A DNA stretch of 64,000 nt from an uncultured Candidatus Saccharibacteria bacterium (lineage in GTDB: Bacteria > Patescibacteriota > CAZHWT01). The position numbers were made by a program, and so were the translations under genes. This document shows positions 1-64,000 of this stretch, piece after piece; position 1 is the first letter of the stretch; every line of letters starts with the position of its first letter. The notes under the pieces are model-generated. The model was not told where the DNA came from. It was given only the letters and a program-made list of their open reading frames with translations, and did not search any database. The DNA is taken from contig CAZKPX010000003.1 in the NCBI GenBank assembly GCA_964554805.1, forward strand, positions 76,366 through 140,365. Reading direction: 5' to 3'.

Positions 1-385
1 TCAGGGTACTCCAGTGTGTACTTTTGGTTTGGCTACTAATCGTAGCTGGATGCCAACAGACGGCAAAGAGCGCCAAGAAGAAGTAGAATTCCACAATATT
101 GTGGCTTGGAGCAAGTTGGCTGAGCTGTGTGGTGAATTGCTGGCCAAAGGTCGCAAGGTTTACATCGAAGGTCGCCTGCAAACTCGTTCTTGGGAAAGCC
201 CTGAGGGTGAGAAGAAGTACAAAACTGAAGTTGTGGCCGAAGATATGATTATTTTGGACAACAAGGGCTTGCGTGATGATGACGGTGGACATGCGGAAGA
301 ATCAGCTTCTAGTGCCTCTAGCGCTACTAAGCCATCGGCCGAGCCAGCTAGTCAGGATATCAATCCTGACGAGATTCCTTTCTGA
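1..385 (+). CDS. ssb: Single-stranded DNA-binding protein, 5'-truncated by the window edge
   Basis: OB-fold core (FGLATNRSW...KGRKVYIEGRLQTRSWE), acidic Ser-rich tail ending DEIPF (SSB C-terminal tip). The frame is open to position 1. rpsR lies immediately downstream, the classic ssb-rpsR linkage. Confidence 0.85.
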   Translation, partial: QGTPVCTFGLATNRSWMPTDGKERQEEVEFHNIVAWSKLAELCGELLAKGRKVYIEGRLQTRSWESPEGEKKYKTEVVAEDMIILDNKGLRDDDGGHAEESASSASSATKPSAEPASQDINPDEIPF

Positions 386-478
386 TTCGGAAGTGAGCAG
401 GAACAGTGAGCAGGAACAGGGAACAGGAACAGTGAATAGGAACAGTGAACAGGAACAGTGAGAAGTGAGTAGAAATAA
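386..478. repeat. Purine-rich tandem repeat (GAACAGTGA / GTGAGCAGGAACAG units) immediately after the ssb stop
   Basis: Direct reading: gaagtgagcaggaacagtgagcaggaacagggaacaggaacagtgaataggaacagtgaacaggaacagtgagaagtgagtag. Related tracts occur at 8349-8396, 16793-16855, 41758-41855 and 63440-63503. Confidence 0.8.
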
Positions 479-504
479 GTAAGTAGTTATAAGGAAAATT
501 AATT

Positions 505-759
505 ATGCCAGTTGGATCATCATCTACAACAGCCAGAAAAACTCCATTGCGTCGCCCTAAGAGCGCCGCATCCAATCGTAAGCGCGCCAAGATCACTCCT
601 GATTTTGAGCCAGATTACAAAGACACCGCTAAGTTGCGTCGATATTTGAATGAGCGCAATCGGATTGTGCCTCAGTCTAAGACTCGTACTTCGGCTAAGT
701 TTCAGCGCCAAGTGGCGCTTGCTATCAAGCGAGCCCGAACTATGGCTCTGATTCCTTAA
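505..759 (+). CDS. rpsR: 30S ribosomal protein S18
   Basis: 84 aa with [42 protein letters not shown], the S18 signature. It lies downstream of ssb. Confidence 0.9.
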
Positions 760-763
760 TAAA

Positions 764-792
764 AAGGCCTCCCTTCGGGGAGGCTTTTTTAT
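764..792 (+). terminator. Rho-independent terminator after rpsR
   Basis: GC stem ggcctccc-ttcg-gggaggc followed by a T6 run. Confidence 0.65.
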
Positions 793-892
793 TGGTCGAG
801 GTTATTCTAACTGGGTGACGAGGACGAATGGGGTAGGGAAATACAAGTTGGTGGTGTTTGTTTGCTGACATGGCTATGATACTATACTGTTA

Positions 893-1885
893 ATGAACAA
901 TCCTTTGGACAGTCGTAATTTTGAGGCTGGTGGATACGAGGCTTTGCCGCCCGTCGAGGAATATATCCCCGGGCCTGAATTTTATGTGCCAGCTCGAGAT
1001 GACGAACCCACTTTGTTGATGAGTCTTGGTTTGTCGGAGACACTGAAGACGGTCCAAAGTGAGGTTGATTTGATAGTCGAACAAGGTTGTGGTGTAGCAG
1101 TGGCGCATCATCCGAGATGGGGAGAGCGACCTCAGTTGCCGGTAGGAATTGAGGATTATTTGGCTAACATAGATGTTAATCTAGGTGGAGCAGCTGCTCA
1201 AAGACCGCTCAATATTCTGATGAATTTGATGGCCATTGACCGTCATAATCAGGAAAGTAGTGGTATTGCCTATACCGATCCAGCTGATCGAATTACAGTC
1301 AGTGGAGTCGGCCACTCTTTGGGCTGTATGGATCTTGTGGTGGCAGCTTTGCTGGATCCGGCCAGATTCCAAAGTTTAACCTTAGAGAACCCAGGTATTA
1401 TTGGGCAAGATAGTGAGGTCGCTTTGTACGCACGCTTTCTGTCTCAGTTGCATAAAAACTCGCCTTCACAGAATATGTGGGGCAGTCTCGATATAATGAA
1501 GAATCTTCCGAAATCCGTTGATGAAACATTTAGTGTGGCGAATTCTGATTTATTAGGGTTAATTTATAAGGTGCGTGAGGCGGGTGTGCCGATTTCGATA
1601 ATTATGGGGCAAAATGATCCGCTGTTTCCAGCGGATAGGATGTGGCAGAGAATAGCAGATCAGCATTACTGGATGAATGTGCTGGCCTATGATCAGGAAA
1701 GAAAATCTGTCGAGTTGCCGATAGATCGAGTAAGTGTTTATAGAGGAGCACATCACAATACTGGCCATCAGCGGCCGGAAGAGGCGGTGGAGTTGAGGCT
1801 GGATCATGTTAAGAGCTTGGCGGGCATACAGGGGCAGCGTGAGCCGGGAACATTCTTGCCTCAGAGGACCTATGTGAAGTCGTAG
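893..1885 (+). CDS. Hypothetical alpha/beta-hydrolase-like protein
   Basis: 330 aa. Contains GVGHSLGCMD, resembling the GxSxG nucleophile elbow of serine hydrolases and lipases. No other family signature recognised. Confidence 0.4.
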   Translation: MNNPLDSRNFEAGGYEALPPVEEYIPGPEFYVPARDDEPTLLMSLGLSETLKTVQSEVDLIVEQGCGVAVAHHPRWGERPQLPVGIEDYLANIDVNLGGAAAQRPLNILMNLMAIDRHNQESSGIAYTDPADRITVSGVGHSLGCMDLVVAALLDPARFQSLTLENPGIIGQDSEVALYARFLSQLHKNSPSQNMWGSLDIMKNLPKSVDETFSVANSDLLGLIYKVREAGVPISIIMGQNDPLFPADRMWQRIADQHYWMNVLAYDQERKSVELPIDRVSVYRGAHHNTGHQRPEEAVELRLDHVKSLAGIQGQREPGTFLPQRTYVKS

Positions 1886-1906
1886 AGCAAGCAGGGGTGT
1901 CGGAGG

Positions 1907-3256
1907 TTGTGCTACTATAGATGTATGGCTGATTCGATGTATCTGATTGCTGTTGACGTTGGGACGTCTTTGATGAAGGCGGCAGTTTTGGAAAAAGATG
2001 CTATTGGGCGACAATGGGTGGCGACTGAACGGGTGGTGCAGACGGCTGTGGCTGAGCAATCTCTGGCTAGTTTGATCGAAGAATTGATGGAAGTAGTACG
2101 GCAGTTGGCTATCGCTAATAAGACTGGTAGCACTGACTTTGATCTGGTCTTGGTGGGGCATCCGCCTGATTTGGATATTTATACTGAAGCTGCTCGGGTG
2201 ATGAGGTTTAGTCATGAAGAAGCTCTGACGGCGGTGGCTAGGCGACAATCGGCTAATGGCTCGGTCTTGATGGTTGATATTGGTTGTCATCGAACCATGG
2301 TGGCGCTGGCTAAGTACGGTAAGGTGAGTGCGGAGAGCTTTGATTATGGGGTGGGAGAACAGAGCTGGTCGTTTTTGCGCCACGGTGATACAGCCGAACA
2401 GCTGCGAGCCTGGCTGCCCTTTGAAGTGGCTGACGGGATTGTCAGTAATTATATTGCCACCAAGAGTTTGTATCCGAGTAGTATTCCAACTTCAACGGTT
2501 GAACTGGCCATTGAGCAGTCGCTAGCCAAGTTGATATTGCGACAAATCGAATCAAAATTGCCTATTCCTTGGCTGGATATCGATCAGGTGATGGTTAGTG
2601 GGGGAGTTTTGAGCCAGCCAGCTCATGATCCGCAGACTGTGGCATGTGTTCTGGACGGATTTCAGCCTCTGGGGTCTTTCCAATTATTATCAGACTCGTC
2701 GTTACTGCTGTTTGCCTTGGGTGGAGCTTTTGAAGCTTGGTCAAGCAAAGATTATAGTGTAGGGCGGACCTTGCTGCGGGCTACTATGCAGCCGGTGGCT
2801 AGAGTGGTTTGTTTGGCTGAGCGAACTGAAGCGGGCAAGGCTCCGGCTAAGGGCAAGGCTACTCGGATAACCCTTGATGTGGGACTGTCCAGCCAACAAG
2901 CTTTGGAAGTTAAGGCTGATGAGGTGGCCGTGGTGCCGTGGAGCGCCGAGGAAGTGGGAGAAATGATAGTTAAAGGTGGTGCAGAGCATTTGACCAAGGA
3001 GGTGCAGACGGTGGTGGGCGGTAGCGTGGGGTTGGTAATTGATGGTCGCGCGAGGCCTATTTTGTTGTCACGTCAGGATCGTGAGCGTCGCACTCAGTTG
3101 CTAAACTGGGATAAACAGCTCAATGTTCATCAGCAAGTGGGAATGTTGGAAGAGATAATTGCGACGGCTGATGAACAGAAGGCGGGTGGGGGGAGGCAAG
3201 GGGTGGGCATGAATCCTGGTCGTCAAGTAGAGAACAGTGAGGTGAAGCGTGGCTAA
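1907..3256 (+). CDS. Actin-like (ASKHA superfamily, FtsA/PilM/MreB-like) ATPase, hypothetical
   Basis: N-terminal MYLIAVDVGTSLMKAAVL (phosphate-1 motif of the sugar-kinase/actin fold) and a later LMVDIGCHRTMVAL (phosphate-2-like). Start uncertain: TTG at 1907, or ATG at 1925 or 1937. The Ala/Gly/Lys-rich C-terminal tail is low complexity. Confidence 0.35.
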   Translation: MCYYRCMADSMYLIAVDVGTSLMKAAVLEKDAIGRQWVATERVVQTAVAEQSLASLIEELMEVVRQLAIANKTGSTDFDLVLVGHPPDLDIYTEAARVMRFSHEEALTAVARRQSANGSVLMVDIGCHRTMVALAKYGKVSAESFDYGVGEQSWSFLRHGDTAEQLRAWLPFEVADGIVSNYIATKSLYPSSIPTSTVELAIEQSLAKLILRQIESKLPIPWLDIDQVMVSGGVLSQPAHDPQTVACVLDGFQPLGSFQLLSDSSLLLFALGGAFEAWSSKDYSVGRTLLRATMQPVARVVCLAERTEAGKAPAKGKATRITLDVGLSSQQALEVKADEVAVVPWSAEEVGEMIVKGGAEHLTKEVQTVVGGSVGLVIDGRARPILLSRQDRERRTQLLNWDKQLNVHQQVGMLEEIIATADEQKAGGGRQGVGMNPGRQVENSEVKRG

Positions 3257-4346
3257 ATCTGAATTGTTGGTTCGAAGTGGACGAAGTTTGTTGGAGGGGG
3301 TGGAGTATTCGCTAGAGCGGTCGCTGCCGGTGAAGGGGACAATTTATGCCAAGCTTGGCGATGTGGTGAAGCCGGAGACGATTGTGGGCGAAGCTAAGGT
3401 GTCGGCTGGCTTTCGCGTGTTTAGCTTGGCCGATTATTTGAAGGTTCCGCCTAATCAGGTTAAGAAGTACCTGCACCGAACTATTGGTTCGCGAGTTTAT
3501 CAAGGGGACGTAGTGGCTGAAGCCTCTAAATTGTTTGGTAAAAAGCAATTTATTTCACCTATTGATGGTATGTTGCAGTCGTTTGATGTGGTGACCGGCC
3601 AGCTAACAATGCGATTTGCGCCGACCACCTATCGGTTGCCGGCTGGCGTTCGAGGTGAAGTCAGCCAGATTGTGCCTGAGCAGGCAGTCTACGTGAAGAC
3701 ACATGCCAGCTTATTGTTTGGGGCGTTTGGTAGTGGTCATATGCGAGAGGGAGCTTTGAAGCTGGTGGCACCGCCGGATCAACCAATTTCTGCTCAGTCT
3801 ATTGATGCCAAGCAGGCCGGTTATATTATTGGTGGTGGGTCGGGTATTACTCGAGACGCCCTCAATAGAGCATTGGCGGTGGGGGTAAAAGGGATTATTA
3901 CCGGGGGAATTGGTGCAGATGATTTGCTGGCAGTTAGTGGTGATTTGCATGGTAGTGAGGATGTTGGGTTGAGTTTGTTGATCACTTCGGGATTAGGTAA
4001 TCGGCCAATGGACGGGCAGGTGTATGCCTTTTTGGAAAAGTATAAAGAGCAGCAAGTCTATTTATTGCCGAAGCAGATGATAGTGCTGGCTCCATTGCCG
4101 TTGTCGAGCGATATGACGGTTAATAAGATGGGTAGTTTGCCGGATGCTTATGGTCAGCTGGAGGTGGGTCAGCGGGTGCGGATTTTGACTGGGGCTTTGT
4201 TGGGTGAATCAGCTTTGGTTAAAGGCGTGGTTGAAGAAATGACCATTGTGGGCAGCAAACTCAAGATGGCTCATTGTTTGTTGGAGCGTCAGAATGGTGA
4301 TACAATACATATTCCGATAACTAATATTGAGCTATTGTCCGAGTAA
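3249..4346 (+). CDS. Hypothetical protein with a KOW-like C-terminal segment
   Basis: 365 aa. Overlaps the upstream gene by 8 nt, so probably an operon. The C-terminus (GQRVRILTGALLGESALVKGVVEEMTIVGSKLKMAHCLLERQNGDTIHIPITNIELL) resembles a NusG-type KOW motif. Confidence 0.3.
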   Translation: MAKSELLVRSGRSLLEGVEYSLERSLPVKGTIYAKLGDVVKPETIVGEAKVSAGFRVFSLADYLKVPPNQVKKYLHRTIGSRVYQGDVVAEASKLFGKKQFISPIDGMLQSFDVVTGQLTMRFAPTTYRLPAGVRGEVSQIVPEQAVYVKTHASLLFGAFGSGHMREGALKLVAPPDQPISAQSIDAKQAGYIIGGGSGITRDALNRALAVGVKGIITGGIGADDLLAVSGDLHGSEDVGLSLLITSGLGNRPMDGQVYAFLEKYKEQQVYLLPKQMIVLAPLPLSSDMTVNKMGSLPDAYGQLEVGQRVRILTGALLGESALVKGVVEEMTIVGSKLKMAHCLLERQNGDTIHIPITNIELLSE

Positions 4347-4352
4347 CTTTTT

Positions 4353-5657
4353 ATGAATTCAAATCTGCCTGCAGCGTCTGAGAATGAGTATGTGTCCGAA
4401 GAAGAGCAAGTAATAGAAGCACCGACCTACCAGAATAATCAAATAGAATCCGGTACATCTGGTTGGTGGAAATTTTTGGGAACAGTGGTGGTAGTGGGTG
4501 GCTTGGTGGCGGGTGGTTTTTATCTGGGTAATAACTATCAAATTATCTGGAATTCGAGCTGGCCATTTATCCCAACAGTGGTGGCTAATACTGCGGTAGG
4601 TAATGCTGCAGGGGATCCGCTGTATGCTCAAGTCGAGCAGTTGATGCGCACTAAATACTTGCGAGCTGATGAGCTGAACAATGATTCGATGTTGTTTGGG
4701 GCTATTGGCGGGATGGTGGCATCTGCCGGTGACCCATATACGGCTTTTTTTGATCCAGAACAGAACCAAGCTTCCGAAGAACAATTGTCCGGTAAGTATA
4801 GTGGGATTGGTGCTGAGCTTGGCTACAATGAAGATAAGCAGATAGTGGTGGTTGCACCTATTAAAGGCACTCCAGCTGAAGCGGCTGGCTTGATGGCTGG
4901 CGATTTGATTGTTGCAATTGATAATGAATCGATTAAAGGGCTGACCTTGAATGAAGTGGTGCTGAAGATTCGTGGTGAGGCAGGTACTGATGTGGTATTA
5001 ACGGTTTTGCCTAAAGGTGCTACTGAAACCAAAGATATTACGATTACTCGTAAGCAAATCACTATCAAGACGGTTGAGCTTGAGTTTAAAGATGGTATTG
5101 CCTATGTTTCGTTGAGTCGGTTTGGTGAAACGACAGATGCGGAGTGGGCCACGGCTGTGTCAGAGATAGTAGCCAAGGGCTCGACGTCGATGATCTTGGA
5201 TATGCGCAATAATCCGGGCGGATATTTGGATACCGCTATTACCATTGGATCGGAATTCTTCAAGGACGGTATCATTGTTGGTCAGGAAGATGCTAGCGGC
5301 AGTGTTGATAATTTTGAGGCTACTGGACGTGGTCGACTGACTGATATCAAGGTGACTGTGTTGGTGAATGGTGGATCGGCTTCGGCTTCGGAGATTGTGG
5401 CTGGGGCGCTTAAGTCTCGCGATCGGGCTGATATTGTGGGCATGAAGTCGTTTGGTAAGGGAACTGTTCAGCAGGTGATTGATTTAGCTCGAGATACTAG
5501 CCTGCATGTAACCATCGCCAAGTGGATTTTGCCAAATGGCGACAACATTGATAAGCAAGGTATCAGTCCTGATATTGAAGTTGACATGACCAGTGAGGAT
5601 GTGCAGGCTGACCGAGACCCGCAGTTGGATCGAGCTATGCAAGAAGCAAAGAAATAG
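4353..5657 (+). CDS. ctpA: Carboxy-terminal processing protease (S41 family) with PDZ domain
   Basis: PDZ segment (GIGAELGYNED...GDLIVAIDNESIKG) and S41 catalytic region (LVNGGSASASEIVAGALKSRDRADIVGMKSFGKGTVQ). N-terminal TM anchor. Confidence 0.85.
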   Translation: MNSNLPAASENEYVSEEEQVIEAPTYQNNQIESGTSGWWKFLGTVVVVGGLVAGGFYLGNNYQIIWNSSWPFIPTVVANTAVGNAAGDPLYAQVEQLMRTKYLRADELNNDSMLFGAIGGMVASAGDPYTAFFDPEQNQASEEQLSGKYSGIGAELGYNEDKQIVVVAPIKGTPAEAAGLMAGDLIVAIDNESIKGLTLNEVVLKIRGEAGTDVVLTVLPKGATETKDITITRKQITIKTVELEFKDGIAYVSLSRFGETTDAEWATAVSEIVAKGSTSMILDMRNNPGGYLDTAITIGSEFFKDGIIVGQEDASGSVDNFEATGRGRLTDIKVTVLVNGGSASASEIVAGALKSRDRADIVGMKSFGKGTVQQVIDLARDTSLHVTIAKWILPNGDNIDKQGISPDIEVDMTSEDVQADRDPQLDRAMQEAKK

Positions 5658-5695
5658 CTCCTGCTGTCGAAGCAAGTACGAGGTGATATTCCTTG

Positions 5696-5737
5696 ATAAC
5701 CTCCGAGGTTCGCTAGCTAGCGAACCTCGGAGGTTAT
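5696..5737. terminator. Perfect 42-nt palindrome (ataacctccgaggttcgctagc|tagcgaacctcggaggttat), likely a bidirectional terminator
   Basis: Perfect inverted repeat followed by a T-rich stretch. The core AACCTCCGAGGTT recurs at 41564-41577. Confidence 0.5.
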
Positions 5738-5815
5738 TTGGTTCTTAGTCTTTTCTTACGGTTCGCTCCTATACTAAGGCTACATTGAACAATATAGTTT
5801 TTAAAGGAGTGCTGT

Positions 5816-7114
5816 ATGTCTGAAGAGTTGGATAGAGGGGCGATGGAGCCTAAGCGGGAGTTATCTATGATGGGAGCTGATGAAGCAGGTGGAGAGCACG
5901 CTCAGGGTGCTGCGACAAGTGAAGCGCCTGCGAGTCGCGGAGGATCATCTGTCGAATCAGGCAAGTATGTAGCAGCTGGGGATGGTGGGTCTGGGCGGCG
6001 GTTGGTGGGGGTGGTGGCCATTATCGTGGTGGCAATATTGGTGGTTAGTTCGGGTTTCTTGACCAACATTTCGTTGGCTGGTTGGAGTGATATGTGGAAT
6101 AACTTGGGGCTAAATAAAGTTATTACCACCACCAATGTTGACCAGAGAATCCTCAAAGAAGAGTCATTGGTGATTGACGTATCTAAGAATACTAAGCCGT
6201 CGGTGGTGTCTATTGGGGCAAGTCGCAGTTTGTCGCAGTGGTTTGGGGGCGGTGAAGAATCTCAGGAGCAGGGGATTGGGACAGGATTTATTATTAGTGA
6301 AGATGGCCTGATTTTGACTAATAAGCATGTGGTGGCTGATACTTCTATCACTTATACGGTAGTGACAAATGATGAGAAGCGCTATGAAGTAAAGAATATT
6401 TACCGCGATCCGGTCAATGATCTGGCTATTATAAAGATTGAAGCGAGCGGACTGGAGCCGATTGAGTTGGGGGATTCGGGTAGTCTGGAGGTGGGGCAGT
6501 TCGTCATTGCTATCGGTAATGCTCTGGGCGAGTTTAGTAATACTGTGACCACCGGCGTAGTGTCTGGGTTGGGTCGAAGTATAACTGCTGGTAGCTCGAG
6601 TGGGCAATTCCAAGAGCAGCTGGACAATGTGATTCAGACTGACGCAGCTATTAACTCGGGTAACTCTGGTGGGCCATTATTGAACTCAGCCGGTCAGGTT
6701 ATTGGTATTAATACGGCCGTGTCGACAAGTGGTCAGAACCTTGGATTTGCTATTCCAATTAATGATGCTAAGCCGATTCTGGATGAGTTTAAGCGAACTG
6801 GCAAGATAGCTGGTCCTGCCTACCTGGGAGTCAGCTATCAGGTCGTAACTCAGCGAACAGCCTTGCTCAACGAGGTTCCTCAGGGTATGTATATCCAGCA
6901 GGTAGTGGCTGGTAGCCCGGCTGCTGAGGCTGGCATACAGACTGGCGATATTGTTACCAAGATTGATGATAAGGATATGCGCGAAAGTAATGATCTGAGT
7001 ACCCATATTCGATCTAAGAAGATTGGGGATACAGTGAAGTTGACTTACTGGCGTGAAGGACAGGATGGAACTAAGACCGTTGAGGCAAAGTTGATTGAAT
7101 CGCCGGCTCAGTAG
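5816..7114 (+). CDS. htrA: HtrA/DegP-family periplasmic serine endoprotease (trypsin-like domain plus PDZ)
   Basis: GTGFIISEDGLILTNKHVV (catalytic His region), DLAIIKIE (Asp), GNSGGPLLN (Ser), C-terminal PDZ (GDIVTKIDDKDM). AAGGAG SD precedes the ATG. Confidence 0.9.
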   Translation: MSEELDRGAMEPKRELSMMGADEAGGEHAQGAATSEAPASRGGSSVESGKYVAAGDGGSGRRLVGVVAIIVVAILVVSSGFLTNISLAGWSDMWNNLGLNKVITTTNVDQRILKEESLVIDVSKNTKPSVVSIGASRSLSQWFGGGEESQEQGIGTGFIISEDGLILTNKHVVADTSITYTVVTNDEKRYEVKNIYRDPVNDLAIIKIEASGLEPIELGDSGSLEVGQFVIAIGNALGEFSNTVTTGVVSGLGRSITAGSSSGQFQEQLDNVIQTDAAINSGNSGGPLLNSAGQVIGINTAVSTSGQNLGFAIPINDAKPILDEFKRTGKIAGPAYLGVSYQVVTQRTALLNEVPQGMYIQQVVAGSPAAEAGIQTGDIVTKIDDKDMRESNDLSTHIRSKKIGDTVKLTYWREGQDGTKTVEAKLIESPAQ

Positions 7115-7142
7115 GCTGAATACACTCGACTCTCGGTCGAGT

Positions 7143-7178
7143 GACGGGCGACGGGCGACGGGCGACAAGCGACGAGCG
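7143..7178 (+). repeat. (GCGACR)n hexanucleotide microsatellite, intergenic copy
   Basis: acgggcgacgggcgacgggcgacaagcgacgagcg. Preceded by the hairpin cactcgac-tctcg-gtcgagtg. Confidence 0.85.
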
Positions 7179-7194
7179 CTAGTAATATGAAGGA

Positions 7195-7228
7195 AGACCC
7201 GAGTCTGTGGATGGCTCGGGTCTTTTGG
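7195..7228 (+). terminator. Rho-independent terminator after htrA
   Basis: agacccgag...ctcgggtct stem followed by TTTTGG. Confidence 0.6.
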
Positions 7229-7549
7229 TGTAATTAGTGCTACTATAAATTTATGAAAAAGGGTAAAGGCGGTGACGAATAAGTTTGTTACTCAATTTAG
7301 TCGGTTTGACTCAAAGCACTGGGTATAGATGTTACTCTTTAAACTTGAAGAATGAGTAATTTATTGCACTATGGTCAGATGTGGACCAATGGATTGATTT
7401 ATGCTGGATGATGAGAGCTGCAGTTTAGCCTCAAAATGTAATATTTTTGAACTATTACTAAGCTTATGTCTGATTATTTTGTCTATATTAAAGTTGTACG
7501 ATAATCTATTATCGACTTCTGTTACAGCGAAACCTATTCTAACCTAAGA

Positions 7550-8329
7550 CTATTCTACAACCACTATTTGACCATTGGTTGTTTCATAGGCTAGCAAACT
7601 TTTCGGTTTGCGATGGTCTTTGGCTTGGATGACTAATTGCTGATTGAAGGTGTCGGGGTGAGCGCCACTGACAAGGGCCTGTTTTGGCTCATACTTTCTA
7701 ACATTGAGCGGCAAGTCTTGATACTCTTGATTGGAGATATAGGGCAAATTGGCGACAATAACGTCGCATGAATGGGGCTGGAGCATGTAGGACAGTGGGC
7801 CCAGGAGAGAGCCTTGGACAAAGGTGACATTGGTAGTTTTGAGTGCCTGAGCATTTCTTCTGGCTACGGTCAAGGCGGCTTTGGAGGTGTCTATGGCAAT
7901 AACTGAGGCTTGGGGTAGCTCTAGAGCGATGGTGATGGCTAGGCAGCCGCTACCTGTGCCGACATCGATTATTGTAGGAGGTAGGATGTTGGAGGTAGGG
8001 TGTAGTTGGTTTAGGTGGTTGAGGGTCAGGTGGATGAGTTGTTCTGATTCGGGGCGGGGGATGAGGGTGTCGGGAGTAACGATAAACTTGCGGCCGAAGA
8101 ATTCTTTATAGCCTAAAAGGTAAGCAAGCGGAGCGTGCTCGGCTGCTCGGCTGACTAGTTGTTCAAATTGGCGTAATTGCTGTGGAGTAATCTCTTTATT
8201 CAGATTTGTCCATAATTGCTCTTGTGACAACTTGCAGGTATTCGCAAGTAGCTGACGAACAATGGTGGTGTGGTCTTGTAGATGAGCAAGATTGGTGTCG
8301 GCTTGAGTGAGGGCTTGGGTGATGGTCAT
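7550..8329 (-). CDS. prmC: Release-factor glutamine N5-methyltransferase (PrmC/HemK)
   Basis: SAM motif IIDVGTGSGCLAITIA and the NLPY variant of the NPPY substrate motif (VIVANLPYIS). Immediately downstream of prfA. Confidence 0.85.
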   Translation of the reverse strand: MTITQALTQADTNLAHLQDHTTIVRQLLANTCKLSQEQLWTNLNKEITPQQLRQFEQLVSRAAEHAPLAYLLGYKEFFGRKFIVTPDTLIPRPESEQLIHLTLNHLNQLHPTSNILPPTIIDVGTGSGCLAITIALELPQASVIAIDTSKAALTVARRNAQALKTTNVTFVQGSLLGPLSYMLQPHSCDVIVANLPYISNQEYQDLPLNVRKYEPKQALVSGAHPDTFNQQLVIQAKDHRKPKSLLAYETTNGQIVVVE

Positions 8330-8348
8330 GGATTAGGTAGGTAGATAG

Positions 8349-8396
8349 TGAGGAGGAACAGGGAGGAGGAACAGGGGGGAGGAGCAGGGGGAAGAG
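8349..8396. repeat. Purine-rich (GAGGAGGAACAGG)n tract between prfA and prmC
   Basis: gaggaggaacagggaggaggaacaggggggaggagcagggggaagag. Same family as 386-478. Confidence 0.7.
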
Positions 8397-8397
8397 T

Positions 8398-9498
<1,101 letters not shown>

Positions 9499-9507
9499 GG
9501 TTTACAT

Positions 9508-9861
9508 TTAGCCCTTGTTGGCGGCGTCTTGAAGCATTTCGCGCAGTGATTTTGGACGATCGCTGGTCTTTTTGTCAGCTACGATTGGCTCAACAGCTTT
9601 GGCGTTGGTGGTCGTGAACACTGGCTGAGGCTTGGCTTTCTTAGGCTCAACTTTGATAGTACCCTGAGAAGCACGACGCTCGAATCGCTCAACGCGACCT
9701 TCGGTGTCAATCAGCTTTTTCTGACCAGTAAAGAATGGGTGACAGTTGGAGCAGATATCAATGCGAATAGACTGAACAGTAGATCCTGCTTCAAAACTGG
9801 CGTTACAACCAGAGCAGTTGATGGTAGCTTGGTAAAATTTTGGGTGAATGTTTGCTTTCAT
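9508..9861 (-). CDS. rpmE: 50S ribosomal protein L31 with a roughly 45 aa Lys/Pro-rich C-terminal extension
   Basis: MKANIHPKFYQATINCSGCN...CSNCHPFFTG is the L31 core with its C-x-x-C zinc ribbon. The tail is unusually long, giving 117 aa. Confidence 0.85.
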   Translation of the reverse strand: MKANIHPKFYQATINCSGCNASFEAGSTVQSIRIDICSNCHPFFTGQKKLIDTEGRVERFERRASQGTIKVEPKKAKPQPVFTTTNAKAVEPIVADKKTSDRPKSLREMLQDAANKG

Positions 9862-9936
9862 AGTTTTAAAAAATCCCAGATTTGAATTGTTCGGAGAGGA
9901 TTATATCACAGCTTTACTGTTGCTGGCAATATCTTG

Positions 9937-10027
9937 GAGCGACGAGAACGAGCGACGAGCGACGGCTGGGATTCAATTCTCCCAGTTTCCTGCCAGCCAG
10001 GCCCGTCGCCCGTCGCCCGTCGCTCGA
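9937..10027. repeat. Inverted pair of (GCGACR)n arrays forming a long imperfect hairpin
   Basis: Forward gagcgacgagaacgagcgacgagcgacggctggg at 9937-9970 and reverse cccgtcgcccgtcgcccgtcgctcg at 10002-10027, with a central ctggga...tcccag hairpin. Confidence 0.75.
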
Positions 10028-10051
10028 ATCTGCACGAGAGGGCAGATTCGT

Positions 10052-10744
10052 CTATTTGCCGAAGCGGCGGTGGCGGGTGGCGTAGTCTTGGAGGGCTATG
10101 TCTAGTTGGGTAGCGTCAAAATCGGGTAGATGGAGGTCAGTGAAATAGAATTCGGCGTAGATAGCTTGCCACGGTAAAAATCCGCTGGTCCGTTTTTCGC
10201 CTGAAGTTCTGATAATAAGGTCAATATCGGGTTGGCCTGCCGTATCAAGGTGGCTGGACAATGTTTGTTCGTCTAGCTGGCTACTATCTAAGCCCTGGGC
10301 AGATAATTTTTGGATGGCACGAATAATTTCGTCGCGTCCACCGTAGTCCAAGGCGATATTAAGGTGCTTGTCGGTGAAATGAGCGGTGGTTTGTTCGAGT
10401 TGGTGGAGTTTTTTGAGTAAGGGAGCCGGTAGCCTATCTTGTCTGCCTAGGTGGTGGAAGGCTGTTTGATTGGCAATAATTTGATCATTTAGCTGATCGA
10501 GGGCAGTGGAAAATAATTTGAACAGATAGCCCTTTTCTTCCTCTTGCCGTTGCCAATTTTCAGTGGAGAATCCCCACAGAGTAAGGACCGGAATGCCAAG
10601 CTGGTTGGTGTGATTGACGAGCTGCTTGATTCGCTCAAAGCCGCGACGATGGCCTTCTAGGCTGGGTAGATTGTGCTGCTTGGCCCAACGACGATTGCCG
10701 TCAGGGATAATAGCGATATGTTGTGGGAGATGTTCTGTTGACAT
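10052..10744 (-). CDS. uppS: Undecaprenyl-diphosphate synthase (cis-isoprenyl transferase)
   Basis: IIPDGNRRWA, GHRRG and FSTENWQR motifs. Confidence 0.9.
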   Translation of the reverse strand: MSTEHLPQHIAIIPDGNRRWAKQHNLPSLEGHRRGFERIKQLVNHTNQLGIPVLTLWGFSTENWQRQEEEKGYLFKLFSTALDQLNDQIIANQTAFHHLGRQDRLPAPLLKKLHQLEQTTAHFTDKHLNIALDYGGRDEIIRAIQKLSAQGLDSSQLDEQTLSSHLDTAGQPDIDLIIRTSGEKRTSGFLPWQAIYAEFYFTDLHLPDFDATQLDIALQDYATRHRRFGK

Positions 10745-10984
10745 ATAAAAAGTAGGAGTTAGGACTGCTATTATACCATAATTTATCGAGAAACGATAAA
10801 CGCCAATTTTATTGTCCTGGGAATAGCATCAAAATTGTAAATGATTTGTGATTCGAAGTATAGCGTATGTTGGCAAGATAAGGGGAAGGTAAACGTTGAG
10901 GAGGTTGGAGGTAGGAGGTTGAAGGTGGTCAAAACCTTAAACCCTAAACCCTAAATCCCTCTACCTCCAACCTTCTAGCTCGGT

Positions 10985-11974
10985 TTACTTGTGTGGGTGG
11001 CGGGCGTGGAGGGCTTGTTTGGCGGGCATGCTTTGGGCGGCTGATCTGCCTCCGGGCTGCTTGAGGGCTAGCCAGATGCCGATGACGGCTAGTCCGGCAC
11101 CAAGACTGTAGGCCCAATGAATTGATTCGTTGAGGAAGATGACAGCTAGAATTATGCCGGCTAGTGGTTGAACGAATGTTAGGACCCCGACTTTGTGGGC
11201 GGTGGCGAACTCGAGCGCCCATTCGTAGAGCCAGTAGGCGATAACTGATGAAGCTAGACTAAGATAGATAATCCCCCAGGCTACTTGGGCGTTGAAGTGG
11301 CTGAACAAGTTGGGATCTTGGAGGTATTCCCAAGCTGCCAAGGGCAGAAAACTGATCATGCCGACGATGAAGGAGACGGTGGTGATGGCGATGGGCGAGA
11401 AATTGTGGTTGAGCTTTTTGGAACCGATGGCATAGACGGCTACCGCAATGGTGGAAATGAGAATACCAATGTTGCCCCAGAATGAGTGATGCGTAGCGGT
11501 GCCGTGGGTGGTGAGCGCAATCATGACGCCGAAGGTGGCCAAGCTTAAGCCGAGAATGTTGGTGGTAGTTTTGAACTCTTTGAGGAATATCCAACCGGCG
11601 GCACAAATCATCAGGGGAGCTAAGGCAATAATGATGCTGGCATCAAGCACTGAGGCGCTGGCAATGCCGACGAAGAAGAAGCCTATTTGAATGGTGATGC
11701 CGACGAAGCCGAGGGCAATCAACTGCCATATTTTGACCTCAGAAATCTTTTTGAGAGATCGACGCTGACTATCTTTGATAAAAAAGGGAATCAGGAATAA
11801 ACTGGCCAGGCAGAATCGAAGCAGGAGGGTGGTAAAAACTGGAAATTGTTCTATGGTGACCTTTGAAACGACACTGGTGCCTCCCCAGATAGATAGGCAG
11901 AGGATAAGGCAGGCGTAGACGATGAAGGAGGGTGGGCGGCGTTTGGGCATAGCATTGGATATTGTATCAGACAA
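10985..11974 (-). CDS. EamA/DMT-family transporter (10 TM)
   Basis: Two EamA-like five-TM halves, highly hydrophobic. Start may be the internal MPKRRPP at 11950. Confidence 0.65.
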   Translation of the reverse strand: MSDTISNAMPKRRPPSFIVYACLILCLSIWGGTSVVSKVTIEQFPVFTTLLLRFCLASLFLIPFFIKDSQRRSLKKISEVKIWQLIALGFVGITIQIGFFFVGIASASVLDASIIIALAPLMICAAGWIFLKEFKTTTNILGLSLATFGVMIALTTHGTATHHSFWGNIGILISTIAVAVYAIGSKKLNHNFSPIAITTVSFIVGMISFLPLAAWEYLQDPNLFSHFNAQVAWGIIYLSLASSVIAYWLYEWALEFATAHKVGVLTFVQPLAGIILAVIFLNESIHWAYSLGAGLAVIGIWLALKQPGGRSAAQSMPAKQALHARHPHK

Positions 11975-12362
11975 GCATTGGATAGCTCAAAGGGGGGGAT
12001 AGAGGTGGGAAAATCCTAAATCCTACATTCCTCGACCCATCTTTTTGTGTGTCATTTTTTCAAATCAAATAAACATGACTTGGTGGCTTTGATTGGGTAT
12101 GGGTGAGATGTGTTGTGATTGCATACCTCTTTTTGGTCAGGCTGGGAGACCAGTATTTGATATGAAAGAAATGAATACAGGGGTTTATTCTTCAAACACA
12201 GAAGGCAGAAGGCGGGAGACTGTCTACATCCTTCCTCCAGCTGGCGGATCCTATATCCTCATGATCGTCCCTACATGCTTGTTGCTTGACGGTGGGGGCG
12301 GGATGAGGCATGCTAAGTTGGTTAGACTAGTGCAAATCATTTGAGAAAGGTATACTGGTGCT

Positions 12363-13010
12363 ATGGAAATTACATGGTTTGGCCAATCGGCTTTTAAAAT
12401 AAAAACAAAAACTGCCACGATCATCATTGATCCCTTTAAGTCAGATAAAATCGGCTTGCCGTGGAAGAGCCAGTCGGCAGATATTGTGCTGATTAGCCAT
12501 GATCACGATGACCATAATAATGTGGCTGGAGTAGATGGCGGTTTTGTGGCAACCGGCCCTGGTGAATATGAAGTTAAAGAGATATTGATGAGTGGCGTAC
12601 CTTTGTTCCATGACGCTGTTAAAGGGGCTGAGCGAGGCAAGAATACTGCCTACACCATGGAAGCCGAAGGTATTACTATTTGCCATTTAGGTGATGTAGG
12701 GCACAAGCTGACCGGAGAACAAGCAGAGGAGCTATCTTCTGCAGATGTGGTGATGGTGCCGGTTGGTGGAACCTATACGGTTGATGGTGCGACGGCGGCT
12801 GAAATCGTCAGTCAGCTGGAGCCAAAAATTGTTATTCCCATGCATTATGCAATTCCGGGAGTTATTGATAATCCTAACTTGAGCGGTCTAGAAGATTTCT
12901 TTAAAGCTTTGGGCAAGGAAGTTTCAGAGTCAGTGCCAAGCCTGAAGGTGGGCGAGAAGATAGGATTGCCTGAAGAAATGCAAATTGTGGTACTACAGCC
13001 TCAAAAATAG
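12363..13010 (+). CDS. Metallo-beta-lactamase-fold metal-dependent hydrolase (UPF0173-like)
   Basis: SHDHDDHNN His-x-His-x-Asp-His zinc motif and the conserved small-MBL N-terminus MEITWFGQSAFKIKT. Confidence 0.75.
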   Translation: MEITWFGQSAFKIKTKTATIIIDPFKSDKIGLPWKSQSADIVLISHDHDDHNNVAGVDGGFVATGPGEYEVKEILMSGVPLFHDAVKGAERGKNTAYTMEAEGITICHLGDVGHKLTGEQAEELSSADVVMVPVGGTYTVDGATAAEIVSQLEPKIVIPMHYAIPGVIDNPNLSGLEDFFKALGKEVSESVPSLKVGEKIGLPEEMQIVVLQPQK

Positions 13011-13169
13011 CCGTGGACTATTCCACGAGAATATGGAATATTGGGTATAGAATATAGAAGGAGCTAGTTAGCTAATAGCTGGCGAGACGCGAGACATGGA
13101 TATTGGCAGAATAATGGCTATGGCCTATATTCGATATCCGATATTCGCGACTGTAAGGAGCTAGTATTT

Positions 13170-14594
13170 ATGGCCACCAGGGCAAATGAAGCCAAAACTA
13201 GACGAAGCGAGTCCAGCTACAACCTGCAGGAATTGCTGGAGGGGACAAATCGGATTCCGCCCCATAACCTAGATGCTGAAAAGGCGTTGCTGGGTTCGTT
13301 ATTATTGGATCGCGATGCTTTGATCAAAATCGGGGATGTGCTGACACCCGAACATTTTTATGCGGCCAAGCACGGCATTATTTACAAAGCTATCATGCAA
13401 TTGTTTGATAACAATACGCCGGCTGATTTGATAACGGTATCGACTCAATTGACTGAGTTTGGTGAATTGGAGTCTATTGGCGGATCTGGTTATGTGGCTG
13501 ATTTGGTTAATGGGGTGCCCAATGCGGCCAACGTTGAGCATTATGCTGAAATAATTCGGCAGGGTTCGGTGCGTCGACGTTTGATTGAAATGTCGGCCAC
13601 CATGAGCGATAAATCGTTTGATATAAAGACTGAGCTGCCCGAAGTGCTTAACTTCTCTGAGCAATCGTTATTTGAAATCACTCAGGGCACGATGAAGCGT
13701 AAGTTTGAGTCGATTCAGTTGACGTTGACGGAGAGTTTTGATCGTCTGGAAGAGCTGCATCAGAATAAGGGTAAGTTGCGAGGCTTGGCGACTGGTTTTC
13801 GGGATATTGATAAGAAGTTGGCGGGACTGCAGGATAGCAACTTGATTATTTTGGCGGCTCGTCCGTCAGTGGGTAAGACATCGTTGGCTTTGAACATTTG
13901 TCAGTATGTGGCGGTGGAGGAGAAACTGCCGGTAGGATTTTTGTCTCTAGAATCGTCAAAAGAGGAGTTGGTTGATAGGTTGCTGTCTAGTCAGAGCAAT
14001 ATCGATGCCTGGAAGATTACGACCGGCAATTTGACTGATCGTGATTGGGAAGCGTTGACTGACGCCATGGGCAAATTGGCAGAGGCGCCGCTGTATATTG
14101 ATGATACGCCGGCCATGAGTTTGACTGAAATGAAGACCAAGGCTCGACGGTTGCAGATGGAGCATGGCTGTCGATTGTTGGTGGTGGACTATTTGCAGTT
14201 GGCTAAGGGGTCAGGCAAATATGGCGATAATCGTGTTCAAGAAGTGTCTGAAATATCTCAGGGCTTGAAAGCTATTGCCCGTGAATTGCGTTGTCCGGTG
14301 ATCGCCTTGTCTCAGTTATCTCGTAACGTTGAGCAGCGCGGTACGGCTGATAAACCGAGCCCTCCCCAGCTATCTGACTTGCGTGATTCAGGATCTATTG
14401 AGCAGGATGCTGACGTGGTAATGTTCTTGTGGCGCGAAGATAACACCATGGCGACACGGGGATCGAGTGATACATTGCCAGTCAAGTTGTCTATTGCTAA
14501 GCATCGAAATGGGGCAATTGGAGAAATCGACCTGATCTTCAAGGGTGCGCGGACCAGGTATTATGGGGTGGAGAAGAAGCGTGGGGATGAATAA
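13170..14594 (+). CDS. dnaB: Replicative DNA helicase DnaB
   Basis: N-terminal DnaB domain (PHNLDAEKALLGSLL), Walker A ARPSVGKTSLALN, LVVDYLQL, RecA-like C-terminus. No intein. AAGGAG SD. Confidence 0.9.
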   Translation: MATRANEAKTRRSESSYNLQELLEGTNRIPPHNLDAEKALLGSLLLDRDALIKIGDVLTPEHFYAAKHGIIYKAIMQLFDNNTPADLITVSTQLTEFGELESIGGSGYVADLVNGVPNAANVEHYAEIIRQGSVRRRLIEMSATMSDKSFDIKTELPEVLNFSEQSLFEITQGTMKRKFESIQLTLTESFDRLEELHQNKGKLRGLATGFRDIDKKLAGLQDSNLIILAARPSVGKTSLALNICQYVAVEEKLPVGFLSLESSKEELVDRLLSSQSNIDAWKITTGNLTDRDWEALTDAMGKLAEAPLYIDDTPAMSLTEMKTKARRLQMEHGCRLLVVDYLQLAKGSGKYGDNRVQEVSEISQGLKAIARELRCPVIALSQLSRNVEQRGTADKPSPPQLSDLRDSGSIEQDADVVMFLWREDNTMATRGSSDTLPVKLSIAKHRNGAIGEIDLIFKGARTRYYGVEKKRGDE

Positions 14595-14622
14595 AAACAG
14601 CCGAGCAATCGGCTGTTTTTAG
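14595..14622 (+). terminator. Rho-independent terminator after dnaB
   Basis: aaaaacagccgagcaatcggctgtttttag. Confidence 0.7.
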
Positions 14623-14775
14623 TGAGACGCGGGGTGCAGCATCGCTTTGATTCCAGGTCTATATCCGAGTTTCCTGTCTGGTGTCTCGCCACCGTAGGTG
14701 GCTTGGCCTGTGGCTTATAAGTTTGAAAATTGACTAGATTTGTAGTATAAGCAGGGTGTCTAGGCAAAGGCTTAG

Positions 14776-15645
14776 ATGCGGTTTTATAGGAAAGGTGTGA
14801 CGGTGGGCACGCAGCTGAATCAGATCCCTGTTTTGAACCGGGCGATGCTGGAGAAAACTCGCGAGGAGGTGGTCAAGCTTGTCGTGCTGGGCCAGGTGGT
14901 TGCTGCTGAACGCGGTTCTATTGACTTTGGCCCGTCAGTCGGCATAGCTTCACGCCAGTATCAGGCTATTGGGCGGCTGATTTTGACTATTCCTTGGTAT
15001 GTGCCTCAAGTTGAGGTGCTGCCGAGCGAACATCCTCTGTTCGATGCCGGGCTAGGCATTGAGTGTATTGGTGAGTGTCTTGTTCGTCCCGGATCATTCT
15101 CTCGCCAACTAATTGATGGCTTGTCATTACAGAGACCTGATTTGGTCGGACCAGGAGTTGTTCCGATCAAGGCTATATACACGCAGGTGTACAAGATGGC
15201 ACGACGTGCTATGGCCTTGATGGCTGCTGAATCCAGACTCTCGCCATTCATTGATGAGGGAAGGGGTGAGTGGTCCGACGTATCTGGTATGTTTCATAAG
15301 GCGTTGGTCAACCTTATGGAACTGTACGACGAAGACTATAACAGCGCCCAAAAGCGCATCAAGGAGATTCTTCGACAACAACTGTGGTCTCTCCATGAAC
15401 CACAGAACAATGTTTTGAATTACGGCGGGGGATTTGAGCACGCATTGCGTTGGGTGCAAGCAGTTTATGCTCAGAGTTTGGAGCTGCTGTATAACCCAAT
15501 GCTTGACCAAGCTGCATTGGACAGCCATCACGAAAGACTGGTTCAAGCAGGAGTTGCTTTTTGTTTGGGCTACATCCCGCTGAGGTGGACTCTCACTGAT
15601 CGACCAACGATGCAGGTAGCCAAGCCGGTTGTATGGAGGGAGTAG
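14776..15645 (+). CDS. Hypothetical protein
   Basis: 289 aa ORF. No recognisable motif. Followed by a terminator. Confidence 0.4.
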   Translation: MRFYRKGVTVGTQLNQIPVLNRAMLEKTREEVVKLVVLGQVVAAERGSIDFGPSVGIASRQYQAIGRLILTIPWYVPQVEVLPSEHPLFDAGLGIECIGECLVRPGSFSRQLIDGLSLQRPDLVGPGVVPIKAIYTQVYKMARRAMALMAAESRLSPFIDEGRGEWSDVSGMFHKALVNLMELYDEDYNSAQKRIKEILRQQLWSLHEPQNNVLNYGGGFEHALRWVQAVYAQSLELLYNPMLDQAALDSHHERLVQAGVAFCLGYIPLRWTLTDRPTMQVAKPVVWRE

Positions 15646-15672
15646 AGCGAAAATAACTACAGTATTGTCTGT

Positions 15673-15700
15673 AAGGGGTGCCTATTCGGCACCCCTTTTG
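15673..15700 (+). terminator. Rho-independent terminator
   Basis: aaggggtgcc-tattc-ggcacccctt followed by ttg. Confidence 0.65.
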
Positions 15701-16015
15701 ATAGGTTGTTCTCCGGTGCGTTATGACGCTCGAAATTGAATTAATAATATTTGTGTGGTACATACAAGGAGGGTGCTTGGACAGTACCGGTGGATTTGAT
15801 ACTGCTCATCGCTAGCTCATTGCTGTCTATGGCCTGGGCATGGAATTTATCAGGGCGTCTGCTTGTCAGGCCGAGCGGATGAAGCGGTGTCAGGATGATT
15901 TGGTTATGGCTGGGATCGGATTCCACCTTGGCCACATCCCCCTGTATTGCAATGGCGGACCATATACTGGTCAGGTATTGGAGGCGGCCAGGCTGTTTGT
16001 GAAAGTTTGAGAGAT

Positions 16016-16044
16016 TTGACAGAGGCCTATAGTTGTGGTATAAT
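16016..16044 (+). promoter_or_regulatory. Near-perfect sigma70-type promoter: TTGACA, 17 nt spacer, TG-extended TATAAT
   Basis: ttgaca at 16016-16021, spacer gaggcctatagttgtgg, tataat at 16039-16044 with tg immediately upstream. About 180 nt upstream of the 16225 ORF. Confidence 0.6.
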
Positions 16045-16224
16045 GACTATTGGTATTGAACTGGCCATGTTTGGAATTTAACTAGGGAGTTTTGGCTTTC
16101 TGTGAGTTTTTGCAGCCACGTTGGAAGTGATAGGAGAGAGCTCGGTTGGTGGACTGGGCTCTTTGTTCTTTTTTGAAAAGGCCAGACTTTTTAGTAGCTG
16201 GCTTCGTGAGTTTTAGCGAGAGGG

Positions 16225-16791
16225 ATGAAGATGATCAGCCTGGAGCAGCAGCAGAACGAACGATTTGCTGAATGGGAAGCAAGCCATGGTTTTTTCTTTG
16301 CTTCGTCGTTGCTTCGGTTGTTGAGTTGGGAAGGTCTGCAAGCGTTCTTCGGCCAAACCTTCAGCAGGCTTGACGATCCAACCGTGATGGATGCTATGGA
16401 TGACAGCTATGAGGCGATAATGGCTAGCCTGGCTGTTAATCAAATCGGTCAGCACAACCAAAGCCTCATTCTTAGAAGTCAGATAGCTGCTGAAATGAAG
16501 CAGATTTTGGCCGATGATGATGAGGCAGACGCTCGCGCTGGTACTGCCACGAAATGGGCAGCTACCATGGTGTTGGAGCACTTGAATGCGTACCACCCGA
16601 CAGTGATGGCTGAGTGGGTCATCCGCAGTGCCCTGGATGACATGACACTAATCGCGGCGATAGGCTGTACGTATCCGGAAGCAGGTCTGGCAAAGCCACA
16701 ATGGGCCGCCTTTGTCGTGCAGCGCTGCCATCTATGGAGTATGGGGGTGCCGGTTGAAGTGCAGAACAAGGACGTTGTGACATTTGTCTAG
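16225..16791 (+). CDS. Hypothetical protein
   Basis: 188 aa ORF downstream of the consensus promoter. No family recognised. Confidence 0.4.
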   Translation: MKMISLEQQQNERFAEWEASHGFFFASSLLRLLSWEGLQAFFGQTFSRLDDPTVMDAMDDSYEAIMASLAVNQIGQHNQSLILRSQIAAEMKQILADDDEADARAGTATKWAATMVLEHLNAYHPTVMAEWVIRSALDDMTLIAAIGCTYPEAGLAKPQWAAFVVQRCHLWSMGVPVEVQNKDVVTFV

Positions 16792-16792
16792 G

Positions 16793-16855
16793 AAAAGGAG
16801 GAGTGAGGAGGACAAGTGAGGAGGAGAAGTGAGAAGGAGAAGTGGGGAGGGGGAG
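16793..16855. repeat. Purine-rich (AAGTGAGGAGGAG)n tract after the stop codon
   Basis: gaaaaggaggagtgaggaggacaagtgaggaggagaagtgagaaggagaagtggggagggggag. Confidence 0.7.
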
Positions 16856-16905
16856 TATACTTGCAAGTTAGAGATTGGACGTTGGTTATAGGAAGGTGGA
16901 GATAG

Positions 16906-17262
16906 GTGACTGACAATATGGAGCCTATGGGCGAGGAGTGGCGTGAGGAGATCAAGGCACTGATTCGTCAGTTGGAAAATCTCGACAACCTGGACATCCA
17001 GGATGTTCAAGATGGCACTGACGCGGGATTGATTGAGATTCACGAAAGACCTGTCGTAATGGAAACTCCAGAAGGGTTTGTTTATGACGCTCTTTTTCGT
17101 CGAGTAGAACCTGTGCCGGTTGCTGAGAGCGAAGAGGATCTTTTGGCAGCAGCAAGTGATCTGGAGCTTCTGGAAAACGTAATGCTGTCTTTGGGGGCAG
17201 CTGGGGTAGATGATCCGATAGGCTTTCTTCAAGAGAACGGCCTGTGGATTGGAGAAGATTGA
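16906..17262 (+). CDS. Hypothetical small acidic protein
   Basis: 118 aa, highly acidic (many D/E). No motif recognised. Confidence 0.35.
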   Translation: MTDNMEPMGEEWREEIKALIRQLENLDNLDIQDVQDGTDAGLIEIHERPVVMETPEGFVYDALFRRVEPVPVAESEEDLLAAASDLELLENVMLSLGAAGVDDPIGFLQENGLWIGED

Positions 17263-17370
17263 GGTAAGGCCTCGGTTGCGCATCTGCAATCGGGGCCTTT
17301 TATTTTGCTGCTTTGGGTTATCTTGAAAAAAACTGAAGTGGAGGATATAATGCGACAGCGTATCGCTCCG

Positions 17371-17457
17371 GGCCGGAGTGGTGGAATGGTAGACACGGCG
17401 GACTCAAAATCCGCTGCCGTAAAACAGCGTGGAGGTTCGAGTCCTCTCTCCGGCACC
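17371..17457 (+). tRNA. tRNA-Leu (anticodon CAA), class II with long variable arm, CCA encoded
   Basis: gccggagtggtggaatggtagacacggcggaCTCAAAAtccgctgccgtaaaacagcgtggaggttcgagtcctctctccggcacca. The 7-bp acceptor stem pairs, anticodon loop is ctCAAaa, T-loop is ggttcgagtcc, 3' end is CCA. Confidence 0.85.
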
Positions 17458-17675
17458 AGATATATATTCCCATCTTTGGATGGGAATATATATCTGGTCT
17501 CCTGCGAGAGGCGAAACCTCCAGGGTTCGTTTATAGTCAGGAGCTATGTAGCCGCCAGAGCTGCATGGTGGAAGGCTATAATCCATGAGCGTAAGCGAGT
17601 GTTACTCTCTCCGGCAAATATACAGATCCCTCGACTTGGCTCGAGATGACGAATGGGTTAAAGAAAGGTTTTTAT

Positions 17676-18239
17676 ATGGCACAAGTAACTGACTTGCGAA
17701 ATGGCAGTGTTTTTTATTATCAGAATGAGCTGTATTCGGCACTGTCTTATGAGCATATTAAGATGGGCCGCGGTGGGGCGGTTATTAAAATTAAGGCACG
17801 CAATTTGAAAACGGGTGCTTCGCGTGAAATCTCATTTAATAATGGGGCAACTGTTGATGATGTGGCTTTGTATCGTGAGAATGCAGAGTTTATTTATGTT
17901 GATGCCAAGCAAGCCTTTTTTAAGATGGGATCTAATCCTCGTTTGAGTGTGCCGCTTGAAGTGGTGGGCGATAATAAGCCTTTTTTGAAGGCTGGTCAGG
18001 TGGTACCGATGGTGTTGACTGAAGAGGATGATGAGCCGATTGATATCGAGATTCCGGCGACGGTGGAATTGGAAGTTAAAGAAGCCCCGCCTAATGAAAA
18101 GGGTAATAGTGCTGGATCGGTAACGAAGCCGGTGACCTTGGAAACCGGTTTGGTGGTGCAGGCTCCGATGTTTATTGCTGTCGGTGATAGAATAAAAGTT
18201 AATACCTCTAGTCGAAGTTATGTTGAGAGGGTAAAATAG
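17676..18239 (+). CDS. efp: Elongation factor P
   Basis: KMGRGGAVIKIKARNLKTG (the loop carrying the modified Lys/Arg) and a C-terminus (VTKPVTLETGLVVQAPMFIAVGDRIKVNTSSRSYVERVK) that matches EF-P domain III. Start taken at ATG 17676 (MAQVTDL). Confidence 0.85.
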   Translation: MAQVTDLRNGSVFYYQNELYSALSYEHIKMGRGGAVIKIKARNLKTGASREISFNNGATVDDVALYRENAEFIYVDAKQAFFKMGSNPRLSVPLEVVGDNKPFLKAGQVVPMVLTEEDDEPIDIEIPATVELEVKEAPPNEKGNSAGSVTKPVTLETGLVVQAPMFIAVGDRIKVNTSSRSYVERVK

Positions 18240-18364
18240 GGGAGTGGTGGGAGCAGGGGTATCTACGCTCGTGTACTCCTCGTCACTGTTCGTGACTGCG
18301 GGGTAGCCTGCGCGCAGACACCCCTGCGACCAGGGTGGGGCGGTAGCTAATAATTTTAGATTGG

Positions 18365-19183
18365 ATGTTTATGGAACCTGAATTGGTTTTGACTTTACTT
18401 AAAATTGCTGGAGTGTTTGTTGGATTGAGTTTTATAGTGTTTTGGGTGGGGTTGGTGTGGTGGGTTAGTCAGGATGTGACGAGTCGGACAAATGACAAGA
18501 TTATATTGGCGGCGGCCGTGGCTTTTGCGACTATCTTTGGACCGGTGGGGGTGCTGCTGTATTTGATTGTTCGGCCTAGACAGACTATCAAAGAGAGCTA
18601 TCGGGAGATGCTTGAAACAGAGATAAATCGTAAGCTGGCCTCGATGGATATGGCTTATTGCCCATTTTGTGGGGCTAATTTGGAGCGTGACGCACATGTG
18701 GCGCATCCGGATCAACTAGTGATGACTGAAATAGAAGAGCAGGTTGTGTATGATCCTCAGATTGCTGAACAGGCTATGGTTGGACGCAGCAAAACGAAGT
18801 TGCCTCAGACGCGCAAAGTCGTTGATGGGGGCAAGCTGTTGAGTGTTCGTGTTAGTCGGAGTGTGGTGTCGATGACGAAAGCTACGGCTAAGGGATTGAC
18901 CTTTTTGCTAACTCCGTTGCCGGCTCAGGAGAGGACTGATGCTAGCGACGAGCGGCTAAGTACTGGCGACGGGCGACGGGCGACGGGCGACGAGGTGAAA
19001 ACAAAAACTACTGGCGACGAGGTGAAAACGAAAAATACTGGTGACGGGGTGGATGTTGTTGTTGAGGAGAATGGGGGTGGGGGGAAGCAGGTTGAGTTTG
19101 CGCAAAAGTCTCGTCCGGTGACTAAGAAGAAGGCTGCTAGTAAGTCAGCTAGTCGAAGTGGAGCGCGTCGTGGTAAGAAATAG
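18365..19183 (+). CDS. Hypothetical membrane protein with zinc-ribbon-like motif and a repeat-encoded C-terminal tail
   Basis: Two N-terminal TM helices and a CPFCGAN Cys pair. The C-terminal 80 aa are low complexity, encoded by (GCGACG)n (ATGDGRRATGDE) plus a 27-nt tandem repeat (TGDEVKTKT x2.5). Confidence 0.45.
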   Translation: MFMEPELVLTLLKIAGVFVGLSFIVFWVGLVWWVSQDVTSRTNDKIILAAAVAFATIFGPVGVLLYLIVRPRQTIKESYREMLETEINRKLASMDMAYCPFCGANLERDAHVAHPDQLVMTEIEEQVVYDPQIAEQAMVGRSKTKLPQTRKVVDGGKLLSVRVSRSVVSMTKATAKGLTFLLTPLPAQERTDASDERLSTGDGRRATGDEVKTKTTGDEVKTKNTGDGVDVVVEENGGGGKQVEFAQKSRPVTKKKAASKSASRSGARRGKK

Positions 19184-20507
19184 CGCTGGGCGAGCGACGG
19201 GCGACGGGCGACAGGCGACGAGTGTTGATGAGCTTGATTCTCGGGTGGTGGCTGAAAAGCTTGATAATGGTTTGCCGGTGCTGTTGCAGCCAATGGAGGC
19301 TGTGCCGTCGACGGCGGTATTGGTGTTGGCGAAGGTTGGGTCTCGGAATGAGCAGCAAGCTGAGGCCGGGGTGGCTCATTTTGAAGAGCACATGGTATTT
19401 AAAGGCACCAAAACTAGGCCGACTACTTTGGATATTTCGGCAATTGTTGATGGGTTGGGTGGGGAATTTAATGCTTTTACTAGCAAGGATTACACCGGAT
19501 TCTATATTAAGACTGCCGCCAAAGACTCGTCAGTGGCGGTTGAGTTGTTGGCTGATATTTTGTTTGACTCCAAATTTGACCAGGCCGAAGTGGATAATGA
19601 GCGTCAGGTGATCATCGAAGAGATGAATATGTACCAGGACACACCACGCGATCGAGTGGGTGAGTTGTATGACAATTTATTGTATGGCGACCAGCCCTTG
19701 GGCCGAGATATTATCGGCACCAAAGATAGCCTGATGTCGATCCAGTCGGAACAGTTAAAAGCTTTTAATAAGAAATGGTATGGTAGCGATAATCTGTTGG
19801 TCAGCGTGGCCGGATCGATGGATTCGTCGGCTATGCTGTCATTGGTTGATACGCATTTTGGTGGACGGACAGCGGGTTGCGTTGATGCGTTAACTCCGAC
19901 GACCTTTAGTCAGGATGCGCCGGCTATGCAGGTTGTGCAAAAGGAAACCGATCAGACTCATGTGGTGGTGGGGGTGCGGAGTTTTGCGGCTATGGATGAT
20001 CGACGACAGGCTTTGTCATTGCTCAACATTATTTTGGGTGGCAATATGTCGTCTCGGTTATTTATTGAGGTCAGAGAAAAGCGCGGTCTGGCGTACGCGG
20101 TGCATTCGTCTATTGATTCATATACAGATGTGGGGGCTTGGTCATGCCAGCTGGGTTTGGATCATAGTCGACTAGGCGAAGCTTTGTCGGTGGTTTTGGA
20201 GCAAATGGCTTCGATTCGCGATAAGGGCATTGATCAAAAAGAGTTGGACCGAGCCAAGAGTTTTGTGCGTGGTCGGATGGCATTGTCGCTTGAAGATCCG
20301 TTGAGCTTGAATATTTTTGCGGCTAAGCAGCAGTTGCTGTATGACAAGCTGGAAACTGTTGATGAGTTGTTGGCTAAAATGGAAGCTGTGACAGCGGAGC
20401 AAATTCAGGCGGTGGCTGATGATATATTTGTTGGTCAGGGGTTGAATATGACTGTGATTGGACCAAAAGCGGATGAAGAAGATTTGCGTCGTCGGTTAGT
20501 GCTCTGA
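19158..20507 (+). CDS. M16-family zinc peptidase (pitrilysin/insulinase-like, inverted HxxEH)
   Basis: GVAHFEEHMVFKGT is the HxxEH zinc motif, with a second E further on and the typical two-domain length. The extreme N-terminus overlaps the previous gene and is encoded by a (GCGACR)n copy, so the true start is probably later. Confidence 0.8.
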   Translation: MERVVVRNSAGRATGDGRQATSVDELDSRVVAEKLDNGLPVLLQPMEAVPSTAVLVLAKVGSRNEQQAEAGVAHFEEHMVFKGTKTRPTTLDISAIVDGLGGEFNAFTSKDYTGFYIKTAAKDSSVAVELLADILFDSKFDQAEVDNERQVIIEEMNMYQDTPRDRVGELYDNLLYGDQPLGRDIIGTKDSLMSIQSEQLKAFNKKWYGSDNLLVSVAGSMDSSAMLSLVDTHFGGRTAGCVDALTPTTFSQDAPAMQVVQKETDQTHVVVGVRSFAAMDDRRQALSLLNIILGGNMSSRLFIEVREKRGLAYAVHSSIDSYTDVGAWSCQLGLDHSRLGEALSVVLEQMASIRDKGIDQKELDRAKSFVRGRMALSLEDPLSLNIFAAKQQLLYDKLETVDELLAKMEAVTAEQIQAVADDIFVGQGLNMTVIGPKADEEDLRRRLVL

Positions 20508-20596
20508 GACTTTTGATAGTTAGTTTTGAGTGTTAAGATTGATAGTGGTTAGTTGGTAGAAATGAGGAGTGTCGAGAAGGGGTGGGATGAAGTTTT

Positions 20597-21601
20597 ATGA
20601 ATCAAGGTATTGGATCGTTTTTTATAACTATTGTGACTAGCCCGTTATTGTATTGCGGTTTGGTGGGTGGGGTGGTGGCGATGTATGTGGTGTGGAGATT
20701 GTGCCGTCAGAGCTATTTGTTGCCGGAGAAGCAGTTTACTTTGCTGTGGTTGGGTTGGTTGGCTGGCTATGCAGCGGCCGTGGTGGTGGGGTGGATTTGG
20801 CAAATGATTGGTCAAGGTGGTTGGCTGACACTGGAGCAATGGTTGTGGGGATTGTTGCCGCTGAACGGACGGGAGTTATGGCAAAGTAGTGGTTTGATAC
20901 TGGCGGCTTATGTTGCTGCTGGAGCGGCTGTGGTGGCCTATATTCGGTCGATACGCTACCCATTGTGGAAGATGTTGGATATGTGGGCTGTAGGGCTGAT
21001 GGTGTGGCAGCTATTTATTGTTATTGGCTGGGTGGCGCAATGGTCGAGCTGGCCATCGATTGAGGATTGGTTGATGTTGGGGTGGACAATAGTCTGGTTG
21101 GTGGTTGTGAGTTGGCTGTACGGATATGGGGCTCGCCGCGATAAGGATGGGTTGGTGTTGGGAGTGCAGATTATGGGCGTGTTTGGATTTTTGATAGCGG
21201 CTCAGCTCGGCCAGCTATCTTGGCAGGGCCAAGTCAATATTGTAGAATTGAGTATAGCAATTGTCGGCTGTTTGGCTGGTGCCGGATTGCTGGCTTATCG
21301 AATATGGCAGCCAAGCACTGCTATTCGTTTACAAGACACGCCAAAGGGTGTTTCGCAAAGCTTTAAAGAAACTTTTGCTCGCCTCAGCTTGGCTAAAACA
21401 GAGTCTGTCAATCAATCCTCAAATCAATCTTCGTCTTTGACTAGCGAGATAGCATCCCCAGTAGAATCGACAACTTTGAAGCCGGCAGGCACAGGTGGCG
21501 TGGCAGTTCTGAATCAGGAAGCCTTTGCCCCACCGGTCAAAAAGCCAGTTAAGAAATTGCTCAAGAAAAAGGGTCGACCTAAAAAGGAAAAATCAGCTTA
21601 A
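20597..21601 (+). CDS. Hypothetical Trp-rich polytopic membrane protein with a Lys-rich C-terminal tail
   Basis: About 7 predicted TM helices, many Trp, C-terminal KKPVKKLLKKKGRPKKEKSA. Confidence 0.45.
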   Translation: MNQGIGSFFITIVTSPLLYCGLVGGVVAMYVVWRLCRQSYLLPEKQFTLLWLGWLAGYAAAVVVGWIWQMIGQGGWLTLEQWLWGLLPLNGRELWQSSGLILAAYVAAGAAVVAYIRSIRYPLWKMLDMWAVGLMVWQLFIVIGWVAQWSSWPSIEDWLMLGWTIVWLVVVSWLYGYGARRDKDGLVLGVQIMGVFGFLIAAQLGQLSWQGQVNIVELSIAIVGCLAGAGLLAYRIWQPSTAIRLQDTPKGVSQSFKETFARLSLAKTESVNQSSNQSSSLTSEIASPVESTTLKPAGTGGVAVLNQEAFAPPVKKPVKKLLKKKGRPKKEKSA

Positions 21602-21677
21602 TTGGTGTATAGTAAGTATCAATTGACAGAGTTAGGATAAAAGTTCTCATAAAAGTTATCGTACAAGGAACAAAATT

Positions 21678-22022
21678 ATGAACGACCAAGATGTATTAGT
21701 TGCATTGGAAAAAGAAAAGCAACGACTAATGGATGAAATCCAGGATTTGGAAAGCAGCGATCCAACCAAGGACGGTTTTCGCGATCGTAGCAATACTGAG
21801 GATGATGATGCCGGAGAATCGGAGGATTTTTCTCGATTCTTGGCTTTGACCAATGCTGCAACCGATCAATTGAAACTGGTCGAACGGGCCATTGCTAAAG
21901 TTCATGAAGGAACATATGGTAAGGATGACCTAAACGGACAGCCTATTCCAGCTGAACGCCTAGAAGCAATTCCATGGGCTATTTATACAGTTGAGAGTGA
22001 AGAGAAGATGGAGCGAGCTTAG
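21678..22022 (+). CDS. DksA/TraR-family regulator lacking the C4 zinc-finger cysteines
   Basis: Coiled-coil N-terminus, acidic tip region (DDDAGESEDF), C-terminal AIAKVHEGTYGKDDLNGQPIPAERLEAIPWAIYTVE. This aligns to the DksA C4 finger region but has no Cys. Confidence 0.6.
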   Translation: MNDQDVLVALEKEKQRLMDEIQDLESSDPTKDGFRDRSNTEDDDAGESEDFSRFLALTNAATDQLKLVERAIAKVHEGTYGKDDLNGQPIPAERLEAIPWAIYTVESEEKMERA

Positions 22023-22052
22023 GGATATTTGATATTGTCCTTCATTGTCCTT

Positions 22053-22093
22053 CAAAAATGCACCGGTCTACTCGATGGGTGCATTTTTGTTTG
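22053..22093 (+). terminator. Rho-independent terminator
   Basis: aaaaatgcacc-ggtctactcgat-gggtgcatttttgtttg. Confidence 0.65.
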
Positions 22094-22118
22094 CATCAGC
22101 CTCAACCAGTGTTATACT
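22091..22118 (+). promoter_or_regulatory. Candidate sigma70 promoter (TTGCAT, 16 nt, TATACT) for the 22150-29292 gene string
   Basis: ttgcat at 22091-22096 and tatact at 22113-22118, about 30 nt upstream of the ATG at 22150. Confidence 0.45.
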
Positions 22119-22149
22119 AGCTTAGTCTAGCTGTAGGCTGGTTGATTTT

Positions 22150-23625
22150 ATGAAAAAACTTGAAGATCGCTTAAAAGAATATCGCCAAGCTAGACCTACT
22201 GTTTTTGAGGAAGAAGGCTTTGTCCGAACTCTGGTTTTATTTCAAGAGATGGCTGAACGCGTGCCGGCATATAAAGACTTTTTGGCCAAGCATTCGATTG
22301 AGCCTGCAAAAATAAAAACTAAGTCGGATTTTGAGCAAGTGCCGATTATGGGCAAGGAGTCTTACTTGACAGCCTATCCGCTTCAAGATATGTGTTGGGA
22401 CGGCAAGATGGATGGCTTGTCGGTTATTTCATCCAGCTCCGGTTCAACAGGTAAATCGTTCATGTGGCCTCGTGGTCAGGAGCAAGAAGTAGAGGGTGAG
22501 CAGTATATAGAGCAGTTGTTTGCAGATTTTTTTGATATCGGTCAGCGTCGAACCTTGTATATTAATTGTTTCTCTATGGGAACATGGGTGGCGGGAACAT
22601 ATTTGTTGTCTAGTGTGGAGAGGTTGAGTTGGAAGGGATATCCGATCATTACGGTATGTCCGGGTATAGAGAAAAAGCTATCCCTGCAGTTATTTCAAGA
22701 TTTAGCTGGACAATTTGATCAAGTAATTTTTGGTGGATATCCGCCTTTAGTTAAAGATATTTTGGACGAAGGTCGGCAACAGGGGATTGATTGGGAAAAG
22801 CATACTATTCGATTTTTATTTGCGGCTGAAGGTTTTAGCGAGCAGTGGCGATCACATATTCATTCATTGGTGGGTTCGACTGATGCGTATGCGACCTCAA
22901 TTAATATCTTTGGTTCAGCGGATGCTACTATTCTCGGTCATGAAACACCTCTCACCAACGCTATTCGACAGAAACTTGGTAGGTTGCCGGAAAATCTAGA
23001 CAAGCTGGTTGGATCTGAGAGGATGCCAACTTTGGTTCAATATGATCCACGGCTACGATATTTTGAAGGACATGACGGTCAATTGCTGTTTAGTGCCCGT
23101 GCTGGTTTGCCTTTGGTGCGATATGCTATCGGTGATAATGGAGGTTGTCGGAGTTTTGATGATATGCGACAGTTGAATATGGAGCTAGGATTTGATTGGT
23201 CTAAGGATCTAGCCTTGAAGAACAAAACCTGGAATTTGCCATTTGTATGGGTTTTTGGTCGCAAGAACTTGGCTACTAATTTGTATGGTGCGTTGATCTT
23301 CCCTGAGTACATTAAGGCAGGTCTTGAAGAGAAGGCTGTGGTTAATCGAGTTACGGGCAAGTTTGTCATGTCTACTGAGACTGACGAAGGCAACGACCAA
23401 TTCCTGGGCGTTATGGTTGAGATGGCTGCTGGACAGGACCATAATCTAGAATTGCAAGAGCTGGTGACAACGAAGATAGTAGAGGCATTGGCCCGTCAGA
23501 GTAGTGAATATTCGGCTTTGAGCAAGTCCATTCAAGACAGAGCTGTGCCTAGGATTGAGCTGGTGCCTTATGGTTCGAATTTGTTTCAGGTAGGTTCAAA
23601 GCACCGGTGGGTTGTCAAAAAATAG
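22150..23625 (+). CDS. PaaK/coenzyme-F390-synthetase-like adenylate-forming enzyme (ANL superfamily)
   Basis: N-terminal helical region typical of phenylacetate-CoA ligase (VPAYKDFLAKHSIEPAKIKTKSDFEQVPIMGKESYL). The P-loop-like SSSGSTGKSFMWP corresponds to the SSGTTGKP adenylation motif. Confidence 0.6.
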   Translation: MKKLEDRLKEYRQARPTVFEEEGFVRTLVLFQEMAERVPAYKDFLAKHSIEPAKIKTKSDFEQVPIMGKESYLTAYPLQDMCWDGKMDGLSVISSSSGSTGKSFMWPRGQEQEVEGEQYIEQLFADFFDIGQRRTLYINCFSMGTWVAGTYLLSSVERLSWKGYPIITVCPGIEKKLSLQLFQDLAGQFDQVIFGGYPPLVKDILDEGRQQGIDWEKHTIRFLFAAEGFSEQWRSHIHSLVGSTDAYATSINIFGSADATILGHETPLTNAIRQKLGRLPENLDKLVGSERMPTLVQYDPRLRYFEGHDGQLLFSARAGLPLVRYAIGDNGGCRSFDDMRQLNMELGFDWSKDLALKNKTWNLPFVWVFGRKNLATNLYGALIFPEYIKAGLEEKAVVNRVTGKFVMSTETDEGNDQFLGVMVEMAAGQDHNLELQELVTTKIVEALARQSSEYSALSKSIQDRAVPRIELVPYGSNLFQVGSKHRWVVKK

Positions 23626-23644
23626 AAAATTAAAGGATTACAGC

Positions 23645-24787
23645 ATGGATAAGCCGGTAATTTTTCATCAAGGTTCGTACACAATAGCCGATCTGGAGCG
23701 TTTTCAAGCGGAACACAGGATATGGCGAGTGGTTGATATTTATGCTGAACAGTTGGCTGAGTTATTTGAGATTGAGCATCCGCACCAGGTTGGTCAGACT
23801 GATTTTGAGGGGCAAAGGGATGAATTTGTGGCTGCGACTACTGCCTCCGGTATTAAAGATAAGGGGGACTGGATTTACTATCCATGGAGCGGGATCTTAT
23901 TGCATACCATGATGCAAATGGAAGTTTGGCAATTGCGGACTAACAGAAATCAGTTGTTAATCGATGAGGAGGGACAGAATCATTTAACTAGCCAAGCGGT
24001 GGGGTTTGCAGGATTGTCTATTGGGGCTTCGTATGCTGCAAGCTTGGCCTACAGCGGTATTGCTAATCGGATGAAGTTGGCTGATATGGATAGGTTGTCG
24101 ACGAGTAATCTGAACCGGGTTCAGGCAGGTTTGGCTGCGGTTGGTCAGAAAAAAGTTGAGATAGTCGCTGAAAGAATTTATGAGATTAATCCTTATCAGA
24201 CATTCGAGTTGTTCGAAGATGGCTTGGATCGGAACAATCTGAATCAATTCTTTGGCGGAGATGGTGATCGAACCCGGCTCAATTTGGTTTTTGAAGCGGT
24301 TGATGATTTTGAGCTAAAAGTACGATTGCGCTTGAAGGCTAAGGAGCATAAAGTCCCCCTGATTATGCTGACTAATCTTGGCGATCGTATTTTAATTGAT
24401 GTTGAGCGCTATGATTATGATATTGATTTGATGCCATTTAATGGCTTATTGTCTCAAGAGGTGATCGATCAAATCTTAAGTGGGCAATCTGGGGCTATTA
24501 CGAAGCACATTATTTCATTGCTAGGTATAGACAATCTATCGCTGCCGATTGTCGAGTCTCTCAATCAAATAGGGTCTAGTTTGGTGGGGAGACCACAGCT
24601 GTTTGGCTCGGTAACTATAGGCGGCGGCTTGGCTAGTTATTTGTCTCGGCAGGTATTTTTGGGGCATACGCTGTTGTCTGGCCGGTATGCGCTTTCTTTG
24701 GATGCCTTGGTTGGTATTGATAGCCAAGAAGACCCTGAGCAGCGGCAGCAGGCTGTGGATGTATTAATGAAACGAGCTGGCCTATGA
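23645..24787 (+). CDS. ThiF/MoeB/E1-like adenylyltransferase-fold protein, cysteine-free, with a roughly 120 aa N-terminal extension
   Basis: Rossmann dinucleotide/ATP motif VGFAGLSIGASYAASLAYSGI, then ADMDRLSTSNLNRVQ (E1 Arg-finger/Asp region). No Cys anywhere, so no zinc tetrad and no catalytic Cys. Start set at ATG 23645, which has an AAAGGA SD. Confidence 0.55.
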   Translation: MDKPVIFHQGSYTIADLERFQAEHRIWRVVDIYAEQLAELFEIEHPHQVGQTDFEGQRDEFVAATTASGIKDKGDWIYYPWSGILLHTMMQMEVWQLRTNRNQLLIDEEGQNHLTSQAVGFAGLSIGASYAASLAYSGIANRMKLADMDRLSTSNLNRVQAGLAAVGQKKVEIVAERIYEINPYQTFELFEDGLDRNNLNQFFGGDGDRTRLNLVFEAVDDFELKVRLRLKAKEHKVPLIMLTNLGDRILIDVERYDYDIDLMPFNGLLSQEVIDQILSGQSGAITKHIISLLGIDNLSLPIVESLNQIGSSLVGRPQLFGSVTIGGGLASYLSRQVFLGHTLLSGRYALSLDALVGIDSQEDPEQRQQAVDVLMKRAGL

Positions 24788-25827
24788 AGTGGTTTGAATC
24801 GCCAGCCTATAAAGTTTGGCATATTAAGGCCAGTGACTATCCTTGGCAGGGAAGTCGGGACGATCAGATACGGCATTTGTTGGCCTATGCAGTTTTGGCG
24901 CCATCTACCTTTAATAGCCAGCCATGGTTATTTGATATAAAAGATGATCGGATTGTCGTGCGACTTGATATAGCCAGGATGCCTAAAGTGTCTGATAAGG
25001 ATATGAGATTTGGGGTGGCTTCAGTAGGGTGTTTTATAGAGAATTTGATGGTAGCTGCTGAGTATTTTGGCTGGAAGGTGCGGGTAGAACTGAATCATGA
25101 ACTGATTCTAGCCAATGATACTGTGGCTATACTTTGGCTTGAGTCTGCCGGTGAGGCTGGTAATCAGCAGTTAGATGGTCGGCTGATGGAGGCAATGGTG
25201 AATCGAGCTACAAACCGCAGTTTGAGTAGTCAGTTTCAGTTGGACGACGAAACATTGTCTGAGTTGAAATCATTAGCGATGGCAGGTCAAGAAATAATTA
25301 TTATAGATAACTCTAAAACTGATAATTTGATTGCTATATCACAGCAAGCTGATATGAGAATTTGGTCTCATATTGATTTTCGCAAAGAGCATGTGGCTTG
25401 GGTGCGCAATAATCTATCCCGGCAGCCTGATGGCATGCCAGCCTTTGGCGTAGGTGTTAGCTTACTACCATCATTGTTGGCTAAGCCGGTGATTCTTAGC
25501 TCAAAGTTTGCCTCAATTCAGGCAGCCAAGAACGTACAATCGCTAAAAAGTACTTGCTACTTTGTAGTTATATGTTCGGCTGAGGGCAAGGCTGCATGGA
25601 CAGAAGTAGGAAGAACTTTTGAGAGACTAGGTCTGGAGCTGACAGTCAGAGGCTTGGGGTTGGCGCCGATGGGACAGTTTGTGGCCGATGAGCATGCCAG
25701 ACAAGAGCTTCAGGATTTGCTTAAGTCAGCTAATCCACCGCAAATTTTTGCTCGGATCAATAAGCCTTCAATTCCGGTTAAGCATAGCCCCCGCTTGGCT
25801 GTTAATGATATTATGTCTACAGTATAA
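24784..25827 (+). CDS. Nitroreductase-superfamily (SagB/McbC-type) FMN dehydrogenase, double-domain
   Basis: PSTFNSQPWLF is the canonical nitroreductase FMN-binding motif. The 347 aa length fits the two-lobed SagB-type dehydrogenases. Overlaps the upstream gene by 4 nt (ATGA). Confidence 0.6.
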   Translation: MKWFESPAYKVWHIKASDYPWQGSRDDQIRHLLAYAVLAPSTFNSQPWLFDIKDDRIVVRLDIARMPKVSDKDMRFGVASVGCFIENLMVAAEYFGWKVRVELNHELILANDTVAILWLESAGEAGNQQLDGRLMEAMVNRATNRSLSSQFQLDDETLSELKSLAMAGQEIIIIDNSKTDNLIAISQQADMRIWSHIDFRKEHVAWVRNNLSRQPDGMPAFGVGVSLLPSLLAKPVILSSKFASIQAAKNVQSLKSTCYFVVICSAEGKAAWTEVGRTFERLGLELTVRGLGLAPMGQFVADEHARQELQDLLKSANPPQIFARINKPSIPVKHSPRLAVNDIMSTV

Positions 25828-25872
25828 AATAATGGATATAGATCAGCAGATAGCGCTGTATTTATGACGTAA

Positions 25873-28101
25873 TTGCGATTTGATTTTTTTATGATTCTGC
25901 CCATTGTAACCTTAGTTGCGGTTTTTATTAACCTAATTTTGGGTTTGTTTGTTTTACAGAAAAATAGTAAAAGCGCCACCAATCGGTTATTCTTTTTGTT
26001 GTGTGCGGCGATTTTGCTATGGACAGTCTTTAACTATTTCTCTCTTCGTCCGATAGGGGACAGTGAGATTATTTACTGGTTGCGAGCTCATATGGTGTCT
26101 GCCGTTTTGGTTGCCGCAAGCTTTGTGTTATTTATCTATAATTTCCCTCATGCAGGGTTTACATTCCGTAAACGTGTTTTTAGTTTATACATGATATTGG
26201 TGGTATTGGCAGCGGTGGTGACAGCTACTTCGTGGGTATTCCAATCCGCAACAGAGCTATCTGATGGACAGGTAAAAACTGAAGTTGGGCCCCTGATCCC
26301 ATTGTTTGGCATTGTAGCTTTTGGATCGGTGCTAGCTGGCATTATTATTGTGGTTCAGCGATTTAGACATAGTCGAGGCAAATTGCGCGATCAGCTGCGC
26401 TATATGCTGCTCGGCACATCGTTGATGTTTGGATTGGTGTTTTTGCTGATTTTTATTCCTATTGTGGTGTTCAATAATACAACTTTCGCCCCATATCTAC
26501 CTATCATCACCTTTCCGTTTGTGGCATGCGTGACATATGCTATTGTTCGCCATAGTCTGCTAGATATTCGTCTGGTGGTGGCTAGGTCAGTTGCGTATAC
26601 GTTAACGGTTTCGATTTTATTGGTTTCTTACGTGGCGGCTGCTCTGTATGTCGGCAGGCTGTTTTATCAGGGAGAAATGCTGTCTGGGCAGATTGCGGTA
26701 TATGGAATCTTGGCCGTGTTTGTGGCTGCGACTTTCCAGCCATTGAGAAGTCGATTGGACCAAGTTACCGAGAATATGTTCTTTAAGGGCGGGTACAATA
26801 CCAGTGAGCTGGTCCGTCAAGTGACAGAGATTATGGCAAAGACTCTGCACCTGGGGGATTTGTCGCGGCAGTCGTTGGAAATAATTATATCGACCATCCA
26901 GGTCAGCAAGGGTAGTTTTTGGGTATTAGAAGACGGAGAGTTCTATTGTTTTGCCTCTCAGGGGATGATCAATAAAGATATTCAGTACTACACTCATAAT
27001 CAAGCATACCTACAGTCATTGTGTGATGATAAAAGTTGCCCAGTTTTATTAAAAGCGGATGGATCAAAAGAACTGAAGAAGATGAAGATGGAGGTGGCGG
27101 TGCCGCTATTTGCTGGAGACGAGTTGCAAGGATTCTTGCTACTAGGGGAAAAACAATCGGGAGAGGTTTATTCGCAACAAGATATTCACGCTCTGTCAAT
27201 TCTGGGGCCTAGTTTGGCGATTAGTTTGGAAAATGCCAGGAGTTATAAGCAGATTAGTGAGTTTAATCAGACCTTGGAGCAAGAGGTTGATAAGGCAACG
27301 CGTGATTTGACGGTGGCTAATGACAAATTATCTCGCAGTAACGCTAAGTTGCGACAACTGGATAGTTTGAAGGATGAATTTATTTCGATTACGTCGCATG
27401 AATTACGAACGCCGTTGACGGCTATCCGTGGCTATTTGTGGATGGCGATGCATGGTAAGGCTCAGGATCAAAAGACCCAGGATGAGTATATGGATCGAGC
27501 ATATACCTCGACTGAACGGTTGATTGCTTTGGTTAATGATAGTCTGGATATTTCTCGAATTGATTCTGGGCGGGTTCAGCTTAGCCCACTGCCAACTGAT
27601 ATTTATGCTTTGGCTAAAGAGGTGGCTACCGACCTGATGCCTCGAGCAACCCAGCAGGGCCAGGTGTTAGAAGTCCGGAGACCAGTCAAGGCCTTGCCGG
27701 CGGTAATGGTAGATCCAGAGAAGCTATATCAGGTTTTGACTAATCTGGTGGGAAATGCCTTAAAATTTACACCATCGAATGGTGAAATCAGTGTTAGTTT
27801 TGCGGTGGAAGGGGAGAAGGTGGTGGCAAGTGTCAAGGATAGTGGGCCGGGTATTGATGATGATGATAAGAAGCGGTTATTTCAGAAGTTTTCACGATTG
27901 GATGCTTCGGCAACCGTGCCTGGAACCGGTTTGGGGCTTTTCTTGTGCAAGGAGATCATTCATTTATCTAAGGGGCGGATTTGGGTAGAAAGTAAGCCGG
28001 GTGGTGGGTCTAATTTTCGGTTTACCTTGCCAATGACAAAGTCCCAGGCAGTGAAGGCTGAGGATAGAACACAGCATCCGCAGCGCTTAATGGTAGCGTA
28101 A
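25873..28101 (+). CDS. Membrane sensor histidine kinase
   Basis: 6-7 N-terminal TM helices, HisKA H-box (ITSHELRTPLTAIRGY), N/G1/G2 boxes (LVGNALKFT, DSGPGIDDD, GTGLGLFLCKEI). Confidence 0.85.
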   Translation: MRFDFFMILPIVTLVAVFINLILGLFVLQKNSKSATNRLFFLLCAAILLWTVFNYFSLRPIGDSEIIYWLRAHMVSAVLVAASFVLFIYNFPHAGFTFRKRVFSLYMILVVLAAVVTATSWVFQSATELSDGQVKTEVGPLIPLFGIVAFGSVLAGIIIVVQRFRHSRGKLRDQLRYMLLGTSLMFGLVFLLIFIPIVVFNNTTFAPYLPIITFPFVACVTYAIVRHSLLDIRLVVARSVAYTLTVSILLVSYVAAALYVGRLFYQGEMLSGQIAVYGILAVFVAATFQPLRSRLDQVTENMFFKGGYNTSELVRQVTEIMAKTLHLGDLSRQSLEIIISTIQVSKGSFWVLEDGEFYCFASQGMINKDIQYYTHNQAYLQSLCDDKSCPVLLKADGSKELKKMKMEVAVPLFAGDELQGFLLLGEKQSGEVYSQQDIHALSILGPSLAISLENARSYKQISEFNQTLEQEVDKATRDLTVANDKLSRSNAKLRQLDSLKDEFISITSHELRTPLTAIRGYLWMAMHGKAQDQKTQDEYMDRAYTSTERLIALVNDSLDISRIDSGRVQLSPLPTDIYALAKEVATDLMPRATQQGQVLEVRRPVKALPAVMVDPEKLYQVLTNLVGNALKFTPSNGEISVSFAVEGEKVVASVKDSGPGIDDDDKKRLFQKFSRLDASATVPGTGLGLFLCKEIIHLSKGRIWVESKPGGGSNFRFTLPMTKSQAVKAEDRTQHPQRLMVA

Positions 28102-28172
28102 CGGGGGGCTGGAGGCGGCGAGGTGTGGCTTATGAGGATTATGTTACAATACAGCAATGAGGAGAAATTTTT

Positions 28173-28550
28173 ATGGCAAAACTATTAGTAGTTGAAGACG
28201 ATCAGTTTTTATTGGATTTATATTGTGACCTATTGAGTGGTGAGGGGTATGAGGTTGACCGAGCTGTTAATGGCACAGAAGCTTTTGAAAAGATGTCGAA
28301 AGAGCAGTACGATTTGGTGTTGCTGGATATCATGTTGCCCGAGAAAGATGGTATTACTGTTCTGAAAGAATTAACTGAAAATCAGCGCAAGAAGGTGGGT
28401 CAGGTAGTGTTGTTGACCAATTTGAATCAAGAAGCATTGATCAACGAAGGTTTTTCGTTGGGCGTGGTTGGGTATCTGATTAAATCGGCTCTGGCTCCAG
28501 ATCAGGTGTTGTCTGAGGTGAGGAGCTTTTTAGATGCCGGCAAGAAATAA
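28173..28550 (+). CDS. Single-domain response regulator (CheY-like receiver only)
   Basis: LLVVEDDQ...LVLLDIMLPEKDG (phospho-acceptor Asp region) and a K in the LIKSAL region. No output domain. Confidence 0.8.
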   Translation: MAKLLVVEDDQFLLDLYCDLLSGEGYEVDRAVNGTEAFEKMSKEQYDLVLLDIMLPEKDGITVLKELTENQRKKVGQVVLLTNLNQEALINEGFSLGVVGYLIKSALAPDQVLSEVRSFLDAGKK

Positions 28551-29292
28551 GAAGGCTAAGGGTGCGACGAGCGACGAGCGACGAGCGACGGGAATAGATG
28601 GTGAGGTTATAGCTCTGGTTTTGCCGCCGGTGCTGTATGAGGATGATGCGATAATGGTGCTCAATAAGCCGGCTGGGTTGGTGGTTGAGAAGAGCCATAC
28701 TCATTCGCAGGTAACCTTGCAGGATTTATTGCCGTTTGCTGATGAGGTGGATAGGGCTGGTTTGGTGCACCGGCTTGATCGAGATACGTCCGGAGTAATG
28801 GTAGTGGCAAAGACTAATGACAGTCAGGCTGCGCTGCAAAAGCAATTTTTGGAACGAACTACTGATAAAGAGTATATGGCTTTGGTGTGGGGTAAATTGG
28901 CAGATGATCATGCTGTCATTAATGCGCCGATTGCCCGTCATCCCAAGATTGGCTATAAATATGTGGTAATGGACGGTGGGCGGGATGCTAAGACTGAATT
29001 TTGGCGGCTTGGCGAGTATAAACTAGCCGATGATGTAGCAAGCTTGATTAAAGTAGATCTTCATACTGGTCGGACACATCAGATTCGGGTTCATATGATG
29101 GCCATGGGCCATGCTTTGGTTGGTGATACAGTCTATGGTCGTCGAAAGGATAAATCTGCAATTCGACAATTTCTGCATGCCTCGAAGCTCAGCCTGCAAC
29201 ATCCAGCCACCGGGAAGACCATGACCTTTGAGGCACCGCTGGCTGATGATTTGCAACGATTTTTGGATGGCTTGAAGCAGACGAATGAGTAG
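28534..29292 (+). CDS. RluA-family pseudouridine synthase
   Basis: HRLDRDTSGVMVVAKT catalytic Asp motif, LYEDDAIMVLNKPAG. The N-terminal 25 aa are encoded by a (GCGACG)n copy (ATSDERRATG). Confidence 0.8.
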   Translation: MPARNKKAKGATSDERRATGIDGEVIALVLPPVLYEDDAIMVLNKPAGLVVEKSHTHSQVTLQDLLPFADEVDRAGLVHRLDRDTSGVMVVAKTNDSQAALQKQFLERTTDKEYMALVWGKLADDHAVINAPIARHPKIGYKYVVMDGGRDAKTEFWRLGEYKLADDVASLIKVDLHTGRTHQIRVHMMAMGHALVGDTVYGRRKDKSAIRQFLHASKLSLQHPATGKTMTFEAPLADDLQRFLDGLKQTNE

Positions 29293-29307
29293 AGTAGCTT
29301 AACGAGA

Positions 29308-30165
29308 GGTTGTGGTGGCAACTTCGGGTTGTGGCAACTCCGGGAGTTGCCATCTGGAGAAACACCGGTATAAGGCGGTGTTTTATTCGAGCAAAAGGTG
29401 CTTTATTGTTTCTAAGCTCTGTTGATATTTCGATCTGTTTTTAAGATAGCTGCGATAGCTTGTTGGATGATTGGGGTTGGAGTTGAATTGATTGAGAATA
29501 ATTTGTGGTTCGACGCTTACTGTGGGAGATGAGGTAGTCGACAGGTATCTGCCAACTGACGACCAGGGATAGTAATTGTTATCCTCTATATTTTTGACGA
29601 TATGAGATGATAGTGGGTTGAGGTGGATATATCGAGATAGATGAAATAGCTGTAATTCAGTTTCAACTAAAACCCCTTTAAACCTTCCTTGAAAGAGGCT
29701 GCCTGATCTGGAGTGTTTTTTATTTATATACTTAGCATAGCTATCTTGCCACATTGCTTGGAATCTCTCGATGCCGTTTGGACTCTCCTGCCGCAGCAAT
29801 AAATGATAATGATTAGGCATTAGAGCAAAAGCAATAATACTTATTTGGGGATGATTGTTGCTTTGTATTTGAGTATCAGCAGGTAGGCGAATATACTTAG
29901 AGTAGGGTAGCGGCTGATTCTGTAGTCGATAGTAGTCTAAGAGTCTAAGGCATCGCTGATAATCGGTGGAGTGAAAAAATATTGGTTGATGATCAACGCC
30001 TCTGTTGAAAATGTGATATATCTGGCTTTGGATGAGTGGTAGACGTCTTTTTGGCATTATGTTGTTTCTATACAGGGGGATAATTTGAAAGTCAACAGGC
30101 AGGCGTGTAAAAATGTGTGTTATGTGGTACCGGGGTTGTCTGAGTTGGCAACTCCCGGAGTTGCC
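29308..30165. mobile_element. REP-associated tyrosine transposase unit: IS200/IS605-like TnpA flanked by inverted 19-nt REP-like palindromes
   Basis: Left palindrome ggcaactccgggagttgcc at 29333-29351, preceded by the partial copy ggcaacttcgggttgtg. Right palindrome ggcaactcccggagttgcc at 30147-30165 is the exact reverse complement of the left one. Confidence 0.7.
29383..30057 (-). CDS. IS200/IS605-family Y1 (HUH) transposase, REP-associated tyrosine transposase-like
   Basis: HUH motif PNHYHLLL and a catalytic Tyr in RYIHLNPL. About 225 aa from the internal ATG at 30057. The 373 aa six-frame ORF is an upstream read-through. Confidence 0.75.
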   Translation of the reverse strand: MPKRRLPLIQSQIYHIFNRGVDHQPIFFHSTDYQRCLRLLDYYRLQNQPLPYSKYIRLPADTQIQSNNHPQISIIAFALMPNHYHLLLRQESPNGIERFQAMWQDSYAKYINKKHSRSGSLFQGRFKGVLVETELQLFHLSRYIHLNPLSSHIVKNIEDNNYYPWSSVGRYLSTTSSPTVSVEPQIILNQFNSNPNHPTSYRSYLKNRSKYQQSLETIKHLLLE

Positions 30166-30246
30166 TGGATGTTGGATTGGTTGCCTGTTGGGGTGGTATA
30201 CGGTACTATGAATAGTACAACCAGATGAGTAATCTGGGACTGTCCT

Positions 30247-31977
30247 ATGTTTTTGAATATTGATATAAGCTCTCCATTTTTTCAGTTTGGTGGGATGCTG
30301 GTGTTGGCATCGATAATTGGTTTGGTTTGTTATCGTCTGAAGAAGCCGTTGTTTTTTGCGTACCTGGCGACGGGGGTGTTGGTTGGTGTGGCCATGGGTG
30401 GCGACTTTGCTCATTCTGAAACAATTCACTTGTTCTCTGAATTGGGGATTGCTTTCCTGCTGTTCTTGATTGGGATGGAATTTAACCTGAAAGATATTCG
30501 GCATATCGGCAAAATCGGTTTGGTGGCTGGGTTAGGGCAGATCGCTATTGTCGGGACAATTAGCTTTAGCGTGGCGGTGTGGTTTGGTTTGGCTGTTTTG
30601 CCGTCTATTTATGTGGCTCTGGCCATGACTTTTGCCTCGATGGTTATTTCAGTTAAATATCTCAATGACCATCAAGCTACTGAAACGCTCTATGGCAAGG
30701 TGGATTTGATGATGCACTTGGTGCAGTCAGTGGTGGCTGTGTTGGCTTTGATGGTGTTGTCGACGGTGGCTGCTATTAATTGGCAGAGTCGGGGTGATAT
30801 AGCAGTCTGGGTGATAGATTTTGCGTTGTTGTTGACCAAGGGGGCGTTGCTGCTGGTGTTGTATATTTACCTTAGTCAGGCGGTTTTGCCAAAGATATTT
30901 AAGATGATGGCCGGATCGACAGAGCTATTGGTGTTGGGAAGTGTTGCCTGGTGTGTTTTTGGGGCCGGCTTGGCCTATGTGTTTGGGTTCTCGGTAGAAG
31001 TCGGCGCATTTTTGGCGGGATTAGCTTTGTCGAGTTCGGGGTATCAGTTTCAGGTGACAGCTCGAATTAAGCCAATTCGAGATTTTTTTGTGGTGGTGTT
31101 CTTTATTGGTCTGGGTATTCAAGTGACCAACTTTTCATTGTGGGAGGTGTTGTTGTCGGCCTTGGTGTTGAGCGCGGTGGTATTGGTATTGAATCCGTTG
31201 GTGTCGACGATTTTATTGAGCAGATTGGGCTACAAGCGACATACGGCTTTTTTTGCTTCGATTTTGATGAATCAGATTGGGGAATTTTCAGTTATTCTGG
31301 CGGCTTTGGGAGTTAGTTTGCATCATTTATCAGCCCAAGAGGGGTCTTTGATCACGACGACGGTGCTGTTGACGATGTTGGCTTCCAGTTATGTGATTGA
31401 TCATCAACAATGGGTTTATAAAAAGCTGCGTCCGTTGTTGGCTTGGTTGGAGCGGTCGGACGGTAAAGAGCTGAGGCTGCGCAAAAAGATCTGGAGTGAT
31501 CATGTGGTAGTGCTGGGCGCACATCGGCTGGGTAGTGATGTGTTGGATACATTGCGCAAGGGACGAGCTAAGATGTTGGTGGTGGATTATGATCCGGATC
31601 GGGTGGCCTTGCTTGAAGAAGATGGCTATGCGGTGATTTATGGCGATGCAGTGGATGAGAGTGTTTTGGAGGAGGCAGGTGTTTCCGCTGCTCGGCTGAT
31701 TATTTCAACTATTGATGATGATCCCTCTACGAGACAACTATTGAGAGAGCTGCGTCAGCAAAAAGTTGATGCGCCGGTGGTGGTGACGGCTACAACTATT
31801 AATGAAGCCTTGGATTACTACCGCTTGGGAGCAGCCTATGTTATCATTCCGATGCTTTTGGGTGGCAAGGCTATCACTCAAGTGGTTAAGGATCATTTGA
31901 GTGAAATTCATCCGTTGGAGCCGGCTAAGTTGCTTCATTTGCAGCATTTGGCGGCGGAGGGGTATTTGATGCGCTAG
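30247..31977 (+). CDS. Kef-type CPA2 monovalent cation/proton antiporter with C-terminal RCK/TrkA-N domain
   Basis: 12-13 TM helices, then the Rossmann RCK motif HVVVLGAHRLGSDV...DAVDESVLEEAGV. Confidence 0.8.
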   Translation: MFLNIDISSPFFQFGGMLVLASIIGLVCYRLKKPLFFAYLATGVLVGVAMGGDFAHSETIHLFSELGIAFLLFLIGMEFNLKDIRHIGKIGLVAGLGQIAIVGTISFSVAVWFGLAVLPSIYVALAMTFASMVISVKYLNDHQATETLYGKVDLMMHLVQSVVAVLALMVLSTVAAINWQSRGDIAVWVIDFALLLTKGALLLVLYIYLSQAVLPKIFKMMAGSTELLVLGSVAWCVFGAGLAYVFGFSVEVGAFLAGLALSSSGYQFQVTARIKPIRDFFVVVFFIGLGIQVTNFSLWEVLLSALVLSAVVLVLNPLVSTILLSRLGYKRHTAFFASILMNQIGEFSVILAALGVSLHHLSAQEGSLITTTVLLTMLASSYVIDHQQWVYKKLRPLLAWLERSDGKELRLRKKIWSDHVVVLGAHRLGSDVLDTLRKGRAKMLVVDYDPDRVALLEEDGYAVIYGDAVDESVLEEAGVSAARLIISTIDDDPSTRQLLRELRQQKVDAPVVVTATTINEALDYYRLGAAYVIIPMLLGGKAITQVVKDHLSEIHPLEPAKLLHLQHLAAEGYLMR

Positions 31978-32018
31978 GGCTGTCAAAGCGACAGGCGACA
32001 AGCGACAAGAACAAGCTA

Positions 32019-33245
32019 ATGGCATTTTTTACTATTTTGAAAACTGACACTAAAACCAAGGCTCGACGGGGAGTTATTTCGACGGAGCATGGCGATATTC
32101 AGACGCCGGCATTTTTTCCGGTGGGTACGCAGGGGACTGTTAAGTCATTGTCTCAGCAAGAGTTGTGGGATATGGGGGCGCGGTTGATTTTGGGTAATAC
32201 CTATCATTTATATTTGCGTCCGGGAGCTGATATTGTGGCAGAAGCGGGCGGTTTGCATGAGTTTCAGCAGTGGAAGGGGGCTTTGTTTACTGATAGTGGA
32301 GGGTTTCAGGTGTTTAGTTTGGGGTTGGGACTGGAGAATAAGCGACAGGCGACGAGCGACAGGCGACGAGAGGGGAGTCAGAAGGTGGATGCGATACGTC
32401 ATTTGCCTCAGGGGATGTTGGCTAAGGTGGATGAGGAGGGAGTAACTTTTAGGTCTCATTTAGATGGGTCGATTCATCGGTTTACGCCGGAGATTTCGTT
32501 GGCTACTCAGCATAAGATTGGCGCAGATATTATTTTGTCTTTTGATGAGTGTGCGCCGCATCCTGCCAGCTATGACTATACTCGTCAGGCAATGGAGCGA
32601 ACTCATCGATGGGCTAAGCGAGGACTTGATTATCATCAGGAGCATAAGCAGAGCCATCAGCATCTGTTTGGCATAGTGCAGGGTGGGGTGTATGAAGATT
32701 TGCGAGTGGCATCGGCCAAGTATATTGATAGCTTGGACTTTGATGGGTATTGTGTCGGCGGAGTATCAGTAGGGGAGTCTAAGGAGGAAATGGACAGGGC
32801 AGTTCGCTGGACCACGCCTTTGCTCGACCCGAGCAAGCCTCGACACTTGTTGGGAGTGGGGGATATTGATGATATGTTCAGAGGGGTGGAGCAGGGCATT
32901 GATACCTTTGATTGTGTGACACCGACTCGGTGGGGGCGCAATGGGACATTGATTGTTCACCCTGAAACAGCCAAAGAAGAAGGTTCGGCCAATCCGTATC
33001 GACTGATTATTACTAATAATAAATATCGAAATGACTTCCGACCGCTTGATCCACGCTCCGACAACTGGGCCAGTCGCACCTATAGCCGAGCTTACCTGCA
33101 CCATTTGTTTAGGGCTAGTGAAATCTTGGGTGTGCGGATTGCTTCTTATCATAATGTGGCGACGATGTTGCAGTTGGCTGAAAAGATGAGAGCCAGCCTA
33201 GAGGATGATAGTTGGGATGCTTTGAAGAAGGAATATTTGGTATGA
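32019..33245 (+). CDS. tgt: Queuine tRNA-ribosyltransferase with a repeat-encoded insertion and a degenerate zinc site
   Basis: Conserved motifs [27 protein letters not shown] and [9 protein letters not shown]. A 28 aa insert ([18 protein letters not shown]) is encoded by (GCGACR)n at 32335-32372. The CxCxxC zinc ligands are replaced ([11 protein letters not shown]). Confidence 0.85.
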   Translation: [408 protein letters not shown]

Positions 33246-33330
33246 GTTGGGCTGAATGGTTGATCCATTTTGAATATAGTGCGGTCATGGTCTTGGCAAA
33301 TCGTGCTACCTGGTGGGATAGATTGGAAGG

Positions 33331-34359
33331 TTGGGGATTATGACCAGTCGACGACGAACCCAGCGGGCTGCCTCTCGCCGCCGCAGTCCGTTGATGAAAT
33401 GGCTACCATGGATACTCCTGGTGGTGGTTATTGTGCTGGTTGGGTGGTGGATTGTAGCCAGTTATGTGGGATTGAAGGATAGGGTGCAGCCGGTGGAGGA
33501 TAGCGCTAATAGCCATGGATTTATCAGGAGTCAGGCCGGACAACGGTCGACTATGCTCCTGATTCAGTCGAGTGACTCAGGGGAGACTATTGAGAAGTTG
33601 GCTATTGTTCAAGCTGATTTTGAAACATCAAAGGTTACGGTATTGTTGTTGCCGACCAACTTGTCAGATGGGCAGACTGCCGCCAATGCTTTTTGGCGAG
33701 CGGGGTATTACAAAGAGTTGCAGCAGATGGTGGAAGGACAGCTAGGATTGCCCATAGATGGTTACTTGATAGAAGAGAATGCCAATCAAACATCAAGTTG
33801 GAGCGATGTATTGACGATGGATGTGCCAATGAGCTGGATTGGGACTGGGGTGGGCTTGCCGGTTTGGCTTGCGTCATTTGGGGAGATTAAAACGACGTTG
33901 GTGTGGAATGATTATTTGCAGTTGTTGTGGATGATTCGGTCGGCTACTGTTAGAGAAGAGTTAGCCGTGACTTTGCCTGAGCAGGGTATGGTGGAGACGG
34001 ATGGCTTGGTGGTGCTGAAACCTGAGTTGGTCGATGCTCGTATTGAGGAATTGCTTGGTGATCCGCGGATTATAGAAAGCAAGACAACAGTGGTGGTGGA
34101 GAATGCTACTACAGCCAGTGGCTTGGCTTCGCAAATGGGTCGGTTTGTAGCAAATATGGGAGGCGAGGTGGTAGCGACGGTGCCGGCGGATGGACCTGAA
34201 ACGAGGTCGCAGCTGATTGCCGACAAGGAGAGTGTTTTGACTCAGCAATTGAGTAGATTTTTGGGGATTCCGTTGACGATTAAGGAGAGGTCTGGGCGTG
34301 AACGGTCGGAAGTTGAATTGGTGTTGGGGTCGGATGCACTAGGGCGGTTGGGGAGGTAG
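33331..34359 (+). CDS. LytR-CpsA-Psr (LCP) family cell-envelope polymer transferase
   Basis: N-terminal TM anchor, MLLIQSSDSGE (LCP core DSR-like), C-terminal LytR_C-like domain (KTTVVVENATTASGLASQMGRFV). Confidence 0.55.
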   Translation: MGIMTSRRRTQRAASRRRSPLMKWLPWILLVVVIVLVGWWIVASYVGLKDRVQPVEDSANSHGFIRSQAGQRSTMLLIQSSDSGETIEKLAIVQADFETSKVTVLLLPTNLSDGQTAANAFWRAGYYKELQQMVEGQLGLPIDGYLIEENANQTSSWSDVLTMDVPMSWIGTGVGLPVWLASFGEIKTTLVWNDYLQLLWMIRSATVREELAVTLPEQGMVETDGLVVLKPELVDARIEELLGDPRIIESKTTVVVENATTASGLASQMGRFVANMGGEVVATVPADGPETRSQLIADKESVLTQQLSRFLGIPLTIKERSGRERSEVELVLGSDALGRLGR

Positions 34360-34460
34360 GAGCTATAAAATTCTAAATTCCTAAATCCTCATCCGTCAGC
34401 TGGGGGAGGCGGTCTAAATCCCTGAATACGCGGGGAATGTGCGGGAAATATTTGGCTACA

Positions 34461-34493
34461 AAAAAACCACCGATTTTGGGTGGTTTTTTTGCC
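34461..34493 (+). terminator. Rho-independent terminator
   Basis: aaaaaaccacc-gattttg-ggtggtttttttgcc. Confidence 0.65.
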
Positions 34494-34878
34494 GCATTAT
34501 AGTTAACGAAAAAAGGTTAAAAATAATACGAAGAAAGGAGAGAGACAAAAGCAGTGTATCATAGATATGGTTATCTGTCAACACCTGTGATTGAAATTGG
34601 TGGAATTAGGCAAATCATTCACAATTATCCTTCGTGTCATGTTGATGCTTGGCTGTATTTTTTGCCTATTTAGCAGGACAATAGCCGCTTTTGTATCAAA
34701 AGACTTTCTTTGATGTGGTACAATAAGCAGGTTATGAGACTAGCTAGTTTGCCTAGACGGGCTGTCTTGTGAGTTATATGTAGGCCCGATAGTGTACTTA
34801 TAACAAAAGATTATTTGAGATTATTTGAACATTTAGGCTGCGAAAGAGATGAGTAGAGAAAATAAGTCGTAATACATT

Positions 34879-37575
34879 ATGTTGTTATTAATTTTGGCAC
34901 TGTTTATTACCGGCACCATTTGTGTGGCATGGACTGTGGCTGGTAGACGAGTAGATGAGGATAAGGAGCCGCAAGAAGTGGTGGAAGGTACCTTGCTGTC
35001 TATTTTGGTGCCAAAAGAGAATGATAAGTCGCCAATGTCAGCTGAAATGATGTTTGCCTCACTGCATGGCTTGTTAAAGAGAACTCCTGGTTTGGAAGAA
35101 CATTTAAGTTTTGAAATTGTGGCCAACAACGACGGTATTCGGTTTTTTGTTTATTTGCCGTCGTATTTCCGAACTTTTGTCGAGGGCCAAATTTATGCTC
35201 AGTATCCCAACGCCAATATAGTTGAGGTAGAGCAAGATTATGCCAAGCACTTTTCGTCTGAGAAGGCTGTGGTGACTGCGGCTGAAATCTCTTTGAGTAA
35301 GGAGTATTTTTATCCTATTAAGACCTTTGTTGATTTTCAGGTTGATCCCTTGGCGGCCGTTACCGGAGCGGTGGAGAGATTGGAAGAAGGCGAGCAGGTT
35401 TGGATTCAGCTACTGCTTCGACCGCTGGACGATGTCTGGCAAGAAGCAGGTTACGCTTATGTAGAAAAAGTTAAAGCCGGTAAAAAAGAGTCACAAGATG
35501 GTTTTTTGATGGCTATTGTGAAGGGCGTGATGGGGGAGCTGGGTATGAATTTGCCGGGAACCGCTTTTGGGATGACGCCAGCTGAAGGGGCTGCTGCAGA
35601 TAAAAAGCCCGAAGGGCCAAAGTTGACGGCTGGTCAAGAGCTGGAGTTGAAGGCTATAGAAAATAAGATGACTAAGCTGGGCTTTGAAACTGCTTTGCGA
35701 ATTGTGGCAGTGGGCGAGACCGCTCAAGCTTCTCAACAATCACTTAATTCAGTTATTGCCTCGCTACGTCAATTTTCGATGACTCATCTTAATAGTTTTA
35801 AGTTATCCGAATTGGATCGAAGTGCCGAAGAGATTTTTTATGAATATCAAGCTCGATCTTTCCCGATTGATGAAGAGAGCTTCTTTGTCTTGAATGCTGA
35901 AGAAGTAGCTTCTATTTTCCATTTGCCAAATAGCTCAGTTGAAACGCCGACTATTGCCTGGAGCAAGTCTAAGCAGCTCGAGCCACCATTAAATCTGCCT
36001 CAAGATGTAAATACTGTCTTTGCTAAAACTGCTTTCCGGAATCGATCGGTACCGTTTGGTATACAGCGCGAGGATCGTCGTCGTCACATGTATATGATCG
36101 GAAAGACCGGTACTGGTAAGTCGACCTTGATGGAAAATATGATTATGCAGGATATTTTGGCTGGTGAAGGTTTGGCCATTATGGATCCGCATGGCGATAC
36201 TATTGATCGATTGCTGGACAATATTCCAGAGCACCGAATCAAAGATGTGGTGTTGTTTGACCCATCAGACACAGCGCATCCGGTCAGCATGAACATGTTA
36301 GAGATGATTAATGAGGAGCAGAAGAGCGTTATGGCTTCGGCCTTGGTGGATGTGTTTAAGCGGCGTTTTGACTCTTGGGGGCCTCGACTTGAATATTTGC
36401 TGCGTAATTCTATTTTGACATTGCTGGAAGTGCCAAATACGACTCTATTGGGCATTAATCGATTGTTGATTGATAAAGAGTATCGCAAATATATTGTGAG
36501 CTTGATCGAAGATGAGCAGTTGCGGAATTTTTGGAATAAAGAGTATGCGACCATGGCCTCTAATGATCGATTGATCACCGAAGCTGTAGCTCCGATTCAA
36601 AACAAGGTAGGTCAGTTCTTGCAGACGCCGATTATCCGCAATATTGTCGGTCAGGCCAAGTCGACTATTCGGGTTGAGGATATTATTAATGAGAATAAGA
36701 TTTTCTTGATTAACTTGTCCAAGGGTAAAATCGGTGAAGATAACTCGTCGATGTTGGGTGGAATGATTATTTCTCGCCTGCAGAATGCGGCCATGGCTCG
36801 AGTGAATATTCCCGAAGATCAACGTAAAGACTTTTATGTGTATGCTGATGAGTTCCAGAACTTTGCTACGTCCAGCTTTGCCACGATTTTGTCTGAGGCT
36901 CGTAAGTATCGTCTTAATCTGATTATCACTCACCAATATATTAGCCAGATGCCAGATGAGGTGCGGGAGGCTGTGTTTGGTAACGTTGGGACAACCGTTT
37001 CCTTTACGGTCGGACCAAGTGATGCGACGGTGCTGGCTAGTCAGTTTGCACCAGTATTGCAACCTGAGGATATGGTGCGGCTGGAGAAGCATCATATCTA
37101 TGTTAAATTGATGATTGATGGTATGGAGTCTCGTCCATTTAGTGCCTCGACTTTGCCGCCGATTGCTCGCCACGAAGGCCATAAAGCGGCTATCATTGAA
37201 GCTTCTAGGCTTCAGTATGCACCTAAAACAGCGGCTGAAGTGGAGGAGCGAATTGCCAAGTGGAATATGAAGAAGTTCCAGATTGGGGTAGACGATGTAT
37301 CGGTTAAGCGGATGCGAGATGGTTCGCGCGCAAATGCAGAAGAGGTCAAGGCATCTTCATTGCCAGCTAGTACAGATTCTATCATGCCTCCTCGTCACGA
37401 GCGAGTTATTGGGGCAGGTGGAGCAGAAGCACCTACGGTAGTCACCCCAACTATCATTCGGGGAGTTCCAGGTGGCGTTGGTCATACAACCGTTGTTCGG
37501 CATGTGGCCACTTCCGGATCTAGCGGCGAAATCATCTTGAATAATTCAATTAATCACACAGATACACCACAGTAG
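34879..37575 (+). CDS. VirD4/TraD/TraG-like (type IV coupling protein family) P-loop ATPase with N-terminal TM anchor and a roughly 400 aa unknown N-terminal domain
   Basis: Walker A MIGKTGTGKSTLMEN followed by IMDPHGD. Walker B FYVYADEFQNF, then ARKYRLNLIITHQYISQM (T4CP-type C-motif). One N-terminal TM. Confidence 0.55.
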   Translation: MLLLILALFITGTICVAWTVAGRRVDEDKEPQEVVEGTLLSILVPKENDKSPMSAEMMFASLHGLLKRTPGLEEHLSFEIVANNDGIRFFVYLPSYFRTFVEGQIYAQYPNANIVEVEQDYAKHFSSEKAVVTAAEISLSKEYFYPIKTFVDFQVDPLAAVTGAVERLEEGEQVWIQLLLRPLDDVWQEAGYAYVEKVKAGKKESQDGFLMAIVKGVMGELGMNLPGTAFGMTPAEGAAADKKPEGPKLTAGQELELKAIENKMTKLGFETALRIVAVGETAQASQQSLNSVIASLRQFSMTHLNSFKLSELDRSAEEIFYEYQARSFPIDEESFFVLNAEEVASIFHLPNSSVETPTIAWSKSKQLEPPLNLPQDVNTVFAKTAFRNRSVPFGIQREDRRRHMYMIGKTGTGKSTLMENMIMQDILAGEGLAIMDPHGDTIDRLLDNIPEHRIKDVVLFDPSDTAHPVSMNMLEMINEEQKSVMASALVDVFKRRFDSWGPRLEYLLRNSILTLLEVPNTTLLGINRLLIDKEYRKYIVSLIEDEQLRNFWNKEYATMASNDRLITEAVAPIQNKVGQFLQTPIIRNIVGQAKSTIRVEDIINENKIFLINLSKGKIGEDNSSMLGGMIISRLQNAAMARVNIPEDQRKDFYVYADEFQNFATSSFATILSEARKYRLNLIITHQYISQMPDEVREAVFGNVGTTVSFTVGPSDATVLASQFAPVLQPEDMVRLEKHHIYVKLMIDGMESRPFSASTLPPIARHEGHKAAIIEASRLQYAPKTAAEVEERIAKWNMKKFQIGVDDVSVKRMRDGSRANAEEVKASSLPASTDSIMPPRHERVIGAGGAEAPTVVTPTIIRGVPGGVGHTTVVRHVATSGSSGEIILNNSINHTDTPQ

Positions 37576-37594
37576 TATTAACGAGGAGGTTGTT

Positions 37595-38743
37595 ATGTCC
37601 GAAATAGTATCTCAACAAATTTCTCAACAAGCCTGGGATAATCTTCAGCAACAGGTTAAAACATTGCATGATCAGGTTCAAAGCCTGCAGGCCCTCATGA
37701 CCAAAGCTGGTTTGATAGCGGCCGAAGAAGGCGTGGTTGGAGTATATGAGGGTGAAACAATGGTGGCTGCTGATGGCAGTCGTTATCCGGTGCCACCGAA
37801 TTATGCTTCAAAAACAATGTTGGTATCTGGCGATAGTCTGAGAATGATAGAGCCTGTCGATGGCGGTCAAGCAAAGTATAAGCAAATCGGCAAGGCAGAG
37901 CGGTTGAAGGCTGAGGGATTGCTGGCCAAGAAGGATGGCAAGTTTGAAGTGCTGACCGATCAGGGGTCATTTAAAGTGCTACAGGCAGCGGTTAAGCATT
38001 ATGAAGGCGAAGTTGGTGACACGGTGTTGGTTCAATATGCAAAACAGCATGTCAAGGGTAGTTGGGCAGCTATTGAGAAAATTATTCCGGCAGCCAGTCG
38101 AGCTAGCGCTGCGCCAGCTGCTAATTCGGTGTCGGCCGGGGTTATTAATCCAGCCATGCCGATGCCTACATCAAATATTGTTCAGATAAAACATGCACAT
38201 GCGGCACAAGATATAGCTAAAAGTGAATCAACCGCAACGGCTCCGCAGGCTGTATCTGACCTAGCAGCACCAGTCGCCGCTACTCCTGCTCCTGCTGAGC
38301 CTAAAGCGCCACCTGCTAAGTCAGTTAAGCAAGTGGAGAAGTCGGCTACAGCTGATCAGGCTTCTCGTGCTCCTCGCCAGCAACCTGAGCGAAAACCTCG
38401 GTCGGAGGCTAAACCTAATTCTAGTGGACGCGCTTCGGGCAATCAGCGGAGTGGAGGTGGACGTTCTGATACGGGCGGTCGTTCTGATGCAGGCGGCCGT
38501 CAGCCGTCCGGTTCTGGCCCCAAGAAACCTGGGTTGGGCTCAGCAGCTCGCCCTGCAGCCAAGAAGCCTGGAAGTAGTGGCAGTAGTGGCAGTAGTAGTA
38601 GCGGATCAGCTGCGCCGCGCAATCAAGCGCCTAGGCCAGTAGCAGCAGTGGCACCTAAGCGCGGAGAAGAAGATCGCCCTCTGCCGGTAGATCGAGGCGA
38701 GATCTTGCCAATGGCTGAGTTTGATGATGATGAGTTGATGTAA
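37595..38743 (+). CDS. Hypothetical protein: a roughly 180 aa folded N-terminal domain, then a roughly 190 aa Ser/Gly/Pro/Arg-rich disordered tail, ending in the acidic EFDDDELM
   Basis: GAGGAGG SD. The tail contains RSGGGRSDTGGRSDAGGR and SSGSSGSSSSGS. A 20 nt gap after the ATPase gene suggests an operon. Confidence 0.45.
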   Translation: MSEIVSQQISQQAWDNLQQQVKTLHDQVQSLQALMTKAGLIAAEEGVVGVYEGETMVAADGSRYPVPPNYASKTMLVSGDSLRMIEPVDGGQAKYKQIGKAERLKAEGLLAKKDGKFEVLTDQGSFKVLQAAVKHYEGEVGDTVLVQYAKQHVKGSWAAIEKIIPAASRASAAPAANSVSAGVINPAMPMPTSNIVQIKHAHAAQDIAKSESTATAPQAVSDLAAPVAATPAPAEPKAPPAKSVKQVEKSATADQASRAPRQQPERKPRSEAKPNSSGRASGNQRSGGGRSDTGGRSDAGGRQPSGSGPKKPGLGSAARPAAKKPGSSGSSGSSSSGSAAPRNQAPRPVAAVAPKRGEEDRPLPVDRGEILPMAEFDDDELM

Positions 38744-38886
38744 ATTTCCCTGCGGTTGTATGGGTGAGGTAAGGGTGGTTGGCCTCGGGGCATCTGTGCT
38801 CGGGCACTTCCCGATACGAGTACGAGTGACGAGGACGAGTTATTGAAAGAGGTTGGTCGAAGTTTATGGGTAGGAGTAATAAAATA

Positions 38887-38913
38887 GAGACCCGGGAGGG
38901 TCTCTATTTTTTA
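38887..38913. terminator. Bidirectional rho-independent terminator between convergent genes
   Basis: agagaccc-ggga-gggtctct followed by tttttt. Confidence 0.65.
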
Positions 38914-39732
38914 GTATTCGTTGGCGGAGTAGTTGCCGTCTTCGTCTTCTCTCATTTGCTCGAGAGAGACAGAGTCGAAGTCGTCATCGGGGTGGTTGCT
39001 GCTATCAGCACTTTCGCTATCCCAGTTGTCTACTTCTTCATCGACTAAATTGCCATCAGCTAATGGATCGTCGCTGGCGAGATGACGATCTCGGGCAGAT
39101 AGGTTGGCGTGACTAGTGGAGGAGTGACTCTTGGTGAAGGATATAAACTTGCTGGCTGCAGCTGATTGGTGGAGTTCTCGTAAAAAAACTTGAGGTTGAT
39201 CAGAGGTGCTCATCAGGTGGGCTGAATAGGTGTTGCCGAGACCGATAAGATTTTTGAGATGGCTGCTGAGGTCTTCTTCGAGGAAGCCGAGAACCTGGTC
39301 TTTGGGAGAGAGTAGGGCTAGCTGACCGTTTTTATCAGCAATTTCTAGTTGTTGACCAGAGGCGAATTTGGCAATCTTTTTTAATTCAGGTTTGAAAATA
39401 TTAGCGATCCGGGTGCGACCTGGCTCGTCTAAGAAAAGCTCAGTATGAGAATGGCTAAGGCTGAGAGATGTGCCATGAATCAGCTTTTCAAGGTTTTTTT
39501 GAGCGATAGAATTGTAGGGGTCGATGTCAAGGACTTGTTGATAGGTTTGTTTGGCCTGGTCCTTTTGGCCAGTTTCTTGGAGCGCTCTGGCTAAACGGTT
39601 GAGAGTCTCAATGCTTTTGGGGTTATCCTCGAGATATTCTTTGTTGAGAGCAATCGCTTCTTGCCATTGTTGACCAAGGGCGGCTTTGACAGCTCTGCTG
39701 GCTAAATCTTCTAGTTCTAAAACGGTTTTCAT
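38911..39732 (-). CDS. TPR-repeat protein with an acidic C-terminal tail
   Basis: Three to four TPR-like helical repeats (AIALNKEYLEDNPKSIETLNRLARALQETGQKDQAKQTYQQVLDIDPYN). The C-terminal 80 aa are D/E/S-rich. Confidence 0.5.
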   Translation of the reverse strand: MKTVLELEDLASRAVKAALGQQWQEAIALNKEYLEDNPKSIETLNRLARALQETGQKDQAKQTYQQVLDIDPYNSIAQKNLEKLIHGTSLSLSHSHTELFLDEPGRTRIANIFKPELKKIAKFASGQQLEIADKNGQLALLSPKDQVLGFLEEDLSSHLKNLIGLGNTYSAHLMSTSDQPQVFLRELHQSAAASKFISFTKSHSSTSHANLSARDRHLASDDPLADGNLVDEEVDNWDSESADSSNHPDDDFDSVSLEQMREDEDGNYSANEY

Positions 39733-39998
39733 GAGGTCTCCTTATCCAAGTGGCTGCATATAGACGAGCTGTATTATACCGAAAGTTTTTAAAATTACAA
39801 TATTAACGGAAATGACTTGTCTGGGATGCGATCAAAGAGGCAGCCGTCTCAGATAACTAGCTGGCTTTGGGTATTGATCTTTGCTATAATAAGGGTCGTT
39901 TTACGGCTTGTCAATAATAAGTATGTGGATTTGATCAAGCAGAATATCAATTAAAAGGGCTAGTTTGATTGTTATAGACGAGTGAAAGGATTTTTGTT

Positions 39999-40706
39999 AT
40001 GTCAGGACATAGTAAATGGTCAACTATTAAGCGAGCCAAGGGCGCGGCTGATGCCAAGCGTGGTTTGCAATTTTCAAAATTATCTCGGGCTATTACTGTA
40101 GCTGCTAAGCAAGGTGGGCCGGATCCTGCAGCTAACTTGCGCTTAAAAATGGCAGTTGAAGCGGCCCGTGCGGCAAGTATGCCTAAGGATACAATTAATA
40201 GAGCCATCGAAAAAGCCAGTGCTACGGGTGGTGATTCTATTGAGGAATTAGTGTATGAAGGGTATGGCCCTGGTGGAGCAGCCTTGTTGATTGAAGTGCT
40301 GACTGATAATCGCAACAGATCAATTGCTGAGGTGAGGACTATCTTGAATAAGAATGGCGGAAGTATGGGTGACTCCGGATCGGTGGCCTGGCTGTTTAAG
40401 AATCAAGCTATTATTGAGCTGGCGATAGCGGGGCATGATGTTGATGAGTTGTCTATGGCGGCCATTGAGGCCGGTGCTAATGATTTGAATGCTGAGGATG
40501 ATCGATTAGTGGTTTTGAGTGATGTGGAGGCAGCTGGAGCCGTTGTCGAGGCGTTGTCGGTCTATGGCGATGTGGCGACTACCAGTCAGTTGATGCCAAA
40601 TACTCCACTAGAGCTATCTAAAGAAGATGAGGAGAAATTGGTGCATTTGGTGGAGCTTCTGGATGATAATGATGATGTGTCCAATGTGGCGACAAATGCG
40701 CTTTAG
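39999..40706 (+). CDS. yebC: YebC/PmpR-family transcriptional regulatory protein
   Basis: MSGHSKWSTIKRAKGAADAKRG is the invariant YebC N-terminus. 235 aa. Confidence 0.9.
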   Translation: MSGHSKWSTIKRAKGAADAKRGLQFSKLSRAITVAAKQGGPDPAANLRLKMAVEAARAASMPKDTINRAIEKASATGGDSIEELVYEGYGPGGAALLIEVLTDNRNRSIAEVRTILNKNGGSMGDSGSVAWLFKNQAIIELAIAGHDVDELSMAAIEAGANDLNAEDDRLVVLSDVEAAGAVVEALSVYGDVATTSQLMPNTPLELSKEDEEKLVHLVELLDDNDDVSNVATNAL

Positions 40707-40761
40707 AACGAGGGTGCATATAGAGTAAGATTTAGACGAGCTGATAGAAAGTTGGCTGATT

Positions 40762-41559
40762 ATGGTAACAATTACATGGCCGAGGGTACGTATTGCTAAG
40801 CGCCAGAAGCTGGTTTTGTTGTCGATTGGCTTGACAGTATTGATGGCTGGTAGCCTGATTTTTAGTTGGCCATTATGGAGCGGCTTATTGTTGGTAGGTT
40901 TGGCTTGGGTAGGTTTGGCTTACTGTTTTGAGTGGGACTTGAAGGCGGAGGAGTGGCTATTAATTCCATTGCCGTTGTTAATGGCAGTTAGCGGAGCCTT
41001 TGGTTGGCTCCGATTGTACTCGGTGACGCCTTGGCTGGTGACTGTTGGCTGCTTGGCGTTTGGCATAGCAGTCTATGGACTGTTGCTGACGCTAAATATT
41101 ATTAATTTATCTCGAGTTAAAACGTTGCCATTGGCCAGAACTGCAACAAGCGTGTTGTCGATGGCCAGTCTGACAGTTGGCTTCTTATGGTATTATTTGT
41201 GGCTCTATTATCAGCCGGCTTATATAGTATGGGTGACTGGAGCGATTTTGATTAGTCTGGCTGTTGCTTGGCCGATTATATGGATTGCATTGACAGGGAA
41301 GATGGTAGTGTGGCGTAGTTTGGCCTGGCTGGGTTTGTTGGGACTGATTATGGGTCAATTGGCGGCTTTGGTGGGCTTGTGGCCGCGGTCATTTATGACT
41401 AGTTTATTTTTGGCTGGAAGTTTGTACCTGGTCTTGGGCGTCATCCATTATCAGGAGAAGCGGCAGGTTAATAAAATAATGAACCGTCAGTATACGGTGG
41501 TATTTGGCATCATGTTGGTAGCGTTGTATGTATTTACTAGTTGGTATGGTGGGATATAG
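40762..41559 (+). CDS. Hypothetical polytopic membrane protein
   Basis: 7-8 hydrophobic helices, Trp/Leu-rich, no motif recognised. Confidence 0.45.
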   Translation: MVTITWPRVRIAKRQKLVLLSIGLTVLMAGSLIFSWPLWSGLLLVGLAWVGLAYCFEWDLKAEEWLLIPLPLLMAVSGAFGWLRLYSVTPWLVTVGCLAFGIAVYGLLLTLNIINLSRVKTLPLARTATSVLSMASLTVGFLWYYLWLYYQPAYIVWVTGAILISLAVAWPIIWIALTGKMVVWRSLAWLGLLGLIMGQLAALVGLWPRSFMTSLFLAGSLYLVLGVIHYQEKRQVNKIMNRQYTVVFGIMLVALYVFTSWYGGI

Positions 41560-41939
41560 CAGCTAACCTCCGAGGTTCGGCGGTTAGGGCGACGAGCGAC
41601 GAGTACGCTTTGGGTATTTATCTGGGATAAGGGTGGGGAATAGAGGAGTTAATTGGCAGGGGGTGGGGAAGAGCGATAACTCATAGTTTTGTACTATAGG
41701 ACATATTTTCCATAAAAGTGAGCGTGGAAAGTTAATTTTGTGGATATCTTGGTTGAATGGAAGAAGTGAGCAGGAGGAGAAAACAGGGAAAAATGATACA
41801 GTATGATGCAGTTGGGTGAAGGATATTGAGGCGGAGTGGAGTGAGAGGGGTGATTGATAACGATTATTGATAATTGCTATAGGTCTTCTTTTAACAAGGA
41901 TTGAGCTCAAGGGCGCAATCTAGGCAAGTTATGAATATA

Positions 41940-43080
41940 CTATAGGGTATTTGTTTACTCAAAAAAAGAGTGGTGACTGGAGAGAGTGGAAGTGGTGGAT
42001 AGGGGTAAAAAAATTGGCAAAAATTTGGATGAATTTGGCTTTGACTGGGCAGATAAGGCGAAAATAAACGAAATTTTTGGGAAAATTTTACGAATTTTGA
42101 GGCTAAAACCTAAAATTTGTCAGGACGATAGGTGGACTGCTAATGATAAGCGTATGGATGAGGATATATGGAGCTGATCGACTGGCTGATTAGATAGTTT
42201 AGTTGAGGCTAAAACTCGATTTAGGGGCTCAGGTGTAGGAAGAGTTGGGCCGCATTAGGAATGAATTTTATGGTGGATTGGTATATGGTGGACCTCTCTC
42301 GCTCTGCTGGCGGCCGAGAGAGGTGGTCTTGTAGCCTACTACACGTCTCTAAAGATACATTTAAAGACGTCTTATTTAATTTCACAAATCAGCTCTCCCC
42401 TATGGATTTTGTTACATACAAGACTGCAAATATTTACTAAAATTTTCGATACTATTTGGCCTTTCTGCGGCTGGTCCACTAGCCTCAAAATGCTGTATCT
42501 GAAAAATTATCGAAATTTTGCCAATCTGTTCCCTATTTGAGGCTAAGCTTCGGTAATTTGGGTGATCGTTGTGCGAATTTGTGGCTAATTTAGGCCGTTT
42601 TGCCCGACCTCTCTCCCCTGCTCGGCAGCTTTTAGCAGGTAATACTGCCCTGGTGCTGGCAATTTTAGGCACAACTGGCAGGCTGGTCGTCTTGCCTGCC
42701 AAGGGGTTGCGCAGGGGGATGGTTACCAAAGCTTGTTAAGAGCTTTGGTGAGTGACGGGCGACGGGCGACGAGAGGGTGTGTGGATAGTAGGATTTGGGC
42801 TGTTTTTTATTCGGGATGCGTATCAACACGTCGCTTGTCGCACGTCTCTGGATTTTTTAGCCTTGTGACAGCTAAATTAGGTAGCGAGGCGCTAGAAGGG
42901 GTCTAGATGGCGTTTTGGTAATTTAGACCTTTCAATATACCTATTTGGTTTTAATTTGAGTGGCATATTCTCCTGCATGTATGAATTATGATGATTTTGA
43001 GACATGAGACATGCCTAGCTGACCTCCGGAAGTGTCTGAGATCGCTTGCATCTTGACGGCTGACGCTTTACCCTAGATAC
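41940..43080. other. 1.1 kb non-coding stretch upstream of the recombinase, carrying at least 6 copies of a TTTGAGGCTAA(AAC) motif in both orientations plus short hairpins
   Basis: ttgaggctaaaac at about 42105 and 42203, tagcctcaaaatg at about 42481, ttgaggctaagc at about 42537, related ggctaatttagg and ggcaattttagg, hairpin cctctctcg...cgagagagg at 42292-42322. Only weak small ORFs. Confidence 0.5.
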
Positions 43081-44073
43081 ATGTCTGCTGTTAAGCCATT
43101 GGTTACTGACTTTATTGAATACTGTGAATTAGAAAAGAACTTGTCGCAGGGGACGGTTCAGATATACGACTTTTATCTAGGGCACTTTGATGAGTGGTTA
43201 GATAAGACTCAGGGGGCGTCGACAACGGTTGAGGATATAACCTACGACATGGTTAAGGATTATCGATTATTCCTGACTAGGCAGGTTAGCGAAGTGACTA
43301 GGCACGGGTTGAAGCGGTCGTATCAGAACTATTTCTTGGTAGCTATCAGAGCTTTTTTAAAGTTTCTAGCTAAGCGTGGCTATACGGTGCTGTCGTCTGA
43401 CCAGGTGGAGCTGGGGAAACAGGGAGATAGAGTGGTTAAGTTTTTGGATGATAGTCAGCTACAGAGGCTCCTAGAGGCTCCAGATACCACGACCATAGAG
43501 GGGTTGAGGGATAGGGCAATTCTTGAAACTTTATTCTCGACGGGTTTGCGTATTGCGGAGTTGGTTGGGTTGAATAGAGACTCAATTAACCTTGATAAAC
43601 GTGAGTTTGGCATAATAGGCAAGGGGAGAAAGGCTAGAGTAGTGTTCCTGACGGAGACATCTTGTTATTGGCTGGAGCGTTATCTGAGGCTGCGTAAGGA
43701 TGATTACTCTCCCCTTTTTATTCGCTATAAGGGCAAGAAGCACCAATTGGATGATAAAAAGGGTGAAGATCAGCGATTAACGACTCGGTCGATGGCTCGG
43801 ATGGTTGAAAAATATGTCAAACAGCTGGGTCTGCCGGTTAAGGCCACGCCGCATACTTTGAGGCATAGTTTTGCGACTGATTTATTAATTAACGGAGCTG
43901 ATTTGCGGAGTGTTCAGGAGTTGCTAGGGCACTCTAACATTTCGACAACTCAGATATATACTCACGTTACAAATAGTCAATTGCGAAATGTTCACAGTAA
44001 GTTCCATAGTGGGAATGCCTCTCCGTCAGATGGCGGGTCGGAGCGACCGACGACCAGCGACGAGGACGAGTAG
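43081..44073 (+). CDS. Tyrosine site-specific recombinase (XerC/XerD/integrase family) with a repeat-encoded acidic C-terminal tail
   Basis: Catalytic R (GLRIAEL), HTLRHSFAT (H-x-x-R), LGHSNISTTQIYTHV (nucleophile Tyr). The tail ...SERPTTSDEDE is encoded by cgaccagcgacgaggacgag. Confidence 0.8.
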   Translation: MSAVKPLVTDFIEYCELEKNLSQGTVQIYDFYLGHFDEWLDKTQGASTTVEDITYDMVKDYRLFLTRQVSEVTRHGLKRSYQNYFLVAIRAFLKFLAKRGYTVLSSDQVELGKQGDRVVKFLDDSQLQRLLEAPDTTTIEGLRDRAILETLFSTGLRIAELVGLNRDSINLDKREFGIIGKGRKARVVFLTETSCYWLERYLRLRKDDYSPLFIRYKGKKHQLDDKKGEDQRLTTRSMARMVEKYVKQLGLPVKATPHTLRHSFATDLLINGADLRSVQELLGHSNISTTQIYTHVTNSQLRNVHSKFHSGNASPSDGGSERPTTSDEDE

Positions 44074-44152
44074 GGGTCTTCTCTACTCTCAGCGATAGAG
44101 ATCTCACTGAAGTGACTTGCTTGCTTGATGAGTATTAGGTTAGGATAGAGGC

Positions 44153-45772
44153 ATGAAGCGATCTCGAATTGGCTTAGTTGTGGTTGGTAGTTTGATTTTG
44201 AATATGGTGTTTATGCTGCAGCCAGTTGGAGTTGAAGAGGTTGCGGCTGTGTGGCCAGGTTACCCAAGCCAGCTTGTGTTTAATTCTAATAGGGATGGCG
44301 ATCAGGAGATTTATACATCAAAGATTGATGGTCAAGGGCTGCTTCAGCTGACTAATAATAGTGCGAGCGATACTAGCGCCGAGTTTTCACCAGATGGACA
44401 AAAAATCGTATTTGTCTCCAATCGCTCTGGGCCTAGTGAGATTTATATTATGGACAGTGATGGGGGTAACCAACAGGCCATAACTAGCAATGGAGTGGAA
44501 GCAGAGCACCCTTCCTGGTCTCCTGACGGATTAAAAATAATTTTTTACGCTGCCATTGGGGGTAATAATGATATTTACAGTATTGACCTTAATGGTTCAA
44601 ACCAAACTCGATTAACTACTGAATCGAGCCAAGAGCGCTATCCTGCTTATTCTCCAGACGGGACTAAAATTGTGTATAGGTCGCGTCAGGGCGTGAATAC
44701 TCATTTAGTTGTCATGGAGGCAAATGGATCAAGCAAGGTGACTCTTTATAGCGTCAGTAATGCCTATCTGGAGGCACCTCAATGGTCTCCTGATGGACAA
44801 GCTATTTACTTTCATAGTAATTCATCGGGTAGCTACGACATATACAGATTTCAATTAAGTAATAGTGAGGTAACTCAGCTGACGGATGATGGTTTTTTGA
44901 ATGAACGGCCATTCCCTTCGGCGGATGGTAAATCAATCTACTTTAGTTCTGATAAGATTGGTAGTTTGCGGCAGATTTTTGTGATGAATACTGATGGCTC
45001 CGATCAGGCTAGAGTGATTGCAAGTTCTTACAATGATGCTAGGCCCAAAGTATTCTCGCGGCCTAATGTGCCTCCGGTGCTAGGGAGTAAATTGTTGTCA
45101 GTATCCTCTAGCTCTAGCCAGCTAGTTGATGTTCTGGTAGGTGCTACCGACGAAGAACTATTGCCTGGCTCCAATCTGACTATCATTACTCTGCCTTCTC
45201 ATGGCTCGGCGATTATTGAGTCGGGCAAGATTAGATACACTGCTGGAGATACTTATGTTGGCGCAGATAGTTTGGAGTATCGAGCGTGCGACTCATTTAT
45301 GCTGGATCAAAAATGCAGCATAAAAACGCTTGGCATTACTGTAACGCCTAGACTTAGCGTGAGTAAGATTGGCGGTGCGGAGACTGACGGTAGTTCTAGG
45401 GTTGTCAGCGCGACCAATAAGCCAACCTTCTCTGGTTACACCACTCCCTTGGCCGAAGTCAAAGTTGAAATTCATTCTGACCCAATTATCCTAACTACTA
45501 CTGCAGATAGTGAAGGCTACTGGTCTGTTACTCCCACCTCTCCTATACCCCCTGGGAATCATACCGTTTATATTTCCTCTACTTTGAATGGTCAAACCAC
45601 TCAGTTGGATTCGTTTGTGCTTGGTATTTCGAGCACTATCCCAAACACTGGCGCAGATTATGATTGGTGGCGATATGGTGGAGTGGGTTTGACCATAGCT
45701 GGTTTGGGTAGTTTGTATGTGATTCGCCGACGCAGAAAGTTTGTTTCGCAGATTCCCCAATTATTCCCGTAA
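44153..45772 (+). CDS. Secreted surface protein: signal peptide, PD40/TolB-like beta-propeller repeats, Ig-like C-terminal region, (I)PNTG-type C-terminal sorting signal
   Basis: Repeated DxxPxWSPDGxxIxF blades. C-terminus TIPNTGADYDWWRYGGVGLTIAGLGSLYVIRRRRKFVSQIPQLFP, read as motif, TM, basic tail. Confidence 0.6.
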   Translation: MKRSRIGLVVVGSLILNMVFMLQPVGVEEVAAVWPGYPSQLVFNSNRDGDQEIYTSKIDGQGLLQLTNNSASDTSAEFSPDGQKIVFVSNRSGPSEIYIMDSDGGNQQAITSNGVEAEHPSWSPDGLKIIFYAAIGGNNDIYSIDLNGSNQTRLTTESSQERYPAYSPDGTKIVYRSRQGVNTHLVVMEANGSSKVTLYSVSNAYLEAPQWSPDGQAIYFHSNSSGSYDIYRFQLSNSEVTQLTDDGFLNERPFPSADGKSIYFSSDKIGSLRQIFVMNTDGSDQARVIASSYNDARPKVFSRPNVPPVLGSKLLSVSSSSSQLVDVLVGATDEELLPGSNLTIITLPSHGSAIIESGKIRYTAGDTYVGADSLEYRACDSFMLDQKCSIKTLGITVTPRLSVSKIGGAETDGSSRVVSATNKPTFSGYTTPLAEVKVEIHSDPIILTTTADSEGYWSVTPTSPIPPGNHTVYISSTLNGQTTQLDSFVLGISSTIPNTGADYDWWRYGGVGLTIAGLGSLYVIRRRRKFVSQIPQLFP

Positions 45773-45809
45773 GCTTGCCCGCTAGATAGGTATGCTTTAT
45801 CATAGATAC

Positions 45810-47429
45810 ATGAAGCGATCCCGGATTGGCTTGGTTGTGGTTGGTAGTTTGATTTTGAATACTATGCTTATGCTCCAACCTGCTGGAATACAGGAGGTTG
45901 AGGCGGCGTTTTCTGGGTATAACGGGAGAATAGCTTTTGAGACTAATCGTGACGGCAATAGTGAAATATATATGATGAATGAGGATGGCTCAGATCCTAG
46001 GAGGCTAACGAATAACTCATCGATGGATACTGCTCCAACATGGTCTCCGGATGGGAGCAAGATAGCGTTTGTCTCTAACCGAGATGGTAGTAACGAAATT
46101 TATGTAATGGATTCTGATGGGAGTAATCAGCAGAGGCTGACCAGTGATGCATATAGCAATAGTTCTCCTTCTTGGTCTCCAAGCGGGGATAGGGTAGCTT
46201 TTACTTCAAATGCCGAAGGCGGTAGTCAGATTTTTACTATTGATACTAATGGGAATGGGCGCAGTCAGATTACAAGTGGTCCTGCAAGTAAATACAATAT
46301 CTCGTGGCATCCAGGCGGGCAGTCATTAATTTATCAAGGATCTCTCGCAGGTAATAATGACGTATGGACTGTGAGTATAGGCGATAGTCTTGAAGAGAAT
46401 ATTACCAATACTCCCAGCTCAGGTGAGCAGATTCCTAGATGGAGTCCTGATGGACAAAGAATTGTATTTACTTCCAACAGGGATGGGAATAATGAAATAT
46501 ACACAATGAACGCAGATGGAGGTGATTGGGTTCGTATTACGAATGATCCAGCAAATGATAACGGTGCTTACTGGTCCCCTGATGGAAATAAGATTGTATA
46601 TCACACTGATATCCCAAACCTTAATCTTGATAAGAACATCGTAGTCAGCAATTCTAGTGGTACTACAAAGGAAATTACAACAACTAATCCCACCAACGAC
46701 TTAAATCCTCAATGGCAACCCATCCCCAATACCTCACCAGTCCTAGCTGCTGCGGCCCTATCTGTTCAATCTGGCTCTGCTCAGAGTGTTGATGTTTTAA
46801 CGGGTGCGACTGATGAGGAGGCCCTGGAGGCTGCCAATGTAAGCCTTGTCAGTCAACCTGCCTATGGCACGGCTGGTGTTGAGTTGGGCAAGGTTGTGTA
46901 CACTGCTAGCACCGCCTATGTCGGTTCGGATAGTCTGCAATACCAGGTCTGCGATTCGTTTATGCTGGATCAGAAATGTTCGACTCAAACACTTGGCATT
47001 ACAGTGACTCCTTGGTTGAGTTTGAAGGAAGTCGGTACTGTCGCGACTGATGGTTCGGGTAAAGTCATCTCCCCTTCTAGCAAGCCAACCTTTTCTGGCT
47101 ATACGACTCCCCTGGCTGAAGTGAAAGTTGAAATTCATTCAGATCCAATCATTCTGACTACTCAGGCTAATGGCGATGGCTACTGGTCTGTTACCCCTAC
47201 CTCTCCTCTACCCTCAGGCGATCATACTGTTTATATCTCCTCAACACTCAATGGTCAGACAACCCAGCTAGATTCGTTTGTCTTGAGTGTTCAGACAACG
47301 ACCCCTAATACTGGTGCCGATTACACTCTTGTGCGAGGGGTGGGGGCGGGTCTGGTTGGTCTAGGGGCTCTCATCTTAGCCGCAGCATTAAGACGCCGAG
47401 GGCCTAAGGTGTCCCCTCTATCTCTATAA
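45810..47429 (+). CDS. Paralogous secreted PD40/TolB-like beta-propeller surface protein with TPNTG C-terminal sorting signal
   Basis: Same architecture as 44153-45772. The C-terminal 150 aa are near-identical (FSGYTTPLAEVKVEIHSDPIILTT...LNGQTTQLDSFVL). Start set at MKRSRIG. Confidence 0.6.
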   Translation: MKRSRIGLVVVGSLILNTMLMLQPAGIQEVEAAFSGYNGRIAFETNRDGNSEIYMMNEDGSDPRRLTNNSSMDTAPTWSPDGSKIAFVSNRDGSNEIYVMDSDGSNQQRLTSDAYSNSSPSWSPSGDRVAFTSNAEGGSQIFTIDTNGNGRSQITSGPASKYNISWHPGGQSLIYQGSLAGNNDVWTVSIGDSLEENITNTPSSGEQIPRWSPDGQRIVFTSNRDGNNEIYTMNADGGDWVRITNDPANDNGAYWSPDGNKIVYHTDIPNLNLDKNIVVSNSSGTTKEITTTNPTNDLNPQWQPIPNTSPVLAAAALSVQSGSAQSVDVLTGATDEEALEAANVSLVSQPAYGTAGVELGKVVYTASTAYVGSDSLQYQVCDSFMLDQKCSTQTLGITVTPWLSLKEVGTVATDGSGKVISPSSKPTFSGYTTPLAEVKVEIHSDPIILTTQANGDGYWSVTPTSPLPSGDHTVYISSTLNGQTTQLDSFVLSVQTTTPNTGADYTLVRGVGAGLVGLGALILAAALRRRGPKVSPLSL

Positions 47430-47584
47430 TACTCAGCCTATAATATCGCTATTATGATAGTAATAATTCAGGGTTGAACCCTGAGGTTAGCTTTTGTGTC
47501 GTTTTAGGTAATGGCAAATTCAGCCTATGATGAGTTCAGGCTGGCTTGACTCATGCCTGCCTGTTTGGGTAGAATGAGGCATAG

Positions 47585-50053
47585 ATGCGGTTATTTTTGA
47601 ATTCATTTGATATTGGCCATTTTGGTACCAGGCAGTTTCTGGTGGCTGTTTTGCTTAGCCTTATGATGGTGAGTGGTTTGCTGGCTTTGCCGGTTGCTCA
47701 AGCGGACTACTCTACTCCGGACGCGACTTTGAAATGGAGCACTTTGGATGTCCCGGGGGGAGATGTGTCTCGAGCCTGGTCAACAGCTGCCTCTTCGGCA
47801 GATGGTTCGGTTTTGCTCGTTGGTTATAATGGCGCTTACTCCATGCATCGCTCGATTGATAGTGGTCTAACCTGGACGGAGGTTGGACCGGCTGTCACTT
47901 ATGGCACCTTTCCTTGGCGCAGCTTTGCCATGTCGGCTGATGGTCAGGTAATGCTGGCGGGTGATGCGTATCGCCTGTACCTCTCTTCTGATATGGGCGA
48001 TAATTGGACTGAGGCAAGACCGGTTGGAGATGTCAATCTTCATTGGGGGAATGTAGCCATGTCGGCTGATGGCCAGGTAATGTTGGCAAGCGTTAATGAT
48101 GTCGGTGGCCGGTTGTATTATTCGACTAACCAAGGCCAGGACTGGCAAGAAGTTCAGCCGGCTGGTGATGTTGATCGATACTGGCGAGGTTTGGCTGTGT
48201 CAGCTGATGGCCAGGTGATGCTGGCTGGCGCCTCGGGCGGTCGGTTGTATCGGTCGGTTGACGGCGGGGACAGTTGGGTTGAGATGCAGCCAGCGGGTAA
48301 CGTTAATAGATTTTGGTTGACTACCTCTATGTCGGCTGATGGTCAGGTAATGTTGGCTGGGTCTGTAGCCGCCACAGGTCGGTTGTATCGGTCGGTTAAC
48401 GGCGGGGATAGTTGGGTTGAGATGCAGCCAGCAGGTGACGTTAATGTTAGCTGGTGTCGCAGTCGGGTATCTGCCAATGGTCAATCTATGCATATAAGCT
48501 ATGGTTGTGACAGTGGTGGGGGTCGGTTGTATCGGTCGGTTGATAGTGGAGGTAGTTGGCTCGAGATGACTCCGATCGATGGTGGCGCTTATATGTGGAT
48601 GGCTATAGCCGCTAGCGATGATCAGCAGACAATAATAGCTGGTGTGTCTTTTGGTCATGTATATCTTTCGCATAATAGTGGCCAAACCTGGTTGAAGATC
48701 AGGCCATATGGCCAGCATGGTAATGACTGGAGATCCTTGGCAGTATCTGACAATGCCCGGGTGCTATTTGCCGGCTCAACTGGTGGCGGTGGCAGTGGGC
48801 GACTCTATCGTTCTATTGATAGAGGCGTTGCGTGGGCTGAGGTTCGGCCGGCTGGTGACGTTGGTGCAAATTGGAGTGATGTAGCATTGTCGGCTGATGG
48901 TCAAACTGTACTGGCTGTTGCATCGGGCAAAAGACTATATCGATCACAGGATGGCGGCAATAGCTGGGCGGAAGTGCGTCCAATAGGTAATGTTGACGCT
49001 GCTTGGTGGCGTGCAGCTATGTCAGCTGACGGGCAGATTTTGTTTGCCAGTGTTTCTGGTGGTCGACTATATCGCTCGCTGGATGGAGGTGATTCGTGGA
49101 CTGAAATTCAGCCGGCCGGTAATGCTAACTATGCGTGGCAGCAACTGGCGACTTCGACAGATGGCCAGGTTGTTTTTGCAGGTGTCTTTGCCGGACGCAT
49201 TTATAAAAGTGGTAATACGGGAGATAGCTGGACTGAAGTTCAGCCGGCCGGTGATGTTAATATTTACTGGGTAGATCAAGGAGTGAGTTTGTCGGCTGAT
49301 GGTCAGCGTGTTTTTGCTGTAGGTGGCGGTCACGTGTATCGCTCTGTGGATGGTGGCAATGTATGGGCTGAAGTGCAGCTGTCGGGTACCTGGTGGTCGA
49401 CTGTATCGCAATCCAGGGATGGGCTGCGGGTACTCTTGGGGTCGTTTCCGGGGCGATTGTATGGCTCGACAGATGGAGGTGACAATTGGTCTGAAGTAAC
49501 GCCAATAGGTGATAAATTGGGGCTCTGGCAGCTAGTCCGACTGGCCTCGGATGGTAAGAAGATAGTTGCGGCGGCCAGCATGGGGCGGGTTTATTTGGGC
49601 ACTTTGACGCCGACGGCCCCTGGCTTGACTATAGCGGCCAATACGGTATTTGATCCCACTCAGTCTGCCTCAAGTACCGCTTTGACCGGCACAGCGCCGG
49701 TTGGAGCGACCGTGGAGGTTGAAGTGCACTCGACGCCACAATCCGGGGTGGTGACGGCTGACGGGAGTGGCCATTGGTCATGGTCTCCGCCGCTGCCGCT
49801 GGAGCCGGGAAGCCATCAGTACAGAGCTCGGATTTTGGATGACGATATTGAGGGCGATTGGAGCGATTGGGTGAGTTTTCAGGTTCTAGGAGTGACGGAT
49901 TCCGGTGATGAGTCATCTATCCCCAATACCGGAGTAGACTATTGGTGGTGGAGAGTTGGCGGTTTACTTGTGTTTGCGGCTGGCTTGAGCTTGCTTGGGT
50001 ATGTTCGCAAGTATAGGCGCTTTCCTTTGGTGCCGGACCTGTTCCCACGGTAG
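47585..50053 (+). CDS. Secreted BNR/Asp-box-repeat (Ycf48/sialidase-like beta-propeller) surface protein with IPNTG C-terminal sorting signal
   Basis: About 14 repeats of (R)LY(R)SxDGGxSW(T/A)E spaced roughly 45 aa apart. Signal peptide with AQA. C-terminus SSIPNTGVDYWWWRVGGLLVFAAGLSLLGYVRKYRRFPLVPDLFPR. Confidence 0.65.
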   Translation: MRLFLNSFDIGHFGTRQFLVAVLLSLMMVSGLLALPVAQADYSTPDATLKWSTLDVPGGDVSRAWSTAASSADGSVLLVGYNGAYSMHRSIDSGLTWTEVGPAVTYGTFPWRSFAMSADGQVMLAGDAYRLYLSSDMGDNWTEARPVGDVNLHWGNVAMSADGQVMLASVNDVGGRLYYSTNQGQDWQEVQPAGDVDRYWRGLAVSADGQVMLAGASGGRLYRSVDGGDSWVEMQPAGNVNRFWLTTSMSADGQVMLAGSVAATGRLYRSVNGGDSWVEMQPAGDVNVSWCRSRVSANGQSMHISYGCDSGGGRLYRSVDSGGSWLEMTPIDGGAYMWMAIAASDDQQTIIAGVSFGHVYLSHNSGQTWLKIRPYGQHGNDWRSLAVSDNARVLFAGSTGGGGSGRLYRSIDRGVAWAEVRPAGDVGANWSDVALSADGQTVLAVASGKRLYRSQDGGNSWAEVRPIGNVDAAWWRAAMSADGQILFASVSGGRLYRSLDGGDSWTEIQPAGNANYAWQQLATSTDGQVVFAGVFAGRIYKSGNTGDSWTEVQPAGDVNIYWVDQGVSLSADGQRVFAVGGGHVYRSVDGGNVWAEVQLSGTWWSTVSQSRDGLRVLLGSFPGRLYGSTDGGDNWSEVTPIGDKLGLWQLVRLASDGKKIVAAASMGRVYLGTLTPTAPGLTIAANTVFDPTQSASSTALTGTAPVGATVEVEVHSTPQSGVVTADGSGHWSWSPPLPLEPGSHQYRARILDDDIEGDWSDWVSFQVLGVTDSGDESSIPNTGVDYWWWRVGGLLVFAAGLSLLGYVRKYRRFPLVPDLFPR

Positions 50054-50267
50054 GTTTAGGATTTAGTCTGAAGCTGAATACCCTGTGCTCTAAGCCATAA
50101 GTCCTCATCCCTCTGCCGGTTTAAAATTGCTCCAGCTTGGTTTGACCGCAGGTCTGAACATTAGGTATAAATCTTCGCGATTAATGCAAGCTCCGAGAGC
50201 ATTAGTCTTGGAGCTTGTTATGGTTGGTTGTTGTTTACCAATACTGCACTACTCTGCTACAATAACT

Positions 50268-50507
50268 TGTATGTCTGAAAATACTGAAAAAAACTCAAAC
50301 CACTGGCAGGAATTGGCTGATACCCCAGTGCTTCGCTCAACAGAAAAAGCTCAGCCGGTCGAGATGAAAGTCAAACTGACTCATGGAGTGTGGTTTGGGA
50401 CGGCTATGGGGATTGGTTTTGCCATCGGTTTTCTGGTGTCCTTCCTGATTCTGGTGGGTATTGTCGGTTTCTTTGTTTACTCACGCTTCCCTGGTTTATT
50501 TAGCTAG
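50268..50507 (+). CDS. Small tail-anchored membrane protein (hypothetical)
   Basis: 79 aa from the internal ATG. Single C-terminal TM (FGTAMGIGFAIGFLVSFLILVGIVGFFVY). No SD, so weak. Confidence 0.3.
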   Translation, partial: CMSENTEKNSNHWQELADTPVLRSTEKAQPVEMKVKLTHGVWFGTAMGIGFAIGFLVSFLILVGIVGFFVYSRFPGLFS

Positions 50508-50536
50508 AACTATACTGACCTGAAACCTGTTATGGT

Positions 50537-52513
50537 TTGGCGGTTGGTCCTGCCAATTTTTTTATGTCTCTTCGATTTATTATCTCAAGCTTGGTGGCCG
50601 TTGCAGCTGTTGGTTGTGCGGCTTTTGGTTTAGTTACTATTTCTAAAGCAGTTGAAGTGGCAGGTGAACATACCTTTGCTTCCTCTACTCTGCCTGATTT
50701 GGATAGCTCGCCGACTCAGACAACCAAGATTTATGATAAATCCGGGGATTTATTGTACGAAGTAGGAAGTGTCTATCGTCGAATTATTGAGATTGATCAG
50801 GTGCCGGACCGGGTTAGGGACGCCTTTTTGGCGGCTGAGGATAGAACTTTTTATACAAATCCAGGCTTTTCTATTCGCAGTTTGATTCGGGCAGCCAGTA
50901 CTGATTTGCGACATGATGAATTGCGCCAAGGCGGATCGACTATTACTCAGCAGTTAGCTCAGATGTTGGTAGTGTCAAAAGATAATACTGTTGAACGAAA
51001 AATCCGAGAGATTGTGGTGTCGGTTATGTTGACCAAGCAATACTCTAAAGAGGATATTCTGGAGCGCTATTTGAATGAGGTGCCGGTGGGTGGAGAGTTG
51101 GTAGGAATTGGGACGGCGGCTGAATTATATTTTGGGACATCAGTCGATGAATTGAGTATCGCTCAGGGTGCTTATTTGGCGGCCATGATCAATGCGCCTG
51201 GTATTCTTGACCCGTACCTCAATCCGGAAGGGCTGCAGTCTCGCCAGCAATTGGTTATTGATCGAATGGCCGGTTTTGGTTTTATTGATGAAGCTACTCG
51301 AGATCAGGCTAAGGCTGAAGAGGTGGTCTTTTCTCCTCGAAAGACTGTCCTCAAATACCCTTTCTATTCATTGTATGTCAGGCGGGTTTTGGAGGAGCAG
51401 TATGGTCGGGATGTGCTTGATCAAGGCTTAACGGTCCATACCAGTCTGGATGCTAATTTGCAGGCTCAGGCTGAACAGATTATCGCTGAAAAAGTGGAAG
51501 CCAATGCTAAAACTTGGCAGGCAGACAATGTCTCTCTGATTGCGGTTGAGCCGACATCAGGGCAGATTGTGGCCTATGTCGGCGGGGCGGACTTTAACAC
51601 CTCGCAGGTTGATGTCAACTCCTCTTTGCGGCAACCAGGTAGTACTATTAAGCCGCTCATTTATTATTCGGCTTTTGAGCAGGGCTATAATCAGGACACT
51701 ATGGTTTTGGATATGGTTGAAGACTTTGGCGGCGGTTGGAGACCAACTAATTATGGGGGCGGATCGAGCGGTCGATATGTCAGCTTGAGAGCGGCTTTGT
51801 CGTCATCTCTTAATATTCCGGCAGTCAGAGTGTTGCGCGGGGTGGGGATTCCGGTCGCTATTAATAATTTGATGCAGATGGGGTATCCGATTAAGTCTAA
51901 TTATAACTATACTTTGCCTTTGGCTTTGGGTTCTGAAGAAGCTCGGCCGCTCGATATGGCTCAGGCTTTTTCAGTGCTGGCTAATGGTGGTCGGCAGGTT
52001 AAGGTTTCGCCGCTGCTCAAGGTGGTTGACCGGCATGGTGAAGTATTGCTTGATCGCAGCGGGACTAGTTCGGGACGGCAAATCTTGGATGCCAATGCGG
52101 TGGCTATGACTACCAGTATTATCTCTGACTATACCTTAAAACGCCAAACCTACGCCGGTGATTATTATAAACACTACACTTTGGCTGATCGCCCGGCTGC
52201 TGCCAAAACTGGTACGTCTTCAGGGCCCAAAGATGCTTGGACAATTGGCTATACACCGCAGTTGTTGGCGGCTGTCTGGACTGGTAATACTTCCGGCAAA
52301 GATTTGGCTAGTCGAGCTGATGGTATCAATGTAGCGGCTCCTATTTGGCATGATTTTATGACCTATGCCCACCTTGCCCTGCCAGTTGAAAAGTTTGTGG
52401 AGGTCAAGCGAGTACCGCCTGATCCGCTGTATAAATATATAGATAAAAAACCTCGCGGCTATGTTGAGCCAACACCGACGGTCATTGAATCGTCGGGTAG
52501 TGCGGTGCGGTGA
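50537..52513 (+). CDS. Class A penicillin-binding protein (bifunctional glycosyltransferase GT51 plus transpeptidase)
   Basis: GT51 motifs EDRTFYTNPG and GGSTITQQLAQ. TPase motifs PGSTIKP (SxxK), SSLN (SxN) and KTGTS. N-terminal TM. Confidence 0.9.
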   Translation: MAVGPANFFMSLRFIISSLVAVAAVGCAAFGLVTISKAVEVAGEHTFASSTLPDLDSSPTQTTKIYDKSGDLLYEVGSVYRRIIEIDQVPDRVRDAFLAAEDRTFYTNPGFSIRSLIRAASTDLRHDELRQGGSTITQQLAQMLVVSKDNTVERKIREIVVSVMLTKQYSKEDILERYLNEVPVGGELVGIGTAAELYFGTSVDELSIAQGAYLAAMINAPGILDPYLNPEGLQSRQQLVIDRMAGFGFIDEATRDQAKAEEVVFSPRKTVLKYPFYSLYVRRVLEEQYGRDVLDQGLTVHTSLDANLQAQAEQIIAEKVEANAKTWQADNVSLIAVEPTSGQIVAYVGGADFNTSQVDVNSSLRQPGSTIKPLIYYSAFEQGYNQDTMVLDMVEDFGGGWRPTNYGGGSSGRYVSLRAALSSSLNIPAVRVLRGVGIPVAINNLMQMGYPIKSNYNYTLPLALGSEEARPLDMAQAFSVLANGGRQVKVSPLLKVVDRHGEVLLDRSGTSSGRQILDANAVAMTTSIISDYTLKRQTYAGDYYKHYTLADRPAAAKTGTSSGPKDAWTIGYTPQLLAAVWTGNTSGKDLASRADGINVAAPIWHDFMTYAHLALPVEKFVEVKRVPPDPLYKYIDKKPRGYVEPTPTVIESSGSAVR

Positions 52514-52586
52514 GGGAAGGTAGATTTTTTATGTTCAATATTCTATATTCAATCTCCCATATCCGCGCCTTGGCGCTGGGGTTAAT

Positions 52587-53225
52587 GTGATTTGGCCGAC
52601 TTTAGACTACGAAAAACAAATAGCTAGGCAGGGTTTTGAGGTGGTAGCTGGTATAGATGAAGTAGGGCGCGGGGCTTGGGCGGGGCCGGTGGTGGCTGGG
52701 GCTATGGTTTTGCCGGCTGGATTGGGGTTGTATCAGGCTGACCTGGTTGAATCTGAGTGTTTACCACGGTGGTTGCGGGATTCTAAATCTTTGACTCATC
52801 AGCAACGGCTGGAGACGGCTGGTCAGTTGAAGAAATTGACTGACGATTGGGCTATTGGTCAGGCGGAGGTGGAAGAAATTGACGGGCTGGGGATTGGTCG
52901 GGCCACTTTTTTGGCTATGGAGCGGGCGGTAGCCGGGTTAAAAATTGAAGTCGAATACTTGTTGGTTGACGGTTCGGCTCATCCTGCCTGGGCGGCAGAT
53001 AAACAGCTGGCTATGGCTAAGGGTGACGCTAAATCAGCCACCATTGCGGCGGCTTCGATTCTGGCCAAGGTCTATCGAGACCAGTTGATGGACGAATTGG
53101 CGATTCAGTGTCCGGAATATGGCTTTGAGACGCACAAGGGTTATGGCACAGCTCAACATCGGCAGGCTATTGCTGAACATGGTCTATTGCCTGTCCACCG
53201 GACGAGCTTTAAGATTTTAAAGTAG
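52587..53225 (+). CDS. rnhB: Ribonuclease HII
   Basis: GIDEVGRGAWAGPVV (catalytic Asp/Glu), DSKSLTHQQR, 212 aa. Confidence 0.85.
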   Translation: MIWPTLDYEKQIARQGFEVVAGIDEVGRGAWAGPVVAGAMVLPAGLGLYQADLVESECLPRWLRDSKSLTHQQRLETAGQLKKLTDDWAIGQAEVEEIDGLGIGRATFLAMERAVAGLKIEVEYLLVDGSAHPAWAADKQLAMAKGDAKSATIAAASILAKVYRDQLMDELAIQCPEYGFETHKGYGTAQHRQAIAEHGLLPVHRTSFKILK

Positions 53226-53257
53226 CCTCCGCCTCGGCTTGCTGGACTGCTATCAGA

Positions 53258-54757
53258 TTAGAGCATGGGTAATGGTTTGGTCGAAGCGTTTCTGGCCATT
53301 TGATGATAAGCTTGATTGTCTATTTGTGGTGGCGACCAGTCTACCAGCTCCTGAGGAGAAATCGGTCTGCCAAGCCAAGCAGTAGCCTGTTCTTGGTCAT
53401 GCAGCAGTTCGTAGGCTTGACCATTTTTGAATACAATCATAGGTAGGCCAAAGAACTGGGCTGTTTCGGCTATGTTTTGCATGGTTATGGACCTCAGATT
53501 ATCCCGTTCGGCTAATCCGCGTTGCCAGAGGATATCGGTCATGGCGATAGACTGGTCTTGATTTAGGTTAACCATAGGAGCTTGGTCGAGATTGACAAAA
53601 GTCGCTGCAACCCGTGTTTGGCTGACTATGACTTCGTTGTATCTCTGTTTTGATCCCTGGGCTAGAGCTGCTGATAGTCTCTGCTGATATTCTTCAACTG
53701 ACCCAACACTGGTCGTCCTTCGATTCTCTTGGGTGGCTTGACTGCCTTTGTCGAAAGCGGCTGCATCCTCGATTGTTCCGCTGTTGAGAACCAGGCCGAA
53801 ATTATCCCACAGCTGAATCCGACTGTCGCCCGAACCTGGTCGGAAGGTTGAGGCGCAGATAGAAGGGTTTTGGGTCAAGAGGTAGGCTATTCTTTCCTGG
53901 TAGCTACTTTGATTATTGATATTCTGGTTGTTGCCGAAACCAATATCGAATTCTGGTTTGACTGCATGGACTATATAGTGACCGTTGGCTAGAACAAGAG
54001 ACTCCAGGCTGCCGTGAGCCTGTTTGTACTCTTCAAGCTGATGGCGGTTGTATTGTTTTTTCTGATCGACTTTCCAACCAAGCGCAATCTGTTGATAGTA
54101 TTGGTCGAGATAGGCTTGGCTATCAGCGTAAAATGATTGCTGGTTAGCTTTAATTCTCTGTAATTCTTCATGATAGTAGGCGGTTCTATACAATTCTTGC
54201 TTGATGCCCGCTTGATGTTCTAGGGTGCTGGCTTGTTTTTGTGATTCGGCCAGGGCTTGCCGGTGTTCTTCGATAGGAAAATTACGGAACTTGTCCATTA
54301 TCCGCTTGACCAGGCTGGTTTCATGGTCTTGAATGAGATTGCTGATCTCGGCGGCTTGCTGCTCATATGCCAGCTTTTCGTTTCGGATAGTCTCCAGAGT
54401 ATCTCTATCCTGTTGTGACTGGCTCTGTATGCTCTGCTCGCGCCTGCGATCTTGAGCTCTGTCTCTGCGCATCGTTTGCAGCCTTTGGGCTACGTCATTA
54501 CGAGAAACTGGGCCAGCATAGACGCCTTGGTACAGGCTATCCTGCTCTTTAGAGAACTGGCGCAGCTGGTTTTTGGAAGGTTTAGGGATAGAATGTTGCG
54601 ATTCGCGATTCATGATGAAGTAAGTGCGTTTTAAGTTTAGCATGCCAACCGAGTCGGAGTCAGTTGTTGCTGTGCTTTTTGACAGACTGATATAAATTTG
54701 GGTAGTTATGACCTGCTTCTTTGTTGCCAAGTAGGGGCAACAGAAGTACAATGACAC
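53258..54757 (-). CDS. Hypothetical Gln-rich protein
   Basis: Long ORF with coiled-coil-like Q/E/R-rich middle section. No motif recognised. Start probably at an internal Met (MLNLKRTYF or MNRESQH). Confidence 0.35.
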   Translation of the reverse strand: MSLYFCCPYLATKKQVITTQIYISLSKSTATTDSDSVGMLNLKRTYFIMNRESQHSIPKPSKNQLRQFSKEQDSLYQGVYAGPVSRNDVAQRLQTMRRDRAQDRRREQSIQSQSQQDRDTLETIRNEKLAYEQQAAEISNLIQDHETSLVKRIMDKFRNFPIEEHRQALAESQKQASTLEHQAGIKQELYRTAYYHEELQRIKANQQSFYADSQAYLDQYYQQIALGWKVDQKKQYNRHQLEEYKQAHGSLESLVLANGHYIVHAVKPEFDIGFGNNQNINNQSSYQERIAYLLTQNPSICASTFRPGSGDSRIQLWDNFGLVLNSGTIEDAAAFDKGSQATQENRRTTSVGSVEEYQQRLSAALAQGSKQRYNEVIVSQTRVAATFVNLDQAPMVNLNQDQSIAMTDILWQRGLAERDNLRSITMQNIAETAQFFGLPMIVFKNGQAYELLHDQEQATAWLGRPISPQELVDWSPPQIDNQAYHQMARNASTKPLPML

Positions 54758-54848
54758 TGGTACGTTGTCGGTCGTCTGTTGTCAGTGGTCTGCTGATTTT
54801 TTGGCTGATCACCGATAACCGTCAACGAACAACCGTTAACTATCTCAT

Positions 54849-57491
54849 ATGTCTGCCCTTTCTTATTTAATCCATCTTCCGCAGTGGTGGTATATCGATC
54901 GTACAAAATGGTGGTCTCGATTTGCCAGCCGTAGCTTGCTGCTGCTATCAGATAGGCTGGCTGTTGCTCCGCAATTTCAAGCCCTATTTGCCCCCTATCA
55001 CAATGACACAACTATCGTCGGCCGATCCATTGGTTTTGCCATGAGATTGTTATGGTTGGTGTTGGGAGTAGTTGTTTTGTTGGCTGCAGTGTTGGTTTTA
55101 GTGGTTGGTTTTAGTGGTTGGTTGTTGATGCCAATTGGACTGATTTGGGGTGTGATTTGGGGCCAGTGGTGGTTGCTATTGGGGCTGCTTGCTACTTCGG
55201 CTAGCTTGGCTGTCTATTGGTTTGGCTATGCCTTGCAACCAAAGTACATCTTAGCGGATCTGATTAATCCTGAGACTAATCAGTTTGATTTGCCGGTGGC
55301 TCAGGATTTGCGTGAGTATGCTTCAGGGGCAGCGCGGTCTATTTTGAAAGATTTGCCGCCACAGTTCTCGACAGGAATTATAATGCGAGCCTTGGCTAAT
55401 GATGCTGATGTTTTGCGGTTGTGTAAGCGCATGGAACTGTCTGACCAGCCATTGCTTGCTCGAATTAGCCAGCAGTCATCGCGCCAAAGCCAGGTGGTGT
55501 CGGAACAAGTCTTTATTGGGCAGGCTATTCAGCGCGGCCTAGATCATCACCACCGTCATTTAACCACTTCTGATCTATTTTTGGCCTTGATCGCCAGCAG
55601 TGATTTGATGCAAAAGATCTTGTCTGAGCTGGGCGTTCAGTTGGATGAGTTGGATAAGGCGGTAGCTTGGGTGGAGGCTGAGCAGCGTCAGCGGGGACGT
55701 TGGAAGTGGTGGACAGATGAGCATTTCCGTCGCTTGGGCGGTGTTGATCGAGGTTGGGTTAGTGGCTGGACGCCCACGGCTCGCCGTTTTTCTCTTGATA
55801 TCACCAATGAAGTATCGTCGGGGCGTGTGCCGTATATTATTGGTCGAGACAAAGAGATTGGTCAGGTGATGCGGATACTGGAACGCTCAACCAAGAGTAA
55901 TGTGCTGTTATTGGGAGAGCCCGGTGTGGGCAAGAGCTCGATAGTGGATGGTATTGCGCAGGCTATTTTGCAAGCTCAGGTATCCCCTGCTCTGGCTGAG
56001 TCGAGGGTTATTGAATTGGATGTGACTGGCATGTTGTCGAGCATTGGTGCGGGTCAAGATTTTCAAACGGTTTTTAGTAAGGTTTTACAAGAATTGACTG
56101 CTGCCAGAACAATTTTGTTTATCGATGCTATCGAGCACCTAGTGGATCAAAGCGGTTTGGGAACGGTTAATGCCAGCGCGGTTTTGGAGCCATTTTTGGA
56201 ATCCGGTCAGTTAAAGGTAGTGGGCTCAACGACCTTGGCTGCCTATCATCGCATCTTGCAGCCCCAGGCTGCTTTGGCCCAACATTTTCAACCCGTGGCA
56301 ATCGAAGAGCCGTCAGTTGAGGCTGCTACGGCCATTGTTCAGGAATTTGCCGCTACTATTGAGCAGGACCAGAAGGTTCAGATTAGCCTGCCCGCTATCT
56401 CGGCCACAGTTGAATTGGCTCAGCGCTATATTCATGATCGAGTTCTGCCTGAAAAAGCTATTGATTTGTTGGATGAGGTGGCTGCGGAGGTAAGTCGAAA
56501 CAAAAAAGATCAGGTGACAGCTGAAGATGTGGCGCGGGTGGTGTCGGACAAGACAGGTATTCCAGTCGATACCGTGACCGAGTCTGAGGCAGCCAAACTG
56601 AATAATTTGGAGGAGTTGTTGCAAAAGCGGGTGGTTGGTCAGGAAGAGGCGGTGGAGGCAGTGGCCAATGCTTTGCGTCGTTCTCGGGCTGGTCTCGCTG
56701 ATGAGTCAAAGCCGATTGCGGTATTGATGTTTGTCGGTCCAACCGGGACTGGTAAAACAGAATTGGCCAAAACGGTAGCTGAGAGTTATTTTGGATCGGA
56801 ATCGGCTATGATTCGACTGGACATGAGCGAATATCAGACGGCTGACAGTTTGCATAAGCTAATCGGTCCTCCACCCGGCCAAGCGGATTTTGAGCTAGGC
56901 GGGCAATTGACTACAGCTATTCAGGATAATCCATACACTGTTCTGCTGCTGGACGAGCTAGAGAAGGCCAATCCACGTATTTTGGACGTTTTTTTGCAGG
57001 TATTTGATGATGGTCATTTGACTGACAGCGCCGGTAGGCGGACTTTGTTTAACCACACAGTTATTATTTGTACCTCTAATGCCGGATCCCGGTCGATTCA
57101 ATCGGCTCTGCAGCAAGGGTATACTTTGCAACAAATGGCGCCGGCTATTAAAGAGATGTTGGCTCAAAAATATTTCCGTCCCGAGTTCTTGAATCGGTTT
57201 GATGATGTTGTTGTCTTTAAGCCGTTGGCCGAGAGTCAGATATTGCAGATAACACGCAAGATGATCCAAGAGGTAATATCTGGGCTGGCTGCGAAAAATA
57301 TTACGGTTACCATTAGCGATGACTTGGTGGCCGCTATTGCCAAGGCTGGCTATGATCCGCTGTATGGAGCTCGGCCATTGCGACATGTTATTCAGGATAA
57401 GCTGGAAAATGCGCTGGCCAAACAGCTGCTGTCCGGTGAAGTCAAGGCGGGCTCGGTGGTGGAACTAAATACTTCGAATGTGTCTGTTTGA
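54849..57491 (+). CDS. Clp/Hsp100-family double-ring AAA+ ATPase with an N-terminal transmembrane segment and no long M-domain
   Basis: Two Clp_N-like repeats. NBD1 Walker A LLGEPGVGKSSIV. NBD2 Walker A FVGPTGTGKTELAK. Sensor-2 GARPLRHVIQ. Residues 60-130 are strongly hydrophobic (2-3 TM). No IGF/LGF tripeptide seen. Confidence 0.7.
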   Translation: MSALSYLIHLPQWWYIDRTKWWSRFASRSLLLLSDRLAVAPQFQALFAPYHNDTTIVGRSIGFAMRLLWLVLGVVVLLAAVLVLVVGFSGWLLMPIGLIWGVIWGQWWLLLGLLATSASLAVYWFGYALQPKYILADLINPETNQFDLPVAQDLREYASGAARSILKDLPPQFSTGIIMRALANDADVLRLCKRMELSDQPLLARISQQSSRQSQVVSEQVFIGQAIQRGLDHHHRHLTTSDLFLALIASSDLMQKILSELGVQLDELDKAVAWVEAEQRQRGRWKWWTDEHFRRLGGVDRGWVSGWTPTARRFSLDITNEVSSGRVPYIIGRDKEIGQVMRILERSTKSNVLLLGEPGVGKSSIVDGIAQAILQAQVSPALAESRVIELDVTGMLSSIGAGQDFQTVFSKVLQELTAARTILFIDAIEHLVDQSGLGTVNASAVLEPFLESGQLKVVGSTTLAAYHRILQPQAALAQHFQPVAIEEPSVEAATAIVQEFAATIEQDQKVQISLPAISATVELAQRYIHDRVLPEKAIDLLDEVAAEVSRNKKDQVTAEDVARVVSDKTGIPVDTVTESEAAKLNNLEELLQKRVVGQEEAVEAVANALRRSRAGLADESKPIAVLMFVGPTGTGKTELAKTVAESYFGSESAMIRLDMSEYQTADSLHKLIGPPPGQADFELGGQLTTAIQDNPYTVLLLDELEKANPRILDVFLQVFDDGHLTDSAGRRTLFNHTVIICTSNAGSRSIQSALQQGYTLQQMAPAIKEMLAQKYFRPEFLNRFDDVVVFKPLAESQILQITRKMIQEVISGLAAKNITVTISDDLVAAIAKAGYDPLYGARPLRHVIQDKLENALAKQLLSGEVKAGSVVELNTSNVSV

Positions 57492-57497
57492 GGCTGA

Positions 57498-58391
57498 TTG
57501 GATATGGTAAGGTCATCTAGTTTTGATATTCACCAAGAGCTAGGCTCATATGGCTTGGAAGACCAGGCTTGGGCCAACGAGTTGCCGGAGGCGATACGGG
57601 AGTTGTATGACCCAACCTGGGCTGGATTGCAAGCTGAGGAGGATAGTTATAACTACGATGATTTGCGAGTAATCCTGGATAATATACGGCGAGGCTTGGG
57701 TTATGGCATCTATAGCCAAGCCAAGCCAGATCAATCAGATGAGATTTACCAGAAAATAGATAGGTTGGAGCAGGCTTTGCTTGAGGCTGAGCAGGAGTCG
57801 CTAGGTGGTTTGGATGAGCTGGGGATACATATGAGCTATCAGCATAGCAATTGTCAGGAATTTGGGATTGATAGTCGTTTTCTAGGTTCACCGCAAAGAG
57901 CTGAATTGGCCTGGTTGAGGTATTTTGTTGGCCAGACAAGTGCTAATTATCAGCTGACTATGCAGCTTTTGATGGATATTTATCAGCTGGACAATCCGAC
58001 CTTTACTGATGATATAAAGCAAAAAATGATAGATCGGGGCTATGATAAACCGCAATTTAGCTTATATGGCCGACAGGCAGCCGTGGATTTTTTGGATGAG
58101 CAGGGCTTTGGTAGCGGGGATATTCAGGGTAACTTTTTGATTAATTTTAATCTGCCCAAGCCATTGGGTAGAATGTGGTATCGGGGTGGTAGTGAAGATC
58201 CTTCGTATGAGATACCGGAAGATTCTATTGCTTGGGGATATTTTTATAGAAATTGTATGTCGGCTATGTATAGTGCCCAGTATTCGGCTGAGAGGCAAGG
58301 GTATTTCTTTGATAGAATTAATGCCATGGGTCAGCATGACTGGAGGCAGTATTATTATTTGTACGTATTGATTGGCAGGGCTCAATCTTGA
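57498..58391 (+). CDS. Hypothetical protein, 7 nt downstream of the Clp-like gene
   Basis: 297 aa, Tyr/Gln/Asp-rich, no motif recognised. Confidence 0.35.
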   Translation: MDMVRSSSFDIHQELGSYGLEDQAWANELPEAIRELYDPTWAGLQAEEDSYNYDDLRVILDNIRRGLGYGIYSQAKPDQSDEIYQKIDRLEQALLEAEQESLGGLDELGIHMSYQHSNCQEFGIDSRFLGSPQRAELAWLRYFVGQTSANYQLTMQLLMDIYQLDNPTFTDDIKQKMIDRGYDKPQFSLYGRQAAVDFLDEQGFGSGDIQGNFLINFNLPKPLGRMWYRGGSEDPSYEIPEDSIAWGYFYRNCMSAMYSAQYSAERQGYFFDRINAMGQHDWRQYYYLYVLIGRAQS

Positions 58392-58559
58392 TCGCTGGTC
58401 GGGAGGGGTTGTTTTTCCCAGTAGCGGTTGCTGGCTTCTCTCTAGTGTTGTATGCTGTAGTTATCATTAGATAGTTCCTGTTCTTGGTGTATGCTGCCTT
58501 CCTTCTCCCGACTACCTTTTAGTTTAATTTCCCTGCCCGATTCAAAGCATATGCGCTAC

Positions 58560-58570
58560 GGGGGGGGGGG
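58560..58570 (+). repeat. G11 homopolymeric tract in the translation-initiation region of the giant Cys-repeat protein
   Basis: atgcgctac followed by 11 G, then tgcttctcggcc. The ATG at 58551 is in frame 0, the long ORF in frame 1. One additional G, or a loss of two G, would fuse the ATG to the ORF. Confidence 0.8.
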
Positions 58571-61500
58571 TGCTTCTCGGCCTGGTTTTTCTTGGACTGC
58601 TTGGTTTTGTCTGGTTGTCTAGTGTGTCTCCGACTATTTCTCTGACTAAAACTGTTTTTCTGGCTTCGGAGTCTGTAACGGCTGTGATGGCCCATGCCTC
58701 TGCTGATAGACTGAAGGCTGAGGTGGTGACCAGTGATGGGGATAAGACGGGCCTGGCGGTTGAGGTGACGGCCTCTGGCTCGGATGCTCTGTTGACGATT
58801 CCGGCTTTGCGGGCGTTGACCCCGGGTGGGTATGTGCTAAAGGTGACGGATGCTGCTGGCCGCCAGTATAGTCAGGATTTCTCTTGGGGTGTTTTGGCGC
58901 TCAATATGACCAAGTCGGTGTATGCTTCCGGAGAGACGGTTGAGGTGCAGATGGCGGTTTTGAATCAGCGCGGGGCGATGGTGTGTGATGCTGAGGTCAG
59001 GCTGGTTATTACCTCGCCGACCGGCAAGAGTCAAACGCTTTCGACAACCGAGGATCGCATAAAGGTTAATCCATCCTGCACAGTTAAAGATTTTACTGAG
59101 GAGCCTGATTATGAGGCTTCGTTTGAGGTGGCGGAGCCGGGGCGCTATGATTTGAAGTTGACGGCGGTGACGGCTGATGATTCATTTACCATTACTGATA
59201 CTTTGACGGTTCAGCAGCCAGTTGCCGATCCGCTGATTATTACCCGACAGTCGGCCACCCGCATTTATCCGGTTAATACCTATCCGGTTCATATGACGGT
59301 GACAACCACTGAGGATTTTAACGGAACTATTACCGAGACAGTCCCCTACTCTTTTGAGATTTCACCATTGGAGGAGACTGTCTCTTATTCGTACGAACAG
59401 TTTAACCGTAAGGGCGCAGTTAACGAACAATACAAGCAGCTGCACTGGCAGGATGTGTCACTAAAAAAAGGTCAGTCTATAACCCTAGGCTACCAGTATG
59501 ACGCGCCCAATGAGTCGCCTAATTTCTTTCTAGCCGGACCACTGAGTGCTACCACCTCCGACCTCCAATCTCCTGCCTCCTATTTCACCGAACCCCGCTC
59601 CTGGCAAATAGCCGTCGACGCTGTGCTGACGGCTATTGAGCAGCAGATTACTATTACGAATCAAGCCTACCAAACCAACTCCCAATCCCCTGCGCCGACG
59701 GATAATTCATTGGGGTTGGTGCAGTGGGATGAAGCTGCTTATTCTAATGCGGAGGTGTATTTGGAGGCTAGGCTTGGACAGCAGCAGTCCGCTCCTTATA
59801 TGGGGGATATAACCAGTCATGCGACCATGGATTGTCCAGCGGCTGATGATTGTAAGATTGCTTATTATGATGCTGTGGGAGGAGATCTGCGATTTAGGGA
59901 TTGTGACGATGCTGTCTGCTCGACTGGAACGATAGTACTGCTTGATGGTAATGTGGGGTGCGTCATGGCCAATTGTTCCACCATAGCCAATGTGGGGCAG
60001 TTTGCTTCTATAGATTGTCCAGCGGCTGATGATTGTAAGATTGCTTATTATGATACAACCAATCAGGATTTGCGCTTTATTGATTGCAATGATGGGACTT
60101 GCTCGACGGGGACTAATGCATTGCTGGACGGTCGGGCAGGGTGTGTGTTGACTGGGTGTGCCGCTTCGGGGGATAGGGGGGCTGGCGTTTCTATCGACTG
60201 CGTTGCCTCTAGTGACTGCAAGATAGCTTACCAGGATACAACCTCAACGGCGCTGCGTTTTGCTGACTGTAATACAGCTGGCTGTAGTTCGGGTGTGGTG
60301 TCGTTGTTGGATGGTGTTGCTGGGTGTGTGTTGACTGGGTGTGCCACACTTGGTTCAAGTGGCCAGTATCAGTCGATTCGTTGTCTGGCCACAGATGACT
60401 GTAAGATTGCTTACTATAGCGCAACCCTTCAGCATCTCCGCTTTGCCGATTGTGATACCGCCAACTGTAGTGCTGGTACGGTGGTAGAAATAGATGGATC
60501 TGCAGGATGTGTGTTGGAAGGATGTTTGACTAACAATATTGGAATGTATGTTTCGATGGATTGTTTGGCTACCGATGACTGTAAGATTGCTTATTATGAT
60601 ACTACTGGATCTGATCTGAGATTTGCTGATTGTGATACTGCAACCTGTTCTTCCGGCTTTTCGACATTGATTGATGGAGGGGCTGGATGTGTTCTTTCGG
60701 GATGCGTAAACACAAATACCCTGGGTCGGTATCCAGATATCAGCTGTGTTGCTAGTGACGATTGCAAGATCAGCTATGGTCATTATAGTAGCTTCTTGTT
60801 TACTTATAGCACGCTACTATTTGCTGACTGCGATACTTCCAGTTGCTCGTCTGGCTCTGTCTCAATTTTGGATAATCGAGGATCGTGCGTTTTGACCGGG
60901 TGCAATCCCAGCACCACAGGCTCGCAGGCAACTAATAGTTCGATCATCTGTATGGCTAGCGATGATTGCAAAGTGAGTTACACTAACCCCCACTTCGACA
61001 GTCTCCATTTTGCTGACTGTAGCGCGGCTAATTGCTCATCCGGACAGACGACTTTGGTGGATGGAGCATATAAGCCATTCATGCTCGGGCGACCAAGTAT
61101 GAGCTGCCCCCAGTCGGATAACTGCAAGATTATTTACCTTACGAATTCAAAAAGGGACGGCTCAGAGCGCTTGCTGAAATTTAAGGATTGTGATGATGTT
61201 CAATGTGATACTGGAACAATCGTGGTTCTGGACGGTGCAATGAGTTGCATGTTAGATAATTGTTCTGATAGCCGGAGAGTTGGTCAGAATATGTCTTTAG
61301 ACTGTCCTAGCTCTGCTAATTGCAAAATTACTTACTATGATGAGACTAACATGGAATTACGATTTGTCAATTGTAACGGTGAGGTTTGTGGGGCAGGAGC
61401 GACAATCTTGATTGACGGTGGCCCTGACTGCGCCTTGGCTAATTGTGTGTCTGGTCAAGATATTGGTGATTTCCCTGCGCTTGATTGCCCGACTGCAGAT

Positions 61501-63447
61501 AACTGCAAGGTTGCTTATTATCAGCGAACACCTAACGGCGGTCTACGTTTTGCCGATTGTGACAATGCTGACTGTTCGGCTGGCACAGTTAGTGTGTTGG
61601 ATGGGCAAGCTGCTTGTGCATTAACCGGCTGCCTTGCTGTAAGATCTCCTGGTGCTTTCAAATCTATATCTTGTCCTGCTGCAGACGATTGCAAGATTGC
61701 ATACCATAGCAATAATGATTCTGCTCTCTATTTTGCCGACTGCGACGATGAGGCTTGCTCGAGCGGTACAGTGGCTCTGCTGGATGGTGCTGCATCCTGT
61801 TCTCTCAGTGACTGCACTGAGTCTTTGGATGTAAGAGAGGCTATTTCTATGGATTGCCTGGTGAGTGACGATTGTAAGATTGCCTACCATGATTATGGCA
61901 ATAGTGATTTGCGTTTTATTGATTGCAACAACGCAACTTGCTCTATTGGATCATCTACCTTATTGGATGGTAGGTCGGGCTGTGTTTTAACAGGCTGTAA
62001 TCCTAGTGGATCAAACGGTCTTTCACACTCTATTAGTTGCTTGTCTACAGATGATTGTAAAATTAGCTACTACAGCACAACGAGCCAACATCTGCGTTTT
62101 GCTGATTGTAATAATGCTGATTGTTCTACAGGTACGGTTAGTTTGTTAGATGGGTTCGCAAACTGTACGCTTTCAGGCTGCTCATCATCAAATGATGGCC
62201 AATTTTCTTCGGCCTTAGATTGTTCGCTAGCGACTGATTGTAAGATTGCCTATACTTCAAGTACTGTGTTGCGCTTTGCTGACTGCGACAGTGCGGGTTG
62301 CACTTCCGGGTCGATGGCAACTGCAGATCGGGGCTACCCACTTTCTTGGCTCCAGCTTTATTCTACAGCTGGAGTGGCGATTCCGGATGCTATCGTCAGC
62401 AAGGAAATTACTATAAGTGGCTTGACTGCTAGCGAGCCCCCGATGCGCTTAAAGAGTCATAGCTTAAGCTTGACTGACGCGACTGCTTATACTGTTAGAG
62501 CCTGGACATCGACTCCGGGCTTAACAACCGCTATTCACTCCGCCAAACTAATCGTCAAGCAAAATAACGGTGGTGGGATTACGGCTACGCAGACTATGGT
62601 GGAGGTGGGGGCGCATCAGGTGCAGACGGGGACGAATGGGTGGGGAATGTTGGATTCGCCTAAGATGTATTATTATAATCCGGCTAATTTTTCGGGAACG
62701 GTAGCGGTTTATTTTGAGGCTACTTTGGGGGCGGCAGTCTCTAATTCTTACGCGGCTTTGTCCAGTGATCCAACCTGCGCCAGCCGAGTGGCTGGGTCGG
62801 AGGTCAGTTATTCGACTATGGACTTTGCCTGGGTGTTACGGCGGTCATCGGCTTTAACCTTGCCAGCAGGACAATATCATGTCTGCATGAGCGGAGCAGG
62901 AGTGGCCAATGGAGTGGCCAATGCTAAGCTGATTATTGCTACGACTGGATCTTTGGACAAAACGCAAACGGTTCAACAATTGGTTGTTGCAGCGACTGAA
63001 GATAATGATGCTGCTTACACCCCGCACTCTAATTTGGTCTATCTGGATAAATCTAATTATGCCGGAGATGATTCGTACTATTATCTGGAATCGGTTATGA
63101 AAACATCTTCTGGCACCGGATCGGTTCAGCTCTATAATGAATCCGATTCCGCTATTGTTGATGATTCAGAGTTGACGACTACCTCAAGTGTTTTTGAAAG
63201 AGTCTTCAGTCAGGACCTGGAGGCTGATTTAGCAACCGCCAAGAATTATCAGCTACGACTCAAGGGTGGGTCTAGCAACACAGTCTCCGTGTCCTCAGCC
63301 TGGCTGGTAGTGCAGGTCAGTCTTAATGGAGCTTACCAGGAAGGCTCTTTGCCGCCGCCAGTGACTGGGCCCTCAATGAGTCAGCTGATGAAGAATGGTT
63401 TGTGGTGGAAGGACGGGGTTAAGCAGCCGTATTGGTTGGGGGAGTGA
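58570..63447 (+). CDS. Giant secreted/anchored protein: N-terminal signal/TM, Ig-like region, 14 tandem ~60 aa six-cysteine repeats, C-terminal roughly 350 aa domain
   Basis: Repeat consensus DCxxxDDCKIAYYDxxxxDLRFADCDxAxCSxGTxxLLDGxAGCVLTGC. Start drawn at GTG 58570, which depends on the G-tract state. Confidence 0.6.
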   Translation: MLLGLVFLGLLGFVWLSSVSPTISLTKTVFLASESVTAVMAHASADRLKAEVVTSDGDKTGLAVEVTASGSDALLTIPALRALTPGGYVLKVTDAAGRQYSQDFSWGVLALNMTKSVYASGETVEVQMAVLNQRGAMVCDAEVRLVITSPTGKSQTLSTTEDRIKVNPSCTVKDFTEEPDYEASFEVAEPGRYDLKLTAVTADDSFTITDTLTVQQPVADPLIITRQSATRIYPVNTYPVHMTVTTTEDFNGTITETVPYSFEISPLEETVSYSYEQFNRKGAVNEQYKQLHWQDVSLKKGQSITLGYQYDAPNESPNFFLAGPLSATTSDLQSPASYFTEPRSWQIAVDAVLTAIEQQITITNQAYQTNSQSPAPTDNSLGLVQWDEAAYSNAEVYLEARLGQQQSAPYMGDITSHATMDCPAADDCKIAYYDAVGGDLRFRDCDDAVCSTGTIVLLDGNVGCVMANCSTIANVGQFASIDCPAADDCKIAYYDTTNQDLRFIDCNDGTCSTGTNALLDGRAGCVLTGCAASGDRGAGVSIDCVASSDCKIAYQDTTSTALRFADCNTAGCSSGVVSLLDGVAGCVLTGCATLGSSGQYQSIRCLATDDCKIAYYSATLQHLRFADCDTANCSAGTVVEIDGSAGCVLEGCLTNNIGMYVSMDCLATDDCKIAYYDTTGSDLRFADCDTATCSSGFSTLIDGGAGCVLSGCVNTNTLGRYPDISCVASDDCKISYGHYSSFLFTYSTLLFADCDTSSCSSGSVSILDNRGSCVLTGCNPSTTGSQATNSSIICMASDDCKVSYTNPHFDSLHFADCSAANCSSGQTTLVDGAYKPFMLGRPSMSCPQSDNCKIIYLTNSKRDGSERLLKFKDCDDVQCDTGTIVVLDGAMSCMLDNCSDSRRVGQNMSLDCPSSANCKITYYDETNMELRFVNCNGEVCGAGATILIDGGPDCALANCVSGQDIGDFPALDCPTADNCKVAYYQRTPNGGLRFADCDNADCSAGTVSVLDGQAACALTGCLAVRSPGAFKSISCPAADDCKIAYHSNNDSALYFADCDDEACSSGTVALLDGAASCSLSDCTESLDVREAISMDCLVSDDCKIAYHDYGNSDLRFIDCNNATCSIGSSTLLDGRSGCVLTGCNPSGSNGLSHSISCLSTDDCKISYYSTTSQHLRFADCNNADCSTGTVSLLDGFANCTLSGCSSSNDGQFSSALDCSLATDCKIAYTSSTVLRFADCDSAGCTSGSMATADRGYPLSWLQLYSTAGVAIPDAIVSKEITISGLTASEPPMRLKSHSLSLTDATAYTVRAWTSTPGLTTAIHSAKLIVKQNNGGGITATQTMVEVGAHQVQTGTNGWGMLDSPKMYYYNPANFSGTVAVYFEATLGAAVSNSYAALSSDPTCASRVAGSEVSYSTMDFAWVLRRSSALTLPAGQYHVCMSGAGVANGVANAKLIIATTGSLDKTQTVQQLVVAATEDNDAAYTPHSNLVYLDKSNYAGDDSYYYLESVMKTSSGTGSVQLYNESDSAIVDDSELTTTSSVFERVFSQDLEADLATAKNYQLRLKGGSSNTVSVSSAWLVVQVSLNGAYQEGSLPPPVTGPSMSQLMKNGLWWKDGVKQPYWLGE

Positions 63448-63503
63448 GGGGGAGTGAGGGGAGTGAGTGAACAGTGAACAGTGAACAGTGAGGAGTGAGT
63501 GGC
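63440..63503. repeat. Purine-rich (GTGAGGGGA / GTGAACAG)n tract after the stop codon
   Basis: gggggagtgagggggagtgaggggagtgagtgaacagtgaacagtgaacagtgaggagtgagtgg. Confidence 0.75.
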
Positions 63504-63581
63504 AATGTTCAGCTATAAGCTGGCGTCTTGGTCCCTAAACGCTGAACCCTGAATTTTAAAGCCAGCTGCGCTGGCTTGCAT

Positions 63582-64000
63582 TCAAGTCAGTAGATCTTCC
63601 GGTAGGTCTTGGCCGGTGTGGTGGGTGTTGGACCAAGGGTTGTGCTCGATGTCGCCCAAGGCGCTGTAGGATGACTGGAGTTGACTGGTGAGGTAGTTGG
63701 GTAAATTGAGGTGTTGCGGGTCTTTGAGGCCTTCCAGCTCCTTCCAAGTCAGCGGTAATGATATGGTCGCAAGGTCGGTAGCGCGCAGGCTATAAGGAGC
63801 GGCAAAGGCTTTGTTGCGGGAGTTTTGGTAAAAGTCGATCGATACGCGGACTTGCTGGTCAATTTGCCAGCCCATACTGAATAGCTGAGGGTAATGCTCA
63901 GTTAGTTGTTGGCCAACTCGGTGAGCGGCTTGCCGAGTTTGCTCGTACGAATAGAGTCTCTTGATGGGGGTCTGAATATGCAGGCCGTTCTTGCCACTGG
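63582..64000 (-). CDS. LigD-type primase-polymerase (NHEJ polymerase domain), 5'-truncated by the window edge
   Basis: Minus-strand reading frame open to position 64000: SGKNGLHIQTP (matches the SGxKGLHxxxP AEP motif) and VRVSIDFYQNSRNKAFAAPYSLRA...ISLPLTWKEL (PolDom motif 3). Confidence 0.7.
   Translation of the reverse strand, partial: SGKNGLHIQTPIKRLYSYEQTRQAAHRVGQQLTEHYPQLFSMGWQIDQQVRVSIDFYQNSRNKAFAAPYSLRATDLATISLPLTWKELEGLKDPQHLNLPNYLTSQLQSSYSALGDIEHNPWSNTHHTGQDLPEDLLT

Follow-up and report, generated by a model that had tools for sequence, protein, structure and literature searches.

Heptanucleotides are described as the most abundant class of long SSRs (LSSRs) in many bacteria, and they are ascribed there to polymerase slippage (Mrazek 2007, as quoted in PMC4679880 and PMC4692102). 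Arrays of the GGGAATC family of Xanthomonas mostly consist of four units and also occur as inverted pairs (PMC4692102). A literature search combining 'Saccharibacteria' and 'heptamer' returned no report. The arrays described here come from a Saccharibacteria-like (Patescibacteria) genome. They probably represent a lineage-specific heptanucleotide SSR family, (GCGACRR)2-5, that arose by slippage and has been retained at sites where it does no harm.

In the window (the whole 64,000-nucleotide stretch of DNA that was analysed), 11 arrays with two to five units each are found between 7.1 and 42.9 kb. The original prediction had described their unit as a hexanucleotide, but it is the heptamer GCGACRR. 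Tandem Repeats Finder assigns period 7 to 7143-7178, 9937-9964, 10001-10023, 18965-18992 and 19194-19220, and also to 28564-28590, 31986-32009, 32340-32367, 41589-41603 and 42754-42771. Close spacings from one GCGAC to the next are exactly 7 in 20 of 26 cases and 6 in none, and the hexamer pattern GCGACR x3 has no match in the window even when two mismatches are allowed. Repeats do occur at all ten predicted sites, except that the copy at 44043..44070 (+, GCGACCGACGACCAGCGACGAGGACGAG) is degenerate and is not called by Tandem Repeats Finder. It may at most be a decayed array and is not counted as a member.

The GCGACRR repeats are real and far above chance expectation. A pattern of three tandem cores with at most one mismatch, GCGACRRGCGACRRGCGAC, has 14 matches at 8 loci, while dinucleotide shuffles (n=100) gave 0.00; the suggested comparison of array counts with composition thus came out in favour of the repeats at the scope of the window. 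Long periodic runs are numerous at period 7 alone (6 observed, 0.0 in shuffles), and the GCGACRR family is found at 7 of the 10 period-7 loci. The window also holds further period-7 and period-13 families. Non-coding sequence makes up 12.4% of the window but holds seven of the 11 arrays (p = 9e-5). Nine arrays are on the + strand and two on the - strand, so that the predicted strand bias is suggestive but below significance (two-sided binomial p = 0.065). In each array a particular variant of the two final bases predominates (GG, GA, AG/GA or AA), as is expected if the loci have been homogenised separately.

The first intergenic array (7143..7178, +, about 5 units: GACGG GCGACGG GCGACGG GCGACAA GCGACGA GCG) is found in the 3' UTR of htrA, 29 nt past the stop codon. 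It lies directly 3' of the hairpin CTCGAC-TCTCG-GTCGAG and 5' of another hairpin which is followed by TTTT. In the uppS-rpmE spacer, an array of about 4.5 units (9937..9970, +), one unit of which lacks a base (GAACGA), is the antisense arm of an inverted pair. The other arm, GCGACGG x3 at 10001..10027 (-), is located 25 nt past the uppS stop codon and immediately after a hairpin. This pair has a predicted stem of -60.9 kcal/mol (z = -4.9) and is upstream of a promoter-like site of rpmE, TTGCCA-N18-TATAAT. The array at 31986..32016 (+) consists of GCGACAG GCGACAA GCGACAA and a decayed GAACAAG. It occupies most of the 41-nt spacer that separates tgt from a Na+/H+ exchanger gene and stops 10 nt short of the tgt ATG; at this junction in the relatives, the genes overlap or the spacer is nearly nil.

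GCGACGA x2 at 41588..41604 (+) is found 29 nt past the stop codon of the gene at 40762-41559, directly 3' of the hairpin CTAACC...GGTTAG. The array at 42752..42776 (+, GTGACGG GCGACGG GCGACGA) is located in a 1.5-kb gene-poor region upstream of a Xer-like recombinase gene, and again directly 3' of a hairpin, CCAAAGCT-TGTTAAG-AGCTTTGG. An additional copy, which had been missed before, occurs at 42828..42841 (-, GCGACAA GCGACGT) and forms the inverted partner of 42752-42776, with a predicted stem of -40 kcal/mol (z = -2.4).

Four arrays occur inside protein genes, all of them on the + strand and in-frame. The original prediction was thus correct in placing in-frame copies in genes as well as copies in spacers, but the number of genes is four rather than at least five. 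In the gene for a zinc-ribbon membrane protein (18365-19183), a short GCGACGAGCGGC piece is followed by GCGACGG x3 and GCGACGA (18945..18994, phase 1), which encode TGDGRRATGDE in a C-terminal low-complexity tail; the conserved basic C-terminal end of the protein comes after the array. A 27-nt in-frame tandem repeat of 2.4 copies (18986..19051, +, TGDEVKTKT) is built on the last heptamer unit and is a secondary duplication inside this tail. The N-terminal tail of the M16 peptidase contains GGGCGA GCGACGG GCGACGG GCGACAG GCGACGA (19188..19224, phase 0), encoding GRATGDGRQAT. GTG 19170 (MVRN...) is the true start of this gene; it agrees with the M-P-K-N starts of the relatives and, as in these, overlaps the stop codon of the preceding gene. 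GCGACGA x3 and GCGACGG (28564..28592, phase 0) encode ATSDERRATG in the N-terminal tail of an RluA-like pseudouridine synthase. Its start at ATG 28534 (MPAR...) agrees with the MPAK start of the orthologue in relative L151, and both here and in L151 the gene overlaps the response-regulator gene by 17 nt. The fourth coding array is (GCGACAG GCGACGA) x2 inside tgt (32340..32372, phase 2). Since the sequence flanking the array on either side is retained in orthologues of all four proteins, mis-called gene boundaries do not account for the coding copies.

It had been claimed that the coding arrays are always in the same frame. However, the four arrays are in phases 1 (18966), 0 (19194), 0 (28564) and 2 (32342), and the degenerate copy is in phase 2 (44043). 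As 7 and 3 are coprime, any phase encodes the same cyclic peptide of seven residues (ATGDGRR), so that the common peptide is a matter of arithmetic and not of frame preference. The cycle encoded in every phase, A-T-G/S-D-G/E-R-R, is hydrophilic. Moreover, no stop codon occurs in any of the six frames because the unit has no T and its complement no A. Tolerance of the arrays as hydrophilic linkers, as had been proposed, is borne out by the coding copies being in hydrophilic, variable or disordered segments.

In Tgt, the array encodes KRQATSDRRRE (residues 108-118) in a loop that is variable among lineages, with the DSGGFQV catalytic strand on one side and LAKVDEEGV on the other. Among 110 homologues, the length of this loop ranges from 14 to 83 residues. 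The chain of the Z. mobilis TGT structure has no such loop, and the insertion falls between its residues 112 and 114. In the Tgt model, residues 101-131 have a pLDDT of 36-50, compared to 87 overall, and the loop is modelled with low confidence. In the relative CAZHWT01, the same loop carries a different array, (AAACTCG)5, which encodes KLETRNS.

The sites which carry arrays in this genome lack these arrays in the syntenic relatives (Tgt 70-78% identical). Their Tgt, zinc-ribbon membrane, M16 and RluA-like proteins have no GCGACRR array while the flanking sequence is kept, and GCGAC arrays are absent from L003/L127, L128, L150, L151 and L189. CAZHWT01 has 8 heptamer arrays with 8 different units, none of which is GCGACRR, and therefore heptamer arrays arise repeatedly in this clade. 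At least 120 unrelated metagenome contigs also carry GCGACRR arrays. In viral contigs there are 19 GCGACRR matches, compared to 9, 16 and 12 for composition-matched control heptamers; GCGACRR is about as common as the controls there and is not special outside this genome. Two independent assemblies that stem from one population are identical, and no copy-number variation was found between them. Nor are length variants recorded among the protein clusters, each of which has a single member.

We consider that these features are accounted for by replication slippage, through which the arrays would arise and be homogenised locus by locus. They would persist only at harmless sites, such as spacers by gene ends, protein tails and a surface loop, and no dedicated function would be needed. 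The G-rich orientation on the + strand would fit the extreme G-over-C excess of that strand. With a 7-nt unit, the gain or loss of one or two units in a gene shifts the frame while a step of three units is neutral. Within genes, only net steps of three units (21 nt, 7 residues) would be tolerated, and the coding arrays would thus be largely frozen. It had been suggested that the repeat could drive length polymorphism at many loci. As one- and two-unit changes shift the frame, the coding arrays are poor generators of length polymorphism, and no length variant is recorded. The stable hairpins of the two inverted pairs may be a by-product which could act as local RNA or DNA structures.

Several findings stand against slippage alone. 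The GCGACRR family makes up most of the period-7 loci here, yet the unit differs at every locus of CAZHWT01. Several arrays share the edge GA|(GCGACGG)n|GCGACGA|G, and the leading 22 nt of the array at 42752..42776, including its variant first unit GTGACGG, are identical to 7139-7160, although the two loci are 35 kb apart. From their sequence, the shared edges and the identical 22-mer could reflect common descent. In addition, 4 of the 7 intergenic arrays start 0-3 nt after a perfect 6-9 bp hairpin (1.2% of random positions), which is not predicted by simple slippage. Slippage itself has not been observed, the assemblies being identical and no variants being recorded.

Such shared edges, the identical 22-mer and the four adjoining hairpins would be explained if the arrays were copies of one element that spread by copy-and-paste or recombination. 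A candidate agent is a RAYT-like HUH transposase acting at hairpins as in REP/REPIN systems. A RAYT-like gene with intact HUH and Tyr motifs, flanked by inverted palindromes, is indeed present at 29383-30056 (-). The inverted array pairs look like REPIN doublets, and the other array-rich relative, L127, also has a Y1 transposase gene. However, the palindromes on either side of the RAYT-like gene (GGCAACTCCGGGAGTTGCC) bear no relation to the arrays and are found only at the gene itself, the hairpins next to the arrays are mutually unrelated in sequence, and the loci vary in copy number and in their unit variants. No single array is palindromic, and neither terminal inverted repeats nor target-site duplications are present. 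In unrelated contigs, the hairpin association of GCGACRR arrays is barely raised (4.8% vs 2.1%). We thus regard spreading of one element as improbable. A cis-acting role is also rather unlikely, if less so: the arrays would be multivalent RNA or single-stranded DNA sites for a sequence-specific protein that acts on stability, termination or translation at mRNA ends, as has been proposed for the TAACTGA repeats of Beggiatoaceae (PMC4679880). The dominance of one unit among the period-7 loci is consistent with this, as are the six arrays no more than 35 nt away from a start or stop codon, the three arrays in 3' UTRs that begin at the foot of a hairpin and the stable stems formed by the two inverted pairs, one of which separates the uppS stop codon from the rpmE promoter. 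However, the positions are inconsistent (three in 3' UTRs, one in a 5' UTR, two N-terminal coding, one in a C-terminal tail, one mid-gene and two or three in the gene-poor region), and the neighbouring genes (htrA, uppS, M16, rluA, tgt) have no common functional theme. Single arrays lack self-complementarity, a candidate binding protein was not identified, and any role must be recent since the orthologous sites of the relatives all lack arrays.

The frame shift caused by each unit gained or lost would also allow the arrays to act as contingency loci, where a 7-nt change in the 5' coding region of M16 or rluA, or in tgt, switches the gene off or on. Two arrays are indeed located in the first 25 codons of a gene. 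However, tracts of only four units are well below the lengths with high switching rates, the affected genes belong to the housekeeping class rather than to surface or restriction-modification functions, and most arrays are intergenic. Neither of the two independent assemblies has a disrupted ORF among the four, and no variant proteins are on record. We consider phase variation most improbable.

A CRISPR array, which has repeats of 23-50 nt and unique spacers of similar length, was rejected as the 7-nt units are contiguous and lack spacers. A MITE or other small mobile element with terminal inverted repeats and target-site duplications was rejected as well, the array flanks being unrelated save for partial units. 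REP/REPIN elements with their RAYT resemble the arrays in that they are extragenic and dispersed and have inverted doublets which fold into long hairpins, and the window has a palindrome-flanked RAYT-like gene. In contrast to their 20-40 nt imperfect palindrome, which folds alone, the GCGACRR arrays are direct tandem repeats of which only the two inverted pairs fold, and no conserved tetranucleotide occurs at the hairpin feet. The palindromes at the RAYT-like gene occur nowhere else in the window, so that the gene is not flanked by a dispersed repeat, and about 800 nt separate it from the nearest heptamer array.

The arrays agree with the bacterial heptanucleotide LSSRs, as far as the work of Mrazek et al. 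2007 is quoted in later papers, in having tandem head-to-tail 7-nt units (at least two), which occur above chance, are mostly intergenic, are scattered (one unit at 11 loci) and are ascribed to slippage; they differ in that about one third of them are in-frame inside conserved genes. The original prediction considered such a repeat unusual in a small genome, but Xanthomonas, Nostoc, Calothrix and Beggiatoaceae are known to have dispersed heptamer families (PMC4692102, PMC4679880). The GGGAATC family of Xanthomonas and the GGGGA(C/T)T family of Nostoc (Rehm et al. 2015, PMC4692102) are likewise G-rich heptamers dispersed over many intergenic sites near ORF ends, with a modal number of four units, heterogeneity at one or two positions and some inverted pairs able to form stem-loops. 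However, they are about equally distributed over both strands (nine to two for GCGACRR), and their units have G3-4 tracts and form G-quadruplexes. The G-quadruplex-forming GGGNATC type, with at least four G3 tracts and short loops in most arrays, was rejected as a class for GCGACRR: GGG tracts are confined to arrays with the GCGACGG variant, at most three per array, do not arise with the GA, AG or AA variants, and are almost absent at 28564, 31986, 32340 and 41588. The TAACTGA repeats of Beggiatoaceae (MacGregor 2015, PMC4679880) also occur as sets of 2-6 heptamers at many sites with one dominant unit, a minority of which is found inside ORFs at protein ends, encoding a 7-residue cycle, and their unit is present in unrelated lineages too. 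TAACTGA has stop codons in every forward frame and is mostly located a few nt upstream of starts (PMC4679880), whereas GCGACRR is stop-free in six frames, has no fixed distance to starts and enters coding sequence in forward orientation. The cyanobacterial STRR of Calothrix and Anabaena, as cited in PMC4692102, are dispersed intergenic tandem heptamers as well, with several units per genome, but with different units and in a different phylum. In summary, the GCGACRR arrays are a new example of a repeat type known in other bacteria, to which no function is assigned.

A GCGAC-based repeat is present at all ten places where the original prediction had seen a dispersed hexanucleotide microsatellite, (GCGACR)n, but its period is 7 and not 6. 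Tandem Repeats Finder calls period 7 at 7143, 9937, 10001, 18965, 19194, 28564, 31986, 32340, 41589 and 42754, and exactly 7 nt separate one GCGAC from the next in 20 of the 26 close spacings, while a spacing of 6 never occurs. The hexamer model could be discarded, as three tandem copies of GCGACR find no match even at two mismatches. The unit is GCGACRR, with the variants GCGACGG, GCGACGA, GCGACAG and GCGACAA. Three tandem cores with at most one mismatch give 14 matches at 8 loci, compared to 0.00 in 100 dinucleotide shuffles, which contradicts, within the window, the notion that such arrays are no commoner than composition predicts. Period 7 is also the only one with many long periodic runs (6 vs 0.0 expected). 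The feature is thus real and statistically robust, and had been mis-measured.

Among arrays with at least two exact cores, the + strand carries nine and the - strand two (10003 and 42828), and both - strand arrays are inverted partners of nearby + strand arrays. The copy that had been listed in the Xer-like recombinase gene (44043-44070) is indeed GCGAC-based, but it is degenerate and is not called by Tandem Repeats Finder. An assembly artefact was rejected, since no array exceeds 37 nt and all are identical in two independent Logan assemblies (SRR16798008 and SRR16798009), both of which contain the identical window sequence. Exact-sequence and cluster look-ups retrieved no copy-number variants, which carries no information with a single population on record.

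The window represents a Patescibacteria genome close to Candidatus Saccharibacteria. The best database homologues of its Tgt are named Patescibacteria, and Tgt is 72% identical to that of the uncultured Saccharibacteria MAG CAZHWT01 (loci L003 and L127). In a greedy ORF map, 46 genes are on the + strand and 12 on the - strand. The + strand has a very strong excess of G over C, the GC skew ranging from +0.07 to +0.37 across all 2-kb blocks. Read on the sense strand, third codon positions give a skew of +0.40 for + strand genes and of -0.48 for - strand genes, which shows that the asymmetry is a property of the DNA strand and not of transcription. The contig with the closest Tgt on record (L189) is equally extreme (+0.38), while more distant syntenic relatives range from -0.08 to +0.11.

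In-frame coding copies had been proposed for at least five genes. Comparison with orthologues from four syntenic relatives (L127/L003, L128, L150 and L151) reduces this number to four, for which the copies are genuine. As judged from these alignments and from a structure model, each of the four is located in a tail or in a variable, low-confidence loop. The orthologues of tgt, the RluA-like gene and the M16 peptidase gene in the relatives, whose comparison had been suggested as a check, all lack a GCGAC array. Mis-called gene boundaries, which would have made the coding copies spurious, are contradicted by the starts and flanks of the syntenic relatives. For the M16 peptidase and the RluA-like synthase, the alternative starts (GTG 19245 and TTG 28621) can be dismissed because the relatives retain the overlapping-start architecture and share the first residues, M-[PV]-[KR]-N and MPA[KR], respectively. 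In the relatives, the M16 gene begins at a GTG that is located within the end of the upstream zinc-ribbon gene, and its product starts with M-P-K-N; in the window, GTG 19170 overlaps the upstream gene in the same way and gives M-V-R-N. The array then encodes SAGRATGDGRQATSVDEL, which amounts to 18 extra residues ahead of the conserved ...L-x-N-G-L. With its ATG at 28534, the RluA-like gene shares 17 nt with the response-regulator gene, an overlap of exactly the length seen in L151; the protein begins with MPAR (MPAK in L151), and its array-bearing N-terminal tail is about 14 residues longer than that of L151. In both genes, the array is therefore an insertion within an N-terminal tail.

All orthologues of the zinc-ribbon (DZR) membrane protein have a low-complexity Lys/Ser-rich tail that ends with ...SG-x-x-KR/KK. 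In the window, this tail (array at 18965) carries the array together with a 27-nt in-frame repeat built on the last unit of the array, and the conserved C-terminal end continues in frame thereafter. The Tgt array (32340) encodes residues 108-118, which are preceded by the catalytic strand with DSGGFQV and followed by LAKVDEEGV. A loop is present at this site in all Patescibacteria homologues (14-83 residues, median 34, in 110 sequences). The Z. mobilis TGT has no residues there, and the alignment breaks between residues 112 and 114 of its chain. In the AlphaFold model, which has a mean pLDDT of 87, values drop to 36-50 over residues 101-131. The Tgt insert, for which a surface loop had been considered, lies in a variable, low-confidence loop.

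The coding copies had also been stated to be always in the same frame, which is not the case. Relative to the ORFs the array phases are 1, 0, 0 and 2 (2 also for the degenerate copy), so that there is no preferred frame. Three heptamers span 21 nt, that is seven codons (GCG ACG GGC GAC GGG CGA CGG), and encode A-T-G-D-G-R-R. As 7 and 3 are coprime, reading the array in either of the other phases permutes this peptide cyclically, and all coding copies read alike because the three phases yield a single cyclic peptide. The array is also open in all six frames, since the unit has no T, its complement has no A, and stop codons need both. Arrays can thus occupy genes and lengthen ORFs, and being stop-free allows the insertions to survive in tails and in one putative surface loop of Tgt. 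Conserved proteins can therefore still take up a repeat with a unit length that is not divisible by three. Within a gene, a change by one or two 7-nt units would shift the frame, with only three-unit steps being neutral. In genome annotation, the ORFs extended in this way make the start codon harder to choose, and in population genomics the arrays could serve as strain markers.

The other seven arrays fall within the 12.4% of the window that is free of long ORFs (p = 9e-5). Three of them follow a stop codon by 25-29 nt (htrA, uppS and the gene at 40762-41559). One array (31986) ends 10 nt before the tgt start and fills a spacer of 41 nt, a junction at which the relatives have a gene overlap or almost no spacer. 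The uppS-rpmE spacer measures 190 nt in the window and 95 nt in L128. The extra sequence includes an inverted array pair (9937 and 10003) that is predicted to fold with -60.9 kcal/mol (z = -4.9). This pair is situated just upstream of an rpmE promoter-like site, a strong one with 11 of 12 consensus positions matched. Another inverted pair, at 42752/42828, is weaker. Four intergenic arrays begin 0-3 nt past a perfect hairpin of 6-9 bp, which holds for 1.2% of random positions, and the sequences of these hairpins are unrelated to each other. A perfect 42-nt palindrome at 5696-5737 (ATAACCTCCGAGGTTCGCTAG and its complement) shares the core AACCTCCGAGGTT with the hairpin at 41563-41587 that precedes the array at 41588; at up to 2 mismatches there are 8 matches (1 expected).

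No GCGAC arrays were found in the relatives across 15-31 kb of syntenic DNA. L189, with a Tgt that is 78% identical, has a 7-residue loop and no upstream array. GCGAC arrays are also absent from the 5.8 kb to the left of the window, where one period-13 array and one heptamer array with another unit occur. In 31 kb of the CAZHWT01 relative there are eight heptamer arrays, no two of which share a unit. One of these, (AAACTCG)5, is translated as KLETRNS within that same loop of Tgt, at another position. Heptamer arrays thus form again and again in this clade, and they are tolerated in the Tgt loop, which in this relative was independently filled by a different heptamer. Heptamer arrays are absent from L128 and L150, and L151 has a single one. 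In the window, further period-7 arrays with the units GGAGGTT, AAACCCT, AGAATAT and ATATTCG occupy spacers (10900-10960, 13028-13059 and 13127-13147). By gene order, the spacer with the latter two corresponds to the lactamase_B-dnaB spacer of L127, which has a heptamer array of yet another unit. At least 120 metagenome contigs carry three GCGACRR units plus a core. Among the matches listed, most have 60-70% G+C, none is related to the window genome, and many have arrays of other heptamers beside the GCGAC array.

A second dispersed tandem family has period 13 (AGTGAGSAGGAAC) and occurs at 392-469, 8347-8397, 16794-16852, 41765-41790 and 63438-63500, as well as left of the window (L148, 6240-6311). 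Heptamer or nonamer runs of AGTGAAC and GGGGAGTGA are related to it. All of these are placed directly after stop codons or between genes. It is always their + strand that is rich in purines, also where they lie between - strand genes. An uncalled gene for a RAYT-like protein (REP-associated tyrosine transposase) is found on the - strand (ORF ca. 30056..29383, region 29333-30165), with the HUH motif NHYHLLL and the tyrosine motif RYIHLNP. It scores 24.9 bits with Pfam Y1_Tnp, E = 0.034 with TnpArep (PDB 4er8), and 48 bits with NCBIfam REP_Tyr_transpos, which is under the cut-off of 80. The gene is enclosed by inverted 38-nt arms (29333-29370 and 30128-30165), each with the palindrome GGCAACTCCGGGAGTTGCC, and at this site the relatives have a spacer of 144-207 nt and nothing more. 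The palindromes are unrelated to the GCGACRR arrays, and a link between the arrays and this gene was rejected on these grounds.

A dif-like site with 11-6-11 architecture (ACGTCTCTAAA GATACA TTTAAAGACGT) is located at 42343-42370, about 710 nt upstream of the Xer-like recombinase gene (43081-44073). It is identical in L003 (20247-20274), where the flanks differ and Tgt is only 72% identical, and lies within a gene-poor region of 1.2-1.5 kb that is found in all relatives. GC skew does not change sign at this site. Within 41986-42600, the motif GAGGCTAA(A/G)... recurs at 42100, 42207 and 42540, with a reverse copy near 42474, and no Rfam family reaches its gathering score there. The only Rfam match in the window is tRNA-Leu(CAA) (17372-17458), at the 3' end of which a perfect inverted repeat starts (17455-17498, 20-nt arms, 4-nt loop). 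Two large repeat proteins are encoded at 47585-50053 and 58570-63447. The one with 822 residues has internal repeats of about 132 nt, and the one with 1625 residues has Cys-rich repeats of about 183 nt (DCKIAY/FADCD motifs).

The preferred explanation, rated as more likely than not, is that the arrays are born by slippage, are homogenised locus by locus and persist at sites where they do no harm. The edge pattern GA|(GCGACGG)n|GCGACGA|G is common to several arrays, and an identical 22-mer is found in two arrays that are 35 kb apart. Together with the dominance of a single unit and the starts at the foot of hairpins, these shared sequences keep two other readings alive. That the arrays are cis-elements is rather unlikely, and their spread by a dispersal process is improbable. 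Phase variation is very unlikely. In unrelated contigs, the association of GCGACRR arrays with hairpins is weak (4.8% vs 2.1%, p = 0.047), which speaks against hairpin adjacency as a general property of the unit. A G-quadruplex role was rejected as most unit variants lack G tracts. In viral contigs, the unit has 19 hits and three control heptamers of the same composition have 9, 16 and 12; with controls about as frequent, the unit is not special globally, and a universal or horizontally spread special motif can be dismissed.

A more speculative proposal, to which we give little credence, is that a sequence-specific process associated with the leading strand makes or uses the GCGACRR repeats and the 13-nt purine-rich repeats of the same strand, which would then not be passive products of slippage. 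Candidates would be a repeat-binding protein that acts on single-stranded DNA or RNA at the base of gene-end hairpins, and the seeding of repeats at hairpins nicked by the resident RAYT-like HUH enzyme. If true, it would account for unit dominance, hairpin starts and the near-uniform orientation. A general rule that array orientation tracks GC skew does not hold, as 82 metagenome arrays showed no association (40 to 40). With its extreme strand asymmetry and two co-oriented repeat families, this genome is a compact test case for how single heptamer units originate and become dominant.

Heptamers are described as the most abundant long simple-sequence repeats in many bacteria and are attributed to polymerase slippage (Mrazek 2007, as cited in PMC4679880 and PMC4692102). 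About 185 GGGAATC arrays are described for Xanthomonas, most with four units and some arranged as inverted pairs (PMC4692102), and the same source mentions GGGGA(C/T)T arrays in Nostoc and STRRs in Calothrix. In a 'Maribeggiatoa' genome, TAACTGA forms 169 sets of 2-6 copies, of which the minority situated at protein ends encodes a 7-residue cycle (PMC4679880). A literature search found no paper that mentions both Saccharibacteria and heptamers, and a reduced Saccharibacteria-like (Patescibacteria) genome is hereby added to the few lineages with a dominant dispersed heptamer family. The GCGACRR arrays are a dispersed heptanucleotide simple-sequence-repeat family of a kind already described in other bacteria, and they resemble those of Xanthomonas, Nostoc, Calothrix and 'Maribeggiatoa' in unit length, array size, intergenic bias and inverted pairs. 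They differ in belonging to another phylum, in that nearly all arrays face one way, and in entering genes in forward orientation, which is possible because the unit is stop-free in every frame.

What the first reader, a model, noticed from the sequence alone, without database searches (positions are those of the whole stretch)
22091..28550. Non-canonical peptide/small-molecule modification cassette: PaaK-like adenylating enzyme, Cys-less ThiF/E1-like protein and SagB-type double nitroreductase, linked to a histidine kinase and a receiver-only response regulator
Three genes run from a private promoter at about 22091 and overlap or abut (the second and third share ATGA). A sensor kinase and a stand-alone receiver follow.

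E1-like and SagB/McbC-like FMN dehydrogenase are two of the three hallmark components of TOMM/microcin-B17-type RiPP machinery, but the ATP-dependent YcaO cyclodehydratase is absent. In its place is an ANL-superfamily adenylate-forming enzyme (PaaK/F390-synthetase-like, SSSGSTGKS).

The E1-like protein contains no cysteine at all. It therefore cannot form a thioester or a zinc tetrad, which makes it more like MccB/PaaA-type peptide-adenylating E1 homologs, and it carries a roughly 120 aa N-terminal extension that could act as a peptide clamp.

No precursor-peptide ORF is evident nearby. This combination is not a textbook operon and may be a new RiPP-like or nucleotide-modification pathway, possibly with signalling output through the attached two-component pair.
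Basis: partly seen in the sequence, partly recalled or inferred. Interest (0 to 1): 0.7.

Follow-up and report, generated by a model that had tools for sequence, protein, structure and literature searches.

The report
Oxazolone-type small-molecule cassette with sensor kinase
This operon, in an uncultured ultra-small (CPR/Patescibacteria-type) bacterium, is most likely a variant of the recently discovered oxazolone small-molecule pathway rather than a peptide-modifying (RiPP) system, and across this group it is consistently linked to a membrane sensor kinase, which suggests a signalling role.

Summary
Five plus-strand genes lie at 22150-28550: a PaaK-like adenylating enzyme, a cysteine-free ThiF-like protein, an overlapping (ATGA) double-nitroreductase-fold flavoprotein, a 7TM-GAF histidine kinase and a receiver-only regulator.

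The RiPP/TOMM reading is not supported. The ThiF-like and flavoprotein genes are the two halves of the Rv1355c/TrzS-type ThiF-flavin oxidase fusion. Its characterised members (OxzB, TyzB/TyzC, TrzS) turn N-acyl amino acids into oxazolones.

The usual acyl-CoA N-acyltransferase is missing, and a PaaK-like enzyme takes its place. This pairing is backed by:
- Co-conservation: 26 of 29 well-flanked relatives of the ThiF gene have the PaaK-like gene and 22 have all four genes, in at least eight gene orders, while flanking genes are not conserved.
- Fusion proteins: PaaK-ThiF, amino-acid dehydrogenase-PaaK-ThiF, and ThiF-flavoprotein.

No YcaO or conserved precursor peptide was found.

Most likely mechanism (inferred): the PaaK-like enzyme activates an acid and supplies an N-acyl amino acid, the ThiF-like enzyme cyclises it using ATP, and the flavoprotein desaturates it. 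The product may be sensed by the kinase.

Verdict: new variant of a known kind; moderately high interest.

The parts
22058..22092 (+). Hairpin ATGCACC-N13-GGTGCAT followed by TTTTGTTT. Likely the terminator of the upstream DksA/YteA-like gene, marking the 5' boundary of the cassette.
   Evidence: Read directly from the sequence. The scan tool lists a related hairpin on the minus strand at 22077-22061. The plus-strand version has a 13-nt loop, beyond the tool's 8-nt limit.
22090..22118 (+). Promoter-like site TTTGCA-17-TATACT with TG before the -10, 32 nt upstream of the g1 ATG.
   Evidence: 9 of 12 matches. Not significant on its own: 12 sites in the region against 14.3 expected. Only its position supports it.
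22150..23625 (+). g1: PaaK-like (ANL-superfamily) adenylate-forming enzyme, 491 aa. [quoted passage not shown]
   Evidence: - No Pfam hit. Weak NCBIfam PaaK match, 43.5 bits against a cut-off of 646.
- AF2 model pLDDT 88.8. Foldseek: PaaK1 3e-24, BT_0428, HCL, and the ClxA amide ligase.
- Invariant SSGSTG, YGSAD, RYxxxD and C-terminal Lys484 motifs across 32 homologues.
- Fused in frame to the ThiF-like domain in P0305 and P0304.
23645..24787 (+). g2: cysteine-free ThiF-like ATP-dependent cyclase, the N-half of an Rv1355c/TrzS-type oxazolone synthetase, 380 aa.
   Evidence: - NF005901 Rv1355c family, 2.4e-76, model positions 10-351 of 722.
- ATP-site residues R98, R101, G123, G127, D147, D149, N155, R158, K170 and D220 align with E. 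coli ThiF R8, R11, G35, G40, D59, D61, N67, R70, K83 and D127.
- 0 Cys.
24784..25827 (+). g3: Acg/FDO-type (flavin-dependent oxidase) FMN enzyme with a double nitroreductase fold. It corresponds to the C-half of the fusion enzyme and is the proposed C-alpha/C-beta desaturase. 347 aa.
   Evidence: - NF047509 Acg family, 3e-55 (187.9 bits, cut-off 199), and Rv1355c model positions 373-549.
- PDB 2YMV Acg, 8e-9 over residues 33-327.
- Invariant LAPS-N-QPW, R141, W206 and D216 motifs shared with fused relatives.
- Overlaps g2 by ATGA.
25891..28101 (+). Sensor histidine kinase: N-terminal 7TM region, GAF-like region, HisKA and HATPase domains. Co-conserved with the biosynthetic genes.
   Evidence: - Pfam HisKA_7TM 3.6e-16, HisKA, HATPase_c, and weak sub-threshold GAF matches.
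- Full-length homologues (29-39% identity, 94-99% coverage) adjacent in many related loci.
- It is the last gene of the module, on the strand of the ThiF-like gene, in every arrangement where it was found.
28173..28550 (+). Stand-alone receiver (CheY-like) response regulator, 125 aa, with no output domain.
   Evidence: Pfam Response_reg 2.5e-22. A receiver gene is present in 13 of 29 well-flanked related loci. Its 3' end overlaps the RluA-like gene (28534-29292), which is not conserved with the module.

Best explanation
g1-g3 encode a three-enzyme pathway for a small amino-acid-derived heterocycle. It is a variant of the oxazolone (azlactone) pathway known from Pseudoalteromonas (OxzAB) and mycobacteria (TyzACB, TrzAS).

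Step 1 (inferred). [quoted passage not shown] It passes the acyl group to the amino group of an amino acid, directly or via a thioester, giving an N-acyl amino acid. It thereby replaces the acyl-CoA-dependent N-acyltransferase of the known systems.

Step 2 (homology shown, chemistry inferred). The cysteine-free ThiF-like g2 adenylates the free carboxylate of that N-acyl amino acid. The amide oxygen then attacks, closing a 5(4H)-oxazolone ring and releasing AMP.

Step 3 (homology shown, chemistry inferred). The FMN enzyme g3 desaturates C-alpha/C-beta to give the conjugated 4-ylidene oxazolone.

Step 4 (inferred from co-conservation only). The 7TM-GAF kinase and receiver-only regulator form the module's signalling arm. 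They most simply act as a sensor of the product or of a cue that controls it.

The window carries the minimal form. Relatives add an amino-acid dehydrogenase, an aminotransferase or an alpha/beta-hydrolase.
For: Homology to oxazolone synthetase:
- g2 matches the N-half and g3 the C-half of NCBIfam NF005901, the Rv1355c family.
- Rv1355c is TrzS, a ThiF-flavin oxidase fusion shown to make N-acyl tryptazolones. The split pair TyzB/TyzC and the fusion OxzB do the same for tyrosine and phenylalanine.
- A Levyibacteriota relative has g2 and g3 fused (765 aa; 381 bits on NF005901, 238 bits on the Acg model). About a third of the top 150 ThiF relatives are 650-790 aa long, the length expected of such fusions.
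- All ThiF ATP-site residues are kept, including D220. It aligns with ThiF D127, the residue class mutated in the inactive TrzS D217A variant.
- The closest solved relative by sequence is TcdA, itself an oxazolone-forming dehydratase.

Link to g1:
- Of 29 loci with at least 3 kb on both sides of the ThiF gene, 26 have the PaaK-like gene, 25 the flavoprotein, 23 the 7TM kinase and 22 all four.
- At least eight gene orders and orientations occur.
- Flanking genes are conserved in at most 1 of 160 loci.
- Fusion proteins exist: PaaK-ThiF (P0305), and ELFV (Glu/Leu/Phe/Val-type) amino-acid dehydrogenase-PaaK-ThiF (P0304, found in two independent NCBI assemblies). Both sit in the same module context.
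- A very divergent ANL gene also overlaps the fused ThiF-flavoprotein gene in a high-GC actinobacterial lineage.

Amino-acid chemistry:
- An ELFV dehydrogenase (32 module-bearing loci), an aminotransferase (13) or an unknown Rossmann protein (7) sits beside the module. The three are mutually exclusive.
- One relative has the ThiF domain fused to an aromatic amino-acid ammonia-lyase.

Precedent: the PaaK-like enzyme ClxA, described in the literature as an amide ligase, is among g1's structural neighbours.
Against: - No product or activity is known for any member of this CPR subfamily.
- g1 could be an ordinary CoA ligase. If so, an unidentified acyltransferase would still be needed, and none was found.
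- g1 homologues at about 40% identity occur without ThiF or flavoprotein genes in cyanobacteria, Chloroflexia, methanotrophs and actinomycetes. The family's reaction is therefore not tied to oxazolones.
- The two flavoprotein pocket residues mutated in M. smegmatis TrzS (R540, Q651) are Leu147 and Ala295 in g3. Substrate, and possibly chemistry, may differ.
- g3 scores slightly under the Acg-family cut-off, and g2 is under the full-length Rv1355c cut-off, which is expected for a half protein.
- Known flavin oxidases of this group need O2, whereas from general knowledge (not tested here) many CPR bacteria are anaerobes.
- Some relatives lack the flavoprotein (for example L035) or lack both ThiF and flavoprotein (L051).
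- The kinase link is purely genomic, and the regulator has no output domain.
Confidence: 0.55

Rival explanations
1. Same enzymes but different chemistry. g1 and g2 perform two successive ATP-dependent carboxylate activations on an amino-acid- or 2-oxo-acid-derived small molecule. The product is not an oxazolone; it could be another heterocycle, a dehydro-amide or ester, or a ring-opened N-acyl dehydroamino acid conjugate.
For: - The flavoprotein pocket residues differ from TrzS.
- Many relatives add an alpha/beta-hydrolase between ThiF and the kinase, or fused to ThiF. This enzyme could open or transfer an activated ring.
- Amino-acid dehydrogenase or aminotransferase partners suggest a 2-oxo-acid substrate for g1.
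- ThiF-like enzymes are versatile.
Against: - The window itself has no hydrolase, dehydrogenase or aminotransferase of these kinds.
- Every characterised ThiF-flavin oxidase pair makes oxazolones.
- The closest solved sequence relative, TcdA, also makes an oxazolone.
Confidence: 0.22
2. One reading: a RiPP-like, TOMM-related peptide-modification system. The E1-like protein adenylates a peptide C-terminus and the flavoprotein oxidises an azoline-type ring, with the PaaK-like enzyme standing in for YcaO.
For: - A peptide C-terminus is formally an N-acyl amino acid, so the chemistry is not impossible.
- MccB and PaaA are among g2's structural neighbours.
Against: - No YcaO among the 41 window ORFs scanned.
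- No credible precursor ORF near the genes, and none conserved in 79 related loci.
- At E<=0.01 g3 hit only the Acg-family, Rv1355c-family and PRK14851 models, none of them a SagB-type model.
- The g2 N-terminal domain is not aligned to the MccB/PaaA clamp. It is shared with the ThiF-flavoprotein fusion proteins aligned here, two of which belong to the small-molecule-acting Rv1355c/TrzS family.
- Fusions are to amino-acid-metabolising enzymes, not to peptide-recognition or protease/transporter domains.
Confidence: 0.06
3. Unrelated housekeeping genes that merely sit together: g2 as a TcdA/ThiF/MoeB-type enzyme, g3 as a general NAD(P)H nitroreductase or Acg-like stress protein, and g1 as a phenylacetate-CoA ligase for aromatic catabolism.
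For: - Weak family-level hits to TcdA, ThiF, MoeB and PaaK.
- g1 relatives stand alone in other phyla.
Against: - Scores are far below the equivalog cut-offs: TcdA 44 against 304, MoeB 52 against 377, PaaK 43.5 against 646.
- There is no Cys or zinc tetrad. No ThiS/MoaD gene was noted among the module's immediate neighbours, though this was not searched for specifically.
- Strong co-conservation, shuffled gene orders and in-frame fusions.
Confidence: 0.03
4. The pathway assignment is correct, but the kinase and regulator are not a receptor for the product. They are a regulatory or unrelated envelope-sensing pair carried along with the operon.
For: - The regulator has no DNA-binding output and is present in only 13 of 29 well-flanked loci.
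- The actinobacterial ANL plus fused ThiF-flavoprotein loci have no such kinase.
Against: - The kinase's 7TM sensor region itself is conserved with the module in 23 of 29 loci.
- It keeps its position downstream of the biosynthetic genes through at least eight rearrangements.
- It is retained next to g1 even where ThiF and the flavoprotein are missing (L051).
Confidence: 0.4

Closest known systems
TyzACB of Mycobacterium tuberculosis (N-acyl tyrazolone pathway; PMC10404671)
   Same: A separate ThiF-like cyclase (TyzB) and a separate single-chain FDO-type (flavin-dependent oxidase) nitroreductase-superfamily enzyme with a lid (TyzC), encoded side by side. ATP-dependent cyclisation plus flavin-dependent desaturation of an N-acyl amino acid.
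   Different: - The N-acyl amino acid there comes from TyzA, an acyl-CoA N-acyltransferase with an AHL-synthase/FeeM-like fold. Here no such gene exists and a PaaK-like adenylating enzyme is co-conserved and sometimes fused.
- There is no linked sensor kinase in Mtb.
- By profile score, g2 is closer to the Rv1355c/TrzS-type ThiF domain.
TrzAS (Rv1356c/Rv1355c) of mycobacteria and Rhodococcus (PMC12856293) and OxzAB of Pseudoalteromonas rubra (bioRxiv 10.1101/2020.06.11.147165)
   Same: - Same two catalytic domains, including the roughly 100-residue N-terminal region of the ThiF domain (NF005901 match from model position 10).
- The conserved ATP-site Asp.
- Fused versions of the window's type exist in CPR bacteria (L010).
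   Different: - Split into two overlapping genes here.
- The TrzS pocket residues R540 and Q651 are not conserved.
- The acyltransferase is replaced by an ANL enzyme.
- Found in Patescibacteria-type genomes and tied to a two-component system. In Mtb, trzAS is merely noted to lie next to c-di-GMP turnover genes.
TcdA (tRNA ct6A dehydratase)
   Same: Closest solved relative by sequence (1e-17). A ThiF-like enzyme that uses ATP to close an oxazolone ring.
   Different: The substrate there is t6A on tRNA, and TcdA lacks the N-terminal domain. g2 scores 44 bits against the TcdA cut-off of 304.
PaaK phenylacetate-CoA ligase and the PaaK-like amide ligase ClxA
   Same: Same fold (Foldseek 3e-24 to PaaK1; ClxA 2e-16) and the same ANL adenylation motifs.
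   Different: 15-18% identity and far below the PaaK equivalog cut-off. The acid substrate and acceptor (CoA or amine) are unknown. g1 is about 60 residues longer than PaaK.
TOMM / microcin B17 machinery (McbBCD, SagBCD)
   Same: An E1-like protein next to a flavin dehydrogenase of the nitroreductase superfamily, making an oxidised five-membered O,N-heterocycle.
   Different: There is no YcaO and no precursor peptide. The dehydrogenase is Acg/FDO-type, not SagB/McbC-type. The E1-like protein is catalytic (ATP site intact) rather than a docking scaffold. The substrate class of characterised relatives is a free N-acyl amino acid.
Autoinducer synthase plus membrane sensor-kinase gene pairs such as CqsA/CqsS and LuxM/LuxN of Vibrio (from general knowledge, not tested here)
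   Same: Small-molecule biosynthetic gene(s) encoded next to a polytopic membrane histidine kinase.
   Different: No homology to those systems. Ligand sensing by this kinase is untested.

Membership tests
Oxazolone synthetase (OxzB / TyzB+TyzC / TrzS; NCBIfam NF005901 'Rv1355c family') | ThiF-like domain of the Rv1355c type, including its N-terminal region | tested here: met
   g2 scores 2.4e-76 (257.5 bits) over model positions 10-351 of 722. This is below the full-length cut-off of 476, as expected for half of a fusion. The fused CPR relative L010 scores 381 bits.
Oxazolone synthetase (OxzB / TyzB+TyzC / TrzS; NCBIfam NF005901 'Rv1355c family') | Intact adenylation site, including the Asp equivalent to TrzS D217 / E. 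coli ThiF D127 | tested here: met
   R98, R101, G123, G127, D147, D149, N155, R158, K170 and D220 align with the ThiF ATP-site residues and are invariant in 9 of 9 sequences. The role of D217 is described.
Oxazolone synthetase (OxzB / TyzB+TyzC / TrzS; NCBIfam NF005901 'Rv1355c family') | FDO-type nitroreductase-superfamily partner, fused or adjacent | tested here: met
   g3 overlaps g2 by ATGA. It matches Rv1355c model positions 373-549 and the Acg family at 3e-55. It is adjacent in 25 of 29 well-flanked loci and fused in L010 and P0327.
Oxazolone synthetase (OxzB / TyzB+TyzC / TrzS; NCBIfam NF005901 'Rv1355c family') | Flavoprotein pocket residues shown to matter in M. smegmatis TrzS (R540, Q651) | tested here: not met
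   Mutagenic primers give the contexts TDRI[R]YLTP and GVSV[Q]PVSP. g3 has NRATNRS-L147 and GLGL-A295-PMGQ. The actinobacterial fused homologues also lack them, so they look subfamily-specific rather than family-defining.
Oxazolone synthetase (OxzB / TyzB+TyzC / TrzS; NCBIfam NF005901 'Rv1355c family') | Adjacent acyl-CoA N-acyltransferase (OxzA/TyzA/TrzA) | tested here: not met
   No such gene in the window (Pfam on 41 ORFs) or among recurrent neighbours. A PaaK-like ANL enzyme occupies that place.
Oxazolone synthetase (OxzB / TyzB+TyzC / TrzS; NCBIfam NF005901 'Rv1355c family') | Product is a 4-ylidene-oxazol-5-one made from an N-acyl amino acid | not testable with these tools
   Requires expression and mass spectrometry.
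TOMM / microcin B17-type RiPP machinery | YcaO cyclodehydratase | tested here: not met
   No YcaO among the 41 scanned window ORFs or among conserved neighbour clusters. Six window ORFs of 150 aa or more were not scanned.
TOMM / microcin B17-type RiPP machinery | SagB/McbC-type FMN dehydrogenase | tested here: not met
   An NCBIfam scan of g3 at E<=0.01 returned only the Acg-family, Rv1355c-family and PRK14851 models, none of them SagB-type.
TOMM / microcin B17-type RiPP machinery | Precursor peptide gene | tested here: not met
   No credible small ORF in the intergenic regions. No small ORF is shared by more than 9 of 79 loci, and those that are shared look like frame shadows of neighbouring genes.
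MccB/PaaA peptide-adenylating E1 homologues | N-terminal peptide-clamp domain and a peptide substrate | tested here: not met
   [not shown]
TcdA (NF011696) | Equivalog-level profile match | tested here: not met
   44.1 bits against a cut-off of 304.
ThiF/MoeB sulfur-carrier adenylyltransferases | Zinc-binding Cys tetrad or active-site Cys, and a ThiS/MoaD partner | tested here: not met
   g2 has no cysteine. The CxxC regions of E. coli ThiF align to gaps or an unrelated insert. No ThiS/MoaD-like gene was noted among the module's neighbours, but this was not searched for specifically.
PaaK phenylacetate-CoA ligase (TIGR02155) | Equivalog-level match | tested here: not met
   43.5 bits against a cut-off of 646. 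The fold and ANL motifs are shared, so g1 is PaaK-like but not a PaaK.
Acg family FMN-binding oxidoreductase (NF047509) | Profile score above the curated cut-off | tested here: inconclusive
   g3 scores 187.9 bits against a cut-off of 199. The fused relatives L010 (238) and L154 (205) pass. PDB Acg 2YMV matches at 8e-9 over residues 33-327.
Two-component system | HisKA and HATPase_c kinase core, and a receiver domain | tested here: met
   Pfam HisKA 2.3e-17, HATPase_c 8e-30 and Response_reg 2.5e-22. The H-box SHELRTP and the receiver's acceptor-Asp motif LLDIMLP are visible in the translations.

The most novel reading that the evidence does not exclude
The five genes form a self-contained chemical-signalling circuit that is widespread in CPR/Patescibacteria. 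A PaaK-ThiF-flavoprotein 'synthase' makes an oxazolone (or a derived N-acyl dehydroamino acid) autoinducer. The adjacent 7TM-GAF kinase is its cognate membrane receptor and signals through a CheY-like regulator. If so, this would be a native quorum- or host-sensing system of these reduced episymbionts, and the first physiological role assigned to bacterial oxazolones.
Probability: 0.22. Interest if true: 0.85.

Novelty: new variant of a known kind. Interest (0 to 1): 0.62.

Why it matters
- Oxazolone synthetases were discovered only in 2020-21. Their biological role is an acknowledged open question; the TrzS authors speculate about signalling.
- This cassette shows a previously undescribed way of feeding the pathway: an ATP-dependent PaaK-like enzyme replaces the acyl-CoA acyltransferase. 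That would suit organisms with few biosynthetic genes.
- It places the pathway in CPR/Patescibacteria, a group in which few small-molecule pathways are described (my general knowledge).
- It gives the clearest genomic link so far between oxazolone synthesis and a dedicated sensor kinase.
- The link makes the signalling hypothesis directly testable with five small genes.
- It also offers a set of natural fusion enzymes (dehydrogenase-ligase-cyclase) of possible biocatalytic interest.
- Searches of the held literature for this gene combination found no description of it.

Tried and rejected
- An exact look-up of g2 with the TTG 23612 start found nothing. The ATG 23645 start is the one on record.
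- PADLOC gave only generic E1-E2 (Cap2-like) matches to the ThiF core and nothing for g1 or g3. An anti-phage Cap2-type reading was dropped.
- The conserved neighbours of the cyanobacterial g1 homologues (Ser/Thr kinase, ParA/ParB-like, desaturase, pentapeptide proteins) reflect synteny among closely related Microcoleus genomes and carry no functional information.
- I tried to map TrzS R540 and Q651 by number. The TrzS sequence was not retrievable, so I used the mutagenic primer sequences from the paper's supplement. The residues turned out not to be conserved.
- A fold search against afdb50 was unavailable.
- The best structural neighbour of g2, AclA of Tenacibaculum discolor (9EGB), could not be linked to any paper in the library. 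Its chemistry is unknown to me.
- The roughly 515-aa Rossmann-like accessory protein (cluster c13) has no Pfam, NCBIfam or PDB sequence match.
- Rfam found no riboswitch or leader RNA in front of g1 at gathering thresholds.
- The organism could not be named. The proteins carry no source names. The CPR assignment rests on the taxa of the closest homologues and on gene content.

Full report
**What is there**

The region holds five closely spaced plus-strand genes, downstream of a hairpin and T-run that end a DksA/YteA-like gene.

| Gene | Coordinates | Size | Identity |
|---|---|---|---|
| g1 | 22150-23625 | 491 aa | PaaK-like adenylating enzyme |
| g2 | 23645-24787 | 380 aa | Cys-free ThiF-like protein |
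| g3 | 24784-25827 | 347 aa | double-nitroreductase-fold flavoprotein |
| kinase | 25891-28101 | 736 aa | 7TM-GAF histidine kinase |
| regulator | 28173-28550 | 125 aa | receiver only |

- The g2 start at ATG 23645 has an AAAGGA upstream and is the start used on two public contigs.
- g3 overlaps g2 by ATGA.
- g1 stops 19 nt before g2, g1 carries SSSGSTGKS at residues 95-103, and g2 has no cysteine.
- A promoter-like site lies at 22090-22118. Such sites are no more frequent in the region than in shuffled sequence.
- The window looks like a CPR/Patescibacteria genome. Almost all genes are on one strand, GC skew is strong and many ORFs have no family. The named closest homologues are from Saccharimonadales, Magasanikbacteria, Levyibacteriota and similar groups.

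**What the proteins are**

*g2.* It has a Pfam ThiF domain. Its best match by far is NCBIfam NF005901, the Rv1355c family, at 2.4e-76 over model positions 10-351 of 722. g3 matches positions 373-549 of the same model, and the Acg-family FMN oxidoreductase model at 3e-55. The two genes are therefore a split version of the Rv1355c-type fusion.

[quoted passage not shown] It converts N-acyl tryptophan to N-acyl tryptazolone by ATP-dependent cyclisation followed by O2-dependent desaturation (PMC12856293). The split pair TyzB/TyzC of M. tuberculosis (PMC10404671) and the fusion OxzB of Pseudoalteromonas rubra do the same with tyrosine or phenylalanine. In all three systems an acyl-CoA N-acyltransferase (TrzA, TyzA, OxzA) makes the N-acyl amino acid.

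*ATP site of g2.* It keeps every ThiF ATP-site residue. R98, R101, G123, G127, D147, D149, N155, R158, K170 and D220 align with E. coli ThiF R8, R11, G35, G40, D59, D61, N67, R70, K83 and D127. D127 is the residue class whose mutation (D217A) abolishes TrzS cyclase activity. The zinc-binding and catalytic cysteine regions of ThiF are replaced by a family-specific insert with the invariant motif GD..LIDVERYD.

*g3.* It aligns with the solved Acg protein 2YMV over residues 33-327. It shares invariant LAPS-N-QPW, R141, W206 and D216 motifs with the flavoprotein domains of fused relatives. However, the two pocket residues mutated in M. smegmatis TrzS are Leu147 and Ala295 in g3. Their contexts (TDRI-R540-YLTP and GVSV-Q651-PVSP) were recovered from the mutagenic primers. 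Substrate specificity probably differs.

*g1.* It has no Pfam hit and only weak PaaK matches. Its model (pLDDT 88.8) is nonetheless a clear PaaK-type ANL (adenylate-forming superfamily) fold: PaaK1 3e-24, then BT_0428, 2-hydroxyisobutyryl-CoA ligase and the amide ligase ClxA. The P-loop, YGSAD, RYxxxD and C-terminal Lys motifs are invariant in 32 homologues.

**Are the genes a unit?**

*From the g1 side.* A scan of one genome per species with the g1 family returned 80 loci. In the CPR genomes among them (Saccharibacteria, Levyi-, Yanofsky-, Terry-, Lloyd-, Nealson- and Andersenbacteria, Paceibacterota), g1 usually lies next to a g2 homologue and a g3 homologue. It often also lies next to a full-length homologue of the 7TM kinase. 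In cyanobacteria, Chloroflexia, methanotrophs, actinomycetes and a myxobacterium, the roughly 40%-identical g1 homologue has none of these nearby.

*From the g2 side.* A metagenome scan with the g2 family gave 80 loci. Of the 29 with at least 3 kb on both sides:
- 26 have the PaaK-like gene
- 25 have the flavoprotein
- 23 have a kinase matching the 7TM sensor region
- 22 have all four
- 13 have a receiver

*Order and controls.* At least eight gene orders and orientations occur. The commonest are g1-g2-g3-kinase (17 loci, including the window), g3-g1-g2-kinase (16) and g1-g2-(g3 reversed)-kinase (10). The window's own flanking genes (DksA-like, membrane protein, RluA-like) recur in at most 1 of 160 loci. 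This is functional linkage, not inherited synteny.

*Fusions.* A full-library profile search found 1215 representatives at E<=1e-30. About a third of the top 150 are 650-790 aa, the length expected of ThiF-flavoprotein fusions. The following fusions were confirmed by Pfam or BLAST:
- P0305: PaaK-like (37% identical to g1 over its full length) fused to ThiF-like.
- P0304: ELFV (Glu/Leu/Phe/Val-type) amino-acid dehydrogenase, PaaK-like and ThiF-like in one chain, present in two independent NCBI assemblies.
- P0377: ThiF-like fused to an aromatic amino-acid ammonia-lyase.
- P0327 and P0301: ThiF (with or without the flavoprotein) fused to an alpha/beta-hydrolase.

P0305 and P0304 both sit in the same module context, followed by an alpha/beta-hydrolase and then the 7TM kinase. 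A nitroreductase-type flavoprotein gene precedes P0304. The cut ORF that precedes P0305 did not match g3.

*Outside CPR.* A high-GC actinobacterial lineage has a fused ThiF-flavoprotein (311 bits on the Rv1355c model). It is overlapped upstream by a very divergent ANL gene (hhalign probability 72%), with no kinase nearby.

*Accessory genes.* Among the module-bearing loci, three accessory genes are mutually exclusive: an ELFV-type amino-acid dehydrogenase (32 loci), a class I/II aminotransferase (13) and an unknown Rossmann protein (7). An alpha/beta-hydrolase lies between ThiF and the kinase in 21 loci. None of these four is in the window, which therefore carries the minimal form.

**What it is not**

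- *Not a TOMM-like RiPP system.* No YcaO appears among the 41 window ORFs scanned or among recurrent neighbours. g3 hits no SagB-type model. There is no credible precursor ORF near the genes. No small ORF is conserved across 79 related loci; the few shared ones look like frame shadows of neighbouring genes.
- *Not housekeeping genes.* TcdA, ThiF, MoeB and PaaK equivalog scores are far below their cut-offs.
- *Not an anti-phage Cap2 system.* PADLOC matches only the generic E1 core.

**Mechanism, with status of each step**

1. g1 adenylates a carboxylic acid. Motifs and fold are shown; the activity is inferred. It delivers the acyl group to an amino acid to give an N-acyl amino acid. This is inferred from its replacement of the acyltransferase, from the fusions, and from the amide-ligase precedent of ClxA.
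2. g2 adenylates the N-acyl amino acid carboxylate and closes the oxazolone ring. Homology and the intact active site are shown; the chemistry is inferred.
3. g3 desaturates C-alpha/C-beta. Homology is shown; chemistry and electron acceptor are inferred.
4. The kinase and regulator form the module's signalling arm. Co-conservation is shown; ligand and output are unknown.

The dehydrogenase, aminotransferase and ammonia-lyase partners in relatives point to amino-acid or 2-oxo-acid building blocks. The alpha/beta-hydrolase suggests that some lineages process the ring further.

**Caveats**

- No member of this subfamily has been characterised.
- g1 may be a plain CoA ligase.
- g1 relatives stand alone in other phyla.
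- The pocket residues of g3 differ from TrzS.
- A few relatives lack the flavoprotein, or lack both ThiF and flavoprotein (L035, L051).
- Known enzymes of this type use O2.

**Novelty**

The oxazolone synthetase itself is known. Three things were not found in the searched literature: feeding by a PaaK-like enzyme, the wide occurrence in CPR bacteria, and the tight linkage to a 7TM sensor kinase. I rate this a new variant of a known kind. The interest lies mainly in making the proposed signalling role of oxazolones testable.

Noticed in passing
window 29383-30504 (-): The only minus-strand ORF in this stretch. Its C-half is an IS200-like Y1 transposase/RAYT domain (PF01797, 2.4e-5). Its N-half is Q/H/P/N-rich and overlaps the start of the Na+/H+ exchanger-TrkA_N gene (30247-31977). 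Public gene calls leave 29293-30246 empty. The true start is probably internal.
   Followed up: partly
related loci L005, L006, L010, L013, L035, L060, L117 (e.g. L006:6362-7909, minus strand): A roughly 515-aa protein with an N-terminal Rossmann GxGxxG motif. In the genome-contig loci where its position was listed it sits upstream of the PaaK-like gene on the opposite strand. It has no Pfam, NCBIfam or PDB sequence match. It occurs in the loci closest to the window's type. It is mutually exclusive with the ELFV dehydrogenase and the aminotransferase, and absent from the window.
   Followed up: partly
related loci, e.g. L167:9732-10607 and L166:3767-4648; fusions P0301 and P0327: An alpha/beta-hydrolase lies between the ThiF-like gene and the 7TM kinase in 21 related loci, and is fused to the ThiF (or ThiF-flavoprotein) protein in others. 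It may open or transfer the activated ring. It is absent from the window.
   Followed up: partly
P0377 (924 aa): An oxazolone-type ThiF domain fused to a full aromatic amino-acid ammonia-lyase (PF00221, 1e-170). This hints at cinnamate-type or dehydro-aromatic substrates in that lineage.
   Followed up: no
L147-L163 (high-GC soil contigs), e.g. L154:6469-10007: In an actinobacterial lineage the fused ThiF-flavoprotein (Rv1355c-family) gene is overlapped upstream by a very divergent PaaK/ANL-like gene instead of a TrzA-type acyltransferase. There is no kinase nearby.
   Followed up: partly
L051:1664-5558: A Saccharibacteria contig where the PaaK-like gene is followed directly by the 7TM kinase (apparently frameshifted into two ORFs) with no ThiF or flavoprotein. 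The kinase may be tied primarily to the g1 product.
   Followed up: no
window 34879-37575 and 43081-44073: A TrwB/DUF87-type type IV secretion coupling ATPase (898 aa) and a XerC/D-type tyrosine recombinase lie downstream. This may be mobile-element or competence-related context typical of CPR genomes.
   Followed up: no
window 44153-47429, 47585-50053 and 58570-63447: Tandem paralogous PD40 beta-propeller plus bacterial Ig-domain proteins, a BNR/sortilin-like protein, and a 1625-aa ORF with no Pfam match. These are probable surface proteins.
   Followed up: no
window 17372-17455 (+): The single tRNA gene, and the only Rfam hit in the window.
   Followed up: no
[not shown]
   Followed up: partly

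Follow-up and report, generated by a model that had tools for sequence, protein, structure and literature searches.

The gene described here raises the question of whether a bacterial tRNA guanosine(34) transglycosylase (Tgt) can do without its structural zinc site. Tgt is a textbook example of a zinc enzyme and, in Shigella, a drug target; to our knowledge, zinc is present in every solved Tgt structure, and the papers that we know of present the four zinc ligands as absolutely conserved across the three domains of life. The site, CxCxxC...H, has been called absolutely conserved (PMC3074131). A sequence-only reading of a 64-kb window, by which we mean the whole stretch of DNA that was analysed, had pointed to one tgt gene (hereafter the query) in which all three cysteines of the triad are replaced, by Ser, Asn and Ser. 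It had proposed either a protein folding without zinc, which was held to be unusual for the family, or a diverged paralog with altered function. Our literature searches returned no experiment on the query or on any other Cys-less Tgt, and nothing relevant on zinc-independent Tgt or on queuosine in Patescibacteria/Saccharibacteria.

Family assignment, active site and zinc ligands

The query, which starts with ATG and ends with TGA (Table 1), is a genuine, selectively maintained bacterial tgt gene of a Saccharibacteria-like bacterium, and we class it with the Tgt orthologs, as a zinc-ligand-less variant. It scores 473.3 bits with the Tgt equivalog model TIGR00430 (cutoff 306.75) and 435.6 bits with Pfam TGT (PF01702; cutoff 26.3). 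In a phmmer search of the PDB it matches the Z. mobilis enzyme with an E-value of 9e-98, and its identity to the Z. mobilis and E. coli proteins (EC 2.4.2.29; PDB 1PUD, 1Q2R) is 41-42%. The AF2 model (pLDDT 91.8, pTM 0.90) superimposes on Z. mobilis (Zm) TGT in Foldseek with a TM score of 0.93-0.95 and an rmsd of 1.3-1.8 Å, the predicted fold being, as in those enzymes, an irregular (beta/alpha)8 barrel with a tightly attached C-terminal subdomain. The former zinc subdomain reaches a pLDDT of about 98, a value which, with a model alignment dominated by Cys-containing homologs, is no proof of a metal-free fold.

Table 1. Features of the query gene and its upstream spacer (positions in the window)
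Feature	Position	Strand	Evidence
GCGACNN-family heptamer repeat in the 41-nt spacer directly upstream of the tgt start codon	31986..32016	+	TRF, pattern search
tgt gene, 408 aa, bacterial tRNA guanosine(34) transglycosylase ortholog	32019..33245	+	Pfam, TIGR00430, phmmer, AF2/Foldseek
D92-S93 (Zm D102-S103), catalytic and guanine-pocket residues, in LFTDSGGFQ	32292..32297	+	identical in 118/118
Length-variable surface loop (aa 103-133), absent from Zm/E. coli enzymes	32325..32417	+	unaligned in phmmer, pLDDT 47-74
GCGACNN heptamer repeat inside the loop	32341..32370	+	TRF period 14, 2.1 copies, 100% match
D176-E177-C178 (Zm D156, C158), substrate recognition, bacterial preQ1-type Cys	32544..32552	+	alignments
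D298 (Zm D280), nucleophile, in FDCVTPTR	32910..32912	+	alignments
Former zinc-binding subdomain (aa 336-395); 10 pair-specific substitutions	33024..33203	+	Fisher test
Former zinc knuckle S347-D348-N349-W350-A351-S352, replacing CxCxxC	33057..33074	+	phmmer alignments, Cys in 118/118 other homologs
Helix with dimer-interface aromatics Y355, Y359, H362 (Zm W326, Y330, H333)	33081..33104	+	kept as in homologs
H378, retained fourth zinc ligand (Zm H349)	33150..33152	+	invariant alignment column

The active site is intact, as the sequence-only reading had stated of the catalytic Asp motifs: LFTDSGGFQ and FDCVTPTR are both present, and D92, D176 and D298 match their Z. mobilis counterparts. More generally, D92, S93, F96, D176, C178, Q221, G247, G248, V251 and D298 are the same in the query and its homologs, and those equivalent to Zm D102, S103, D156, Q203, G229/G230 and D280 are identical in 117-118 of 118 homologs. 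The specificity residues C178 and V251 (Zm C158, V233) are of the preQ1 type, as opposed to the eukaryotic queuine type (V, G), for which the Z. mobilis mutant structures named C158V/V233G served as comparison. The residues Y355, Y359 and H362 of the dimer helix are also kept in the alignment. The query would act on tRNAs with a GUN anticodon, those of Asp, Asn, His and Tyr, replacing their G34 by a 7-deazaguanine base that, judging from the pocket residues, is most likely preQ1. The reaction would follow the usual covalent aspartate mechanism, with D298 as nucleophile and D92 as acid/base. The only tRNA gene in the window is a tRNA-Leu.

Three of the four zinc ligands are gone. In phmmer alignments with solved TGT chains, C318-H-C320-A-V-C323 of Z. 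mobilis and CDCYTC of E. coli face S347-D-N349-W-A-S352 of the query, directly followed by the helix YSRAYLHHL, so that the replacement of the triad by Ser, Asn and Ser stands as first described. In an alignment of 120 sequences, cysteines occupy the triad in all 118 homologs other than the query and one relative, which together form the Cys-less pair, and the column of H378 is invariant (120/120). The only cysteines of the query are C178, C245 and C299, none of them in the zinc subdomain, and neither sequence nor alignments revealed an alternative Cys/His cluster able to rebuild the site. A fold without the canonical zinc, as first suggested, is thus the best supported of the proposals, and the query is most likely a zinc-independent Tgt ortholog as judged from these comparisons.

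The relative, P0002 (from DRR438448), is 78% identical to the query and carries the same SDNWAS motif. The codons for the three positions are TCC/AAC/AGT in the query, TCT/AAT/AGT in P0002 and TGC/TGC/TGC in the Cys-containing relative P0014; the replacement residues have thus been kept between the two Cys-less genes through synonymous changes, and the change from Cys to N349 requires two nucleotide substitutions. Only these two sequences carry the S/N/S solution, other close relatives having kept their cysteines. Scans of genomes and metagenome contigs with the query brought no further close Cys-less relative; a Saccharibacteria MAG, with the cysteines in place, came closest at 72%, and all other matches were 41-49% identical. 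A search for Cys-less fragments with the C-terminal 101 aa only gave one candidate with shared words, and none that scored. The Cys-containing Saccharibacteria-type proteins (P0014, P0004 from MAG CAZHWT01, and P0003-P0017) are 70-73% identical to the query and resemble it in gene neighbourhood and in the position of the variable loop, but all keep C-x-C-W-V-C together with L374, Y381 and M387.

Probable remodelling of the former zinc subdomain

The substitutions specific to the Cys-less pair are concentrated in the former zinc subdomain: 10 of the 19 (R341, L343, S347, N349, A351, S352, R353, I374, A381 and A387) fall within its 60 positions, the remaining 9 lying among the 326 positions elsewhere (odds ratio 7 and p = 1.2e-4 by Fisher's test), while control sister pairs show 0-2 such substitutions. 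The identity pattern of this subdomain is 0.83/0.59/0.73; within the pair it is as conserved as the barrel (0.83 versus 0.82-0.86). The clustering suggests a local compensatory remodelling. According to the scenario that we favour, the Zn(Cys3His) site would have been lost in the common ancestor of the query and its one known relative, and some ten substitutions close by would have re-stabilised the C-terminal subdomain, normally stapled by zinc: hydrophobic residues of smaller size (A351, I374, A381, A387), new arginines (R341, R353) and the polar Ser and Asn residues beside H378. The subdomain so re-stabilised would keep the adjacent dimer-interface helix in place, and we infer from this a protein that lacks the metal, retains fold and dimer, and is enzymatically active.

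Besides the three replaced ligands and the ten subdomain changes, the query carries, after the DSGGFQ strand, about 31 aa (aa 103-133) that have no counterpart in the Z. mobilis and E. coli enzymes. This stretch had been described as a 28 aa microsatellite-encoded insert. It is indeed an insertion, but the repeat encodes no more than about 10 of its residues: GCGACNN, which occurs genome-wide, contributes 29-30 nt to the tgt loop (a 14-nt TRF unit, i.e. twice the heptamer, with pattern matches at 32342-32367), and a loop of variable length is found clade-wide, in most CPR/Chloroflexi-type homologs. That of P0002 is short and has no heptamer repeat. In the barrel, R263 and R288 stand where homologs have acidic or neutral residues, and are absent or nearly absent elsewhere; as stand-ins for the charge of the zinc they were considered but not adopted.

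Cys-less Tgt across the family

The view that a zinc-free fold would be unusual for the family holds against the literature but not against the sequences themselves. Among 133 full-length family representatives at 50% identity, 30 are devoid of the triad, and about 19 state changes are counted among 142 sequences. All three catalytic Asp are kept in 31 of 32 Cys-less forms (query pair included), and the 10 forms compared with the TIGR00430 cutoff all pass it and are named Tgt in RefSeq. In view of the frequency of the loss and the scores we treat CxCxxC...H as a common, not a defining, feature of Tgt. Whole groups of cultured bacteria have such proteins, among Hyphomicrobiales (Methylobacterium/Methylorubrum, Xanthobacter, Bosea, Starkeya, Rhodomicrobium, Devosia) and Mycobacteriales (Williamsia/Gordonia/Nocardia); they also occur in Candidatus Kaiserbacteria. 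They resemble the query in annotation, in passing the curated threshold, and in having lost the triad with the catalytic Asp intact; they differ in that the losses are independent, with different replacements, at about 41-50% identity to the query. The Hyphomicrobiales proteins, for instance, carry S-x-C-P-A-A-R and no longer possess the His (W-A/V/N/I-N), unlike the query with its S/N/S and retained His. Hyphomicrobiales Tgt is experimentally functional (PMC11570991, PMC3568095), the proteins concerned being those of B. henselae, tested by E. coli complementation in PMC11570991, and S. meliloti (SMc01206), both of which may or may not be Cys-less. The query thus appears to be one recent case of a recurrent and undescribed loss of zinc ligands in bacterial Tgt.

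Proteins in which a form without the zinc site takes over a zinc-requiring function are known from C-minus ribosomal proteins, FolE2 and QueD2, the last in the same pathway (PMC9894224). Those are separate paralogs, usually Zur-regulated, which coexist with the zinc form, whereas the query is a positional ortholog that probably changed in place. Its gene order (response regulator, pseudouridine synthase, Na/H exchanger, TGT, LytR_C, DUF8128/TrwB, TPR, YebC, integrase) is that of the P0014 contig, whose tgt carries CxCxxC. This ancestral position argues for a change in place rather than for a separate low-zinc paralog.

Competing explanations and significance

Taken together, we consider, with a probability of roughly 70%, that the query is the organism's ordinary tgt, encoding a functional enzyme whose zinc site was lost and whose subdomain was re-stabilised by substitutions nearby. 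A sequencing or assembly artefact, whether through miscalled bases or through a frameshift within the motif, could be suspected beforehand of a metagenome-derived source, but it is already refuted. Two Logan assemblies, one from run SRR16798008 and one from SRR16798009, and an NCBI contig give exactly this gene, L001 matches the window over 21.2 kb with 0 mismatches, and the independent P0002 gene has the same residues in different codons; in addition to the double substitution at N349, the other two reading frames across the motif carry stops, so that the frameshift once envisaged for this segment is rejected. It is also conceivable that function was lost with the zinc site and that the gene is now decaying. 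CPR genomes are reduced, and partner queuosine genes were not seen in the window. Chong et al. are said to have found in 1995 that ligand mutants engineered in E. coli Tgt lose zinc and activity, which indicates that simple substitution is not tolerated without compensation. A pseudogene is nonetheless strongly disfavoured and was rejected: the ORF is intact in both Cys-less lineages with all catalytic residues conserved, and the two proteins resemble each other in the subdomain as much as in the barrel. The NG86 dN/dS between query and P0002 is 0.099, an approximate value because the dS of 1.26, accumulated after the loss, is high (one Cys-containing pair gives 0.074), and the distance of the query to outgroups (0.446-0.449) lies inside the range of its relatives (0.433-0.470), without rate acceleration. 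The Cys-less genes are under purifying selection after loss of the zinc site.

Slightly less improbable, though still very unlikely, is a neofunctionalised member of the TGT family, with another base, another nucleic-acid substrate or a changed oligomeric state. The zinc subdomain, where the changes are concentrated, has a role in dimerisation and tRNA binding, and the DNA-modifying paralog DpdA of phage 9g is also without 2 of the 4 ligands (PMC5699537). Moreover, no queA, queG/H, queC/D/E/F, preQ1-synthesis or YhhQ/transporter gene was found in the 64-kb window, where several ORFs have no family match; the salvage genes that the sequence-only reading would have looked for (queA, queG/H, YhhQ) are among those not found there. 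Phage 9g DpdA does resemble the query as a functional superfamily member with incomplete ligands (PMC5699537), but this distant paralog has a pocket of the archaeal type and DNA as its substrate, and the archaeal/DpdA-like model (arcTGT) gives the query 107.7 for a cutoff of 350. No dpd or DNA-metabolism cluster lies near tgt in the window, the neighbours being a Na/H exchanger, a LytR_C protein and a TrwB-like ATPase. With the synteny, the TIGR00430 score, an ordinary evolutionary rate, dN/dS of about 0.10, unchanged dimer hot-spot residues and a pocket as in 118 homologs, including the preQ1-type C178 and V251, the diverged paralog proposed earlier was rejected. Of the alternatives, an altered metal site is the least implausible, although we hold it to be unlikely: a metal could be bound by H378 with D348, N349, D344 or water, leaving the enzyme metal-dependent. 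H378 is invariant, both Cys-less genes share D348 and N349, and one Cys-less lineage, P0153, with a His-rich replacement, GHHHEHTSH, suggests that alternative metal sites can evolve. But Ser, Asn and Asp with a single His make a poor site for tight zinc binding, and D348 is not new, since CDC is found in Cys-containing relatives. Roughly half of the remaining Cys-less lineages are without the fourth-ligand His as well, which shows that the subdomain can do without any ligand set.

Loss of the zinc site may be a recurrent and so far undescribed evolutionary route in bacterial Tgt, of which the pair would be a young instance with the compensation still identifiable: set against the close Cys-containing orthologs, some ten substitutions would form the recipe for passing from a zinc-dependent to a metal-free enzyme, a change that is perhaps adaptive where zinc is scarce or where Cys3His sites suffer oxidative damage. 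For this wider proposal we see about as much reason to believe as to doubt. Since the queuosine pathway is vulnerable to zinc starvation, as work on QueD2 indicates (PMC9894224), zinc-free forms of Tgt bear on tRNA modification under metal limitation. Given close Cys-containing relatives (70-73% identity) and no more than some ten changes in the subdomain, the query makes a convenient natural experiment on zinc replacement; being one case among many, its value lies mainly in the general pattern of zinc-ligand loss. Natural orthologs that have lost their ligands and remain under purifying selection would mean that the metal is dispensable for the Tgt fold, provided that nearby residues compensate.

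The tRNA-guanine transglycosylase and its lost zinc ligands

The product of the tgt gene (408 aa) scores 435.6 bits against the Pfam TGT model and 473.3 bits against the NCBIfam bacterial Tgt equivalog TIGR00430 (curated cutoff 306.75), and a phmmer search of all PDB chains matches it to the Z. mobilis and E. coli-type enzymes with E ~1e-97. In that alignment, the segment SDNWAS faces CHCAVC of Z. mobilis and CDCYTC of E. coli, and the conserved YSRAYLHHL helix starts right after it. The fourth zinc ligand is retained as H378 (H349 in Z. mobilis). The sequence-only reading had reported this replacement of three cysteines by Ser, Asn and Ser, with intact catalytic aspartates, and it was right in every sequence detail. 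It had named nearby alternative Cys/His ligands or a frameshift as possible refutations; the three cysteines of the protein (C178, C245 and C299) all lie outside the subdomain, and stops in both other reading frames across the motif exclude a frameshift. Conserved pocket and catalytic residues are D92, S93, F96, D176, C178, Q221, G247, G248, V251 and D298 (in Z. mobilis D102, S103, Y106, D156, C158, Q203, G229, G230, V233 and D280), C178 and V251 being the preQ1-type residues of bacterial enzymes; Y355, Y359 and H362 of the dimer interface are also kept.

A sequencing or assembly artefact is excluded by two sets of data. Identical copies of the protein occur on contigs of two different runs, as well as on a 165-kb NCBI contig, and 21.2 kb of one such contig matches the window base for base. 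P0002, a 78%-identical protein from dataset DRR438448, is encoded by an independent gene and has the same SDNWAS motif, but written with different codons (TCT/GAT/AAT versus TCC/GAC/AAC in the window). In the closest Cys-containing relative, all three ligand codons are TGC.

Features of the window
Feature	Coordinates	Strand	Details
tgt ORF	32019-33245	+	408 aa, ATG to TGA
Replaced ligand positions S347, N349, S352	33057-33074	+	phmmer alignment
GCGACNN arrays	7141-7173, 9952-10023, 18945-18991, 19194-19219, 28564-28589	mostly +	pattern
GCGACNN arrays, continued	31986-32016, 32341-32370, 41589-41600, 42752-42848	mostly +	pattern
Purine-rich tandem repeats, 13-nt period	392-461, 8352-8391, 16796-16850, 63438-63498		TRF
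ORF with weak IS200-like Y1 transposase domain	29383-30504	-	PF01797, 24.9 bits, cutoff 23
DUF8128/DUF87/TrwB-type ATPase	34879-37575	+	898 aa, two genes downstream of tgt
Three ORFs without credible NCBIfam/Pfam match	893-4346	+	330-449 aa
ORF without credible NCBIfam/Pfam match	53258-54757	-	499 aa
ORF without credible NCBIfam/Pfam match	58570-63447	+	1625 aa

Origin of the loss and changes in the former zinc subdomain

Of the 120 best homologs in 5.8 billion clusters, 118 have CxCxxC. It is absent from the window protein and P0002 alone, so that the latter is the one related Cys-less form, of the kind the sequence-only reading had thought worth looking for, in this set. In a neighbour-joining tree, the two form a single clade beside 15 Cys-containing relatives, and every outgroup has the cysteines; on this topology the loss is derived and occurred once, in their common ancestor. 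The nearest genome match is an uncultured Candidatus Saccharibacteria MAG, with 72% identity.

Two interpretations had been offered, a fold without zinc and a diverged paralog with altered function. The second is not supported: the contig carrying P0014, a 70%-identical Tgt with CxCxxC, shares with the window the order response regulator, pseudouridine synthase, Na+/H+ exchanger, tgt, LytR_C protein, DUF8128/TrwB-like ATPase, TPR protein, YebC and integrase. Judged from gene order and tree, the gene is a tgt ortholog, not a paralog. The gene is also under selection. Between the window gene and P0002, dN/dS is 0.099 (dN 0.125, dS 1.26; Nei-Gojobori), compared with 0.074 for a Cys-containing pair of the same group, and since the whole of this divergence is younger than the loss, the protein remained constrained afterwards. 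The distances of the pair to the outgroups (0.446 and 0.449) fall inside the range of the Cys-containing relatives (0.433-0.470), so its rate is not accelerated.

What did change is concentrated around the former site. At 19 positions, both Cys-less proteins have the same residue, one that none or hardly any of the 15 close relatives has. Ten of the 19 (R341, L343, S347, N349, A351, S352, R353, I374, A381 and A387) lie within the 60-residue subdomain, aa 336-395, and 9 are spread over the other 326 positions (odds ratio 7, Fisher p = 1.2e-4). The count within the subdomain is 0-2 for each of five control sister pairs. I374 replaces a Leu invariant in the 118 other homologs. Subdomain identity is 0.83 within the pair, 0.59 between pair and relatives and 0.73 among relatives, and the barrel shows no comparable excess. 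The pattern is that of a burst of change on the stem branch, limited to the subdomain and followed by conservation; the new arginines and smaller hydrophobic residues would repack the region once held by zinc. The AlphaFold2 model (pLDDT 91.8; TM 0.93-0.95 and rmsd 1.3-1.8 A to Z. mobilis TGT) gives the subdomain a pLDDT of ~98, but as its 120-sequence input alignment is mostly Cys-containing, it lends a metal-free fold little support. The reading that we favour, with a probability of about 0.7, is that of a functional Tgt ortholog that does without zinc, nearby substitutions having re-stabilised its subdomain.

The variable loop, repeats and neighbouring genes

The 28 aa microsatellite-encoded insert of the sequence-only reading does exist, as residues 103-133, which have no counterpart in the Z. 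mobilis and E. coli enzymes, but it is repeat-derived only at 32341-32370. Most CPR/Chloroflexi-type homologs have this surface loop, which varies in length and sequence; it is short in P0002 and of low confidence in the AlphaFold2 model. GCGACNN matches the window 31 times (1.84 expected), a number reached in none of 100 shuffles. The arrays are chiefly intergenic, one lying inside the 41-nt spacer directly upstream of tgt, and some enter coding sequence (the tgt loop and the N-terminus of the pseudouridine synthase ORF). The tgt loop of a relative, Ca. Saccharibacteria MAG CAZHWT01, has different tandem repeats (contig L005, 10310-10401), AAACTCG x4.9 and CAGCAAGA x4. In this clade, the loop appears to be a hotspot for in-frame repeat expansions, which it seems to tolerate; it has no relation to the zinc question.

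Other repeats in the window, AGTGAACAGGAAC x5.4 among them, have a period of 13 nt. The ORF with the weak Y1 transposase domain, where public annotation calls no gene, lies between the genes for the pseudouridine synthase and the Na/H exchanger, in a gap of ~950 bp; the gap being ~130 bp in L004, the syntenic contig with the P0014 gene, this ORF is probably an insertion. A tie between the Y1 tyrosine transposase and the dispersed GCGACNN repeats is conceivable. The large ATPase also stands two genes past tgt in L004 (6398-9130), and is followed in both by a conserved protein without family match. No queuosine-pathway gene besides tgt was found within the 64-kb window, which includes prfA, prmC, uppS, dnaB, efp, htrA, a ctp-type peptidase, a xerC/D-like recombinase, a class A PBP, rnhB and a Clp ATPase. 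Long ORFs without family match are typical of CPR genomes; for one of those in the window, a sub-threshold MutL match is the sole hit.

Zinc-site loss across the family

The four zinc ligands are described as absolutely conserved in the three domains of life (PMC3074131). The zinc subdomain mediates dimerisation, and a single exception to the ligand conservation is mentioned: DpdA of phage 9g, a distant paralog that modifies DNA and is missing two of the four (PMC5699537). The sequence-only reading had called a zinc-free fold unusual for the family; for the loss of the ligands this holds against the literature, not against sequence data. When 1.84 billion representatives at 50% identity were searched exhaustively with HMMER, the CxCxxC triad was absent in 30 of the 133 full-length sequences among the best 150, two of these 30 keeping two or three cysteines with other spacing. 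All three catalytic aspartates are present in 31/32 Cys-less sequences (window pair included), and the ten tested all pass the TIGR00430 cutoff (386-481 bits). Fitch parsimony counts ~19 state changes among 142 sequences, a rough figure from a neighbour-joining tree and quick alignment.

Carriers include Williamsia, Gordonia, Nocardia, Devosia (a 358-member cluster) and Candidatus Kaiserbacteria. With a profile built from four alphaproteobacterial-type members, the ~115 best matches all lacked the triad. Their sources are Xanthobacter, Roseixanthobacter, Rhodomicrobium, Aquabacter, Starkeya, Bosea, Methylobacterium, Methylorubrum and Prosthecomicrobium. The Methylorubrum protein aligns without gaps to that of Z. 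mobilis (SDCPAAR...TWNN versus CHCAVCQ...TEHN) and has lost 3/4 ligands. In another Cys-less lineage, that of P0153, a His-rich GHHHEHTSH stands exactly at the triad position and could form a different metal site, made up of His only. Every solved TGT structure is that of a Cys-containing enzyme. Tgt from two further members of the order of Methylorubrum (Hyphomicrobiales) is functional, that of B. henselae by complementation (PMC11570991) and that of S. meliloti by mutant phenotypes (PMC3568095); neither paper mentions zinc. Our literature search for zinc-site loss in bacterial Tgt found no description, and the window gene is a new, independent instance of a variant common in databases but apparently undescribed. 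As a single gene it is not exceptional; it exposes a general mismatch between literature and sequence data on the zinc ligands of Tgt, and, together with its Cys-containing relatives, it lends itself to clean experimental comparison.
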